This document shows, one piece after another, positions 1-64,000 of a stretch of DNA of 64,000 bases (position 1 is the first letter of the stretch; the number at the start of each line of letters is the position of its first letter). Below the pieces are notes generated by a model. The model worked only from the letters and a program-made list of their open reading frames with translations. It searched no databases and was not told where the DNA came from. The translations under genes and the position numbers were made by a program. This DNA is from Eukaryota sp. TZLM1-RC. Lineage: Eukaryota > Protista > Metamonada: BaSk clade. Where the stretch lies: contig JAUPSS010000009.1 of assembly GCA_040285825.1 (NCBI GenBank), positions 372,001-436,000 of the forward strand, given 5' to 3'.

Positions 1-3000
1 GAAAATATTCTTACAATTCAATCCTCTCATGAGATAATCGATTGTGCCTTCTCTTATTCTGGTGATGCGGTCACTTGTCTTCTTTCAAATAACCATATCT
101 ATCTTGTAAATTTACAAAGAAACTCTTTTTATCGTACTGTACCACCAGCTTCCAGTCCTATTTGTTTACTTGCAATAAGTAAACTGTATCGCAAGAATCG
201 ACACTACATATTGGCTAGCACATCCTCTGAAGTTTACCTTTTGGATCCATGTGCCACTCCAAATGAAGAAGTTCTCACTGTTATCCCGACATCGTCCCCT
301 ACTTTATGTATCTCTTTTCATCCCTCTCAACCCTATTTTGGGGTTCTTTCATCCACATCACTTGATGTTTACAACATTTTTTCATGTACATTGGTTCAAG
401 CCATTTCAAGTTCTCTAACTTCTTCTATAAGATCTCCTTTTCTAAACTTTTGTTTTACTAATAACTTTACCTACATCATTAATAACCAAGGTATTGTTAC
501 CTTAATTACCCCCTCTTTTTCTTTGTTTGCACACCTTTCTCTCCTTGAATCACCCCCTGCTTCCCTTCGTTTACTCTGTGAACCAAGTACTTCCTTACTT
601 GTTACCTTTGTTAGCAACACTTTATATCTTTCCGATACTTCTTCTCTGTCCTCAACCTTCACTATTATTAAATCAGTAACATTTCCTTCTCTTATTACTT
701 CTTGTTGCTTTGTTTCTGGTTCCTTGGTTGTTGTTGCTTGTCAAGACGGGTTTCGTCTGCTTTCGTTTACAAATGGTAAATTCGAACTGATTTCTTTTCG
801 TGGCATTGCTCCCAAAATTGTCACTGGGGGTGGTTGCAAATTAGGAATCATTGTGGACCCTTTCTCAAGCACTGGAAATGAGTTTTATAGTTTGTATTTA
901 GTTGATGTTTTCAATTTAGTCGAAAATGATAAGAAATTTCCGACTAAAAATACCCTAAAGTCTACTCAAATTATTGGTAGCGATACTATAGAAGTTCAGG
1001 TTGATAGACCAGAATTATCAAAAAGTCAACCATTTTCTTCCACCAGTCGTCGGGTTTCTGAGCTTGGTCGTGATGTTTCTGATACTGTTGGTTCAGGTAG
1101 ACCAGAATTATCAAAAAGTCAACCATTTTCTTCCACCAGTCGTCGGGTTTCTGAGCTTGGTCGTGATGTTTCTGATACTGTTGGTTCAGGTAGACCAGAA
1201 TTATCAAAAAGTCAACCATTTTCTTCCACCAGTCGTCGGGTTTCTGAGCTTGGTCGTGATGTTTCTGATACTGTTGGTTCAGGTAGACCAGAATTATCAA
1301 AAAGTCAACCATTTTCTTCCACCAGTCGTCGGGTTTCTGAGCTTGGTCGTGATGTTTCTGATACTGTTGGTTCAGGTAGACCAGAATTATCAAAAAGTCA
1401 ACCATTTTCTTCCACCAGTCGTCGGGTTTCTGAGCTTGGTCGTGATGTTTCTGATACTCCCTCTGTTCTTCACCATTATGATGATTTATTAAATTACCTT
1501 TCTAGGAACCATCAATTTCCTGCAGACCAGCGTTCCTTTGTCTATAAGTATTTGTGTTGCTTACCACTCAATGGAGAAGCTTTTGAATCTTTGTATTCCA
1601 AAGTCGGTGCGTCCTTTGGTGGTTTACGAAAGTGCCAAAAATTAGTAAAGTTATTAGAAGCTCTCAACCCAGAACTTATCAAAATTTCTGCAGTTTTTGA
1701 TTTTTCAAAACTTTTTTCTGTTTTTAGCATCATTTTCAAGCAAGAAATAGAGTTATTTGAATTCACTCTGTTTCTTTTGTTTAACTACTGTAGAGGATTT
1801 TTCGATTACCGACCTCATATTCCAATTCATTTACTTGGATCATGCTCTTCTTTATTATTCAAAGTTAATCCTCAAGTATTTAATTTTTTGACTGAAAAAG
1901 AATTCAATGTGGCGTATTTATTTTGGAAACCTTTTTCAACTTTCTTTTCTTGTTGGTTCAATACTGATGAGGTCTTGAGAATTCTTGACCACATCTTGAC
2001 CCACAATCAAGTGTTTTTCCTTGTTTTTGCTGTTTCTTGCTATTCTATGTTAAAATCTGTTTTATTAGCACTGTCCACAAAAGAACAAGTTTTAAATGTA
2101 TTGATGAATAAACTTCCTATAGCCATTGATGATGCTATCGGAACTACTCTAAGAATTCTTGACTCAATTAACCCAACTATTTATTTTCCCCCTTTTGTAT
2201 TGAATTCGTTTTTCTATCTTCCTTCTGGTTCAGATACCTATCCAGCTTTAGCATTGGGTTCTCCTGTTGATCCTAATACTGCTCTAGAAACCTTTGAGCG
2301 GATAAGGGATGAGGAAAGTCTTTATTTGGATGATCAGTTATCTAGGTTAGAAGCTGAAGAAGTTAGAGAACGATTAGAGGAAATACAAGCCCAGAATACA
2401 AGTTATTTGAGCCAATTATCATACCTTAAAGAAATGGAAAGAGAATCTCTAAATAGATTGCAGCTTGAAGAGTCCTTCAAGCTCGCTAATCAAGCAAAGA
2501 AAGAGTCAAATGATAGACAAATGAGGTTTAGAGAGTTGGAGTTAAAAGAAGAAAGATCTTTAGCCATGGTAAAGACTCTTCAGGAATCTAGACAGCAAGG
2601 CTTGAATTACCTTGACCAAAAAGTTTCTGATCTACGAAGATTTAACAACCTCCAAGTGGAATCAAGAAGCGAAGAAGAAGCGTTGAGGAAAGCTCAATTA
2701 GATGTATTACAACGTGGAATTGATAGAGATAAGGAGATAGCCAGAGAAGCTTATGAAAGAAAGACAAAAGCAATGATTGACTCTGCAGCTCAAAAAAGGC
2801 AGGATGGTCAAAATGAAATGATTGAAAAGCTCAGACAGGAAGATGAATTGAGAGCGGTCAGATTAAAAGCTGCAGCAGAAAGAAGAAGGAACCTCACTCA
2901 ACAAGAACAAGATCTGGAACAAGAAATTCAAATTGAACATGACCTTCTCAAGGCTGAATTGGAAAGAAGAGCCATGGAGAGGAAGATTGAAAGTGAAGGA

Positions 3001-4110
3001 AGAACTAGAAGAGAAGAGGAGGAAGAAATGTTGTTAACAGAAAAAGCAATGGATCAGAACAGAAGGCGATTAGAATTGATTAAAAAGACTGAGCAAGAAA
3101 ATATGAATGAAATTTTGGAACAACGAACGAAAATTCATGATGAAGAGCTTAAAGAAAGGAAAAGAATTCTTGATCAAGAAAAACAACGAAGGCTCTTGGA
3201 GCTTGAGCAACAGTCTGCTGACCTTGAAAGAGGCGAAAGTGAATTAAAAAGGAGGTTATGGGAGACTGAAATAAGAGAAGAACTCAAGGTAGCTGAAGAA
3301 TCGGAGCAAAAAGAGGAAGAGCGGCTGAAAGAAGCCTTACTTGAGTTTGAAATGGCACGGAAAAGGGATAGAATGAAGGTTTCAGATGTTAGAAGGGTTC
3401 AAGAAGAGCTCAAAAATAGACTTGATTTTGAACGGGAAATTTTGAGGGAAAGTGCAAATATTCGTGCACAAGAACGTGATACTTTTGACCGTTTCCGAAG
3501 AGATTTAAGGACCAGAACCGATGCTGAATTGGTCGAAATTCAACGTCGACACTCTCATGCTCTGGAGATGCTTAAATTAGAACGTGAAAAGAAATTAATG
3601 GAGCTTCCTGATGAAGAAAGAAGGAAAGTTTACAGGGAGATGTTACCCAAATTGGAAGAAGAGAGGAAAAGACTCGCAGTGCATCTGTCCACTGCCAAGG
3701 AAACCCATCAAGAAGCTCTTCAAGAGGTTCTACCTTCCCCATCGGCCTATTCTACAATGTCAACACCTCAGTCTACTGTAAGTACTATATCCCCTACCTC
3801 TGAGTCATCTGAAATGCCAAATACCACTCCTTTTCAATTAGTTGATGTCACTGCTCCTCCTGAATCAAATACTCAATTTAGGCCTCAAAGAGTTGTTTAT
3901 CCAGTCAGTTCAAGCTCCGACAGTCGACGAACGAGAAGATTTTTCTTGGGTAGTGGTCAAGGTACCAGCAGCCAGTATTCGGAACCTTCTGTACAAGATA
4001 CAAGTTCGTTTGAAGGACCAGGAGTACGAGCGTCTAGGTTCCTAGATCAGTTAAGAAAAGAAGCCCAACAAGCCCTACATTCGGAATCTTTGGGCTCTGA
4101 GTTGAGTTGA
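1..4110 (+). CDS. TBC1D31: TBC1D31/WDR67-like protein (WD40-like N-terminus, Rab-GAP TBC-like domain, long coiled coil); 5'-partial
   Basis: Frame 1 is open from base 1 to TGA at 4108-4110. LLNYLSRNHQFPADQRSFVYKYLCCLPLNGEAFESL resembles the start of the TBC1D31 TBC domain. It is preceded by a beta-rich region and followed by an E/R/K coiled coil. Confidence 0.72.
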   Translation, partial: ENILTIQSSHEIIDCAFSYSGDAVTCLLSNNHIYLVNLQRNSFYRTVPPASSPICLLAISKLYRKNRHYILASTSSEVYLLDPCATPNEEVLTVIPTSSPTLCISFHPSQPYFGVLSSTSLDVYNIFSCTLVQAISSSLTSSIRSPFLNFCFTNNFTYIINNQGIVTLITPSFSLFAHLSLLESPPASLRLLCEPSTSLLVTFVSNTLYLSDTSSLSSTFTIIKSVTFPSLITSCCFVSGSLVVVACQDGFRLLSFTNGKFELISFRGIAPKIVTGGGCKLGIIVDPFSSTGNEFYSLYLVDVFNLVENDKKFPTKNTLKSTQIIGSDTIEVQVDRPELSKSQPFSSTSRRVSELGRDVSDTVGSGRPELSKSQPFSSTSRRVSELGRDVSDTVGSGRPELSKSQPFSSTSRRVSELGRDVSDTVGSGRPELSKSQPFSSTSRRVSELGRDVSDTVGSGRPELSKSQPFSSTSRRVSELGRDVSDTPSVLHHYDDLLNYLSRNHQFPADQRSFVYKYLCCLPLNGEAFESLYSKVGASFGGLRKCQKLVKLLEALNPELIKISAVFDFSKLFSVFSIIFKQEIELFEFTLFLLFNYCRGFFDYRPHIPIHLLGSCSSLLFKVNPQVFNFLTEKEFNVAYLFWKPFSTFFSCWFNTDEVLRILDHILTHNQVFFLVFAVSCYSMLKSVLLALSTKEQVLNVLMNKLPIAIDDAIGTTLRILDSINPTIYFPPFVLNSFFYLPSGSDTYPALALGSPVDPNTALETFERIRDEESLYLDDQLSRLEAEEVRERLEEIQAQNTSYLSQLSYLKEMERESLNRLQLEESFKLANQAKKESNDRQMRFRELELKEERSLAMVKTLQESRQQGLNYLDQKVSDLRRFNNLQVESRSEEEALRKAQLDVLQRGIDRDKEIAREAYERKTKAMIDSAAQKRQDGQNEMIEKLRQEDELRAVRLKAAAERRRNLTQQEQDLEQEIQIEHDLLKAELERRAMERKIESEGRTRREEEEEMLLTEKAMDQNRRRLELIKKTEQENMNEILEQRTKIHDEELKERKRILDQEKQRRLLELEQQSADLERGESELKRRLWETEIREELKVAEESEQKEEERLKEALLEFEMARKRDRMKVSDVRRVQEELKNRLDFEREILRESANIRAQERDTFDRFRRDLRTRTDAELVEIQRRHSHALEMLKLEREKKLMELPDEERRKVYREMLPKLEEERKRLAVHLSTAKETHQEALQEVLPSPSAYSTMSTPQSTVSTISPTSESSEMPNTTPFQLVDVTAPPESNTQFRPQRVVYPVSSSSDSRRTRRFFLGSGQGTSSQYSEPSVQDTSSFEGPGVRASRFLDQLRKEAQQALHSESLGSELS
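1005..1458 (+). repeat. In-frame 93-bp tandem repeat, about 4.9 identical copies (31 aa unit RPELSKSQPFSSTSRRVSELGRDVSDTVGSG)
   Basis: Units start at 1005, 1098, 1191, 1284 and 1377. Confidence 0.97.
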
Positions 4111-4181
4111 TGGTGATTTTGCTTTGGTGGTTTGTTTTTTAGTTGGTGATTTTGCTTTGGTGGTTTGTTTTTTAGTTGGTG
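4111..4181 (+). repeat. 33-bp tandem duplication immediately after the stop codon
   Basis: TGGTGATTTTGCTTTGGTGGTTTGTTTTTTAGT occurs twice, followed by TGGTG. Confidence 0.9.
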
Positions 4182-4689
4182 TTTTTGTATTCTATTATAT
4201 GTTGTATTGATTTAATTGATATGTTTACATTTGATTTTTGAGTTTCAAAATTTGTTCTAGAAAGAGTTATAAAGTTATTTCTTTTATCTTGTATTGAGTT
4301 TTTTGTTAAGTTTGTTGGAGTTTAATCAACAATATGCATTTTTGAGAGTCTCTTAGGACTTAAGAACAGCAATTACTGGTGGTCCCACGTGGTCTTTGAT
4401 AAATCCATTCTCGTCCAAAAATGCCCGTTTTGTCACAAAAAACAGCAGCAGTTTTCGTACTGCATGTTCCTACTAGTGTTCATTGCGGGCTGACAGATCA
4501 TTCGCTAAAGTAAACGTCGACGTTATTTGTCCTCTCCCTGAAGACCAAGACGACCACATATACAACCACCAAATACATCAGAAATAATGACAACTTCTTG
4601 GTTATTGACCCATTATAATTGTTCTTCATACATGAGTTTTTGCAAGTCTTCAACCTCTTTTCCCTCATCTAATTCAGCTTTTGAGTAAT

Positions 4690-5170
4690 TTTTCAAGTGG
4701 AAGTTCATTTTTTGTTTTCGTTTCAATATCAAATGCAACAACTGTCCTTGGAATTCTACTATCATTCAGTTCAGCAATATTGTTTATTGTTATCATCAGT
4801 TTTTTAGCATTGTTGGCTTTTCTTGTTCTTTGTTTTTCCCACTGGTCTTGGGTTTTTTGGACTGAAGATCAATTTTTGGGGTTTTGACATCAATTCGATG
4901 TATAGCTCAGGTATTTAAAATAACACCTTCTTTTGAATTTTTGAGCAGTAATTTCTCAGCTGACCATAAAGCCCTTTGAGTCATATGAAGATTAAGTTTA
5001 CGTCGCTTCTGCCTGGCAGAAAGATTTGATGGTAAACTTTTATTGAATTTTTTGAATATTACATTTTGTTCTGTATTAATTGGTACAGAAGTTGAAACAC
5101 TGCTATGTGAATGGCTACTTTTATGTATAGTGTTGGGTTTTCTAGTTTTTGAGGTAATTTTTGTTAAACG
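4690..5170 (-). mobile_element. Degenerate copy of a dispersed repeat family also at 11440-12495; carries a DEDD-exonuclease-like motif
   Basis: 4770-5150 is clearly homologous to 11595-11930 (SSHSHSS.STS.PINTEQNVIFKKF...KNSKEGVILNT). This copy continues as NNIAELNDSRIPRTVVAFDIETKT. Stops and frameshifts are present. Confidence 0.6.
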
Positions 5171-5177
5171 CAAATAT

Positions 5178-5310
5178 TACATTTCTACATCCACCGATAA
5201 AGCACATGAAGTAAGAATAGAGGCCTTGGTCCAACATAAACCGCCAAAATGTGGACTAAGGTAAGCATGATCAACAATTTGGGACATTTTATATCCCAGT
5301 AATTCATAAC
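5178..5310 (-). mobile_element. Short RT-thumb fragment of CRE-like non-LTR subfamily A
   Basis: Homologous to 53370-53495 (DHAYLSP.FGG...TKASILTSCA). Confidence 0.7.
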
Positions 5311-5320
5311 TTTTTGCTTA

Positions 5321-6502
5321 ATGTTTACTTATATCCTCTTCTTATCACTCTTATGCTCTTTTGTAACTACTTCTACTCGATTTGTCCTCTCTGACAGTCT
5401 TTATATTGAAGCTGAGTTACCTGGCCTTCACGATGACCGAATAGTTCATGTAGTCACTGGCCAAGTGGACGAGAACTCTCACATTGATGCTATTTTGTTC
5501 TATGTATCAGACAGACTTCGTTCTGGCAATATGGACATGGTTGATTTTCGTTCGTCTTCTTATGACCACACCTTGGTATTTAAACATAGAGTCTTTTATG
5601 ACATTGTATCCGGACCACGTATTTGGCAAGGACCTCAAGGCTTTCATCCCATCAAAAGCACAGGGTATTCTGAGGTTTTTGATTCCATCACTATTTCATC
5701 AGACCGGCACCGTGAATCATGTCGCAGCGGTGGCTGGTCTTATGGTCGTTGGTTTTATAAAGATTGGGCTGATTCACAGGCTTTTGTTGCTACTGACATC
5801 AATAACAATGGTAAACTTGATGTAGTTATTGTCTCAGCAACTGGAAGCTGTGATTTTGACCATTGTTCTAACCCCTACATGGGAACTGTCTATTGCAGTC
5901 GTCTGGGAAGGAATCCCCACATCAATGTCAAAGCTTGGATTCTATACGACGTTCAACCTGATGGTAGCTTTACCAGCATGGTTGAGGGAGATGACGTAGT
6001 ATTCAACACTACCAGCATTGGTGCAAGACAGCAAAGAGTGGGTGTGACTGCTTCTGTTCAGGCCAGTAATGAATGTGGGAGTAGCCATCTACTCACTATC
6101 TTCCATGGTCAGACTATGATGAAATTCTGTTTGTCTGGTGACGCTACCCTCAACGCGATTCAGCAAGGACGGGTTAATGTACCTTCTGTTTCCCCCTATT
6201 CAACCAGTACTTTTTTGAACTTAAAAGGAGAACTACATTATTTATTGGTTAATAGAGGTGGCGAGTGGTTTCTAAACAATATTGATTTTTCCAAAACATA
6301 TGATGGGACTTTTCAATTGGACAATGCAGCCAGCATTGCTGTAACAGGTGTGGACTTTGATGGTGATGAGGTTGATGACTTGATTGTTGTTGATTGTCCT
6401 AGCACAGGTTTTAGATGTAGAATTAGGCATGGAACCTTGTTTTCTGATGATTATGTTGACTATAAGCTTATAGATGAGAATTTTATCAATGAATTAATCT
6501 AA
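5321..6502 (+). CDS. Secreted FG-GAP/VCBS-repeat (integrin-alpha-like Ca-binding loop) protein
   Basis: Hydrophobic signal peptide MFTYILFLSLLCSFV; DxxxDG-type loops TDINNNGKLDVVIV, VDFDGDEVDDLIV and QVDENSHIDAIL; Cys-rich; intact 393-aa ORF. Confidence 0.65.
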   Translation: MFTYILFLSLLCSFVTTSTRFVLSDSLYIEAELPGLHDDRIVHVVTGQVDENSHIDAILFYVSDRLRSGNMDMVDFRSSSYDHTLVFKHRVFYDIVSGPRIWQGPQGFHPIKSTGYSEVFDSITISSDRHRESCRSGGWSYGRWFYKDWADSQAFVATDINNNGKLDVVIVSATGSCDFDHCSNPYMGTVYCSRLGRNPHINVKAWILYDVQPDGSFTSMVEGDDVVFNTTSIGARQQRVGVTASVQASNECGSSHLLTIFHGQTMMKFCLSGDATLNAIQQGRVNVPSVSPYSTSTFLNLKGELHYLLVNRGGEWFLNNIDFSKTYDGTFQLDNAASIAVTGVDFDGDEVDDLIVVDCPSTGFRCRIRHGTLFSDDYVDYKLIDENFINELI

Positions 6503-6559
6503 TTTGTAGTTAATTTTGCTATTGTAATGGTTTTAAGTGTTGGTGTTGGTTAACATTGT

Positions 6560-6945
6560 ACATTTGTAAAATAGAGCGGTCAAGAGGTACTTTTTATCAA
6601 ATTGTTCTACGTCCAGATAACTGGATTTTCACAGAGATAATCAAATCTTATAGATCATCAAAATGCCTCTACAAGGGATTTGTTTCTTTAGATTCCAATT
6701 TTGTATAGTTCTTAAATTTTGTTTTTCAAGGATTTGAACGTAATCAACATCATAATCATATTTTTTGGCCATTAAATCATTTTTTATGCTCTTCTTTTTT
6801 CGTTTGAAATTTTTATAAGCATTCGGATCCTTTGAATCAACATTTCGTATTCCCCTCTTCGAATGTTTTGCACACAAGCAGCACAACTTTTACTGATGCG
6901 GTACTCATCTACCAAGTACACTTTGATGTTAGCATTTATTTATTT
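6560..6945 (-). pseudogene. Fanzor1/TnpB-like relic: rearranged RuvC-II Glu, Zn-finger first half and C-terminus
   Basis: The minus strand reads NANIKVYLVDEYRISKSCAAC (E at 6904-6906). After frameshifts it reads KQIPCRGIL and then IRFDYLC. The second CxxC/NRD segment is missing. Confidence 0.62.
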
Positions 6946-6959
6946 TATAGCAATTCGTA

Positions 6960-7330
6960 GTAAATATAAAGCAAAATTGGTTTCCTTGATTGCTGAATCT
7001 CACACTCATTGTGTCCTTTGTCCTTTTGCTTTTTCCATACATGGTACCCTCGGACCACTTGTTTTATCTTTTTTGGATGATTTTGTTGAAATTGTAAAAC
7101 AACGTACAGGAAGAATTGTTGACAAAACGTTTTTGCAGAACAGAATTGTATTTTCAATTTTTAAAGGTGCTGTCCCGTTATTGTCTTCAGCTTTATTATC
7201 TCTTGGTTGCTTCTATGAAGGAAAAACTTCCAGTCAATTTTTGTTGACTGATTTGAGATATAAAGATTTAGAATTTTAATTTTTGTGTTTAGTTTTTGAA
7301 AGTAATAAATTAAAATTTTTTCTAAAAAAA
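6960..7330 (+). mobile_element. 5'-truncated CRE-like non-LTR retrotransposon, subfamily B (RLE C-terminus)
   Basis: KY...CPFAFSIHGTLGP...KDLEF*, then AATAAA and an A-tail; homologous to 17876-18477. Confidence 0.85.
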
Positions 7331-7334
7331 TCCT

Positions 7335-7790
7335 TTTTCAATCATTCGGAGGCAATATTCTTAAAAAAATTATCTGAATTTAAAATACACATTCTTTGAA
7401 CATTCCAAAAACGAATGACCAAAATGTATGAAGATGATCTTTTGCAAAATTTATGCAGTTCGATTGTTCTTTGTATGAAGATGTTCATTCATTATTATTA
7501 GAAAAAGGTGTGTACGAGAACAAACCGTCAGTTTCATCACTAGTTATCAACATTGTGCCATGAAGGTTTGGGCTATATGCCTATAATGAAGCTGTTGTAA
7601 CAAAAATGAGATTAAACCTGAATATTCCCTTTGACCGTCTTATATTGAAAAACATGTACTGTATTGACTACAGCTCATTTTGCGCCATGCTCTGAATTGT
7701 TCTAAACTGATAATTTATCGTTTTTCATCACCTGATGCTGTCAGAGACACTCTTTCAATATGGCAAGAAATGCAAGAATTCCAAACACAT
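7335..7790 (+). mobile_element. Degenerate subfamily-A-like non-LTR fragment (thumb to Zn finger)
   Basis: Homologous to 43530-43880 (RHALNCSKLI.YR...DAVRD). Confidence 0.75.
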
Positions 7791-8530
7791 TGAATTCGAA
7801 CAAATACATTTTTCTTTAAATAATAATTGGTTAATGGGAATATTCAAATATAAATTCATTTTTGTTACAAACGCTTTATTAGTAGCACACAGTCCAAATC
7901 TTTGTGGTACAATGGTCACAAACATTGAAGAATCTCATGACTGGTTTTCACAAACACCTTTTTTCCAATAACAATGAGTGAAGATCTTGATTTAAAACAG
8001 CCGAGCTGCATTTATTTTTATAAAGATGATTTTCATACATTCCAGTCAATCGTTTCTGTAATGTTTGAAGAGTGTAATTCAAATTTTTATAATTCTTTTC
8101 GGGTATATTGCCATTGAGTGATTGGAAAAGTATCGATTCCATTTTCTACAATTATTGAAATTTCTTCAGTAAACATTTTCCCCAACTTTCTTCAGAGATA
8201 AGAGGATTTGTAGAACGAAATATATGATTAAAGTTGCAACTAAAACATAGTCATATATTGGTAAATTTAATTTGTTTCTGTACATCTAAAATCATCATTT
8301 GGTCAATTTTCTCGGATAGTAATTTCAATTTATCAAACAATTCATTGGTAACTTCATCATTATTTCCTAAAAAGGAACCACAATGACGAATAGCATCAGT
8401 TGAATATAACTTCCCTTGAATTTCAATTCCATCAACTATTGTTGAAACTGGAGAATTTGAAAGTAAAAGACATTTAACACATTTTTTGATTAACTCTCTT
8501 CTTTTAGTGAAATTTTCTGAATCTTTAGTC
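7791..8530 (-). mobile_element. Degenerate subfamily-A non-LTR fragment (RT C-terminus/thumb), convergent with the previous copy
   Basis: Homologous to 52915-53290; carries the RT domain-7 motif IRHCGSFLG. Confidence 0.8.
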
Positions 8531-8723
8531 ATTAATTGTCTCGATGTGAAAGAGGCAGATTTTGGAGGCGTGGAGCTTTAGTTTTGTATTTGATGATTTT
8601 TTATTCCTTATTCGATAAATAAATAAAAAAGGCAAAATTGAAATACTATAAGTTTGAAATTGGACACAATTCCCCTTAGCCCAATTTTGCTCAACCCTCT
8701 CCCTCCATTTCAATACTGTAACA

Positions 8724-9491
8724 ATGAAACCTCACATCCTACCCCTTGAACCAGGGGCTGAAGTGGAACCACGATCTTCGTTTTTTTCATTATCTTCTGC
8801 TATCTATGCTGTTCTTTCCCTGGAAGGCGATGTAGTATCATTGTGTGGCTCAGCGATTGCCATATCAGAGAGACATCTTATTACTTTCTCTAGCACTTTG
8901 TCACGTGTATCATCTGATTCACTCAACATCAGTGTCACTAATCATCCCCAACTTCGAGGCCAATTACTATCTGTCCAAGTGAAAGCCATAGGACGATCGA
9001 ATGTATTGAATCACGTACCATCTGACGTTCAATGCCTCATTCCTAAAGTATTGAAAGTTGATTCTCAAAATAGAAACGTAGATGATTTGATGCTTTTACA
9101 AGCTGCTAAAGAGGAGATTCTCACCCCAATTTCCCAAGAACTCGTCACGAACCAATTTACCACCTCCCCAACTGAGTCAACCCCACCCAAAGTTTCTGTA
9201 ATTGGTTATTCCAGTCCCTTTGCAGTGACCACTGATGAATTTTCTAGAGAAAGTCAAGAGGCTATGTTGGACTTTATCAAGTGTCTTAGGGGACATCCCC
9301 GTAAGATGTTCTTTGATGATATTTTAGTTGAGAAGGACGATGAAGGCAGGTTATGCCTCTTGAACTTTGTACCCGATGTGCATCTTACCGGTGGTGTCGT
9401 AGTTGTGAAGAGTGGAGGTATCAGAGCTATTGGTCTTGTAAATGATGTTTCCAGAGGTTTAGTTTTTGTTAGCTTTTGGAATTTTGTATAA
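8724..9491 (+). CDS. Trypsin-fold (S1/Trypsin_2-like) protein lacking the catalytic His and Ser
   Basis: CGSAIAISERHLITFSS (the xTAAH position), DDLMLLQ (Asp motif), VSVIGY, and VHLTGGVVV (the GDSGGP position). Confidence 0.55.
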   Translation: MKPHILPLEPGAEVEPRSSFFSLSSAIYAVLSLEGDVVSLCGSAIAISERHLITFSSTLSRVSSDSLNISVTNHPQLRGQLLSVQVKAIGRSNVLNHVPSDVQCLIPKVLKVDSQNRNVDDLMLLQAAKEEILTPISQELVTNQFTTSPTESTPPKVSVIGYSSPFAVTTDEFSRESQEAMLDFIKCLRGHPRKMFFDDILVEKDDEGRLCLLNFVPDVHLTGGVVVVKSGGIRAIGLVNDVSRGLVFVSFWNFV

Positions 9492-10229
9492 ATTTTGTTT
9501 GAAAATTTTGCTGTTGATGACAAAGTGCAGAGCATTTGATAGAACAAAAAACACTTTTACCATAATTTTCATTCGTATCGCATGAAATTTGTGTCTCACC
9601 AATCTTTCACCACTTCACCAGTGCAACATTCAACCAACAATAAACCTGAGCATAACCTCATATATTTCACTTTTTAATGATCTCGGTAAGGTCATAGTAC
9701 TGTTGTGATCCGCGTTGATTTGATCCAGTGGCCTGTTTTGTTGTTTATTATCTATTGATTCCATCATTACAACTGTTGTTCATTGGAAGTTTCAAGAACA
9801 ACCAGTTAATTGATTATGAATTAGAAACAAAATTCACCATTACATTCAAATCAAACACAAACACAATTTTGCTCAAACAACAAAGAGTAAACTTGCTTCC
9901 ACTTCCGCCGTAAATAACCAAATTAGGTAAATAACAATGCTTAATTCATCAAGCAAATACAAAACGTCTCACCTGCTGACGTGTCACCTGCTGAGCTTCG
10001 CCATGATAGTTTGTGATCGTTGAATGAATGTTCAGTATGAGAAGAAAGGGAAGAAATGATAGAAAAATCAATAGACATATCCTTCCAAGTAATCTCTCAC
10101 TTCAATTTAGACCAGAAAAAGGGCAATTCCTTTGAACAAAAGTTTTATTATAAAATAAAAATTAATGAAAAACATAGAAATAAATTACAATATTTGAATC
10201 TTCAACAGATATTTTGAAACTACAACGTG

Positions 10230-10694
10230 TTATTCACGGAGACCAAGTTTCAAAAACTCCTTATCAAAGGTCTTCAACATCTCTCCTCTACAAGAGCTGA
10301 GAATAGGCTGAAATTGAACCCCAGATATACATTGAGAGGGATTGAATGAGTCCTTGTAGGTGGAGCAACACCCTTCATCTTCAAATTGAATGTTGGTATG
10401 AAAGCTATCAGAACCAGGTCTTGGCAATTTGTGATTAGCAGAAACACTATCATTCAAGGATCTGGAATTTGGGGCAACATCTGATAAATCACCTGTTAGG
10501 TGACGAATTTGATCGAAAGTACCATCATTACTTTTGATAACACGATGTGCACATGTAACAGTAGAAGTGGTTGGACTAGATGGCATAGTGGTAGAGCATG
10601 AAGTTTTGGGTTGAGGTAGGTTCTTTAAGTAGTCTTCATGCCAGTTGTCCATACGACAAGTGCTGTTATAAGAGTTGGGAACAAAGAACGACAT
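10230..10694 (-). CDS. Small putative axonemal microtubule-inner protein with an N-terminal NWE-type motif (CFAP68/95/107-like)
   Basis: YNSTCRMDNWHED near the N-terminus and STYKDSF later; intact 154-aa ORF. Confidence 0.45.
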   Translation of the reverse strand: MSFFVPNSYNSTCRMDNWHEDYLKNLPQPKTSCSTTMPSSPTTSTVTCAHRVIKSNDGTFDQIRHLTGDLSDVAPNSRSLNDSVSANHKLPRPGSDSFHTNIQFEDEGCCSTYKDSFNPSQCISGVQFQPILSSCRGEMLKTFDKEFLKLGLRE

Positions 10695-10744
10695 TGCTAA
10701 TGTCTTTTAATCAAATGAAACATTAAAATAGTTTTGGTTTTCAC

Positions 10745-11435
10745 ATTTATTGAACATGCATACCTAGTTAAATTGATTCATAACTAATGGGACGAATATC
10801 ATTGAACCAAGATTTCATCTACAAACTCTTGATCTGCTTGCTGTCTAGCTAAAGCTTCTCTTATTCGATTGAAAAACCGAGGTAATTTATTAATAATTGC
10901 AAATTGAATCCGAGAGCGCCATAAAAAAATATCAAATGTCTTCATTGTTTTTTCTTGAACCATTTTTTTGAAGTCATTCAAAAAAGTTTCTGCTTCTAAT
11001 AATAGTCTTCCGTTTATCGAAAATGGGAAAACAATAAAAACTAGCTGTGTATTTCTACCAGCATTAGCTTCTTCAATAGGTTTATCATATTTTCTATGTT
11101 TTTCTTTTACTTTAAAATCAAGAGCACTCACAGGATTAAGTTTTCTTCTGTGCACCAAAGTATCATTTGTAACATTACATGAGACAAAGTCAACAACAGC
11201 TTCAGAGTTCTCAATCCAATCACAGTATATATCACCTCTATCATCAGAACCGATAATATTCAATGACAGTGTTTCTTTCAGCAGAGGCTCTTTGATACAC
11301 AATACTCTTACAGTTTGTGCCAAATTGAAAACAGTGTCTCTAACAGCATCATGTAATGAAGAACGATAAGTTATCAATTTCGGACAATTCAGAGCATATC
11401 GCAAAGTGAGTTGAGGTGAATTCGAGCAACTACAG
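10745..11435 (-). mobile_element. 5'-truncated CRE-like non-LTR, subfamily A (CCHC plus restriction-like endonuclease)
   Basis: CSC...ALNC, LHDAVRD, RGDIY, VVDF, KEKHRKY, FPFSINGRL, then stop, 3'UTR and AATAAA. Confidence 0.88.
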
Positions 11436-11439
11436 TGTT

Positions 11440-12495
11440 CCTCACAGCTTCGTTTCAAAGGCGTTTCAATTTTCAATTTGGTATTGTTAAACTTCATGGA
11501 ATGTGATTTTGTTTCAATTGGAGACTCTTCAATTTGAAAGAGTTTATTGTACGAAGTACTTTACTATGGAATTTTTGGTAGTTTTGTGCGACCTTCAGCA
11601 ATAATGTTTATTGTTATCATCGGTTTTTCAGTATTGTTGGCTTTTTTCGACTGAAGATCAATTCTTGGGGTTTTGACATCAATTCAAGGTAAAGCTGAGG
11701 TATTTAATATAACACCTTCTTTTGAATTCTTTAGCAATAATTTCTCAGCTGACCGTAAAATTATTTGAGTCATAAGAAGATTAAGTTTACGTCGCCTCTG
11801 TCTTGCAGATAGATTTGATGGTAAATTTTTATGAATTTTTTGAATATAACATTTTGTTCTGTATTAATTGGTGCAGAAGTTGAATCACTGCTATGTGAAT
11901 GACTACTGTTATGCATAGTTTTGGTTTTTCCAGAATTACCTTTGAGGTAATTTATTTTGCTTTTTCCTGACTGACTAGAAGACACTTGTCTCTCAATTTG
12001 TGGAGGAGGGGTTGATTTTACTGTTGACTTCCTGTTTTTCGGCCGACCATCACCACTAATGAATTGATGTGGATATAATGTTAATATTGCACAATATATA
12101 TTTTTTCTTAGTTCTGTAGCATTTACACCGACAGTGAGTTCAGGCCCTCATCAAAGACAATTATGTTTTCACATCAAAAAGAATATTCTGAATATAATGC
12201 AGCACGTCTCTGAAATTTTTTCCGATCAAATGTTCAAAAGGATTGGAGATGATCATTGATTGCATACCTGCAAGGCTAGTGTAAACAACACTGGTATCCA
12301 AGTTATTATAATTACTCAATAGTTGTTCAGCCCATAGATTCATCACAACATCAGTAATCCATGTTCCTGGCTTGAGACTGTCGAAATCAGCAGAATATAT
12401 GTTGATAGGACCAGGGTTAGATTCAACGTCTTGATTCATCGTTAAATCAACAGAAAAAGGGTTTGTTGATATAAGATGTTGGAAGCTACTGGGTT
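11440..12495 (-). mobile_element. Degenerate polyprotein repeat: 2A-like peptide, Ulp1-like protease start, AT-hook-like motif and K/S-rich region
   Basis: DLTMNQDVESNPGP (DVESNPGP at 12407-12430) is followed by DFDSLKPGTWITDVVMN and later GRPKNRK. A second partial copy lies at 4690-5170. Confidence 0.65.
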
Positions 12496-13149
12496 AAACT
12501 AATAAAATTGTAAACATAATCATCAAATTAAACATCATCAAAATAACAATAATCTAAAACAAAACACAATCAAAAAATACATCCCATATCTTAAATGATC
12601 ATAACCATGGCAGGCACCCGTATCATCACTCTCATAATGACTTAAAAAACTGCAAATACTCTACCCCCACAAAAGGATAAGCACGACGATTCCGTTCAGA
12701 AACCGAGGCTCTGACTCTTCGTTTATTCTTATAATCCAGGACCACTGTTCCAGACTGAGGAGTTCGGAAGAGCGAACTGAGACCGTTACATCGTTATCCT
12801 GTTTCTCGTGTTGCTGCATGATGTTAGAAAAATTTAGGTTGTCAAAATTTCGCTGATAGATGTCTAACATGCTGATTGCTTCTTCACCCTCAGCATCTTT
12901 TGACACTCTTCACAGAACCCTAGTCAGGAAACCTACTCAGAAGACATCATGTTCTAGCATCCCTCTCTCTGACTCCGAAGATACTTCTAGTGATGACTCT
13001 CATTCATCGATGCATTCTGCTTCTCCCTCCTGACCTTTAAAATCACCCAAAATAGCTTCTCCAACATTCAAAACATTGTCAGTCATGATAATTTAATCCT
13101 GACCACTTATCTTCGTTTACACTACCCTCAATATCAATCATGCACCCAT

Positions 13150-13420
13150 GATTGCACAATTCATTTTCTGTTCCGAACAAAGCTTCTCTAGTAACTAGCT
13201 GTGCAAAGAGACATCCTAAAAAAGTATGTCCACTGCATTAGTGTAATTAGTTTTTCCCAGAAGCATCTTGGGTACTGTATACCATAAAGTTGTAACACCA
13301 GGGGTCAATGTTCCAACTACTTCACTGATATTTGCTGAGCCGAAATCAACAAGAACTACAATTACGGGGGTGATAAGAAAATGTTGCTGGGCTCTATTTC
13401 TTCTTCTAAATGTAGAAAAT
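13150..13420 (-). pseudogene. CDK/CMGC-like protein kinase remnant
   Basis: EIEPSNIFL / VVLVDFGSA...TPGVTTLWYTVPKMLLGKTNYTNAVDI / GCLFAQLVTREALF, with frameshifts. Confidence 0.7.
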
Positions 13421-13444
13421 GAAGATTCCTTTTCACAATAATTG

Positions 13445-15765
13445 CCATTTATTCATTTCATAAGGAATATGAAAACTTGACAAACACAACTAAAACTCCA
13501 CATCCTCAAAACCTGTCTCCCCTACATCAAAACAATTAATTGCCAAATATTCAAAAAAAATTCCCAACCAAGAGTGAATCAGAAATTAGTTTTACCATTC
13601 CCTTAAAAATAGAAAATACAATCCTGTTTTGCCAGTAAACACGATTGAAAATTTTTCCAGTTCTTTCCTTTACAACTACAACGAAATCTTCCAGGAAAGC
13701 CATAGCATCCTTACCTAGAGATCCAAGCAAAGAAAAATCAAAGGAACATAAACTATATTGGGCATGAGAATTATCATTAACTCAGGAAACGTTTTTCGCT
13801 TATTTAGCAATTTTATATTTTTCGCCTGCAAGAAAAGGGTTATTGACATCTGAATTAATGCGATGTTCGTGAGAAGAATTACAAGGATCAATAGACATGG
13901 CGTCTAAAATAGTAAAACTACCATTTAAACTGGGAACAACTAGATCACCTCTTGCCAGACCCATAGAAGCTCTGTTGTAACGCGTACTATCAATATTGGG
14001 GTCATCAAGAATTAATTCGGATAACAACGGCCCTAAAAAGGAATCTATGTAGGTATCTCACTAGTGAGTACCTAAGTATATAGAATAACATTAAATAAAA
14101 TTTTCTTTATCTTAGCTCGCCTTACACACACATCTAACATACAACTAGCATAATGCTTAATGGCAACATCTACTCGATATGTTTTACACATTACATAAAT
14201 TTGGTCCCTGACATTATTATGCACTTTGCTTCTAAATGTAATGAAATGTTTACAGTTCAAAAGATGAGTTAACAAAAGAGGTTTACCTCATTTACAAGTT
14301 AAATGATTGGTGAAATTGTTTGGCCATAGCAAACAACTAAAACGCATGTTTAAAAGCCACTCATTGTTTTTTAACAAAAATTCATGAATAGAGGGAACCT
14401 AAGTTATTAAATCAGCAGCAGAACTATCAAAAGTCCCTAAAGAAGTCTCCAAAAGCGGGATTTACAGTTTTGCAAAATTCAAGTCTTGCTTCATAAACCA
14501 ACCTTGATATAATTTAACCAGATGGTGCTGAAGCTTTTTCAAACAAAAACCTTTATTTGGGAGTAATTTGGGAGTGATCGGTTGGGAATTTCTTGAACAT
14601 TTTGAGGAAAACACTGAATCCAGAGATCACTGGGCAAATTATCTAATTCAAATTAAAATTGATTTAATAAAAATTTGATTCACCATGGATCAGATGAACA
14701 TCATAAGGAAACCTTTGGAAAAATTCAAAAATTAAATTTTTTCCACCTCGGAATGAAGCTGCTTTACATAAAAGCAAAGATTTAGTGAATCCAATTCCAC
14801 CTAAATCTGCAGAACAAAATACATGACTTCGAATTAACGATTCATTTACTTCCATTAAAGAAGAAAAAAAGTTGACCCTTAGTTTGTTGAAAGATCTACA
14901 AAACTCAAGAGATATTGAAGGGGGAGTTGACCTAAAAATATGAGTGAATTTTCCAGAATAACAAATTTTTAAAATAAAAAATTTGATATGTTTTTCATTG
15001 TCACATTCAGCAATAAAACCAAGATATTTGTCAAAATTCTCCAATAAATTGTTCAACTGGGAACATATTTCATCCAAATTACCTAGCTAACATCCAAGAA
15101 ACTTGAACGCTTGTTGTTCATAATTAATAAAGGGAATTTGAGCACCATCAATCAATAAAGATTGTTTTGTTCTTCCAATTAAGAGACATTTAGTTCGATT
15201 CAAGGCAAATCCAATGTCTTTGTATTTCGCAACAATGCCTTTAGAAACCCTACAAATATACTACTAAGAACCAATAATAGAAATGTCATCCATATAAGCA
15301 ACCATACGCAATTCAGCGAATTCTTTCTGGGTCATTTCAATAGTATTATGGATGGCCAAACAAATAAGCAATGGACCAAGAGATCATTTTGTTTTACACC
15401 AGAAGAAGATTCAACGGTAAAGCTGTCAAAATCAAATCGGACTTTTTTCCATACAATAAATAAAAATATGCTGAAAGTTCTGGAAATTCTTGAAGAAAGA
15501 CATCATAAATACAGTTACGCTTTACCGAGTTGAAAACATTTTTAAGACTCAAATTGAAAATATATTGATGTTGCTGACTATTGAAAAAAAACATCTGATG
15601 TCATTGAAGCAACAGAAGCACATTCAACAGTTTAAATACCAAATTGGAAAGGCTTCAAATAGTGCCTTGCTTTAGTAGAAATTCTGATAAAAATAAGCGA
15701 AGAAAGCAATCTGGTTAAACACTCTCCAATAGCAATTGGTCTAACTTCATCAAGTTTTTGTATTT
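13445..15765 (-). mobile_element. CRE-like non-LTR retrotransposon, subfamily D, degenerate RT plus RLE
   Basis: EVRPIAIGE (~15730), GVKQ..LGPLL (~15370), AYMDD (~15290), LGGIG, HLLNC...VHNNVRD, RGDL, LDAMS; ends FEDVEF* plus a polyA signal. Confidence 0.9.
14048..14168 (+). mobile_element. 121-bp solo LTR nested in the non-LTR element
   Basis: TGTAG...GGCAACA termini; 4-bp TSD TCTA (14044-47 and 14169-72); internal TATA-like and AATAAA motifs; removing it restores the host element sequence. Confidence 0.85.
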
Positions 15766-15827
15766 AGCATTCTTTTACAATATATAGAATAGTGGAGTAG
15801 ATCATATGTTTTTCAATATAGAATACA

Positions 15828-16949
15828 ATGTTTGACCTAGCATTTTTAGCTGAAGCCTCACTTCCTCCTGTGTTCTGCATACTTATAGGGGTCGTCTCGG
15901 CTAAAGTCAACCTTATTTCGGAAACATCTGTTCCTGTTCTTACAAAGTTTATCTTCAAACTATGTATGACATCATTGCTGTTCGAGAAAATGTCAACTCT
16001 GACGTACAGTCCTGAAATGTCCGTTTTTGTAGTAGGTGCATTTCTTTACAGAGTGATATCGTTTGTTGTCAGTCTTGCTATATGCTTTGCTATGAAATTA
16101 AGCGGTTTTAAAGTTCCTCTACGAATCAATCTTTATGCAGTGTTTGCTTGTATAACATTCACCAATGCCATTGTCTTGGGTGTTCCTCTTGTAGCCGAAC
16201 TGTTAGAAACCGGAGAACTTTATAACGATGGGGATCTCGTTAAATACATCATGATTTCAGGATCAATGGACAATCTAATTCAATTGTTTCTCTCATGCAT
16301 TTGTTTGTCTGACGATGTCTCGCTAAAAGGTATAATGACCGCTCCGTTTAAATCTCAACCAATGTGGGGGATTCTTTTGGGTTTGCTTATGTTTTTCCTT
16401 GGCATCCCACTTCACCCAATCATAGATAACACTTTAAACTACCTCTCAGCCGCTGTTAAGGGTGGTTCTCACTTTGTTTGTGGGCTTGTTTTTTATCAGA
16501 TTCATCGCCATGATCATCACGAAACTAAACCCATTAACGTTGAAGAGAATGCTGAATTATTACTCGATCATCCTCCTGACGAAGCGGAATCTTCCAAAAA
16601 ACTTACAAAGGTCAACGCCACAGACCTATTCTCTGATGTAGTGGATGTACACAATTTAACCATTGAAAATCCTCTTGGTCTTGGCTATGTTTTTCTCTTA
16701 TTCTTCTGCAAACTATGTATTGGACCTTTTATTATGTGGGTTACCTCTTATTACATATTTGAATTTGACGAAGGGCAGAAGTTGTTGGCGATGTTTATAG
16801 CATGTCTGCCTCCAAGTCTTTCTGCTTTTATTATTGCCCAAAACTCGAATAAGGGTGTTGCTGCACTCAATAGAGTTGTTACTCTTACTACATTTCTTTT
16901 GACTCCATCACTTTTCATTTATGGCCACATTTTTAAGTGGGATTTCTAA
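15828..16949 (+). CDS. AEC family (PIN-like/GPR155-N-like) membrane carrier, paralog 1
   Basis: About 10 TM segments in a 5+5 arrangement; FTNAIVLGVPL and ACLPPS crossover motifs; His-rich central loop. Confidence 0.85.
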   Translation: MFDLAFLAEASLPPVFCILIGVVSAKVNLISETSVPVLTKFIFKLCMTSLLFEKMSTLTYSPEMSVFVVGAFLYRVISFVVSLAICFAMKLSGFKVPLRINLYAVFACITFTNAIVLGVPLVAELLETGELYNDGDLVKYIMISGSMDNLIQLFLSCICLSDDVSLKGIMTAPFKSQPMWGILLGLLMFFLGIPLHPIIDNTLNYLSAAVKGGSHFVCGLVFYQIHRHDHHETKPINVEENAELLLDHPPDEAESSKKLTKVNATDLFSDVVDVHNLTIENPLGLGYVFLLFFCKLCIGPFIMWVTSYYIFEFDEGQKLLAMFIACLPPSLSAFIIAQNSNKGVAALNRVVTLTTFLLTPSLFIYGHIFKWDF

Positions 16950-17875
16950 CCTCGGTTGGTCATAACGTCTAACTCAAAATTCAGAATTTAAACAACACAT
17001 ATAAGGTAGTTTAAATTTCAAAGCCACAAATCAACAATTGAAGCATAAATTTTCATGCTAGAGCATTGAATGATTAATATTTTCCTTGGAAAGCCAAAGT
17101 TTATTTATTTAATATCGGTAGAAAGATAAACATTATTTTTTCATCAAATACAGCAATTTAGTCAATTAGCAAGGTCAATTTGCAGAAAGATAATAAGTAT
17201 GCGTGTATCAGTGGTCGAGTACCTACAAGGCTCACACCGAGCCAGCTTTATATACATATATGGGGAGCAGTGTTTCATCTGTCAAATAATTGATCTTTGT
17301 CCATTCGATCATTTACCCAATTCTAGTTGTGTCCACTACAGAAAACCAGTGTGGGCAATCTTGCTTGCACGACTCAACAAAACTGGTCCAAACAAAGATA
17401 TTTATGATATTTTGTTCTACCGTCAACGTGATGTGACAGTCCAAACGTTGACGGCATCACGACGGGTCATTCAACAATCTCATCCAAATATTTGAGAATA
17501 TAAATAATCATTAATAATAAAAATTTATTTCAATATATCAAAAGCTAAACTACACCGACAATTCATCATCTACTGTAAAGACCTAAATAAACGCAGTATA
17601 TTTCCTGATCTTGTGTTAGGGTCTGTTTGTATTAACAACTTCTTGTAAAATGACATAAGCCGATGATTCTAACCATAACTTTAAATAACAACTTTTCTTT
17701 CTGAAAGTCTAGGCAGGCGAATTCCAAAATTACAATACTAACAGCAGTAATCAATTATGTAATTCCATTATTTAGCTGATTAATTTTGTGTCAATACCAA
17801 ATTTTAGCAGCGCTTACTGCAATTCCAATCATATAGGAATACAAGATTAAAGCTGACACTACAAAAATTCCTGTA

Positions 17876-18477
17876 GAATTGTTTCCTGTTTAGAACCATT
17901 ACTTTCCCGTTTGGTTGATGAAGATACTTTGAATTCGTTTGGTCGAAATAGAGGTTTAATGGATTTAATGCTTGAAGGTCTTGAAGGTACTACCATTATT
18001 GCAGATGTGAGATCGATCCACTGATGTCTGTAATGATTCTTCTATTCCAATGGCTCAATCAAAATATAGGAACCCCTTAACTGTTTCCGAAAAAGCCAAA
18101 ATTGACAAATACAAAGCACAATTGTTATCCTTGAATGCAGAATCGCATACTGATTATGTCTTCTGTCCATTTGCAGTTTCCCTTCATGGCACGCTTGGAC
18201 CTCTTGCTTTGTCTTTTCTGGAGAATTTTGTTGAAATTGTGAAACAACGTACTGGAAGAGATTTTGACAAGAGTTTTTGGCAAAACAGAATTGTATTTTC
18301 AATTTTCAAAGGTGTTGTTCCCTTATTATCTTCAGCCTTGTTATCTCTTGGTCGCGTTTATGAAAGAAAAACCTCCCGTCAATTCTTTTTGGCTGATTTG
18401 GGTTATGAAGACATAGAATTTTAACCTTGTCATGTATTTTTTTATTGGAATAAATATTAAAATATTTTTTTAAAAAA
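17876..18477 (+). mobile_element. 5'-truncated CRE-like non-LTR, subfamily B, with a 22-bp TSD
   Basis: RLE C-terminus ending EDIEF*, AATAAA and an A6 tail; flanked by TGACACTACAAAAATTCCTGTA at 17854-17875 and 18478-18499. Confidence 0.92.
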
Positions 18478-18628
18478 TGACACTACAAAAATTCCTGTAA
18501 GACCAATTTTTGCATACTGAATTTAAGTTCGATTAATTCTTGTTTTAATGCTTGCAAAATGGAAAAACAAATTAATTCCTTGATTTGTGTAGTGTTGCTC
18601 AATAATCAAATTGATTGATGTTTGCACC

Positions 18629-19750
18629 ATGTTCAACCTGTCTTTTTTAGCTACAGCCTCTCTTCCTCCTGTGTTCTGCATACTTATAGGGGTTGTCTCA
18701 GCTAAAGTCAACCTAATTTCGGAAACATCTGTTCCTGTTCTTACAAAGTTTATCTTTAAACTATGTATGACATCATTGCTGTTCGAGAAAATGGCAACTC
18801 TCACGTACAGTCATGAAATGTCCGTTTTCGTGGTATGTGTTTTTCTTTACAGAGTGATATCGTTTGCTGTTAGTCTTGCTATATGCTGTGCTATGAAATT
18901 AAGCGGTTTCAAAGTCCCTCTTCGAATCAATCTTTATGCAGTGTTTGCTTGTGTAACTTTCACCAACTCCATTGTTCTGGGTGTGCCACTCGTAGCCGAA
19001 TTGTTAGAAACTGGGGATCTTTACAACGCTGGAGATCTGGTTATATATGCCATGATTTCAGGATCAATGGACTATATACTTCAATTGTTTCTCTCATGTA
19101 TATGTTTGTCTGACGATGTCTCGCTGAAAGGTATAATGACCGCTCCGTTCAAAGCTCCACCAATGTGGGGGATTCTCGGTGGTTTGCTCTTGTTTTTCCT
19201 TGGTATCCCACTTCACCCAATCATAGATAACACTTTAAAGTATCTTTCAGCCGCTGTCAAAGGAGGTTCTCACTTTGTTTGTGGGCTTGTTTTCTATCAG
19301 ATCCATCATCACGAAGAACATGAAGCTAAACCCATCAATGTTGAAGAAAGTGCCCCATTATTACTTGATCATCCTCCTGACCAAGGGGAATCTACCAGAA
19401 AGCAAACAAAGACCAAGACGTCAGACGTTTTCTCAAAGATATTAGATGTACACAATTTAACCATTGAAAATCCTCTTGGTCTTGGCTATGTTTTTCTCTT
19501 ATTCTTCTGCAAACTATGTATTGGACCTTTCATTATGTGGGTTACCTCTTATTACATATTTGAACTTGACGAAGGGCAGAAGTTGTTGGCGATGTTTATA
19601 GCATGTCTGCCTCCAAGTCTTTCTGCTTTTATTATTGCCCAAAACTCGAATAAGGGTGTTGCTGCACTCAATAGAGTTGTTACTCTTACTACATTTCTTT
19701 TGACTCCATTACTGTTTATGTATGGCCACATTTTTAAGTGGGATTTCTAA
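18629..19750 (+). CDS. AEC family membrane carrier, paralog 2
   Basis: The ATG at 18629 gives 373 aa, the same length as paralog 1 and highly similar to it. Confidence 0.85.
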   Translation: MFNLSFLATASLPPVFCILIGVVSAKVNLISETSVPVLTKFIFKLCMTSLLFEKMATLTYSHEMSVFVVCVFLYRVISFAVSLAICCAMKLSGFKVPLRINLYAVFACVTFTNSIVLGVPLVAELLETGDLYNAGDLVIYAMISGSMDYILQLFLSCICLSDDVSLKGIMTAPFKAPPMWGILGGLLLFFLGIPLHPIIDNTLKYLSAAVKGGSHFVCGLVFYQIHHHEEHEAKPINVEESAPLLLDHPPDQGESTRKQTKTKTSDVFSKILDVHNLTIENPLGLGYVFLLFFCKLCIGPFIMWVTSYYIFELDEGQKLLAMFIACLPPSLSAFIIAQNSNKGVAALNRVVTLTTFLLTPLLFMYGHIFKWDF

Positions 19751-20234
19751 TGCTGACTAGTTGTTAGCTGTTTTACATCCTGTGTTTTTGATTTCAATGT
19801 TCTTGCTGTGTTTTTATTTAGACTTTGATTTACTTTATTTCTTGCCGATGTTTTCTTTAGCTTTGTTGTTATACTCATTTCAGTTAGTTTTCTCGCATAC
19901 AATTTATTATTCACTTTTTTATATAAAATCAATAATTAAATCAAAGTATTTTTGAAACAATAAATCATTTCAACAATAAGGTAAACTAGCTTTAAATCAT
20001 TTTCGGACAGGAAGGTGAATTGAACACCACCAACAGAGTTGGTACGAAAAGTATAGAACTTAGTCAATGATCATCAAGATAATATCTTGTACGCTATAAC
20101 ATAGTTGTTGTTGACTAGGTTATATTTTAGAAAATTATCAATCGTCTTCTTCAAAGAATTTAGCTTTAAATTCAATGGGTTTTCATATACTAAAATTTTA
20201 TCAAACCAAAAATTAAATATCTTTTGAACACCCA

Positions 20235-20498
20235 TCACAATTACTAAAGCAACACATTGCACTTCTCTCAAATTCTACACCAAAGCTAAAAGATCGATGA
20301 AAACATTGTTGGAATAGACTTAGAAGTGCAAAAAACAATTCTAGTTCCAAAAAGTAGAGTATAATTTATTTTTTTGAGATCTACTTTGCAAACTATTTCA
20401 AAGTTTTCGAAGAAATGCATTTTGAACCCCAATATTGCCAAAAAAAGAATTACCCAAAAGCAAAAATTGATATTTTATATCTTGTTCAACCAAATTGT
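20235..20498 (-). mobile_element. Subfamily-F RLE 3' fragment; its 5' continuation lies at ~22046-22175
   Basis: Homologous to 50360-50590; interrupted by the subfamily-C copy. Confidence 0.65.
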
Positions 20499-20499
20499 T

Positions 20500-22045
20500 T
20501 GTTTGTATTATTAATTTTATTAAAAACCTATAAATAAACATCTAAATAATCCATCTCTCCCAAAAGACAAACACTAGATGTTACTCTCTCATGGTGAGAT
20601 CCAAGAGAAAGCAAAGCATCAGAAACCATCCTCAACATCCCCTTAAAAATAGAAAACACAATTCTATTTTGCCAAAACAATCTGTTGAAATTTTTGTTAG
20701 TTCTTCTCTTTACAATCATTTCAAAATCATCCAAGAAACGTAAAGCAGTTGGTGCAAGTGAACCAAAAAGGGAAAACACAAATGGATACAAATTGTATTT
20801 TGCATGCTGTGAACTGGCCAATTTGGACAAAGGTCCATTGTATTTTTTGAATTTGAAATTTTCAGCATTTAAAAGGGGTTTATGAATTTCAGAATTAACT
20901 AGCCTTTCATTTGAGGCATTACAAAGATCAACAGACATTATATCCAATAAAGTGAAGCTTCCATCTAATCCAGGTGATATGACATCACCTCTATTATTCT
21001 TATGAAAATCATCTTCAGTATCAAACAGATTTGACAACAGAGGTTCCAAAAAGCATTCAATTCTATGAGACTTACACATACAATATAATTGGTCTCGTAC
21101 AGCATCATGAACCTTGCTTCTACAAGTAATAAAACGTTTACAATTTAACAAATGAGTAACTGTAATTTTTCGAGAACATTTTCAAATTAAATCATGAGGT
21201 AAATTATCAGGCCAGATAAAGGAACGAAATCTCATATTCAAAGTCCAAGCCGAATCAGTTAAGAGAGTACCATAAACTTGAGGAATTGTTGTTACTAAGG
21301 CAGAAGAAGTACTATCACACATATCTTGCAAAAGATTTGTAGAAGCGAAATTCTGTTTCTTGACCAAGCCAAGTCTAACATCAAAATCCAAACTTTCAAA
21401 ATAATCTTTGACAATTTTTGTTGAAGTTTTCGACAGCAAAAATACAAAATAAAAACAGATCGGTTTGGAATTTCTTGAATTGATTAGGGAAAACATTTGG
21501 TCCAATTTTGTGGCGGCAATCTATCAAGTTCACAAGATAACTCATTCAAAAATGGATTGCAATTGGGAACTAACAGATGAGAATCATCAGGAAATCTACG
21601 AGAAAATTCATAAATAAAATTCTTGTCTCCACCCAAGAAAGCTGATTGACACAAAATACAAAATTTAGTAAATGCGATACCAGCCAAATTTGCCGAAGAA
21701 AATAGGTGATTTTTCACCATTCCTGGTTCTACATCCAATAAATCAGCAAAAAAATCTGTTCTCAATGAATTAAAGGAACGACAAAAATCTAATGCTATGA
21801 AAGAAGCACAAGATCTCAAAATGTGGGTTATTCTCCCAGTGTAGCAAATTTTAAGCATGAAAAATTTAAAATGTTTTTCTAGATCTAAAGAAGAAATTTA
21901 ATCAAGTTCAATTTTCATTTTCTCCAAAATAACTGGTAATTCATTCTGATTTTGAGGCACGTTTCCTAACCAACAACCAGGGAACTAAAAAGCATCACTA
22001 CTATAATTAGTAAAAGGGACAACAGAATCGTTTATCACAAGTTTA
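20500..22045 (-). mobile_element. CRE-like non-LTR, subfamily C (RT C-terminus plus RLE), frameshifted
   Basis: GCWLG, LAGIAF, HLLNC...VHDAVRD, RGDV, LLDIMS, KFKKY, YPFVFSLFG; ends DYLDVYL*. Confidence 0.88.
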
Positions 22046-23734
22046 TCAACCTAATTGTAATTAATGAATTGGATTGTATTGGTTCTTCATGTTTTTTTAT
22101 TTTTTTTTCTTCAGCGTTGGATAATAGAGACTCATTGGAATGCACCAAACGAATGGCAGAATTTTAGCAGACATGCTTTTTGAGTTGCTGTTGTTTTTCT
22201 GAAAAAGTTGAAATGGAAAATCTTCTATTAATTTACATACTGTATAATTTTTGAAAAAATGTCTAATTTGTCGTAAGAGATATAGGAAAACAGAATATCA
22301 AACTAAAATGTGATAAAATAATGTCCAAAAAGGCTTGTTGAAAAAGTTGTTAATATGCATTACCTTGTACAGCGGAGTGGTAATGATGGACAATCAATAA
22401 CAATATCTGTGTCATTGATGAGATGCTGACTAGTATGTTTGGAACATAAATTCATTTTAAAAAAAGAAAATTTATACCTAAACTATGCTTACGTAAACTA
22501 CAAAGCACTATATGACATTGCGAGGACTCAATTCCATCATCAACTATTTTGACAGAGTCTAAAAGAAGAGGAAAGTTGGATTGTGAAGGAGCAGACGATG
22601 GAGAGGAATGGTTAAACAGGAAGAGAGTGGTGGAATTTAGGACGAGTCCAACAATTGTTTTAAGGGAACAACTGCAGGTATAAGGTAAAAATAAATCAAA
22701 GATGAGTAGAAAAACAAGTAGAAAGAGTGCAAGGGGAGTCCTAAAGCTCGGAAAAGAAGGTAAGTGAGGGAAATGAGAACCTAGTTGATGACTTAAGGGG
22801 AAAGTGTCGGAATAGTGAAAACCTCCCAGAACAAGCAACCAAAAGTCGAGAATGGGGTGACAAGTGTAAAATTTGAAAGATGGGCTCTTTATCCTTACTA
22901 CATGTCAGACACCCCCTCTGAGTTACGTGTATTCACTATGTCATGTGCTCTTAACTCGCTACTGACTTTTGCTGCAGTTAAACAAATTCGGGCTGACCTT
23001 CCGTTGTTCACCGAGATTTGTCATGAAGCTTCTTGATGTTATTTTATTAATAGAAAAGGACTTTCTCCTTACCTTGCTTGTCGGGCTCGTCAATTGGCAT
23101 CTAATGTTAAGACAAGTTTACCCAAAATTTGTCAATCCTGGCAAAAAATTTCATTCGTGCTCATTGTAGAGCCCTGGATAAGACGACAGTCTTTGCCAAT
23201 TATCTTCCCTCTTATGTACCAGATAAACTCCTTAGCACCTCTAGAAACTAATGCAATAACAGAAGATGAGCAATTCGAAGAAGTAGTTATTCTTTCTATT
23301 CTCGAACCCTATAACAATTTCCATTTTAATGATCAAGAGAAAGATTCTTTTTATTAAATACCTGTAATTTTATCTTGAATCTTTTTCAAATATTTCCTGC
23401 CACTGCTTCTCTTTCTGTCTTCAAATGATAAAATCACCTTTCCATCAAAGGAAATTGGTCAACTTTTTCTCTTTAATCTTAATATTCCACAATACCTACT
23501 CACGTTTTATTCTCATATGCATTGCTGAAAGAAATTTAGAATAATACCTTTAGCTTCTCATAAAGGTTGTAAATATCTTAAGGTTCCTTCACATGTCTTC
23601 CACTCTGTGAAAAAACAAAACATATTGAAGGATCATCTTCCAAAACAAAGTTCATCAAAAATACATGTGTAAAACCAATATTTAAACAATGCTCTTATCA
23701 AGAAATTAATATCAACAGAAAAAGTTTGAAAAAT

Positions 23735-24185
23735 AAGTTTTATTTATTTGCACACTTAATTAAATTAACTCATAACTAACGGGACGACTATCATTGAACC
23801 AAGCTTTCCTCTACAAAATCTTGATCTGCTTGTTGTCTAGCTAAAGCTTCTCTTATTCGATGGAAAAACCGTGGTAATCTATTAATAATGGCAAATTGAA
23901 TCCGTGAACGCCATAAAAATATATCAAATCTTTTCATTGTTTTTCTATTCTATTCTTATATAATATATATTATTCTATATATTCGATATATTCTATATAT
24001 TATTCTTATATATTTTTCTAATATATTCTTTTTCTATTCTTGCAATTTGTGTCATATTGAAAACAGTGTCTCTAACAGTATCATGTAATGAAGAACGATA
24101 AGTTATTAAATTAGAGCAATTTAGAGCATGACGCAAAGTGAGTTGAGGTGAATTCGAACAAATACATTTTTTTTGATAATTATTG
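23735..24185 (-). mobile_element. Subfamily-A 3' copy with an internal deletion replaced by AT-rich filler
   Basis: Matches 10760-10950 and 11310-11430; 23945-24040 is low-complexity TATTCT/TATATA. Confidence 0.82.
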
Positions 24186-24189
24186 ATTA

Positions 24190-24560
24190 AAATAATTGAA
24201 AAATAGATTTAAAAATTTTTTATTGAAAACTAATGGTAATGAACTGCTTTTAACATTTCAAAGTAAAATTAATGACTCAGAAAACACAGATGAGCTGGAT
24301 GAACCACCGGAAAAGAAACGAAGATTAAAAAAAAGAAATGAAAAAGTGACCCTGATGCCACCAAAACCAGAGAAATACAGTTGAAGGGTACTCATAAATT
24401 TCCCGTCAAAATTACACCTGAAGCGCGTCTTATTGGCGTTGATCTGTGCCAATCAAGATTATGTGGTTACGTCTTAAATAATAATCAATGAGGAGTTATC
24501 CCTTATCCAAATGGCAACAGATACATGACGAAACCTTCACCCAGTAAACACATTCTTGTG
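24190..24560 (+). pseudogene. Fanzor1-like relic: WED motif, charged linker and RuvC-I
   Basis: RFKNFLLKTNGNELLLTF (F..I.TDG..+.F-like), then KKRRLKKRNEK. After one frameshift it reads EARLIGVDLCQSRL (D at 24441-24443), then SYPLSKWQQIHDET. Confidence 0.6.
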
Positions 24561-24609
24561 CACTTGGTTCTATTCACGTATTATCATTTTTAAATAATTA
24601 TCCAGGTTT

Positions 24610-26000
24610 CGAAGTTAGAAGTTACTTAGATGATACTTATATTTTTTGTCAAAAAGAAGTCAATATTGAATTGTTAGTAAATGAATTAGAATTAATTTTC
24701 AAGCAAATTGGTTTGAAATTAAATTTGACAAAAACCGAAGTGTTTTCAGTTGAAGATGATTTCATGTGTTTGGGATCTCCAATAGGTTCTACTGAGTTTG
24801 AATCCTCTTTTATAATTCAAAAAGTTCAAAATGAATTGATTCCCAGTGTATTTTTATTAAAATCATTACCACTACAAAGTCAATTTTTCATAGTTAGACA
24901 CTGCGTTAATTCAATTTTGATGTACTGGGCCCGAACAGTTCCCTATGAATCCACCAGAATGGGTTTTCATCTTTGGGTTTCAGAATTTGTTGCTTATTTC
25001 AACTTAATAGGATTGGAACAATCAAATAATTTTGATTCAATTAATTTGCCTCACTCTTTGGGTGGATTAGGGTTTTTCCATCTAACGCCAAGTTGCACAT
25101 ATTTGCTATTCAGTTTCTGTATACTTGGCTGTACGTGATCTTGATTTAACAAGTTTAATTCCAAGTGATCAGTATAGGGTTTTACTATCAGCCTTATCAC
25201 CTTCTTTTGCTGGTTTTGACTCAATCTGGGACAGACGAATTAAAATTTGCCAACGTCAAATCACTCATTTATTTTATAAGGAAAAATTATCAGAATGTGA
25301 ACGACTGCTATTTATTTCAAATTGTGACAGTCAATCATCTTGTATTTTGACAATTTTGCCTATTTCTCCAAATTTCACGTTCTCACATGATTGCTTTAAA
25401 TACCTAATAAATCTGAGATTGCTTCAAGGAGAACAATTTGTGATATGTCCTTTGTGTGGTTATGGAGACCTAGGCTTGGATCACTTGTTTCAATGTAGAA
25501 AAATCTCGAGAATGGTTACACAAAGACATGACGAAGTAAATAATTTTATTAACGAATTAAATGATTTTGAATCTGAAAAGGAATTTAAATTTGGTTTAAA
25601 TAAGCAGTTACGTGTTGATGGCTTTCAAACGTCAACTAAAATTGCTGTTGATGTTACCATAGTTGGAGGTTATGGTAATAATTGGAATGATGCTTTTTCG
25701 AAAGCTTATTCTGATAAAATTGCAAAGTATTCAATTTTAAAAGAATTAAATTTAATTAACCAAATTGTTCCTCTCGTTTTTAGTGTTCATGGGGGTTCTT
25801 ACACCAAAACAAAGATACTGTTTGACCAATTTGGATGGAATGAGGTAGCAGATGAAATAAGTTGTATCATTTTGAAGAATAGCTTTAAATGCCACTGTGC
25901 TTTTAATTATATTCTTCAAATGAAAAGAGAAGATCGTCAATGTTGGTAGGTAGTTTTTTTAGTGTTCAAGTAGTTTCTTCTTAATCCTCAATAAAAGTAA
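24610..26000 (+). mobile_element. Distinct CRE-like non-LTR lineage G (RT from YLDD through RLE), frameshifted
   Basis: SYLDDTYI, IGLKLNLTKT, CLGSPIG, LGGLG, CPLC...HLFQC, RHDEV, RVDG, VDVT, KIAKY, PLVFSVHG; AATAAA at ~25990. Confidence 0.88.
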
Positions 26001-26446
26001 ACACTTCTCCAACCAATATTCCGTTCAAAATTTAAACCAATATTTGAACCATTGGAATTTGGTCAGGAGGAAAGTGTACTGTGAAAGCTCTGTTGAGAAG
26101 CTGAATGGGGAACCTTAATGAACAGAAACTAACACTTTTGAAAAACTTTTATTGTATTTTTACTGTTCTTAAAAACTTTTGATACCTATCCATAAATGCC
26201 TTAGTAGCATTTGGTAGATCCACTTAGATACATCAAGTCGCGAGGCTTTGTTCTGTTAATCCAGTAGGTGTATTTAAGTGAGGTAGCCCATTGATGAAGA
26301 TCATGATCGTCTTTGTCAAATGACACTATATGTTCTTACAGCCTGTGAATAGACATTGAGAAAGTTGAAAACAGGAGTGAATTTCATATGGGAATGCATG
26401 ATAACAATAGTATTTATCTTCTATCCAGCAGTACCTCATCATTATA

Positions 26447-27862
26447 ATGCACAATAACATCTCTCATCAGCAGAATCATCTTCTTGATGACCTGGAGACA
26501 CTTTCTGCAGAGGAACAGTCTATATTTCTTGAGACTTTAGAGCTCTGCGAGTTTCACCTCTCCAAAGAGGTTTTAAATCTTCAACAGACAAGGGAAACAA
26601 ACTCAGATGTCAGTCCTCTCCCGAGTGAACTTTCTACCAATCTATCCTTGATGAATGTAATTGAAAAGGAAAGACTCCATAAACTGGGTCTTTCTGAAAT
26701 TAACAAGGGACACGTTGCTGTCGTAATAATGGCTGGTGGTATGGGTACTAGACTTGGATTTGAACATCCAAAGGGCATGTATTCAATTGGATTACCTTCT
26801 AACAAATCACTATTTCAGCTTCACTCCGAGAAGGTACTGGCCCTGAGCCGGTTAGTTGGGTCTGTTGGATGTCTTCCTTTGTGTATCATGACATCCCCTT
26901 TGAATCACACTGAGACTGTGAACTACTTCAAGCAACATTCCTACTTTGGACTTCCTGCTGAATCTGTTCACTTTTTCCAACAAGGGACGTTTCCTTGCTT
27001 CGATTCCAGTGGTAATGTCATTTTGGAGAGCCCTGGTGTTATCAGTCGTTCTCCTGACGGCAATGGGGGAATTTTTGCAGCTTTAGACAAAAGTGGTCTT
27101 TTACGAACCTTGACTGATCAGAATGTCTGCTCGTACTTTGTAATGAGTGTAGACAATGCTCTTGCCTTGCCTGCCGAACCTCATTTCATAGGGTACTGTG
27201 TGGAGGGGAAGAAGAAGGTTGCCAATCTATGCATTGAGAAGGTTGATCCAAATGAGTCTGTTGGCGTGGTCGGCCTTCGAGATGGACTGCCTCATGTAAT
27301 AGAGTATTCAGAACTTGACGACAGTCAACGGCACTCTACTTCTGATGATGGACATCTCTCATTCAACTGTGCCAATGTAGCTATGCATTACTTTCATGTG
27401 GATGTTATTTCATCAGTGCTTTCTGGAAAGTTTTCAATGCCTCTACACCTTGCTCATAAGAAGATTCCTTACTGGGATAGTAGCTCTAAAAGGACCGTAA
27501 AACCCACCGTCCCAAATGGATTCAAGCTTGAAACCTTTATATTTGACGCTTTTAGGGCAGTGGATTCAATTACTGAATTTGGATGCCTTGTTCATTCCCG
27601 AGCTGAAATTTTTGCCCCAGTCAAGAACCCTGCAGTGGAGGGTCAGTCTGATTCAGCCATAACTGCCAGGAGAATGATACTTGATTTACATGCTCAATGG
27701 GTCAAATCTTGTTGTGAGACAAATGTTGATACTTCAGGTTGCTGTATTGAAGTTTCTCCATTGGTTTCTTTATTTGGTGATGTACCCATGTTACCAATTT
27801 CCGGAGATGGTACGTATGTGATTGAAAATGTAGATAATCAAATAGTTATAAACAAGTGTTAG
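26447..27862 (+). CDS. UAP1: UDP-N-acetylglucosamine pyrophosphorylase
   Basis: MAGGMGTRLGFEHPKG, SPDGNGG, SVDN, EYSE, KLETFIFD, FAPVKN. Confidence 0.95.
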   Translation: MHNNISHQQNHLLDDLETLSAEEQSIFLETLELCEFHLSKEVLNLQQTRETNSDVSPLPSELSTNLSLMNVIEKERLHKLGLSEINKGHVAVVIMAGGMGTRLGFEHPKGMYSIGLPSNKSLFQLHSEKVLALSRLVGSVGCLPLCIMTSPLNHTETVNYFKQHSYFGLPAESVHFFQQGTFPCFDSSGNVILESPGVISRSPDGNGGIFAALDKSGLLRTLTDQNVCSYFVMSVDNALALPAEPHFIGYCVEGKKKVANLCIEKVDPNESVGVVGLRDGLPHVIEYSELDDSQRHSTSDDGHLSFNCANVAMHYFHVDVISSVLSGKFSMPLHLAHKKIPYWDSSSKRTVKPTVPNGFKLETFIFDAFRAVDSITEFGCLVHSRAEIFAPVKNPAVEGQSDSAITARRMILDLHAQWVKSCCETNVDTSGCCIEVSPLVSLFGDVPMLPISGDGTYVIENVDNQIVINKC

Positions 27863-28034
27863 AGCAACTCTTTCTTTTGAATTTTTTGATTTTTTTACAT
27901 CAACCACATTTATTACATTACAATGTAATTTTTTATTTTTTTTATTACATTTACATTTCTTTAAATGAGTGACATGGACAAAATCCTTAAATATCCATTT
28001 TATTTTGATTGGAGATTAACTATACAGACCAACT

Positions 28035-29745
28035 TCAAGGTTGTTCCAAATGAGAAAGAGACCTCAACCTGCTTGTGTCCATGAATCTTTGTCTTGGAGA
28101 ACCAGGAAGATGCAAAACTTCGTTTGCATCCTCATCTTCCAGTATTCCGTGCTCTCCTCGTCTAGACACCATATGTTCCAAGCCAATTCCAGCACAATCA
28201 TCAGTATGAACCCCAATAAAATTTTCTTCAATTGCAAGCTCTGTTTCATGAACAAACTTAATAGGGTCAAACTTTCGTGGGAATTTACCAGATTCGAGTT
28301 GAGAAATAGATCTCTTTCGTCGTTTTTCAATGCCAACATTCGAATCAAGCGCTTCATCTGCAGTGTGACATACTCCATAGATTGGTCTTTCAGTTCTATC
28401 TGGATTGAAGAACAAACCAAAGGCCGAGAGCATTGAACTCATTGCAGTTGGCCCCCCGTCCAGACAGTATCGATTGTTCAACCTCCAGCACATGCCAAGA
28501 GCCTCTTCAGGGGTGCTAAAGAATTCAAGCTAGAGTGAAATGCAAAGTGTAAACAAACCATTTTTCTTGCCCAATAAGTTCTCAAACATGGAGAAAGAAA
28601 TCCTGAAGACATAAAAAGCCTATGTGTCATGTTCCAAACATCATCGGGTGTCCTACCCGCCTCAACGAGAGCAGGATTGGTCTCTAATGGACGAGAGTCT
28701 CCTGCGTGGTCAATGAGAGTTTCCCTACTCCATTCAGGGAGGGCCTGTAACAGGGCAGTTCCTACATCATAGATAGCAGCATTATAAGGAAGATTCAACA
28801 TTCTGCGGTAATGTTCTTGATTATGGTACAAAAAATTGAACTGAAGCTCCCTAAAGACATAGACAGATTCGATGAACTTTTTGAGTCCAACAGCCGCTTC
28901 ACTCCTTGCAGGTTCGGAAAGTTGGGCTACATATGTTTGAGCAGCCAAAACGACTTCTGAAGGGGAAATCTGTCCTTCTGCTAGCCATGGAGATAAACGA
29001 GACGTTTTTCCGGAGTTGGGAGTAGCCAGAGCGTCAGGATAATGAGCTAATTCTTCAAGAAAATAGTGCAAGCGAACCCTCGCTGAGCTCAGACCACCTT
29101 GCCATCCATTTGCGGGAGGCACGCCAACATCGAGGGCAAATCTAGGAATGAGTGTATGGTCCGTTGGATCTAGCTTCTCGATGGGAGGAAAAGGAGCCAT
29201 TTTTTTGGAGTTAACGAATGATAATCCTTCAGACGGATCTTCTGACAAAGAGAGATATGTAGATAGAACAGCATTGGCTCTGGGCAAGAATGCAGTGTAA
29301 GTTTGTGTGTTGACAATTCTTTGAGGAGGAACGATAGTACTCGTACTAATAACTCTGGCCCTAGGCCCAAAGCGTGAAAATACAGCTGTATCAAACCTAA
29401 AGTTAATGTTTACAAGGTAAGTTCAAACCCAAGTTCTTCAGGTAAATACGAAGAATCCAAAAAAACTTCAGCAGCCTTGTCAGTATAGAAGTTGAGCACA
29501 GGAACTACTTGGCTTGATGAGAATAGTGCTACACTACAGTCTCTTTCTACACATCCATCAATCATTTCTCTTACCCCTTCCAGTAGAAACGCGAGCTTCC
29601 TGGCGGATAGATGTTCAGGTAAGAATATTAATACGCAGAGAGGTAAGTTGAAGGAGTTTGCTGACTGAATTGCTTCAATGAGAGCATCATTATTTTCTGC
29701 CCTGATGGCAGACCTTGCAATATACAATACAGTTGAGAACGCCAT
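28035..29745 (-). CDS. Divergent class II CPD photolyase-like protein, 3 exons (~549 aa); introns 29397-29428 and 28530-28558
   Basis: RAENNDAL, SRLSPWL..GQIS, FIE...FREL..NF, LPEWSRETL..HA.D.R, DVWN, RTYWARKM|LEFFSTPEEAL...LNNRYCLDG. Removing two GT-AG introns joins the ORF pieces in frame. Confidence 0.85.
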
Positions 29746-29985
29746 TGTTTCTGAGATAAAGTATTGAAGGATACTAATGTTTTGCAGAATATTATCAAAT
29801 CAAAGGATATCTTTCTCAAAGAAGCCCTCAACACAAAACCAGGCGGTTGTGTGAGCAGAAAACCTAGATGACATCAACAGAAACGATAAACAATTTGAAA
29901 AGAATTCAAATATTGACTTCCAAACTCATTCAATGATTGGACAAAGTGCTTGAAATGGAGATAAACAAATACAACAAATAGATAT

Positions 29986-30591
29986 CTATGAACCTGGCAA
30001 TTCTATGCTATTAGTAATCAACCATGATTCTTTATTCAATTGACTTGGATCAAACTCGGTCTCCACTGATGAAATTGAAACAACAGTGGCATTCTTCTTG
30101 AAAACAAAGTTAACATTTCTAGGGTACAGATGTGGCAATAACGATCCTTCATTAGTGATTGATATAAATAATCTCGATCTTCTTGCCTTTGACGTAGAAA
30201 GTGACGAAGAAATGAGAAAAGAACTTATTTGTCTTAAAGTTTTGCTGAAAGGAGTTAGAACAGAAACGTCATCGGAGTTTGAAAGGTGGATAATAACAGC
30301 AGATCTGATCATGGATGGAGAAGAGCCTCGAGCAAAGATAATATATTTGGGTTTTAATGTAGAGATTGCACACAAAATGTCGGACAAAGAATCCAAAGAA
30401 TCATTGAATCTGTTGAATCTACGTTTTTTTGCAGGGGGCAGATCTGATAAGCTTAACTTATCAAGAGAGAGTGATGGTACCTGTTGTTGAAGATAGAGAA
30501 ATGTAGATAGTACTCGAACAAGAAGGGTACAATAGTGATCAGAGCAAGAGAGTGTTGTGTTGGCATCAATGACTACATGTTCAGCAAGCAT
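29986..30591 (-). CDS. p31comet/MAD2L1BP-like HORMA protein
   Basis: YCTLLVRVLSTFLYLQQQVPS resembles the p31comet LY..QQ+P motif; first ATG at 30591. Confidence 0.55.
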   Translation of the reverse strand: MLAEHVVIDANTTLSCSDHYCTLLVRVLSTFLYLQQQVPSLSLDKLSLSDLPPAKKRRFNRFNDSLDSLSDILCAISTLKPKYIIFARGSSPSMIRSAVIIHLSNSDDVSVLTPFSKTLRQISSFLISSSLSTSKARRSRLFISITNEGSLLPHLYPRNVNFVFKKNATVVSISSVETEFDPSQLNKESWLITNSIELPGS

Positions 30592-30683
30592 ATGTGTATC
30601 GATTCTAACCAATTGTTAGGAAATTACACGTTGAAACAATTGTAACAGATCAAACTCAGAACTATTTGAACGAAATTCACCTA

Positions 30684-31250
30684 CACCAGCGGCAGTAATT
30701 GGTCTCACTCAGACTAATTTTGTACTGAATTGTTTGTGCTTTCCGGACAATATTAGTCTCACTCAGACTAATTTTTGCAGTGAGTCTAATTTTGTCTCGA
30801 CCTTATTTCTGTTGACCACCAGACAAACAACATCTTTATCAATAAAAAACACTCAATCTATTCTAAAGTATAACATTCATCCTCTTTTTCATCCATCAGC
30901 TCAGTAATCTCCTGATGGGGTATGAAAACTTCGGTTTCTTGAATTTCCTCCACTGAATCATCATCGAATCCCTGTACTTCTGGAGGTATCTACTTCTGCA
31001 GAAGGAGGTGTAGTGTGGGCCGTTCTAGAGCGTTGAGCCCGTGCAAAAGATTGTACGAGAGGAGAACCAGAGAAAATACCGTTCATTAGTAAGAGAAAAT
31101 GTTGAAGCAAAAAATGATTGGTACAAAGTTTTATAAGTTTTTTTAAAAAAAGTACTGGAAAAATGTTTAAGAAACTCAGGACAAAGTTAGTCTCACAAAC
31201 ACGATTCACTCGGACTAATTTTTCAGTGAGACTAATTACTGCCAACAGTG
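30684..31250. mobile_element. 567-bp non-autonomous TIR DNA transposon (CAC.. termini, TA flanks, subterminal repeats)
   Basis: Left end TA|CACCAGCGGCAGTAATTGGTCTCACT versus right end (reverse complement) TA|CACTGTTGGCAGTAATTAGTCTCACT; repeated AGTCTCACTCAGACTAATT units. Confidence 0.85.
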
Positions 31251-31336
31251 TAGATTTCCTCTACAAAATCCAGATACAACATTAATACAGCGGCAGATTC
31301 AAGCTGGTATTGGAGTCAATTGTTACAAAACCAATA

Positions 31337-34300
31337 TGTTATAACCCTCAGCAATTACCAATTCAATATTGAGCTGCTCTCACTTTTATAACACACTTCT
31401 TGTTCCTTTACCATTTGTATTTTAAGCGCAACAATAGCATCAATCAGACACAACATAAAAGACAATTCAGTTTGTTGTTTCATAAACTAAAATTACATTT
31501 ACACTATGAACCCATTAGCATGTTTACCTTTAATGTTGGCGCCCTAAGGCTTTTATAATATGAATACAAAATAAATTATATTTATCTCAACCACTTTTGC
31601 AACCTCAGGCAACAATAATTATTGGCCGTATTAGGTTATAGGTATACCGCTTACACAACTCACAGCTATCGAACAGAGGATATCTTCAGCAGATATCATG
31701 TCAGTTTGGAGACGTCCTGAGGATGACCACCTATATGGTTGATCACTCCATATCTGCATCAATTAGGGGAAGCAGCGGTTTAATAACCCTCTCACCCGCC
31801 CTTATTGCAGAATATTTTCTCTTGGGTATAGATAATTTTGCCATCACCAAGGAGCTGGCAAGCCATTGGACAAGAGAAGATTTATGGGACCCTTCAACAG
31901 GTACAACTTTGTTAGACCTGATTTCGACTACCAGGAGACACTTTCTAGCTTGGTGCCAAACAACAGGAAATAGGCACACCATGGAACTTTTGAGAAAACA
32001 AGCTGAAAGAGATGAAGACATCCCATTAGGCCTTTCGACCATGAGAACGTTCTCTAGAGGAGCAACCCCATCTGGTCCAGGTAATAAACGTCGCTCGGGA
32101 GGCGGATTCAAAGGAACTCTCCAAAACAAATATGTCCCTGAAAGACATGAACGAGAGGGATCTAAGTTCTGTACATTCTGTAACGTTACCGAAGGAAATA
32201 ATCCTATCGGTCACACGGTTTCGAATGCAAAGATCCCCGTTGTACCAGGAGCAAGGTACCAAAGGAATTGAGGTTTAAGATCGGCGAGGCTCATCAGCCT
32301 GCGAGAAGTGGCAGCGTAGCTAGAGGCCGAGGTGGCCGTGGTAGACGTGTTTCTAGATTTAGAGGTAGGGGCCGAAGTGCCCATTTTAGAGGACATAAAG
32401 GTAGAGGTCAGTATAGAGCTATTTATTACATAAATACACAAGAGGATACATCATCAACATCATCCCCTTCTGAGAACGTGTCAGCTAGTTCGAGCATGAC
32501 CTCTCACAGACGGATTGACCGTTTCAGCAACAGGGTCAGAAATACAGGAAACTTTCCCAGTCGGAAACAAATCAACGCAATCAATCATAATCAATCAATT
32601 GCCGATTTCGGAAACCCAGTTAACAACTCCCCAACAGCTCAACAATTCTAACTAAATCCTCTACAATTCCACAAGCCCAGCTCTGATATCAATAGTATTT
32701 TTGGTATAAATTCTACGGTTAGGGAGAATCACATCAGATCCCAGCGTTCTCCATTTCTAAGATTGGAGATTTTAATAAATAATATAAAAATGATTGCAAC
32801 TATTGATTCGGCAGCGTTTTGTTCGGTTATAACAGAAGATTTGGCTAACAAATGCAATATGTCAATCAATAGAGATGATACAATTGAGTTCTTACCAGCC
32901 AATAATGTATCAAGTAAATCGCCAGGGAGTGCAAATGGTATTCTGTCGTTCAACGTAGGAAGCATTGCGCACCAAGTACATTATAGACATACTCTTCCCA
33001 TAATCCCGGGTTCGAACAAATTATTAATAGGGATAGACATGTTAAAAACACTTGGGCTTCAGACGGATGATGGTCTTTTCATTAGATTAGACAAAGAACA
33101 CCGCACTTTGTTAAATGCAGAATCTGAATTCGACTCAAGAATCGCTCAACATTCGATTGGGACCTTAGATAACCAATCATCGAGTCCTTCCGATTTTGAG
33201 GAGCAGTTAACTAGATCTGGTTGCGAGATAAAATTAGATGATGATAATAATGAATTTAAATTAACGAGTCTACTAGGAATTTTCAGCGATGTTTTTAGTG
33301 AAACTCCAAACGGAAAAGGAATCGATTGTGAACCTCTAACAATCCCCTTTAGAGATGAGAATGCTATAGTACATAAACCTGCTAGACGATTAAATCCCAG
33401 TAAAATGGAAATAGCAAACAAAATATTTGATGAACTGATTGAAATGGGCTATGCAGTTGAATCTAATTATAAATTCAGCTCTCCTATTGTCTTAGTTATA
33501 TATCCTGACGGCAAGAAACCCAGGCTAACTGGAGACTTTAGTGGTAAAGATGGAGTCAATGCCCACACGATTTCAGTAGAGCCTAATCTACCTAGAATTA
33601 GTGATATTTTAGAATTTTTAAGTAGAGCAGATTACATAGCCACGCTTGATTTACCAAAAGCTTTCTGGCAGATGAATGTAGCTGAAAAGGACATTGAGAA
33701 AACATCAATCTCAATCCTTGGAAGGTCAATTATGTTTAAAAGAGCTTGCTTCGGATTAAAGAACATCCCAGCAGTTTTTCAAAATGTAATGATGGAAATA
33801 TTCCAAATTGATGGCGTTTTTATATATATCGATGATATTATAATAGTTGGAACGACTTTCGATGAATTTTATAAGAGATTACAAAGAGTCCTCCAATGCG
33901 CCAGAAATAGACGTGTAAATATAGGTCTACGCAAATGTAAATTCGTAACATCCAAACACCCTATTGATATTTTAGGAAGCACCTTCCTAGATAAAACCAG
34001 ATTTATTAGTAAGAAAAAAATCGAAGCATTGATGAGAATCCCTAGACCAATCAGTGAAAGAAGTTCGCTCATTGGTAGGATCCATCAATTATATAAGAGA
34101 CTGGCTTTTAGGTATTTCCGAATTAATAGCTCCAATTAATGAGTTAATTAAAGGAAAACTTAGAGTAGTAAAATGGATCAACGAGCATGACGATTATCTT
34201 AAACAAATAAAAGATTTAATAATTAATCACATGCCCCTAGAATTACCAGCTCCGGGCAAGCGTGTACTAATAAATACTGACGCATCAGATGTAGCAGTTG

Positions 34301-35662
34301 GAGGTGTTATCTGGCAAGAAATTGAACCATACTCCCCTGCAGGAACCCCGCTGAATGAAAGGAAAGTGAAACCCTTGTCGTTTTATAGTAGATTACTTAC
34401 AGAAACACAAAGAAAATGGTGCACTTTACAGAAAGAATTATACGCAATTCTTCTGATTTTAACTGAAAGTTGTTCAGAAAGCTACCTTTTGACTAGACAT
34501 GTAACAATTTTCACTGATCACAAAATTATCGCATTCCTGGCCACAGCCCCTGAGAAAAATAGAATTGTAAAGAGATGGCTGCCGATACTATCTCAATTCG
34601 ACTTTGATATAGTCCATGAACCAGGTGAAGATAACCACTGGGCAGATATGCTATCGAGGAATATTGTATTTAGATCAAAATGAGGAAACTCCTTCCATGT
34701 GTAGTATAAATATACCAGATACTTTACTTTCGAATTACGAGATACCTCCAATAGACGATGATTCTGATTCGGACCTGGAAGACATCCCATCAATTTCATC
34801 TCTAAGTAGACACCAGGACTTACCTATTTTTTCTTCTTGGTTCTCTAAAATAAGATCTGAACAACAAATAGCCAAAAATAATAATGACCCTCTATTTGAG
34901 AATGCAATTCTAGACGAAAATACTCAAATTTGGAAAAACAATAAAAATAAAATTTTAATTCCAAAAAGCCTCAGAAAACAGGCACTATTATTAATTCATG
35001 GATTGGTTCAATCAGGCCACCCCAGCAAAAACGACAGTCTACATAAACTGTCCAAAAGCGACTTTTTCTGGCCTAATATGAGAAAGGACCTCATAAACCA
35101 CATCAAAAGATGCCCAACTTGTCAAAAAACGGCACCAGTTAAAAGAACAAAAACACCTTCCACAGGTTCCCTTTGGACAGATCGTCCTTTTGCCAGATTA
35201 AATGTTGACACAATTGGACCTCTGAATACTGATAGTGATGGTAATAAATACTTATTAGTATTTGTAGATTCTTTTACTGGATATTCAATTCTAGTCCCTC
35301 CAAAAGAAATCAATGCCTTAGAGACCGCAGACGCTTTGATTTGGAACGTTTGCGCAATTTTTGGCATACCTATGTTAATTCATAGTGATAATGGTCCCGA
35401 GTTCGCCAATGAGACTTTTAAGATAGTGTGTAATAGATTAGCCATTGAGATGAGTAACTCAATACCCCACTACTCTGATAGTAATGGACTCGTAGAGCGA
35501 AAACATAGAGACGTTCTACAATGCTTGAGGAAATTATTAATAGATTTTAATGATTACGGAAATTGGTCTACTTATGTACCCATATCCCAACTATTTGTAA
35601 ATTCCACTAAAAGCAGAAAGACAGGTTTTACACCTTACGAACTAATGTTCGGAAAAAAATGA
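31337..35662 (+). mobile_element. Ty3/Gypsy LTR retrotransposon, 3'-truncated, with frameshifts (5' LTR ~31337-31614; gag-PR-RT-RH-INT)
   Basis: gag with CTFC...GH..(E)C and an RG-rich tract; PR IDSAA; RT LDL..AFWQ, FGLKN, YIDD; RH TDASD, KELYA, TDH, ADMLSR; INT H..GH..CPTC, VDTIGP, SDNGPEF, NGLVER. It ends at PYELMFG with no 3' LTR. The LTR left edge is uncertain (31321 or 31337). Confidence 0.93.
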
Positions 35663-36123
35663 GATTTTATTTAAGTATTTGAATTGATCAATTACTAATA
35701 AACTGTAAATTCGCTCCACTATTATTGAATTGATAATTCGTAAGCCATTATTGACTTGAATTAATTGGAATGCGCTTTTCAAGGAAATGATGATAGAAAT
35801 AAACAACAGGTTATTGCTTAACTGTTGATATTTATGCAACATAAGCAGTGATAGAATTTATAAAACATGCCCGCTGATGTGATTGTAAAGTCAGTAGGAA
35901 GGTTTACCAACATATTGACATGGGAAGTCCAGATCCAAACCAATGATGAATTGTAAACACTGTATATAGTATGCTTTGTAGCAATTAACCAAGTTTGCTT
36001 GACACTTTATTCTATCAATAGCTGAATAAACATCCCTACCTCTGGTTTGAAAATTGAAACCCCAAAGAAAAACAACAACAGATGGGAGATATCAAACAAA
36101 CATAACATGTTACAAACAGCAAA

Positions 36124-37101
36124 CTACCTATTGATCCTACCAATAAGTTGCTCTATTTTGAATTCCATCTCTTCTCGCTCAATTTCACCATTTTGAAAAT
36201 CAGTGAAAACCTTTTTTGAAGCAAGAGAGTGTTGTACTGCAGGGACACCCAGTTTATCTGCCATTATCTGTTGAACTCTTGCCGCAAATTCCTCTGCACT
36301 TTCATTAGCTAATGGTGGAACAGGTGGGAGGTACTGTACTTCCAACTTGTTATAAATCTGTGACATTACTCTCAGTACATGCCAAAAAGTGCTGAGCATA
36401 GACCATGATTGTGGACAGTATTTGTGTGTGTATTTCAGCAATACAGGTTGGACAGGAAGTAAAGGAGCGAAAGCACCCTTTTTGAACTGGAGTAAGACTT
36501 TCCCATTAGATGTTCCTCCTTCAGGAAATACCACTAAAGGCAACTCTGAATCCTTATTCTGGTTAGAGGTAACACGTTCCTTTATTTGTTGGGCCACAAG
36601 TCTCCTGGCGTCCTTACAATCACGATTCACAAAGATACATTGAAGAGAAATAGCAATTTTACCAACAAAAGGTATCTTGGCAACAGAACATTTGGCTATA
36701 AAGCTAGGTGGAAATGCGGAAAGGCAGTAGAAGATGTCCTGCCATCCAACATGAGGGGCTGTAACAAGAATGTATTCACTACTGAGAGGTGGTTTTACAC
36801 CACTTTCACGTATATAGTAATAACCATTAATGAATAGAACCAGCCGACAGAAAGGTCTAAAAACAACAAACAAAAATCTACGACGCAGAGGCGAGAGAGG
36901 GGAGCGTGGATGTAGTCTTGTGAGGTAAAATAATTGCTGAACAAGCCAGTAGAAAAATATAAGTGTCCATGTTAGAGAAAAACGGAGAATAACTAACCAA
37001 GGAGACACAAACACGTACTTCAAAAGCTGCAGTGCATTAATGGTTACTCTTCCATCACCAAACGTTGTCATTAAGATGTCATTGATTGAAGGAGTGGTCA
37101 T
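36124..37101 (-). CDS. Lysophospholipid acyltransferase (LPCAT/LPEAT, PlsC family)
   Basis: PHVGWQD (HxxxxD), FVNR, FPEGGTSNG, FKKGAF...VQPV. The start is uncertain (ATG at 37101 or 37164). Confidence 0.9.
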   Translation of the reverse strand: MTTPSINDILMTTFGDGRVTINALQLLKYVFVSPWLVILRFSLTWTLIFFYWLVQQLFYLTRLHPRSPLSPLRRRFLFVVFRPFCRLVLFINGYYYIRESGVKPPLSSEYILVTAPHVGWQDIFYCLSAFPPSFIAKCSVAKIPFVGKIAISLQCIFVNRDCKDARRLVAQQIKERVTSNQNKDSELPLVVFPEGGTSNGKVLLQFKKGAFAPLLPVQPVLLKYTHKYCPQSWSMLSTFWHVLRVMSQIYNKLEVQYLPPVPPLANESAEEFAARVQQIMADKLGVPAVQHSLASKKVFTDFQNGEIEREEMEFKIEQLIGRINR

Positions 37102-37214
37102 TGATTGAGTGATTGAATTGTGAGCTTTTGCAGGAATATTTATGACTTTTGTTGGTGACTTCATTGTCCATTTAAAAATTATTGAACACATAGAACGGTT
37201 CACCACTTCTTCAC

Positions 37215-38579
37215 ATGAGTGAACCACTTCTTTTTAATGAGTCACCAACAACATCAAAATCCTCAGTATTTGGATGGGTTTCGTTTTCTTTGGTTTGGAA
37301 CCTATCAAATTCAATCGTTTACGCAACACTATTTCCAAGACTCCTTGAAGATTTTACTGATGATTCAGAAGGTTATTACAGTTTAGCAAGTGCAGCAACT
37401 ACCTATATCGCCTCAATTCTTCTTCCAGTGCTTGGTATTCTCACTGATAAATCAGCTGCAGTCAGGCGATATCTCATTGTCTCTGCTTTTCTTGGTCTTG
37501 CAATCAATTTCACCTTTCCTTTCCTCGATACCATTCCTTTATCTAACAAGTCTATCGTTGTCATTGCTGTTCTTGCATATGTTCTGGGCATGTTTCTTCT
37601 TCGCTTAGCTGTTATGTGTAACAATGCACTTCTCTCTTCATTCCCTTCTTCGAAGCGGGTCTCTCTTTCACTACTGTCAAATCTAGTAGGATTTGGTGTG
37701 GCTCTTTTAGCCTTTATTTGGTTTGCTTCCAATAATCTCATCCATAATTGCCATTCACACAGGTATTTCTCTTTTATTTGCAAGACTGCTTTGTATGACC
37801 CATCTAAGCTTTCTCTCTATGTTTTAATCTTCACTTCATGTTTATTGCCATTATTAATTCTATCCCCAAAGCAAAAAGGCAACCGATATCGTGATACAGT
37901 CACTTTCAAATCAGTTTTTATTGGTTTCTTTTCCGCCTTACGTCAACTTCATGTTAACTCTGATTACTCGACTCTCAAAAGATTTCTTTACACTTATCTT
38001 TTTTATTCCACTTCTGGTACAGTAATGTCTATCTTTTTACCTACTTATTTGACGTTTATGTTTGATTTGGATCTGAGTGAGCGTTCGGTTCCAATGTTTC
38101 TATTTTTAGCATCTTTTGTAGTTGGTGTTTTTGTTGGAATGGCATCTTCCAAATTGAACAAGAAAGCTTCGCTGAAAATTGACTTGATACTACTATTTAT
38201 TCAAAACTTTCTATTTGTTGTTTCTTTTGGAGCAATGTACATTTCCGAGTGGTTTTTTTCATCACAAAGCACGCATTTCCTCGTTGTCAAGATTCTTTCT
38301 TCATTTATTGGACTGCTCTATGCTTGGAACGCTTCCCTTTCAAGAGCCTGTATGTCAAGACTCACACCGCCTAATGAGGGAGCTTTCTACATGGGCTTAT
38401 TCTCAACAGCCACCTACCTTGGTATTGGACTAGTTTCAACCTTCCTTTCATTAGTTAAGAAATTTGGTCTTTCAATGAGAGTTTTACCTTGTCTTCTTTC
38501 TTTTGTTGGAATGCCTGCCTCTTTGTCTTTGTTATTACTGATTAGGTTGGTTGGGAAGGATTTTACTAATATTAATTAA
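37215..38579 (+). CDS. MFS transporter, ATG22/UMF1-like
   Basis: About 12 TM segments; PVLGILTD; SRACMSRLTPP..GAFYMGLF. Confidence 0.8.
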   Translation: MSEPLLFNESPTTSKSSVFGWVSFSLVWNLSNSIVYATLFPRLLEDFTDDSEGYYSLASAATTYIASILLPVLGILTDKSAAVRRYLIVSAFLGLAINFTFPFLDTIPLSNKSIVVIAVLAYVLGMFLLRLAVMCNNALLSSFPSSKRVSLSLLSNLVGFGVALLAFIWFASNNLIHNCHSHRYFSFICKTALYDPSKLSLYVLIFTSCLLPLLILSPKQKGNRYRDTVTFKSVFIGFFSALRQLHVNSDYSTLKRFLYTYLFYSTSGTVMSIFLPTYLTFMFDLDLSERSVPMFLFLASFVVGVFVGMASSKLNKKASLKIDLILLFIQNFLFVVSFGAMYISEWFFSSQSTHFLVVKILSSFIGLLYAWNASLSRACMSRLTPPNEGAFYMGLFSTATYLGIGLVSTFLSLVKKFGLSMRVLPCLLSFVGMPASLSLLLLIRLVGKDFTNIN

Positions 38580-38676
38580 AATATTTATTGTGTAGTTTTA
38601 GTTGTCTTTTTGTTTAAATTTGTTTTTAAATGAAATTTATTTGAATTTTGGTATTTTGTCAATATTAAACCTTTAA

Positions 38677-39843
38677 ATGTCTCTTGCCTCACGTGTTCAG
38701 GAACGTATCAACACAGGACAACGTATCCCACCCCCTCAATTCTTAGATAGGTCTTCATTAAAGCAACTGAAGGACAGCTCCTCACCTCCTCTCTTCCGCA
38801 CATTTTCTCTACAATATATTCTCAAACCAGCAGCTCGATTTGTCGATCGAATCGTTCCTTCCTCCATTGGTTCAACTGCTCTGTTTCTGCTGATAAACAT
38901 TTCCACACTGATCATCTCCTTAGTATGTTCGTTGATCATCTTTCATGCTCGTGCCCATCCCACTTACCTACTTGCGATCACTTCGATCTGCTCATTCTTA
39001 TCTGCCATATCATTTCCTCTCTCCATATCCCATGCTAATAAGATACGGCGGACAACCCCTGTCCTCTACCTTGCTCAGTCTCTCTTCCAGGCGCCACTTG
39101 TCTGCTTGTTCGCTCTTTTTTTCAGTATAGCTTCTGTTGACAATTATTCAAACATATCCTTAATCCACGTCATGGTTGCTGGCTTGTATCAGCAATCAAT
39201 CACAATCAGACGGCTAGTAACCCTCACAGAGTCAAGAGAAGTTCCGAGAATTGTGATTGGAAACTCTGCTGATGTCTTGGTTTTATTTTCTGTTATTTCT
39301 CTCTTTTCAATATTCACTGAACATCTACTCCTTCATTTGACTGTGCTGGTGGGTTTCTTTTTTGGAATTTTGGTCCATGTTTACAAGTCAATTATCATTG
39401 ATAAGCAACACTCTGTGGTTTATCTTGCCGCAGTAAAAAGATGCATCTCTAAATTAATTCCTCTATTATCTCTTTACTTATTTACCTCTCTTTGGGCATT
39501 TTTTGATCAAAATTCGGAAACTTCTGCTGTGCTTTATGGGGTCGTCATCAGTACTTTTACCTCTACCATCGCTTCTAAATTAGAACTACATCGACAATCT
39601 GGAAGTAGTTTTTATATTGCCCAACCAATTATTTTGTTGGCCGTTTTAGGGTTTTCCAGTGCTTTTTGTTATCAGAAATATGGTTTTTATTTTATTTTAA
39701 GTACTCATTCTTTGATGATTCTTACCTTAATTATCACGATTGGGGTTTTGGTACAGTATATCTCTTCTGTGTTGAAAGAATTTGCCAAATCTTTACATCA
39801 ATCAGTTTTAGAATTAGATGTAGTTTACGCACAAAATAAATAA
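38677..39843 (+). CDS. Choline/ethanolamine-phosphotransferase (CEPT)-like membrane protein with a degenerate catalytic motif
   Basis: N-terminal LDRSSLKQLK...YILKP..F..IVP layout and TM pattern resemble CEPT1/EPT1; the DxxDGxxAR position reads PLSISHANKIRRTTP. Confidence 0.5.
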   Translation: MSLASRVQERINTGQRIPPPQFLDRSSLKQLKDSSSPPLFRTFSLQYILKPAARFVDRIVPSSIGSTALFLLINISTLIISLVCSLIIFHARAHPTYLLAITSICSFLSAISFPLSISHANKIRRTTPVLYLAQSLFQAPLVCLFALFFSIASVDNYSNISLIHVMVAGLYQQSITIRRLVTLTESREVPRIVIGNSADVLVLFSVISLFSIFTEHLLLHLTVLVGFFFGILVHVYKSIIIDKQHSVVYLAAVKRCISKLIPLLSLYLFTSLWAFFDQNSETSAVLYGVVISTFTSTIASKLELHRQSGSSFYIAQPIILLAVLGFSSAFCYQKYGFYFILSTHSLMILTLIITIGVLVQYISSVLKEFAKSLHQSVLELDVVYAQNK

Positions 39844-40022
39844 ATTCTAAATTCAATAATTGGATTTTTACTGTTGTGGAAAGCAATTTCATTTGTAATT
39901 ATATTTTTGGTTTATTTGTTGACTTCTCAACAAAATTGAGAAAAAAATGCTGGAGAGATGCTTGTTATAGACCATCTAATAAAATTTTAGATATCAATGA
40001 TTATTAGAAAAAAGAACAGAGT

Positions 40023-42980
40023 TTATAGAATGGAACAAACACTGCTACATTGTCTCAACTTCACAGCAGCTAATGGATGACCAGCCATTTGAGCGTCACT
40101 GTAACATTGTTTGGCCATCCGAACGTTCCGAGTTAGACCAAGGCCATTTTCATAACTTCAACAGTGCTTCCTGATGACCCATTTCAGCAGCTTTTTGGTA
40201 ATGAAATGCTGCTCTGAAATAGTCTTGCTCAACACCCCTACCACTTTCACAGAAATTTCCTAGATTGTATATTGCATTCGGATGACCGATATAAGCAGCT
40301 TTTTTAAACCAGTGAAATGCTTGTCTATGATCTTGGTCAACACCTTCTCCATCTCTATAACAAGCCCCTAAAAAGTACATTCCTGATGAAGAACCAGCTT
40401 CAGCTGCCTTTCTGTACCAACGAAAAGCTTCTTGATAGTTTTCATCAACACCAAAACCCCTTTGATAACAAGAACCTAGCAGCGACATGGCAACAACATG
40501 ACCACCAGCAGCAGCTTTTGTGAACCACAGAACGGCTTCAGGGTATCGATTCTCTGAATAATGAGCAAAACCCTTGTCAAACATGATTTTAGTCATGGCA
40601 CCAGCAAATGTGGTCTCAAGTTCCCCATTTTCTGTTAAGAATTGAGTGGAATTTATAAATCTATGAGCTGGATACTGAATCCACCATGGAAAACAAGATA
40701 GCTCACTCAAATAATCATTTTTGACTAGTTCAACAGATTTAATAAAACCTTGATTAGCAAGTTTTGTTGGATATAAAGGAGAATATACCAGCATGGATTC
40801 TGCAGGCGTAATCAATTGAATGAACTTCAGCGAAGGAAAGTTTTGTTCAGTAATATTGGTAGGAACCATACCATGAAGTTTCAATTCCTTCAAATTTGGT
40901 AATTTAATTTGAATATCATCATCAAATGGCCATAATTCTAATCTAACAATAGAGTCAGGTAGAGGTACTTGTCCAACTGATATTCTTTCAGGAAGATCAA
41001 GAGATAACAAAAGCAATTCTTTCAATGATGTAAGATAGCTCAAATCGGCAAATACAATGTCATCATGTCTGATCACTAACTTCACTAATGAAGTAGGTAA
41101 TCGGTTTATTATCATTGGAAAAGTAAGCTCTAGAGCCAGTAAATGTAATAAATGCGCCAGATTTAAGTTACTCTTGTGAGGAACAAATCCGCCAAGCAGA
41201 ACAACCTCAACGTTAGGGAAAAGCGACAATAATTGTGGATCATAATCAGCATCATCATAGAAAACATCAAGTTTTTTAATTCTGGTATTAATTACTTTGG
41301 GACCATTATAGGAAGTGGATAATCTCAATTGTAAATCACGAATAGATTGGTTTAAAAATAAATCTTGAGGAGCTTTCAAAAGCACCAAATCTCGAATAGA
41401 ATAATCATTGAGCACTGTTTCACCTAGATTAACCAATCTTTTGCTAATTAAGCATTTGCTGTAAAATCTTGCTTTGACATATGGATGATTTCCAAATAGT
41501 TCTTTCAAATAATTTAAATATTCCCAATAAACAAGCTTAATTAGACCACTAAACATTCTATCCAAAGGTTGTTTTGAATATTGAAAACTGCCAAGAATTT
41601 CAGAGCCAAATACTTTGACAGGTTCATGTCGTTCAATCAAATCACCTGTACCTAATTGACCTTGGTCGTTCTTTCCCCAAGCCCAAACAGTGTTTTTGTT
41701 GTAAGCGTAGAGAAAACCAAATCCAACTGAAATACTTTCTGAATTGTTTGGGGTTTCAAAGCAAGATGGAAACCTAATGTTTTGATAAAAGCAACTTGTT
41801 TTCCCCAACTCACCCCACACATAAACTCTTCCATTATTACAAACAGCACCTTGAAATCCTAAACAACCACTGATAGAAACAATATCAAACCCGTGATACT
41901 TGATGGGTTGCCGGTTAAAGCAAAGATCATGATCGATCTGCCAACCATGACCATTAGTATCAACCAAAAAAAGACAGAGCTGATCACAATGATGGTCAAG
42001 AAAAAATGAAGACTTTGATGGAGCTTTTGGAATAAAGTACTTAGATACTGGAACTTGAGTTATACAACCTTCACTACCATAGAAAACACGAAGCTTACTA
42101 TCAATTGCAACAAACGAATCACCATCAGTGCAAAGAGATTCTATATCATTAAGTTCTTGAAGGAATTCATACGAATGCCCATACCCCCAAATAATGATAT
42201 GACCTTCCATGGTAAGAGCAAAAGAACTTTTATGACCACAATAGATTTCCTTAATATGATAAGGAACTTTGATCAGGGTAATTGGTAGTAAACAACTACT
42301 TGACATTTCAAGTTGATTGAACACGTTGCTACCCCAACCAAATAGTTTCCCATCAAAGGAAAGGGCAAGGGAGTGACAATATCCAGCTGAAATAGAAATA
42401 ATGTTACTGATTGGCAATTTGACTGGTAATTTGACCATTTGAGGTCCATTGAAAAGAACTTCCCCATAATAATTATAACCCCAACCATAAACCTCACCAC
42501 AATATGTGAGTAGAAGGGTGTGATTAGGAAACTTCGAAACTGAAATGGTTTTGACTCCTACCTTTGGACCCGATCGATCGGCAAAAGGTGTGGGAAAAGT
42601 GCTAGTGGAACAATTAGTTGCACGGGATTGGCTGCTGAGACACTGTCCGGGCAACTTGGTAGAAGATTTAAATTGAACAATAGGAGAAGGGGCCGCTGAG
42701 TGAAGTGGTAGGGAATAAGGAGAAGAAGATCGCGATGAAACATCTAATCCAGGAGAGAGGCCGATTGTTTTTGAAAAAGATGAGGATACATCATGGCGTA
42801 GAAATTGTGGAGATATTTCAGGTGAAGGGGTGGAGTCTGCATAGTAAAAATCAGGAGAAGGGCTGGAGTCTGCATAGTAGAAATCAGGAGAAGGTGTGGA
42901 TGTGGATGACGGAACTTCCACAAAGGAGAGGCAAATCTATCGCCAGACTGACGACGTCCTTGACCACAATGCCTGAACAT
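40023..42980 (-). pseudogene. RCC1-repeat, LRR-like and Sel1-repeat protein with frame disruptions at both ends (main ORF 40150-42921)
   Basis: RCC1: GEVYGWGYN..G, ISAGYCHSLAL, WAWGKNDQGQLG. LRR-like: LPTSLVKL, LTSLKEL. Four Sel1 repeats; a fifth, ending CSIL*, continues in another frame to 40023. There is no in-frame ATG at the 5' end. Confidence 0.75.
42822..42892 (-). repeat. 33-bp in-frame duplication (SPDFYYADS.P twice)
   Basis: Seen directly in the ORF N-terminus. Confidence 0.85.
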
Positions 42981-43134
42981 ATTGAAGGTTCGATAAATTG
43001 ATTTTTATGTTGCAAAAATTTCCAATAGAGTAAATTCAACTTTTGAAATTTTGATGAAATTCGAAATCAACTTTCATCTCTTTTAGAAAATTTTGAACAG
43101 GAACTTGCTATTCTTTCAGATTTAAATAAAAAAG

Positions 43135-43515
43135 ATTGAAAAGGTACAATGAACCCTTATCTCAGCTAAAACATGTTGAGCATGTAAAGTATGAGCTGGT
43201 TCCATTTGCTATTTCTCTTTTTGGGAAAATTGCAATATCTGGCATTAAATTTCTCCAAGGTTTCAGAAGTTTAATAAAAGAAAGAGCGGGAAAAGAATTG
43301 AACTTCATTTTCTGGCACGACAGAATTTTTTTTCAGTATTCTTAAAGCAATTCCCGAAATGATAACCATATCACTACTATTATTAGGAATAGAATATGAG
43401 AATCGCGCATTGAAGAGGTTTGATGATTTTGATGCATGTGTTGAGGATATTGATTTCTAGTTTTTTGTTCATTTGTTTTGTTTGCGTTTCAAAATAAAAA
43501 AATATTTGAAAAAAG
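43135..43515 (+). mobile_element. Subfamily-E RLE 3' fragment
   Basis: YNEPL...YELVPFAISLFG...EDIDF*, AATAAA, A-rich end; homologous to 54455-54830. Confidence 0.85.
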
Positions 43516-43529
43516 GTAATTCAACTGAA

Positions 43530-44430
43530 AATTATCTTTATAAAAATATATGCAGCTCGGCTGTTTTAAATCAAGATCTTCACTCATTGTTGTTGAAAGG
43601 GTGTTTGTGAAAACAAGTCATCGGATTCTTCACTTTTTGTAACCATTGTACCACGATGATTTGGACTGTGTGCTACCAATGTGGCATTTGTCACAAAAAT
43701 GAGGTTATATTTGAATATTCCCATTAATCAATTATTATCAAACAAAATGTATTTGTTCGAATTCACCTCAGCTCACTTTGCGACATGCTCTGAATTGCTC
43801 TAATTTGATAACTTATCGTTCTTCATTACATGAAGCTGTTAGAGACACAGTTTTCAATATGGCACAAACTGCAAGAATATCGTGTATCAAAGAGCCTCTG
43901 CTGAAAGAAACATTGTCATTGAATAATTTTGGTTCTGATGTCAGAGGTGATGTATACTGTGATTGGATTGAGAAGTCTGAATCTGTTGTTGACTTTGTCT
44001 CCTGTAAAGTTGCAAATTACATTTTGGTTCAAACAAGAAAACTTAATCCTGTGAGTGGTCTTGAATTGAAAGCTAAAGAAAGATATAGAAAATATGACAA
44101 AGCTATCGAAGAAACCTAATGCTGATAGAAATAGACCACTTGTTTGTACTGCTTTTCTATTTTCGATAAACGGAAGACAATCAGTAGAAGCAGGAACTTT
44201 TTTGAATGATTTCCAAACAATGGTTCAAGAAAGAACAATGAAAAGATTAGATATTTTTTTATGGCGCTCTCAAATTCAATTTGCCATTATTAATAGATTA
44301 CCTCGGTTTTTTAATTGAATTAGAGAAGCTTTAGCTAGACAACAAGCAGATCAAGATTTTGTAGAGGAAATCTTGGTTGAATGATTTTCGTTCCATTATT
44401 TATGAGTTTATTTTGTTAAGTGTGCAAGTT
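43530..44430 (+). mobile_element. Subfamily-A non-LTR 3' fragment
   Basis: RHALNC...LHEAVRD, RGDV, VVDF, RKY; ends EEILVE*. Confidence 0.88.
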
Positions 44431-44829
44431 CAATCATCTTTCCAAAACACTAATTCATTTCATTTCAAAACTGCAGTTAGCGAATGCCAGCTCCTCATAT
44501 TGTTAGAGAACGTTTGGAGAAAGGTCAGCAAAAACAAACTTTTCGGTGAATGAAACTACTCAAAACTGCGGCAAAGCTTAAGAAATCGTTACCAAGTGCT
44601 CCAATCCGGTCATAAAAGAGCCTCAACAAGACAATCCACCAGCTATTTCTGAACATGAACAATCACCAGTTGAATCACAACCTCCCAAGGAAATCAAAAA
44701 GAAACGCAAAGTCAAGATTGATAAGAAGGGACGTCCAACACTATCTTCCCAGATTATTCTCATTTTAGATAAACTGGATAAGTAGTATGCTTCGTCGTTG
44801 AATTCATGAAAAGAAATGTGGTTTGATAA

Positions 44830-45932
44830 TGTTGTTGTTGAACTCAAATTGAATTAGTAGGTTTCTTTGTATTTCGACTGATGACGTGATACTCATTTAT
44901 GAATCAGTTTTATTAATAAACAACAGATTTCTCTCTCTCCTTCGTGTGTTCATCTGCCTAACGGCATCAATAATTATTGGCCCTTCTTATTCCAGATGAC
45001 TGTTCCTTCTGTCAACCTCCCGTCTCTTTCTTCCATGAAAGTTGAAAGTGTTCTCTTGTTCCTACAAGAGTGGAAGATCTATTCTTCTGTGACTTCTAAG
45101 AAAGAGCTTGTTCCAGCAAGACTCTTGGTCGATTCTTTTCTGTTAGAGTCCCTATCTCTCCAGAAATCCGACGTCTCTTCCAGTGACGATGTTCTTCTTA
45201 GATATCTTCAATCTGTCGTATCGTTCGCCATGTACGAAGATTTTAGTCTGGCTATGTTAGAACTGAAGCTTGATGTCCGTATTGGTGACGTCCGAGAACG
45301 TATGTCCTGTTACCTGCGACGTTTCCTCCAGGTAAAGAGTAGGGCTTCCGGACTGAAGTTACCAGACACAGCTTTTCTGAATCGATTTGCCAGAGGAATT
45401 CTTCCCGTAGGTCTTCAACGTTCTCTACTAGCGAGAATTCGAGATGATGTATTCCCAGATCTTCACTCTCTTGTCGAAACCACTACTGATGAGCTGTTGG
45501 ACTGCTCTAGGGTTGCTTCATGGACCCGTGGTTTCAAAACCTCAGTGAATGATGTGGAACGTACGGCTGGCACTAAAACGAGGTCCTCTTGGCGCTCTCA
45601 GGATTTAAAAAATCAATCGTGCTTCAAGTGCCACAAGCCTGGACACATCTCCCGCGATTGTCCATCTAAAATCAAACATGAGGTAAATTATTTGTGTCAC
45701 ACAAACGATGCACCAAAGAGTTTAACAAACCCCATATCTTTCCTCTATTGAGCCAGTACTGTATTTGTCCTCAGAAAAGTGGGAAAAAGTAGTGTTGTTG
45801 TTGCACTCAAATTGAATTAGTAGGTTTCTTTGTATTTCGACTGATGACGTGATACTCATTTATGAATCAGTTTTATTAATAAACAACAGATTTCTCTCTC
45901 TCCTTCGTGTGTTCATCTGCCTAACGGCATCA
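44830..45932 (+). mobile_element. Young gag-only LTR element (TR-GAG-like), 1103 bp
   Basis: 140-bp LTRs at 44830-44969 and 45793-45932 (one mismatch seen), TG..CA ends, ATAA on both flanks, polypurine tract AGAAAAGTGGGAAAAAGTAG before the 3' LTR. Confidence 0.93.
44996..45751 (+). CDS. Gag protein with CCHC zinc knuckle
   Basis: Intact 251 aa; CFKCHKPGHISRDC; YLRRF...FARG capsid-like motif. Confidence 0.88.
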   Translation: MTVPSVNLPSLSSMKVESVLLFLQEWKIYSSVTSKKELVPARLLVDSFLLESLSLQKSDVSSSDDVLLRYLQSVVSFAMYEDFSLAMLELKLDVRIGDVRERMSCYLRRFLQVKSRASGLKLPDTAFLNRFARGILPVGLQRSLLARIRDDVFPDLHSLVETTTDELLDCSRVASWTRGFKTSVNDVERTAGTKTRSSWRSQDLKNQSCFKCHKPGHISRDCPSKIKHEVNYLCHTNDAPKSLTNPISFLY

Positions 45933-46280
45933 ATAAACACACATTTTTCTTTACAAGCTATGTCAAAAACATTGTTCATACTGTTCAGACAAGAGCATCT
46001 GCTGTCCCAAATCGGTGTCCAAACTGAAATGAATTCATCACTTTAAGTGATTCACTTTATTGGTAAATTTCTTCAAGTAAAGTAAAGTGGATATTGTCCA
46101 GTGATATTTGAATTCTGTGTTTTTTACCTCAGAATGTTCAAAAAATTCCCAACAGATCAATTTCAAATTTACGTTTTTGACTGAGAACACTTCAGCACCA
46201 TCTGGTGATATTATATGAAAGCTTGGATTAGAAGTAAGACTCGCCTTCACCAAAACTGAAAATCTCGCTTTCGGAAATTA

Positions 46281-46543
46281 ACAAATCCCAGATTCCATAG
46301 AAGAGAGAAGACTCCTGTTATAACGTGTCATAATTTATTAGCTTGTAATAGTGAGAGTTGCAAACTCAGTAACAAAGGCTCAACAAAGCTGTTCAGCAGA
46401 AATAAGTTGGCTTGTCTGAACATGTTTGCAATTGCTGAAGCCAGAATGAGTGGTAATGAAAGGCCTCAATATCTGTGTAGTAGTTAGCTTTTGTAATTAT
46501 TCCACACAAAAATAGATCGTTTACTTATAGGAATTTCCCACAT
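46281..46543 (+). pseudogene. Fanzor1-like relic: Zn-finger second half, RuvC-III, C-terminus and conserved 3' tail
   Basis: 68 open codons, TNPRFHRREKTPVITCHNLLACNSESCKLSNKGSTKLFSRNKLACLNMFAIAEARMSGNERPQYLCSS* (stop 46485-87); homologous copy at 58516-58737. Confidence 0.8.
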
Positions 46544-46549
46544 GTTGAC

Positions 46550-49500
46550 ATGTTGACTGTGTCGGAATATGCTACTCTTGCGTCTTCATCCAGGGAGTTC
46601 TTTCCTAAAAAAGTCTATTTATCTGCTCATATAGATACACCCTCCAATCTATCAAAGAAGTCTAGCCACTGTGATCCTCAGAGCCGTCTCATCTTTTTTG
46701 AAAGAATCTCTCTTACTCCTTCTTCATGGATAGATAAACTCACCCAGCCACGTGTTGTGGGATGCCTACCCAATGCTGTTCTCATCACCCGTTCCTTTCA
46801 AGCACATGACCACCACCCTATCCACACAGTGATTCAGTTAGTGCAAGTAGTACCTGACAAACCTCCATTGGTTTCCAAGACTTTACTAGTTCATGAAGGC
46901 TTTTCTAACGTTGTATCAGCTTCCTTATCTCCTCAAATGGACCTTCTTGCTTTTACTGTCAGCTTTCCTCTTTCTGATGGTTCTATCGGTTATGACGCTT
47001 TTCTTGTCGAAACCACTCTTCTCCCCTCCTCAACCATACTTCCCTTCAGGTCCACCTCCACTTCTTTTCCTTTTATTTGTGCAATTTTCCTTCCCACTAC
47101 ATCTTCCTCAGGACCGATGATCAAGTCAAGGTTCGTCCTGGCTGGGGTCAAGATGTCACGTTTTGTGACTGCAACCTGTATTACCACTATCAAGACTGAG
47201 AACAAGTACCGTCAGCTTGTGGACCTCCCAAAGATGACTTCAAATTTTATTTCGTCGTTTGGTAGTAGTAACACCCAAAATAGTCTAACAACTACGTGGT
47301 TTTCTCTACTTTCCACGGTAAATGACTCTCCTTCTATTGATTTGGGTTTGATTGTTTCTGATGAGGGTCAGAAGGAAACCATGACGTTTATGATGATTCG
47401 ATTGGATCAAAGTGAGCCCAAACTATTGTTTACCCAAAATATTTGTAATTTTCACCAATATTTCAACCCTGATCCTCCAGTGATCCCTATTCACAATTCA
47501 CCGCTCTACACATCACCATCTTCCAGCACAATACAATTACTCCGATTAGACCCTTATCAGTCCCCCGTTAGCACCACTTTTGCTGTAACCAGTGTGATTC
47601 CTAGCTCCTTTGGTTCAGTTCATAGGATATACGATTGTACTTTGTTAATACCCTCTACAAACAGTCAGATTTCTTATGAAGTCAAGACGAATAATGACCT
47701 ATTAGAACTTCCCTATTTTTCTCAATTACCAAACAATTTAATCGCCTTGGTTAATCCAAGTGTTTGTTTCCAAATCATAGACCCAGCTTCCTGTGTATCT
47801 CTTGCTGACGTGAGTTGCCTTTCTGGGGGTGGAGAAGTAAGTCTTTACAGAAGCAGAGTGGTTGATGGCCTCAAGGTCAAGTATTGTGAGGCGAAGAATG
47901 GTGGGTTTGTTTTATTGCAAGGATTTTTTGATTATTCGATGTGTTTTTTGTTGAAAGATTCGGTTATTTATTCAGTCAAGTTTGGTCTTGACTCGGTCGT
48001 GCAAAGTCTTGAGGATTTTGACCCTGCTGACGTGCCCAAGTTGGTTCATCTTTCTCTATTTCATTCCAACAATGAGAATCGTTTTTCCAAATTAATTGAC
48101 AGAATTTGTGAAGCATTTCCTCATTATTTGACTATTGCTACTTTAAACGAAATTCTTTTTGGATTAGCTTATTCTAATTTTAAAAAATGCATCAATCTGG
48201 AACATTCTCATACCGATAATCAAGCTCATGCTGACGTCAGCAACTTGATCTCTTCGTGTCTGTCGGTGATCCCAATCACTTGTCTGACACGACCTTCATT
48301 AATGAAAGATTCAGTTGAGAAAGGGGTAAAAACTTCTCAATCAATCAATTCTGATCTACATAGTCATGAAAAGTCTTTGACATTCGCTGATTTCGCTCAA
48401 TCAATTCCACTTCTTGAATCGCTTAAATTAGATTTTCTCAAGAATTCAACGGAAAACTCCCAAAACATTGACGACTTGGCTTCAGAAACACTCTCCATGA
48501 AATCACTCAAATCACAAGAATCTTTTAGGACTGCTTTTTCACCTATTTCCAGCCCAGTCCGGTCAAGTCAACGAAGAAGTCTTGATACTTCTGGTTCTAT
48601 CACGTCACCACGGTCACAAACACCAAGAAGTCTCAAGAAGTCTTTTGTGCCGGGAATTGGGTTAAAGAATGTTTCTAATGCTCTTTCAGATTTTCATTTA
48701 CCAAATTCTGTGCCTCTATTCGTAGTGTCAACACCTTTTTCTGAAAATTATTATTTTAAAAAATTCAAAAAAAACCTAAACGACGATAGAAAACCACCCC
48801 GTTCGCCTTATAAGTCTATACTAAACCAACAGTCGAATTCTCTTACCCTAACCAATGTTTTTGAAGGTATTTTCAGTTGGTTGACAAGGGTGAAACAGTC
48901 AAAACATTCGTTTTTTTCCAAAAGAAAGGATTATTCCACTTTTATATCAAGGATGGTTGCATTATATCTTTCAAGGTTGAGTCTTGCAATTGACAAGACT
49001 TATTCAATCATTCTGCAATCAATATCGTCATCAATAGTCAAATTCGACATCCTGGAAAGTTTTTTTTCTATTTTAAAATCTAATTTACTATCAATTCCTC
49101 CTTTAATGACCTCTCAACTGAGTTCCCTTTCTCCAAGAGTTTTACCAAAATCTTTGTTTTTCCAATTTTTAACTTTTGGAATTGTTGTTCCACCTGATGG
49201 GTTATTGGATGAAAATAGGGAAGAGAATTCCAACGAATTCCAGGATGAAACTACTGTTATTTCTTCTCCAGTCACGAGTGGTCTTGAACAGTCGGCGGTA
49301 AGTGTCAATCAATCATTTGTCGATGAGTCATTAACATTTACCGAAAATTTTACCTTTTATGACACGCCACAGTCATTCAGGTCCCCTGTTTCATCAGGAG
49401 ATGGTGTTGGGTTTCAATCATTTACTACCGCATCAGGTCAAAATGTGACGTCATCTGACAGTTCACTTTCCTTTGAGAGTTTTGACGAAATATCTGTTAC

Positions 49501-50146
49501 TCCTTCCCCAATGGTTAACAATTCAAATGACAATAAATGCGAAAATTTGAGTCTTGTTTCGTCATTGAGCTGTTCTCGCCAGATCTTGAGCTCTTTCTCG
49601 TCCCATTCAGTACCAACACCTTCCCAAATTGAAGGAATATCTCCCGTCATTGCGTCTTCTGATCCCCGAACTGATCTAGTTCTCCTGTCGAAGCTCCCGG
49701 TTGTAGGCCAAATTTTCCCTCAAATGTCAAGTTTGGGATCAAAAAAGGATCAATTTTGGTCTAGATTTTTGACCCTGCTGGAAAGATCTGGCCATGATGT
49801 TGAAGTTCAATCTTCTTTGTTAATGTTGAATAGATATTTACTGAGGTTTTCTGATACTTTTAGTCAATCAAAGTCAAACGAACATGGTTCTACTCCTTTT
49901 GTTTATGATCATTGTTTCGAACCTGTCTACTCACTTATTAACTCAGTTTTGGAATCAGATTTTCTAGAAATTTATTCCAAATTAGAGGGTGCTTCTGATT
50001 ACCAAATTCTGCTGCAACGATTCAAGAAGAGGGTCAATAATTTATTGAATCTGGAAGAATCTGAAAGGATTGACAGGGCTAATTTGGTTGAATCATCTTT
50101 AGGTGCTTTTTTTGACTTGGATTCTTTGCTGGAAGAACTAAGTTAA
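46550..50146 (+). CDS. Large protein with a GSAP/pigeon-like N-terminal region
   Basis: Intact 1198 aa; NVVSASLSPQMDLLAFTV...YDAFLVE resembles the GSAP N-terminus; Ser-rich linkers. Confidence 0.5.
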   Translation: MLTVSEYATLASSSREFFPKKVYLSAHIDTPSNLSKKSSHCDPQSRLIFFERISLTPSSWIDKLTQPRVVGCLPNAVLITRSFQAHDHHPIHTVIQLVQVVPDKPPLVSKTLLVHEGFSNVVSASLSPQMDLLAFTVSFPLSDGSIGYDAFLVETTLLPSSTILPFRSTSTSFPFICAIFLPTTSSSGPMIKSRFVLAGVKMSRFVTATCITTIKTENKYRQLVDLPKMTSNFISSFGSSNTQNSLTTTWFSLLSTVNDSPSIDLGLIVSDEGQKETMTFMMIRLDQSEPKLLFTQNICNFHQYFNPDPPVIPIHNSPLYTSPSSSTIQLLRLDPYQSPVSTTFAVTSVIPSSFGSVHRIYDCTLLIPSTNSQISYEVKTNNDLLELPYFSQLPNNLIALVNPSVCFQIIDPASCVSLADVSCLSGGGEVSLYRSRVVDGLKVKYCEAKNGGFVLLQGFFDYSMCFLLKDSVIYSVKFGLDSVVQSLEDFDPADVPKLVHLSLFHSNNENRFSKLIDRICEAFPHYLTIATLNEILFGLAYSNFKKCINLEHSHTDNQAHADVSNLISSCLSVIPITCLTRPSLMKDSVEKGVKTSQSINSDLHSHEKSLTFADFAQSIPLLESLKLDFLKNSTENSQNIDDLASETLSMKSLKSQESFRTAFSPISSPVRSSQRRSLDTSGSITSPRSQTPRSLKKSFVPGIGLKNVSNALSDFHLPNSVPLFVVSTPFSENYYFKKFKKNLNDDRKPPRSPYKSILNQQSNSLTLTNVFEGIFSWLTRVKQSKHSFFSKRKDYSTFISRMVALYLSRLSLAIDKTYSIILQSISSSIVKFDILESFFSILKSNLLSIPPLMTSQLSSLSPRVLPKSLFFQFLTFGIVVPPDGLLDENREENSNEFQDETTVISSPVTSGLEQSAVSVNQSFVDESLTFTENFTFYDTPQSFRSPVSSGDGVGFQSFTTASGQNVTSSDSSLSFESFDEISVTPSPMVNNSNDNKCENLSLVSSLSCSRQILSSFSSHSVPTPSQIEGISPVIASSDPRTDLVLLSKLPVVGQIFPQMSSLGSKKDQFWSRFLTLLERSGHDVEVQSSLLMLNRYLLRFSDTFSQSKSNEHGSTPFVYDHCFEPVYSLINSVLESDFLEIYSKLEGASDYQILLQRFKKRVNNLLNLEESERIDRANLVESSLGAFFDLDSLLEELS

Positions 50147-50284
50147 TTTATTTGGAGGTGTTATTGCTCTATTGGGTTTTTGTAAATATTTTTAGCTATT
50201 TTCCATAAATTATTGATGTAGACGTTATCTATTTTCTATTCAATTGAACCTAAGTTTTCAATAATTCTTTTTTTAACTGAAATA

Positions 50285-51320
50285 TTTATTGAGAAAAAAA
50301 ATCTATCTAGAATTCAATATCCTCCAAACAAGCGTCACTATTACTAAACCTACTCACAGCATTACGTTCATATTCTACACCAATAGCTCAAAGTGCCTTT
50401 GAAATCATTGTTGGAATAGACTTGAAAATGCACAAAACAATTCTATCTAACCAGAAAGTAAAATTCATTGTTTTACCAGACCTATTCAGTAACACTTTGA
50501 AATTTTCAAAAAAGTGCAACCCCGAAGGTCCAATATTGCCAAAAAAAAGAAATTGCAAACGGCACATACTGGTATTTCACATGTTCCACTCTACCTAACT
50601 GTGCCAAAGGTTCTTCATATTTTTTTATCTTCTTTTTTTTCGGCGTTAGATAACGGCGAATCAGCGGAATACACTAAACGAGCAGTAGAATTTTTGCAAA
50701 CATCAACTGAGACAATATCTACAACATTGAGAACACCTTCATCCCTGGAGCTACTAAATCTGCCCTTCTTTTACCAAAGGAATCATCAGTTGATCTGAAG
50801 ACAGCTTACGTACTAATGGCTCAATAAATGCCTCTATGTCGAAACTTTTGCACATGGCATAAAATTGATCACGAACTGAGTCATGAACAATTGAGCGATA
50901 AGTTATGAAATACTTACAGTGTAAAATGTGGGAAAGTGTAACAACACTCTTGCAGCGACAAATTAAATCATTTGGGAAAGAACAAAGCCATAGAAAACAT
51001 CTCATTCTCATTGCAGTGGTCCATTGGTGATCATTAAGTAGAAGGCCATAAATGTTGGGAATTCGGGAGATTATGCAACTTGAGCAATTGTCTTCAGGAT
51101 CAATCAAAATGTTTGCAAAAACGGGATATTTTTCTTTAGCCAAGCTAAGACGTACAATATAATCCAAGTTTTCTAAAACTTTCAAGAGCCTTTTCTGCAA
51201 TTTTGCAAAAGTCAGTGGTAAGGAGAGCAAGCTACTTGGAGGAAGTTCCACAATATCAGAGGGGAAACATTTTAATCAAATATTGGGTAAAAGAGTTTCA
51301 AATAATTGAAGTACTTTCAA
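50285..51320 (-). mobile_element. Subfamily-F non-LTR 3' portion (thumb plus RLE)
   Basis: CRC...HILHC...VHDSVRD, RADL, ends ACLEDIEF*, AATAAA. Confidence 0.85.
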
Positions 51321-51377
51321 CAACTACTGTTTGAACATATTGATGATAATTACTCTCAGCAACACATTTGTTCAGTA

Positions 51378-51451
51378 GTTTCCGTGGTCTAGCTGGTTAG
51401 GATATTCGCTTTACACGCGAATGGTCCCGGGTTCGAGCCCCGGCGGGAACA
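51378..51451 (+). tRNA. tRNA-Val (anticodon TAC)
   Basis: Acceptor stem GTTTCCG/CGGGAAC, anticodon arm TTCGC-TTTACAC-GCGAA, T-loop GTTCGAG, T4 downstream. Confidence 0.97.
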
Positions 51452-51744
51452 ATTTTAATCATCAATGAATACACATGACAACACATGTTCGAACGCCTGT
51501 GTTCAACATGTACTAAACACGTCACACTGAATCTCAATTCTCTTACTATCCACAACCCCAACAATGGCCCCAACAAGACATCCTGTCTTTGACAGACGGA
51601 TCTTGAACAACTTTTGTTAGATCCGTGTCATCACGGAAATCTTGGTTCAATGATATTCGTCCCATTAGTTATGAATTAATTTAATTAAGTGTACATGTCA
51701 ATAAATATTTACTTTTTGAACTATGTTAAGGAAAGAGAAAAGTA

Positions 51745-52045
51745 AATTAGCCTGATTGTATTCATTTAACAAGAAATATGAAAACATGAAATTCACAACT
51801 AAAATTCCACATCCAAAGAACCCACTCATTGTTTTTTAACAGAAGTCCAAAAACAGAAGGAATTGGAGTTACCAAAAGCAGCAGCAGAACTATCACGAAT
51901 GTCCTTTAAAAAATTACCGAAAGCGGGATTTTTTGTTTTCGCCAAGGCAAGGCTTACTTCATAATCCAAGCCTTCATATAATTTGACCAGATGGTGCTGA
52001 AGCTCTTTCAGGCAAAAATGTAAATTTGTAAGTGAATCACTAGCC
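51745..52045 (-). mobile_element. Subfamily-D fragment with a large internal deletion
   Basis: Matches 14355-14560 joined directly to the 3' end at 13460-13505. Confidence 0.7.
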
Positions 52046-52239
52046 TGAGTTGAGGTTTTTACGTAAACAACAATAACTGAAAGTTGCAGAAAAGCGCATA
52101 GGTGTGAGAACACCGCATAAGTACTGTCATATCTTATAAACACGTGTTTTTCACACGTGTTCGAACACCGATGTTCCAGCACGTACCGTGTTTTGTCCAC
52201 TATGGTATGAAGATTGAAATTCACTTTTGAGATATTTTT

Positions 52240-53495
52240 ATTGAACTACAACACTTAATTAAAAAAATATAAAATAAAAATGATCAGAACCAATGGGACT
52301 AAATTTGATGAACCATGATTTCCTCCACACAAACCTGTTCTGCTTGTTTTCTCGCCATTGCCTCTCTTATGCGATAAAAAAACCGAGGCAGTCTTCTAAT
52401 TATTGCAAATTGAATTAACGACCCGCACAAAAAGACATCAAATTTCTTCATTGTTTTTTTGAACAAATTTTTGGAAATCATTAAATAAAATTCTACTGAT
52501 AGTCTTTCGTTTTTAGAGAATGGAAAAACAATAAAACTAGTAATCGTTTCCAATCAAAATCGACGTCTTCGATATCTTCGTCATATTTTCTATGTTTTTC
52601 ATTCCCTTTAAATTCGAGAGCTTTTACTGGATTGAATTTCCTTTTTTGAACCAAAGTGTTATTCGCAACATTACAGGAGACAAAATCAACAAGAAAATCA
52701 GAGTTATCAATCCAATCACAGTACATATCTCCTCTATAATCAGAACCAAAATTATTCAATGACAGTGTTTCTTTCAGCAGAGGTTCTTTGATACACAAGA
52801 TTCTTACAGTTTGTGTCATATTAAAAACAGTGTTTCTGACAGCATCATGGAATGACGAACGATAAGTTATCAATTTCGAACAATTCAGAGCATGTCGCAA
52901 AGTGAGCTGAGGTGAATTCGAACAAATACATTTTGTTTGATAAGAATTGATTAATGGGAATATTCAAATATACCTCATTTTTGTGACAAATGCTACATTG
53001 GTAGCACACAGTCCAAATCATCGTGGTACAATGGTTACAAAAAGTGAAGAATCCGATGACTTGTTTTCACAAACACCCTTTCAACAACAATGAGTGAAGA
53101 CCTTGATTTAAAACAGCCGAGCTGCATATATTATTATAAAGATCATTTTCATAAATTCCAGTCAATCGTTTCTGTAATGTTCGAAGAGTGTATTTTGAAT
53201 TTGAAAGATTCGTTTCTGGACTATTGCCATCGAATGATTGGGAATTGCATCGACCTTATTTTTCTACATTAATTTTTGAAATTTCTTCATTTAATGCAAA
53301 AACAGTGGAACTTTGCGTTGTCATCAATAAATCTTCCCAATCTGCCAATCTTTCGGAAAACTCAAAGATTGCATTTCTGCATCCACCAACAAAAGCACAC
53401 GATGTAAGAATAGAAGCCTTCGTCCACCCTATACCGCCATAATGAGGACTAAGATAGGCATGATCTGTAATTTGGAACATTTTACATCCCAGTAA
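52240..53495 (-). mobile_element. Subfamily-A non-LTR 3' portion
   Basis: YGGIGW, RHALNC...FHDAVR, RGDM, LVDF, KHRKY. Confidence 0.88.
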
Positions 53496-53514
53496 TTGCG
53501 ACAATACTTTTGCA

Positions 53515-53790
53515 CGTTATTCATTAAACTTCTGGGCCAATGGCCTAGTGATAAGAAAATTAGTGGATCAAAATATATGATTACAGTTGGAATTAAAAGC
53601 GATACATCCCATATAACTTTTATTAAATTTATTGTAAACTTTCGAAAACTTATTGAAAAGGCGATAGAAGATAGAGGACTTACCTGTAATGGAACACGTA
53701 TTGGAGGCCTCAAAGAATATACAGCTTTGCAACATTCACAAAAACGTAATGGTCGGCCAGAAGAATTAATTTCCAGAGAAATGAAATCGA
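53515..53790 (+). pseudogene. Possible heavily deleted Fanzor1-like relic
   Basis: In order: IKLLGQWPSDKKISG (++GxW), DRGLTC, then with frameshifts WNT(Y)LEASKNI and NGRPEEL. Confidence 0.4.
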
Positions 53791-53799
53791 ATGCCTCTC

Positions 53800-54833
53800 T
53801 CCTCAAAAATCATCCAAATGCTTCTCTACCGATGTTCAAGAAATTTCACCCAGAAGTTTGATTTGTTTAAGATTTACGTACTCCAAATTGCAGAAAAAAA
53901 TTCTAAATGTGTTTGAAAATATGGATTTTACTGTACGTCTCAGCTTGGCTAAGGAAAAGAATCCCGTTTTTGCCAACTTTTTAATTGATTTTCAGGAAAG
54001 TAGCTCAAGTTCTCTCATTTCCCAAATTCCAAATGTTTATGGTCTATTGTTAGATGACCACCAATGGACAACTGTCTTTAGAAAGATGTGTTTCTGTGGC
54101 CAGGCAGTGTGCCAACTGCTTTAATTTGTTGTTGTGGTCAGCTCATCAATCTAAATCATTTATTCCATTGTAAATTTGATATTACAAATCGCTCAATTGC
54201 TCATGATGCTGTTAGAGACCAACTATGTGCAAATGTCACCACATTGAAGCGCTTGTTGAACCACTTCTGCGTAAGTTGTCACCTGAAAATGAAGAAAAAA
54301 TACTTTGGGAAAAACGCCGTGCTGATTTAAGTACTCCTGGGTCTGATGGTGTGATCAAAGTTGTGGCTGTTTTCACTGCTGATGTTTGCAAGGATTCAGC
54401 AATTGATTTTGCCAATGAAGACGAAACTGCTCTCTGCTTTGCTGAAAAGAGTAAAATCAAAAAGTACAATGAGCCTTTGCCTCAGCTAGGACGTGTTGAG
54501 CATGTCAAGTATCAGCTGGTTCCATTTGCTGTTTCTCTTTTTGGTACCATTGGAATATCTGGAATTAAATTTCTCGAAGGTTTTAGAAGTTTAATAATAA
54601 AAGAGTGGGAAAAGAATTGAACTTCAATTTTTCGCACAATAGAATTGTTTTCAGTATACTTACAGTAATTCCATAATTGCTGACCATAGCTCTGTCACAG
54701 TTTGGAATGGAGCATGAAAATCGCGCGCTCAAGAGATTTGATGATGTTGATGTGTGTATTGACGATATTGAGTTCTACTAGTTTCTTTCAATTTGTTACT
54801 GTTGAAAATAACAGGATTTGCAGTCAAAAAAAA
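53800..54833 (+). mobile_element. Subfamily-E non-LTR 3' portion
   Basis: CCC...HLFHC...AHDAVRD, RADL, KIKKY, VPFAVSLFG, ...DDIEF; A8 tail. Confidence 0.87.
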
Positions 54834-54915
54834 GTTTCGACACCGCTATTTGTGAATCATATAACAACAATAGGAATATGTCTATATCTATATCTATCAA
54901 TAGGTGAATGAAAAA

Positions 54916-54989
54916 TGTTCCCGCCGGGGCTCGAACCCGGGACCATTCGCGTGTAAAGCGAATATCCTAACCAACTAGACCACGGGAAC
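54916..54989 (-). tRNA. tRNA-Val (anticodon TAC)
   Basis: Differs from 51378-51451 at two positions; T5 terminator follows. Confidence 0.97.
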
Positions 54990-55846
54990 AGCCGTGGAAG
55001 GTTGCTGACAGTGAAATATGATGAATCGTCTTTTGTCTAAAGAGCCACCTTTGGGGATTAGACATAGAAATGATTGAACAGATATTTATAGTGATATCCT
55101 TAATTCTAATTTGTTAAATTGATTCTAACTTCAATTTTTGAAACTGTACACCTACCAAAAAAAACTCGTAACTAATGGGACTAAATTCATTGAACGAACA
55201 GTTCCTCTATAAAATATTGAAATCTTCTAAGTTATAAATTACATAAATCTTTGATTTATATTTAGTTCGCTTTTTTACACTTGAATGAAGCCACTTACGT
55301 TTTTTCTTATAATAATGTTATTAGCGTGTCTGTACTTTCAGCGCATTCTCAGGTAACATGTCAATAATTGTAATTTTTAAAGCAAGTACTTGGTTCACTC
55401 TTCATCAAGAATTAATTATGTAGGAAATTTTTCTCACATGTCCACGACAAAATAAAAGAGTTGAGGTTCACTTGACATAGTTCAAACAGTGTAATTTGAA
55501 TATTTTGTTGTAGAGGTTCTAAAGATTTTTTGAAAGCGAATCTTGGTTTAATGAATATCGCCCTTTATCTTGAAGATTGCCATGTTGAGTGTTACATTAA
55601 ACTAAACTAAATTTTAGGACTACATTAAGTTTTGTTGTGAAATCCCAAAATATTTCAGTTTCTATGAAAAAACTAGTGATAAAATATACAATGCCAATAC
55701 TTCTCAGGGTGGAAGATCTACATTAGAAGCTGTTGTTCAGAGCACGGCTGCACTTATAGAATAATTGTTGTTTGACAATTATACAAAACTTTTCAAAACT
55801 CAATCCCTCCACAACTCAATCCTATCCACAGACATCATTTGTATCA

Positions 55847-58426
55847 ATGAGTGCTCTTGAGACCCTACGCCGTTTAAAGCAAAACAAGGGTGGTTCACCT
55901 GCTGCCGAAGAAACTACCCCTAACCGTTTGGCTCGTTTAGCAGCTTTCCGCAAAGCTCGTCAAATGTCTGCTAACGAGGGTTCCCAAGACCAAGATCCAG
56001 ATACTCCTATTCTTTCTGAACAATCCAACGAAGCACTTTCTCCCCCCTCAAAGGAAGCCGCATGTCCAGTCCATTCTTTCCCCTCACCTGCTCTAGATGC
56101 TACAAGCCCTCGCTCCTCACACCGCGGCTCTCGCGTCGAACCTCTTATGGAGGAAGAGAAAATCCAAATCTCTAATGAACGGTCCCACTTCAATGCACCC
56201 CTCGAACTAATCTCCGAAGTAGATCGCCTCAGAGATGCCCTGAAAGAGTCCCAACGAAATCACGAACTTGCCGTCGACCAAATCAGAGAGTCCGAAAGCC
56301 AGCGTTATGAGAAGCTCTCAACTGAACGTAACGATCTTTGGATGCAAATAGAAGACCTTCGCCAGAAGATTCTGACAACAGAACGTGACTATGAAGCTAA
56401 ACTATCAGAACAACGTGAAGGTTTCGAGACTTCTATTGAGCAGCTCAAAAAGGAACGTGATGATGCTTGGAAAAAGATTGAAGAGCTCCAACTCAAAATT
56501 CACGATGTACAGACTTCACTTGAAGCTCGCATAACTGAACTCCACGAAGCTGAAGCATCTAAAATCGACGGCATCGTTTCTGAACGTGAACAGGTTTGGT
56601 TGCAGAATGAAGATCTTCGTCAGCAGCTAGCTAGAGTTCAATCGCAATACGAAACTATGATTCATGATATTAGGCAATTTGAAAGTGAACGTTTTGAGTC
56701 TCTGTTGGCTGAAAAACAGAAATTGGTAACTGATTTCGAGGAGGAGAAGAATCTTTTATTGCAAGAAAATGACAAGAAAGATTCTACTCATAAGGAGGCT
56801 TTGGAATCTTTGACTGAAGAGTTTAACGCCAAGATTAGTGATCTTGAAGCTCAAAACCAGTTGGAAAAAGAACAGCAAATGGCAAAGCTTGAGGTTCGTG
56901 AAAAAGAGCTCATCGAACAATTACAATCAGCTCAGAACAACTTTGACTATTTGATAAGCTGTGAACGTCAACGTATTGATAAAGAAATTTCCCAATCAAG
57001 GAGTTTATTTGAAGAACGTGAGTTGGCGCTTCAAGCTCAAATCAAGGCTGAAAGAGATCAACTTCGTGAAACCTTGCTAGAAGAAGAAGCAATTCAAGCT
57101 GCTGCCAAATTGGATTTTGAGAATAAAGCACGTGAGCGATATGAAGAATTAGTTCTTAAGGCCAGAGATCAGCTTAAGGATCACTATGAGGATCAATTGG
57201 AAACTCTGACTGCCAAAGTTGACGAGTTGATGACCGACAGAGCTCAATTTGAACAGAATTTGATTGAACAAAGTCAGGAAAAGCTTGATGCTCTCACCGC
57301 AAAGTATGAGGGCCTTTTAGAGGAGCGAGCTGCTTTGAACTCTGAAAATGATGCTAAATTACGCTGTTTGCTTGAAGAAAAGGACAGAGAAAGCCAAGAA
57401 AAGATCGATACACTGACTGCCAAATACGAGGCTATTATAGACGAACAGAGCAAGGTCCATGCAGAAAGTGAAGCCAAACTTCGTGATTTGATTGAGGAAA
57501 CAGATCTTGAAAGTCAAACTGATCGTATTGCTTTTGAAGAACGTATCCTCAATCAAGCAAATGAAAGAATTGTGCAGTCCAGACAAGCCACCCAGGAACT
57601 ACTGGACTCAATGTCTGCTAGTTTGGAGGAAGAAAGATCTGAAAAAGGGAAGCTTGAGTGTCAGGTTGTCTATCTTGAGCAAAAACTCCGCAAAGTCAAA
57701 CATGCTGCTCTCTTGTGGAGATCTGATTATCAGAAGAACACCAGAAGTGAGGTTGAAAAATTAATGAAGTCCATTGAGACTAGGGTCGTGCAACATCAAC
57801 AATACCTGGATAATCTCCAATTGCAAGAACAAGAAGAACGTTTGGCTGCTGAAATTAGGCAACAAGAACGTGAGGTTGCCGAACAGACAATCAGAAAAGA
57901 ATTAGAACATCAGAAAAGATTGGACGAAGAAAAAAGAATGCAAGAAGAATCCCAACAATTGCAAAAGGTTAAGGAATCTGAAACTGCTCTTGTTTCTTTG
58001 AAGAAACAAGCCCATGAGTTATGGAAAGTTTTGGAAATTCCTGCTGAAGATTTGGTTGAGTTCTTGATGGATGTTGATTCTAATGCTCCTTATGAACCTT
58101 CCATCCATAATCTCTATTCCAAGGAAGTTGAACGTCTTTCTGATCTAGTACCTTTAATGGAAACTATCACTAGAAGAGAATTTATTAAGTATAGAATTCG
58201 AGAATTTAACAAGTCTGCTTCTAATCCTGACCGTCTTTTCTCTGGGGACTCATCTAGATTAATCAGGGAGGAGAAACACCGTAAAGAATTCTTGAGGGAA
58301 TTGCACAGATTAAATGAAGAATTGGCCAATAATGTCCCTGGTTTTGAAAATAAGTATGGTAAGCCTTTGATCTATAAGGGTAAATCTATCAGAGAGGAAG
58401 TTTTGAAGGATTTGAGGTCGATGTAG
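55847..58426 (+). CDS. Long coiled-coil protein with a C-terminal MAP65/Ase1/PRC1-type microtubule-binding domain
   Basis: ELWKVLEIP, RREFIK...SASNPDRLF...RLIREEKHRK...FENKYGKPLIYKG; first ATG at 55847. Confidence 0.7.
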   Translation: MSALETLRRLKQNKGGSPAAEETTPNRLARLAAFRKARQMSANEGSQDQDPDTPILSEQSNEALSPPSKEAACPVHSFPSPALDATSPRSSHRGSRVEPLMEEEKIQISNERSHFNAPLELISEVDRLRDALKESQRNHELAVDQIRESESQRYEKLSTERNDLWMQIEDLRQKILTTERDYEAKLSEQREGFETSIEQLKKERDDAWKKIEELQLKIHDVQTSLEARITELHEAEASKIDGIVSEREQVWLQNEDLRQQLARVQSQYETMIHDIRQFESERFESLLAEKQKLVTDFEEEKNLLLQENDKKDSTHKEALESLTEEFNAKISDLEAQNQLEKEQQMAKLEVREKELIEQLQSAQNNFDYLISCERQRIDKEISQSRSLFEERELALQAQIKAERDQLRETLLEEEAIQAAAKLDFENKARERYEELVLKARDQLKDHYEDQLETLTAKVDELMTDRAQFEQNLIEQSQEKLDALTAKYEGLLEERAALNSENDAKLRCLLEEKDRESQEKIDTLTAKYEAIIDEQSKVHAESEAKLRDLIEETDLESQTDRIAFEERILNQANERIVQSRQATQELLDSMSASLEEERSEKGKLECQVVYLEQKLRKVKHAALLWRSDYQKNTRSEVEKLMKSIETRVVQHQQYLDNLQLQEQEERLAAEIRQQEREVAEQTIRKELEHQKRLDEEKRMQEESQQLQKVKESETALVSLKKQAHELWKVLEIPAEDLVEFLMDVDSNAPYEPSIHNLYSKEVERLSDLVPLMETITRREFIKYRIREFNKSASNPDRLFSGDSSRLIREEKHRKEFLRELHRLNEELANNVPGFENKYGKPLIYKGKSIREEVLKDLRSM

Positions 58427-58515
58427 GGCTTTTGTTTTGTATTTTAGGTATTTGTTATAATAAACTAGATTTTTGATGTATTTCAAAGCAGATGAAGAAT
58501 TGTTGAAAACTAGGA

Positions 58516-58737
58516 ATGTTGGGAAATTCCTCTTGAGTACACAATCAACTTTCGTGTGGAATATTGATTTATCTGGAATAATTTTACAAAAACTATCTAC
58601 CACACAAATACTAAGGGCTTTCATTACCACTAATTCTGGCTTCAGCAATTGCAAACATATTCTGACAAGCCAGCTGGTTTCTATTGAACAGCTTTGTTGA
58701 ACCATTATTAATGAAATTACAACTCTTACTTGTAAGC
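58516..58737 (-). pseudogene. Second copy of the Fanzor1-like C-terminus plus 3' tail
   Basis: TSKSCNFINNGSTKLFNRNQLACQNMFAIAEARISGNESP*YLCGR* (stop 58593-95); tail ends GGAATTTCCCAACAT. Confidence 0.78.
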
Positions 58738-58832
58738 AAAATGTAGAAAAGTCTCACATTTTCTAAAAGTGTTGGTTGAACAACCCCACAAACAGAACTA
58801 TCTCTATTTGATTGTTTCTACTTGCCTCATAT

Positions 58833-59225
58833 ATGGATCTCTCCAAGCTCGATGTTGACTTTGATTCCTCTGATTCAGAGTCTGAACTAGAAACTATAAC
58901 AGAAAGCGAGTCTGTATCAGTTGATACTTCCATACCACAATCAGAGAACCTATCCGATAAAGGAGAGGACGCATCGGTGGATTCTCTACCTTTTATACCC
59001 TTCAATCAGGGGATGCACGATGTGGCGAGAAAATCTCTACTTTTATATGCAGACTCGCTCTTCATTCCCCTCAACAAGCTGCTGGTTAATTCTGGGTTAT
59101 CGTGTAGCAAAAGAGGTCCTATGGTGTCTAAAATTACAGATAAACTTGGCGAAATAAAGTCAAACATGACTAAAACCATTAATCTAATTGACTCAATGCA
59201 GAGTTATTGGTCACCCACACAATAA
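58833..59225 (+). CDS. Small hypothetical protein with an acidic Ser-rich N-terminus
   Basis: 130-aa ORF with coding-like composition; no recognised motif. Confidence 0.5.
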   Translation: MDLSKLDVDFDSSDSESELETITESESVSVDTSIPQSENLSDKGEDASVDSLPFIPFNQGMHDVARKSLLLYADSLFIPLNKLLVNSGLSCSKRGPMVSKITDKLGEIKSNMTKTINLIDSMQSYWSPTQ

Positions 59226-59694
59226 GTTTTTCAATGTAAATAAAGTTTTTTTTCAGTTTGAATTAATTATCTGGGAAAACACCGAAAGTTCATCCGAAAT
59301 AAAACAGTACTTTCCTTTCCGAGTTCTGGCATATTTTTTGATTGAGCAAAAAGTCAATGTTTTTCAAGGGAAAATGCAGGTATTTTGAATAACAGTAAAT
59401 ACCATCATAGAGATTTAAGAACATACCTAGGCATGATCTTATGAGATCATCACACAACCTACCATGACAACCCTTGTGCCACCTGTTATGACATTCTATA
59501 ACTTTCTGAAATAAAATTTCTCCATTTTCCAACAACTGTATAAAATGTACTCATGTCAACATGACGTTGAAGATAATCTCATGCCCATGTTGACTTTGTA
59601 GTCATAGATAGAGCAACTACATTGCAAATTGTCCCCTATTATGTTACTTTAGAAACTTTGGTGAAATTGAGGTTGAGGTTTTTTATTCTGTACA

Positions 59695-60310
59695 TTATTC
59701 CATTGGTATTAAAGAATTGACCGCTTCATATAGAAATGGTCCTTTTGTATTGACCACATAAGCAATTTCAGGATTGAAATCAACACTTACTGTTGGTAAT
59801 AGTTCCAACGATGCCTTTCTAGTGACAATACCGTCACAGTTGAATAATCTCTTTCCATTACGAGTATAATAGATTTCACCTTCCTTTCCAGGCACCGTGC
59901 GTTCCCTGGAGTTAAACAAAAACACAATGGACAAACCAGCCAATACCCATTACATCACCAACAGTACAGAAATTGGCAGCAGCAGTATGACATCCGTCAT
60001 TGTCAAATATACCACCATCATCAGCATGTATGGCACAACTGTTGTGATACCATCCACACATGCCTTTTGAATATTTTGGAGGTGCAAAACCTAACCCAAG
60101 TATAGGATGTATTCCAGCCTTGATGTGTAATTCAAAATAAATAGATCCATTAGCGAGAATAAGTGGATCGAACTGACAAGATGCCCTTTCATCACCATCA
60201 CCAGAAGATCCTGATGACGTTATTGATCCATCAGGGTGTTGAGTACATTTGAACACAAACACTGGAACTGCAGCAGTAAATGGAGGAGCTGTGGAAGAAG
60301 CAGAAGGCAT
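59695..60310 (-). CDS. SPRY-domain protein (Ssh4/RanBP9-like SPRY), 2 exons; intron 59906-59936
   Basis: YFEL, LGLG, GW...S..IHADDG, GDVMGIGW|...IYYTRNG; removing a 31-nt GT-AG intron gives 194 aa. Confidence 0.85.
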
Positions 60311-61149
60311 ATGTGATATGTGATTTCTAAAGTCGGGTTTCAGAAGCTCGAGAATAGGGTTTCATCATTTTAAAGTTTCAAATGTAAAAAGATATACAAG
60401 TTGGCTTTTCGAGAAATTTTGGTCATATAAATATTTTATTTGGTTGTCGTCACTGCTCCAAAAACTGGTTCCTTTAGGATTTTGTTTGACAAGAAATCAA
60501 TCAAATCAATCAATTTTCTTTAATTGTTGGGTTATGTGCATGTTCGTTCATTAAACTAATATCAATACGGAGTTTATGAACCAGGGTTAACAAAATCAAA
60601 CTATAAAAACTAAAGATCACGTGATTGGAAACGTGATACTTTCCGAAATGGTTTAGCCTAGCTAACATAATCACCCAAACACCAAATTGAAAAGAAACGT
60701 TTAAATGCTGATGCTCATGATGTGAATGAAGTAACAGAATTGGCAAACTTTAACGATGAATGGGCTTGCAGAGATGATGATTTAATTGGAATTAGTTATA
60801 AAAGCCGTGAGTAATTATGCACAGTTTGAACAATGTGTGAGAGAAATTCAAGAACTTTCCTAAACTTTGTTAAAAACTGTCTCCACAAACAAATGCACAA
60901 TGTATCTTGTAATATTAATTGCTCCTTATAAGAAGCACCTATCAAAAAAGGCGAATGTAGTTCACCAGTTCTCACAAACAATAAAGAAACAGAGACCATC
61001 AACTGTTCAACTTTATTAACTAATAATATTAGTGGTGGAATGATGTCAAGAATAGTCGATTACTGCCACTGTAAAGTCTACAGCACTGGTCTACAGTTTG
61101 AGCCAGGTGACAAGACAAACTTATCTACAGCAATCTCCTAACCGTTTTA

Positions 61150-61780
61150 ATGTCAATAGCCATAATTGAAGCCAAGGAAAACTTGAAAGATCAGATTGCA
61201 AATCTCGATGGAATCAGCAAGGAGCAGCAAGAAGCCCACTGGAAAGTGTACATGGAGCATGTAGAGGAAGTGAACAACATGCTGAGAGACCTTAACGAAG
61301 CTCGTAATGCTGGCAAAGATGACCGTTTTATTCAGGCTAGAAGGCGAAGACTAGGTCACGAACTGTCATCCGTATATTTGCATGAAATCTTCTTTTCGTG
61401 TCTAGTCAATGGTGGTAGTCCAATGAGCGAAGAATTGAAATCACTGATACTAAAACACTTTGGTGGACAGGACAATTTCATGGAAGAGCTTGTGTCAAGC
61501 GCAAAGACTAGAGGTATTGGCTGGACAGTTCTGTATTACGATAAGGAACGTGATAACATGTACTTAACACATACTGAAGGTTATGAAAACAGCCAGGTAT
61601 GAGCCTAATGATCACTCATTACAGGTCGCTGGCCTTGGAATAGTATTCTGCCTGGACCATTTTGAACACGGATATCTTATTGACAATGGCAGTGGTCAAG
61701 GAGCTTCAATGAAGTTCTTTGAAACTATTAAGCGTCATATATGCTGGAAATCAGTGGAAGAGCGATTTAAGAGTCTCTAG
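61150..61780 (+). CDS. Fe/Mn superoxide dismutase, bacterial ChrC-like pattern, 2 exons; intron 61597-61624
   Basis: GISKEQQEAHWKVY, RRRLGHE...LHEIFF, RGIGW, LDHFEHGY; metal ligands H/H/D/H present; 200 aa after splicing. Confidence 0.85.
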
Positions 61781-61979
61781 TTGTTCTCAATAAACTTCTA
61801 TCAATGGAATAGTTTATATAGTGGTTCTTTCTTGGTGTAGATACATTTGTGCTGAGTAATTTAGATCAGAATCGACTGAAATGTTAGCCTCAAGTTTATA
61901 ATAGAATCCATTGCTTGAAATCACTGTTGTGTGATTAAGTCAAAACAACTAAATTAATTTAAAAAGACAAAAAAGAAAC

Positions 61980-63077
61980 CTAATCCACTCTACTTTGCTT
62001 CAACGGTGGTTCATCTATACCAACAGCTTTCCTACTCAGATCAACTCTATCGGCAGCTTTGAGGCACATCATGTTAGCATTAAAAGCATTATAACCATAA
62101 CCATCACTAGACCATGCAAATAGAGAATATTTCTTTGGCGAAACCAAACCATTCACTCTTCCGCCAGTCATTATGACAGAATTCTCAAGACTTCTTTTCT
62201 TGAAGCCAGTCATGCCGTTTTTCGTATTACACAGCGAAATCTCATTATCGAGAGATGCAAAATAAATAATATTTGGGTCTGAATAGTCAAATGCAAGATG
62301 AGAAAGTTCATATTTAGAAACATTCTTTACCCTTGAAACAATTGAGCACTTTCCTCGAGGATCAATTACAGAAATGGTTCGAGAAACACCACCAACAGCT
62401 AGCATTGACGACGAAGAAGAAGTGATAGTGTAGAGAGGGTCAGAACAGATCTTGTGACGTGATACTTTTGGATTTTTGATCCGAAGGTCAACAGAAGTCA
62501 AATGACAAGTCTCCAGTAAGTGAACAATATTAGAGTCTTGAATTGTGAAATTATAAATGCAGTCATGAAAGTGCTCTAGTCTCACTGAATCCTGTTCAAC
62601 AATGTCATTAATGGCAAGACTTTTGTTGAATGTTGACGTGCTGAGTGATTGATTATTTGATAGGAATGAAACAGCATGGTAACCGGGAAAAGTTGTATCA
62701 CCATGGTTATAAAGACTGGGAGACGTATCTTTTGTGTTTAAGTTGAGCAGACCTATTTCTCCTGATTGTGTGATTGCAAGAACATTTTCTGATTGACTTG
62801 AGCACGATGTTATTGGAGTGGAGAGAGAAAAGAGCTTAGAATGTGTATATGTACTGGAAACAGTGGTGAGGGTTCGAGTGGAGGCTACGTTTTTAGGAGG
62901 AGCAGGCTTATTGAGAGAACATTCAAAAAGAGATGATCCATTAGCCACGATAAAGTTAGATTCCTGGGTAAAAGCCAGTCTGGTAGCAAAAGGAAAGGAA
63001 GCTTCCACTTGCCCTACTGTTGGAACTAGATGATACGTTGATGCATATGGAAACATCTTGTTTAATAATGAAGTCAT
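61980..63077 (-). CDS. WD40-like beta-propeller protein
   Basis: Beta-rich repeats such as LTSVDLR, LAVGGVSRTISVIDPR and YFASLDNEISL. Confidence 0.65.
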   Translation of the reverse strand: MTSLLNKMFPYASTYHLVPTVGQVEASFPFATRLAFTQESNFIVANGSSLFECSLNKPAPPKNVASTRTLTTVSSTYTHSKLFSLSTPITSCSSQSENVLAITQSGEIGLLNLNTKDTSPSLYNHGDTTFPGYHAVSFLSNNQSLSTSTFNKSLAINDIVEQDSVRLEHFHDCIYNFTIQDSNIVHLLETCHLTSVDLRIKNPKVSRHKICSDPLYTITSSSSSMLAVGGVSRTISVIDPRGKCSIVSRVKNVSKYELSHLAFDYSDPNIIYFASLDNEISLCNTKNGMTGFKKRSLENSVIMTGGRVNGLVSPKKYSLFAWSSDGYGYNAFNANMMCLKAADRVDLSRKAVGIDEPPLKQSRVD

Positions 63078-63252
63078 TTCAACTAATTCACTTTCTCTTT
63101 AAACCTTAAAATCTAAACCAAAACAGAAGGAGATAGTCAACACAAAAATCATCATATAGGAGAAAAATGTACTTAAAGTTGACCCATAATAACAAGTGAC
63201 AAAAAAAGTTTTAGACAAGCTTTTATACAAAATAAATTTACTACAAGCTAAA

Positions 63253-64000
63253 TTATTCGGGTTCGTTTTCATAGCATAAAATGGCAAACACATCAGGGCT
63301 GCTAATCTTAAAGTATTTCTGAGCTCTAGAAGGCCATAAAACCCAGGAAATAACAAGTAGTGACAATAAATTGAAGAACCAAAGGGATCCGTCGACTATT
63401 TTTTCTTGATCATGTACAGGAATTAAAGACCCAATAAAGATAATAACAGGTGCAATCATGAACCAAAACACAAACAACAAACCACCACGATCATATAACT
63501 TTCTCTTTTCGGCAAATGACTCGGATGATCTGGTTTCTGCAAGATTTACCAAGAAATAAAACATGGCAACAATACGAAGACAAACAGAAACATAACCAAA
63601 AATGTTATCATAGCCAAACGTGTGAGTTGCGGGGTCAGTAGCCCATGTTTCTAAAAATAGCAACAAAAGCTCTACACCAACAAATGTACTCAAGAGGGTT
63701 ATTAGCTTAGTTTTGCCACTGAGAAGTGTTGTCGAGACAGCCCAGCCTTTAGAAATCAAAATCAAAAGCAGCATGACGCATAATTCAAAGGAGAGCATAA
63801 ACAGATCAGCTACAAAGTGGAGGAACCTAGTTTCACCACCAGAAGAGGCCAACTTGGCAAAGAAGGCAAAGAAGAACCAAACACCCAGAGCATAGGTTAC
63901 AATCGCTACGGTGAGAATAATGATGAGGGGGTGAAGGTAACTTGTTCCCCATTTGAAGAAGATGGCATAAACCTGCAGAAGGACAAGAATCAAGGAGGTG
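63253..64000 (-). CDS. GPR180/TMEM145-like 7TM protein, 5'-partial
   Basis: LLLILISKGWAV, EKRKLY...WF...P, LWPSRAQKYF; the frame is open to the window edge. Confidence 0.75.
   Translation of the reverse strand, partial: TSLILVLLQVYAIFFKWGTSYLHPLIIILTVAIVTYALGVWFFFAFFAKLASSGGETRFLHFVADLFMLSFELCVMLLLILISKGWAVSTTLLSGKTKLITLLSTFVGVELLLLFLETWATDPATHTFGYDNIFGYVSVCLRIVAMFYFLVNLAETRSSESFAEKRKLYDRGGLLFVFWFMIAPVIIFIGSLIPVHDQEKIVDGSLWFFNLLSLLVISWVLWPSRAQKYFKISSPDVFAILCYENEPE

Follow-up and report, generated by a model that had tools for sequence, protein, structure and literature searches.

Two sites in the window analysed here, a stretch of 64,000 nucleotides from Skoliomonas litria (Eukaryota sp. TZLM1-RC, GCA_040285825.1), are very probably dead, 5'-truncated copies of a Skoliomonas-wide mobile element that lacks a transposase and whose full open reading frame (ORF), as homology and intact ORFs show, runs from a leader through a 2A-like motif, an optional Ulp1 domain, a linker and a DEDDy exonuclease to a Fanzor1 nuclease. 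Skoliomonas is a free-living, soda-lake protist, and the sister genome is that of Skoliomonas sp. TZLM3-RCL. The best explanation overall, which is considered likely, is that these are remains of an exonuclease-Fanzor1 OMEGA element that homes by cutting and repair, whilst the working mode set out below for the live element is given about an even chance. A first-pass annotation had described five relics of one Fanzor family in this DNA; its observation is partly confirmed and its interpretation partly supported.

Fanzor1 relics and other sites in the window

The relics were scored with a profile (HMM) built from non-Skoliomonas Fanzor1 proteins, using the reversed window as the null. The first firm relic (46279-46487, + strand) retains the second half of the zinc finger, the RuvC-III Asn, the RP.YL end and the stop codon; it is truncated at the 5' end and adjoins a non-LTR fragment. 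It matches both the structure of PpFz1 (PDB 9cf0, E=4.4e-8) and the profile (E=2e-26), is 85-89% identical in nucleotides to loci L002, L005, L006 and L012, and groups inside the Skoliomonas D-E-N clade in the tree. A second relic of the same family (58593-58733, - strand; profile E=2e-8) is 84% identical to the first and carries one in-frame stop, and in both of them RuvC-III has Asn in place of Asp. The two are 80-89% identical to a multi-copy family of the S. litria genome, and their earlier assignment to Fanzor (as 46281-46487 and 58593-58737) is strongly upheld. Each is followed by a conserved 3' tail: that of the first (46488-46540, + strand) is the right end of the element and a candidate omegaRNA scaffold, ending in TTTCCCA, with stems that are eroded in this copy (z +0.75), and that of the second (58520-58592, - strand) has a 19-nt internal insertion. 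Pfam and NCBIfam profile searches of the window relic pieces gave no matches. Being dead, the window relics themselves contribute little except copy number.

Pieces of the 5' half of the element, which were absent from the first-pass annotation, are also found in the window, all on the - strand. A leader region with the 2A-like motif DVESNPGP (12408-12879; 2A-like stretch at 12407-12466) is 72-81% identical in nucleotides to L005 and L012, in each of which this 5' part and the Fanzor 3' end occur together. It is followed at 12300-12407 by what may be the start of a decayed Ulp1-like protease, a weak match by tblastn (P0045, E=1e-4 over 2A and Ulp1 start; P0111, E=0.014). The basic linker that precedes the exonuclease was recognized at 11594-11953 from its translation and from 88-92% nucleotide identity to 4770-5160, and is truncated by a non-LTR fragment at 10745-11434. 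A second, frameshifted copy at 4568-5160 combines the linker (tblastn E=2e-6) with the ExoI motif FDIET (E=1e-3), scoring E=0.02 against an exonuclease HMM where the best null value was 1.3; ExoI (4568-4772) is the only exonuclease motif surviving in the window.

The remaining sites differ in nature. A short stretch at 6865-6933 (- strand), with a RuvC-II Glu and CxxC, is probably a relic of another Fanzor1 lineage (HMM E=4e-4, where the best null match in the reversed window had 0.41; hhalign 86%, E=5e-6); within the larger relic that had been drawn at 6560-6945 (- strand), the score comes from the 22-aa E-x6-CxxC stretch at 6865-6930 alone and the remainder scores nothing. At 24190-24560 (+ strand) the TNG and IGVD motifs are present as described, but Fanzor identity scores no better than chance: the RuvC-I-like motif reads DLC (24433) and not DPG, hhalign gave 0.1%, and a frameshift-aware WED/RuvC-I HMM gave 3.3 bits at rank 28, under the null maximum of 8.0. 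The window is therefore left without a significant RuvC-I. A non-LTR relic lies directly downstream at 24548 on the same strand (RVT_1 E=1e-6), and 24190-24547 may be either a look-alike of Fanzor WED/RuvC-I or the upstream RT domain 2-2a part of that relic, for which the comparison over 24342-24520 is suggestive and non-significant (p about 0.05, a level similar to that of the best comparisons with Fanzor). An internal piece of a second Fanzor-like family (D-E-D), unlisted earlier, is found at 26087-26404 (+ strand); it is 82% identical in nucleotides to L005 3938-4275, which continues into an ORF that matches Pfam Cas12f1-like_TNB (E=0.0035). The site at 53515-53790, once read as a weaker relic, has no Fanzor signal: 53515-53630 (- strand) belongs to the RT thumb of an RLE-type non-LTR retrotransposon (53145-53630, E=2e-31; 83% nucleotide identity to another copy), and 53633-53783 gave no matches in searches.

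It is thus very improbable that a single Fanzor family left all five sites, with RuvC-I, II and III represented among them. All of the quoted motifs do exist in the sequence at the places given; however, the sites include an RT (53515-53630), one that scores below the null (24190-24560) and one of another lineage, and the single-family claim is unsupported. Elsewhere the earlier expectations were borne out: a Fanzor1 family is dispersed in the S. litria genome (about 25 gene models), several lineages occur side by side, with the D-E-N clade and two D-E-D lineages in locus L005, and better copies include, besides these gene models, intact ORFs in the sister genome. The host transposon that had been anticipated was not recovered, with no transposase inside any element examined.

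Architecture and catalytic residues of the intact element

In Skoliomonas sp. TZLM3-RCL, intact single ORFs join a Pol-delta-type 3'-5' exonuclease to Fanzor1, with the 2A-like motif and Ulp1 optional. P0049, P0045 and P0038 are uninterrupted; P0005, P0053, P0055, P0040 and P0077 are gene models without direct translation from their loci, so statements on intact ORFs rest on P0049, P0045, P0038 and P0046. In P0049 (940 aa), residues 91-238 match yeast Pol delta (E=3e-6) and residues 239-939 align along SpuFz1 (E=5e-24). A single-sequence AlphaFold model (pLDDT 33) was left unused; an alignment-based model (pLDDT 54), usable for the C-terminal half only, gave SpuFz1, PpFz1 and GtFz1 as the top Foldseek matches, with E values of 1e-20 to Fz1 vs 2e-3 to Fz2. 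By the criterion of a large REC region and a Fanzor1-type fold, the alignment to SpuFz1 and the Foldseek matches place the protein with Fanzor1, not with Fanzor2/IS607. In S. litria, a single copy (L012) contains counterparts of both the 5' and the 3' window pieces, and L005 has the order 2A, ExoI/II/III, Fanzor. A 2A/StopGo motif, D(V/I)ExNPGP, is found in L007, L008 and the window (12407-12466), and as DFEANPGP in L005; skipping is predicted from it.

The exonuclease and Fanzor domains are both under purifying selection (dN/dS 0.10-0.31 and 0.12-0.24, respectively), and the exonuclease is in frame and selected across four subfamilies and three genomes. ExoI DxE, ExoII NxxxFD and ExoIII YxxxD are all kept in the family, and seven gene models retain every exonuclease and RuvC motif. 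The exonuclease may nevertheless be dispensable, since it is missing from some intact Fanzor ORFs (the P0007 pair and the 5'-truncated L010), and the finding that engineered exonuclease fusions impaired MmeFz2 (PMC12923547) weighs against the best explanation.

The DPG motif at RuvC-I, a criterion for Fanzor1 (PMC10711439), is present in S. litria P0055, P0069 and P0075-77 and in the intact sister ORFs, and absent from the window relics. The alternative catalytic Glu lies six residues before the first CxxC in the family proteins and in the 6865-6933 relic. RuvC-III is Asn in 45 of the 46 gene models, and the D-E-N rows form a single group with support of 96/96 in a tree of Fanzor1-like rows that left out GtFz1. 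That Asn means a dead enzyme was rejected on published data: GtFz1 cuts with the D-E-N triad, and in SpuFz1 the D606N change raises activity above that of the wild type (PMC11423790). Because the same triad is active in GtFz1, the Skoliomonas D-E-N Fanzor1 is, on this comparison, not a dead lineage, and it would be expected to be active. The opposing reading, in which Fanzor is a nuclease-dead, RNA-guided binder of the TldR type that only targets, with the exonuclease or Ulp1 as the real effector, would account for the near-universal Asn and the intact exonuclease motifs, and the D-to-N change brought no activity gain in Cas12 or TnpB (PMC11423790). It is improbable: the RuvC-I Asp (in DPG) and RuvC-II Glu are kept, in contrast to the TldR-like loss of catalytic residues, Asn supports cleavage in GtFz1 and improves activity in SpuFz1, and the copies resemble those of selfish elements in being scattered, young (95-98% identical) and in decay.

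Element ends and routes of mobility

The 3' end of the element is fixed, bears hairpins and lies 52-59 nt beyond the stop codon, whilst 5' truncations are variable; in three subfamilies the fixed 3' boundary is accompanied by unique flanks. A two-hairpin pattern recurs at 3' ends with differing sequences, with modest z-scores (-2.3 to +0.75), and the conserved tail is a candidate omegaRNA scaffold. Two full RCL-A copies carry TTCCA at each end, which would be expected if the 5' target copy lies in the TAM and the 3' copy in the scaffold (PMC13565253); this terminal direct repeat is based on these two copies and is absent from the 5' end of S. litria L005 and L012. When 3' flanks from four RCL-A copies are compared by eye, they have no mutual likeness and so give no sign of parent-to-daughter guide homology. 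Neither TIRs nor a transposase were found inside L005 and L007-L012, nor an HUH Rep transposase within the loci examined. In L012 a hAT relic lies ~2.4 kb upstream of the element.

In the proposed working mode, the element's final ~55-90 nt would fold into the omegaRNA scaffold and the following flank would act as guide; the D-E-N RuvC would cut the empty allele (TAM and flank), and repair templated by the filled allele would restore or spread the element, as in other OMEGA systems. Cleavage by Fanzors falls about 17-19 nt past the TAM and would here leave, at the left junction, a 3' tail mismatched to the filled donor, which the tethered proofreading-type exonuclease could trim so that synthesis can copy the element. 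This role is suggested because proofreading by Pol delta removes short non-homologous tails in yeast. New insertions may arise in trans, or when break repair begins from the 3' end and, in many cases, terminates early.

Spread as RNA in trans by the abundant RLE-type non-LTR elements, with Fanzor and exonuclease as passengers or as helpers of target-primed insertion, would fit the fixed 3' end, the variable 5' truncation and the frequent adjacency of relics to non-LTR fragments, and 2A-like peptides and Ulp1 domains have reportedly been described in non-LTR elements. It is unlikely, with no poly(A) tail or variable TSD at the ends examined and with such adjacency expected in TE-rich intergenic DNA; it concerns mobility alone and is compatible with an active Fanzor. 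Slightly less doubtful is a Helitron2- or Replitron-like (HUH) element, non-autonomous and bearing Fanzor1, that has captured the exonuclease, Ulp1 and helicase pieces as cargo. RCL-A indeed has hairpins at both ends, no TIRs, a short terminal direct repeat and variable 5' cargo; Chlamydomonas CRe-1 Fanzor Helitron2 elements have the same 3' overabundance (PMC3627910), and Replitrons possess terminal direct repeats (PMC10288648). Yet no Rep or helicase transposase lies inside any boundary examined, and an exonuclease in frame and selected so widely is unlike passive cargo. That the exonuclease-Fanzor1 polyprotein is instead a self-sufficient homing element, in which Fanzor cuts, the fused exonuclease trims the mismatched tail and host repair copies from the 3' end with no transposase, is put forward tentatively, at odds no better than those of HUH-borne spread. 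If true, nature would here supply a eukaryotic RNA-guided editor that both cuts and trims, and it would be the first among OMEGA systems to have a domain dedicated to end processing.

Comparison with known systems

Fanzor1 has been described in fungi, algae, animals and viruses. In the literature searched, Fanzor and metamonad do not occur together and the exonuclease-Fanzor1 pairing is absent; the word 'exonuclease' is likewise absent from the main text of the Fanzor discovery and survey papers and the 2026 review checked. No relatives were found among the viral or metagenome contigs searched. Word-indexed homologue searches returned Skoliomonas proteins only; they also missed SpuFz1-like proteins and are therefore little informative on taxonomic range. 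An exonuclease-Fanzor fusion that occurs in nature, in frame and under selection, and that has a D-E-N site throughout the clade, offers ready test proteins, such as P0049 with its predicted TAM TTCCA and short scaffold, and bears on the role of Fanzors in eukaryotic genomes and the spread of transposase-less elements.

The closest parallels are SpuFz1/Spu-1 of Spizellomyces punctatus (PDB 8gkh) and PpFz1, with which the Skoliomonas protein shares a full-length alignment of the Fanzor part, DPG, the alternative Glu, the zinc finger, NPRP and the RP C-terminus, within a multi-copy element that has no transposase and a right end soon after the stop. Unlike these, it has an N-terminal exonuclease, 2A-like motif, Ulp1 and RuvC-III Asn, its ends have no ~30-nt TIRs that could be found, and many copies are 5'-truncated, not internal-deletion ghosts. 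GtFz1 of Guillardia theta (PDB 9cer) has the same non-canonical D-E-N triad (PMC11423790), but is distant (15% identity, Foldseek) and no exonuclease has been reported in it. The Chlamydomonas Fanzor1 Helitron2 elements CRe-1/2/3 share terminal hairpins, 3' overabundance and 5' truncation, whereas no Helitron partner or variable TSD was identified in the Skoliomonas loci examined. The exonuclease itself resembles the proofreading domain of family-B polymerases (Pol delta), with DEDDy ExoI, ExoII and ExoIII all kept, but it has no polymerase domain and is instead fused in frame directly before Fanzor1.

Fanzor1 relics and the surrounding sequence

The source organism, Eukaryota sp. TZLM1-RC, is assumed here, by elimination, to be Skoliomonas litria, a BaSk-clade metamonad that is free-living in soda lakes. 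Every motif quoted for the five Fanzor1-like relics of the first-pass annotation is present in the window. The relics were assessed with an HMM built from non-Skoliomonas hits only, with the reversed window as null (best score E=0.41). The relic at 46281–46487 was borne out as a Fanzor1 C-terminus (HMM 46248–46484, E=2e-26): among PDB entries, its 75-aa piece at 46260–46484 matches PpFz1 at E=4.4e-8 and SpuFz1 at E=0.011, its Asn aligns with the RuvC-III Asp of PDB Fanzor1, and its 35 protein matches in a 1.84-billion library are nearly all Fanzor1-like C-termini. The same assignment held for 58593–58737 (HMM 58596–58733, E=2e-8 against 0.41 for the null), whilst at 6560–6945 the Fanzor1 assignment narrowed to a probable relic, the scoring stretch at 6865–6930 (−; E=4e-4 against 0.41), with an hhalign probability of 86% for 6787–6939.

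The Fanzor relics proposed at 24190–24560 and 53515–53790 found no match to this HMM. At the former, hhalign gave 0.1% for the IGVD piece, and a frameshift-aware WED/RuvC-I profile scan of the window placed the site 28th, below the null. It lies directly upstream of a same-strand reverse transcriptase (RT) relic (RVT_1, E=1e-6), of which it could be domain 2-2a; neither the RT nor the Fanzor reading is significant. Part of the 53.5 kb site falls within a non-LTR element of the opposite strand; this element has 83% nucleotide identity over 1.3 kb to a non-LTR copy in the S. litria locus L005 and matches an RT ORF (E=2e-31). The last 150 nt of the site match nothing searched.

RLE-type non-LTR relics and LTR pieces crowd the intergenic DNA of the window. 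A non-LTR RT–RLE relic of a family distinct from the window's other RLE relics lies at 24548–25946 (+), an imperfect inverted repeat at 7330–8133 consists of two head-to-head non-LTR fragments, and 31642–35659 (+) is a frameshift-broken LTR retrotransposon of Gypsy type with protease, RT, RNase H and integrase. The small gag-only element at 44827–45936 is recent, since its flanking 147-nt direct repeats are 99% identical. Tandem PF03547 membrane transport genes (15825–16949 and 18626–19750) are 90% identical, a TBC-domain gene holds a perfect 93-nt tandem repeat (4.9 copies, 1005–1458), a photolyase-family gene lies at 28035–29422 (−; PF00875 per record annotation), and the record (GCA_040285825.1, contig JAUPSS010000009.1) annotates a protein at 26447–27859.

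Fusion of Fanzor1 to a 3'–5' exonuclease

S. litria, GEM-RC and TZLM3-RCL are listed in one genome paper (10.1101/2023.05.03.539051). The family is dispersed, as had been supposed: the two firm relics share 83–89% nucleotide identity with further S. litria loci, and that genome holds about 25 gene models belonging to the family, fragments without exception. Relatives are present in TZLM3-RCL and GEM-RC1, and intact copies exist as uninterrupted ORFs in TZLM3-RCL (P0049, 940 aa; P0038, 1096 aa; P0045, 1192 aa). The N-terminal part of P0049 is a family-B 3'–5' exonuclease (yeast Pol delta, E=3e-6; ESM Atlas, 0.95 to PF03104 clusters), which runs straight into a complete Fanzor1 (SpuFz1, E=5e-24; Foldseek agrees). 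ExoI, II and III residues are conserved in four subfamilies of 29–50% mutual identity, and all exonuclease and RuvC motifs are retained in seven gene models. Between subfamilies, dN/dS (Nei–Gojobori) is 0.19–0.31 for the exonuclease and 0.24 for Fanzor; within one subfamily it is 0.10 (exonuclease residues 105–240) and 0.12–0.13 (Fanzor). A 2027-aa gene model, P0037 (RCL1_001071), has a DEAH-type helicase ahead of the exonuclease–Fanzor; this could reflect either cargo capture or a fused gene model.

Upstream of the exonuclease lies a 2A-like DxExNPGP motif, often also a Ulp1-like protease. In S. litria locus L005 the 2A motif, exonuclease and Fanzor follow one another in this order, albeit disrupted, and a single S. 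litria copy, L012, unites matches to window 12422–12879 and to 46282–46543/58574–58733. Because these loci unite such parts, the 2A–Ulp1 relic (12.3–12.9 kb), linker copies (11594–11953 and 4770–5160) and ExoI motif (near 4750) of the window belong with its Fanzor relics. Neither an exonuclease–Fanzor fusion nor a metamonad-hosted Fanzor was found in the literature searched, which is no proof of novelty because Repbase and subscription papers lay outside the search. The weight of the finding rests on the family, whose identity, architecture, selection, multicopy dispersal and fixed 3' end are established, and not on the dead window fragments.

Active site and relationships

Family proteins keep the DPG motif and the alternative Glu, and RuvC-III is Asn in 45 of the 46 gene models spanning that position; S. 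litria P0065 (P9112_000901) has Asp. In a midpoint-rooted IQ-TREE tree of 39 rows, many short and with GtFz1 left out, 15 Skoliomonas D-E-N rows, window relic included, form one side of a 96/96 branch. A divergent fifth D-E-N subfamily (L003:13060–13635, −, in TZLM3-RCL) forms a long branch within the clade. The Asn is not inactivating in Fanzor1, since GtFz1 cleaves with Asn and is less active as N658D, and the D606N change raises SpuFz1 activity above the wild-type level (PMC11423790). An unrelated Fanzor1, P0009 (ENA metagenome), has Asn whereas its closest relative, P0008, has Asp; the change therefore arose more than once. By every sequence feature testable, the family is Fanzor1 with a known D-E-N variant.

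Several Fanzor lineages do coexist, as had been suggested: two D-E-D lineages with the canonical RuvC-III Asp accompany D-E-N in S. litria (L005:3588–3911, 4224–4691 and 4990–5157, +; L012:2506–2561 and 3186–3677), and window 26087–26404 is a piece of one of those in L005. In both loci a D-E-D relic lies 0.3–0.7 kb upstream of the exonuclease–Fanzor 5' end, either by chance or through targeting.

Element ends and proposed mobility

Homology ends sharply 52 nt (RCL-A, four copies) or 59 nt (RCL-B, two copies) past the stop in these TZLM3-RCL subfamilies, and about 53 nt past it in the window family (six copies), with unique flank beyond. The 3' tails share a stem-loop followed by a short terminal stem in differing sequences. 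The best copies fold with z-scores of −2.3, −2.0 and −1.9; other copies, those of the window included, score close to zero. The SpuFz1 omegaRNA occupies the corresponding position (PMC10432273). In two full RCL-A copies the first bases read TTTCCA and the last TTCCA, a pattern from which TTCCA is predicted as the TAM; a TTCCA-type repeat is absent at S. litria 5' ends. Numerous copies are 5'-truncated at differing points. The host transposon that had been envisaged was not seen: neither TIRs nor a transposase were found within element boundaries. A hAT transposase relic (L012:103–1533, −) lies upstream of a Fanzor element, at a distance of about 2.4 kb.

New insertions might arise by copying during repair, or through HUH or RLE reverse transcriptase activity supplied in trans. 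By analogy with known OMEGA systems (PMC13565253), an omegaRNA would be made from the element's right end, the empty allele would be cleaved, and gene conversion would then restore or spread the element. Fanzor cleavage falls about 17–19 nt from the TAM (PMC10432273). The TAM-side end would therefore bear a short tail absent in the filled donor, and a tethered 3'–5' exonuclease would suit removal of this non-donor tail. Yeast Pol delta provides a precedent for such tail removal.
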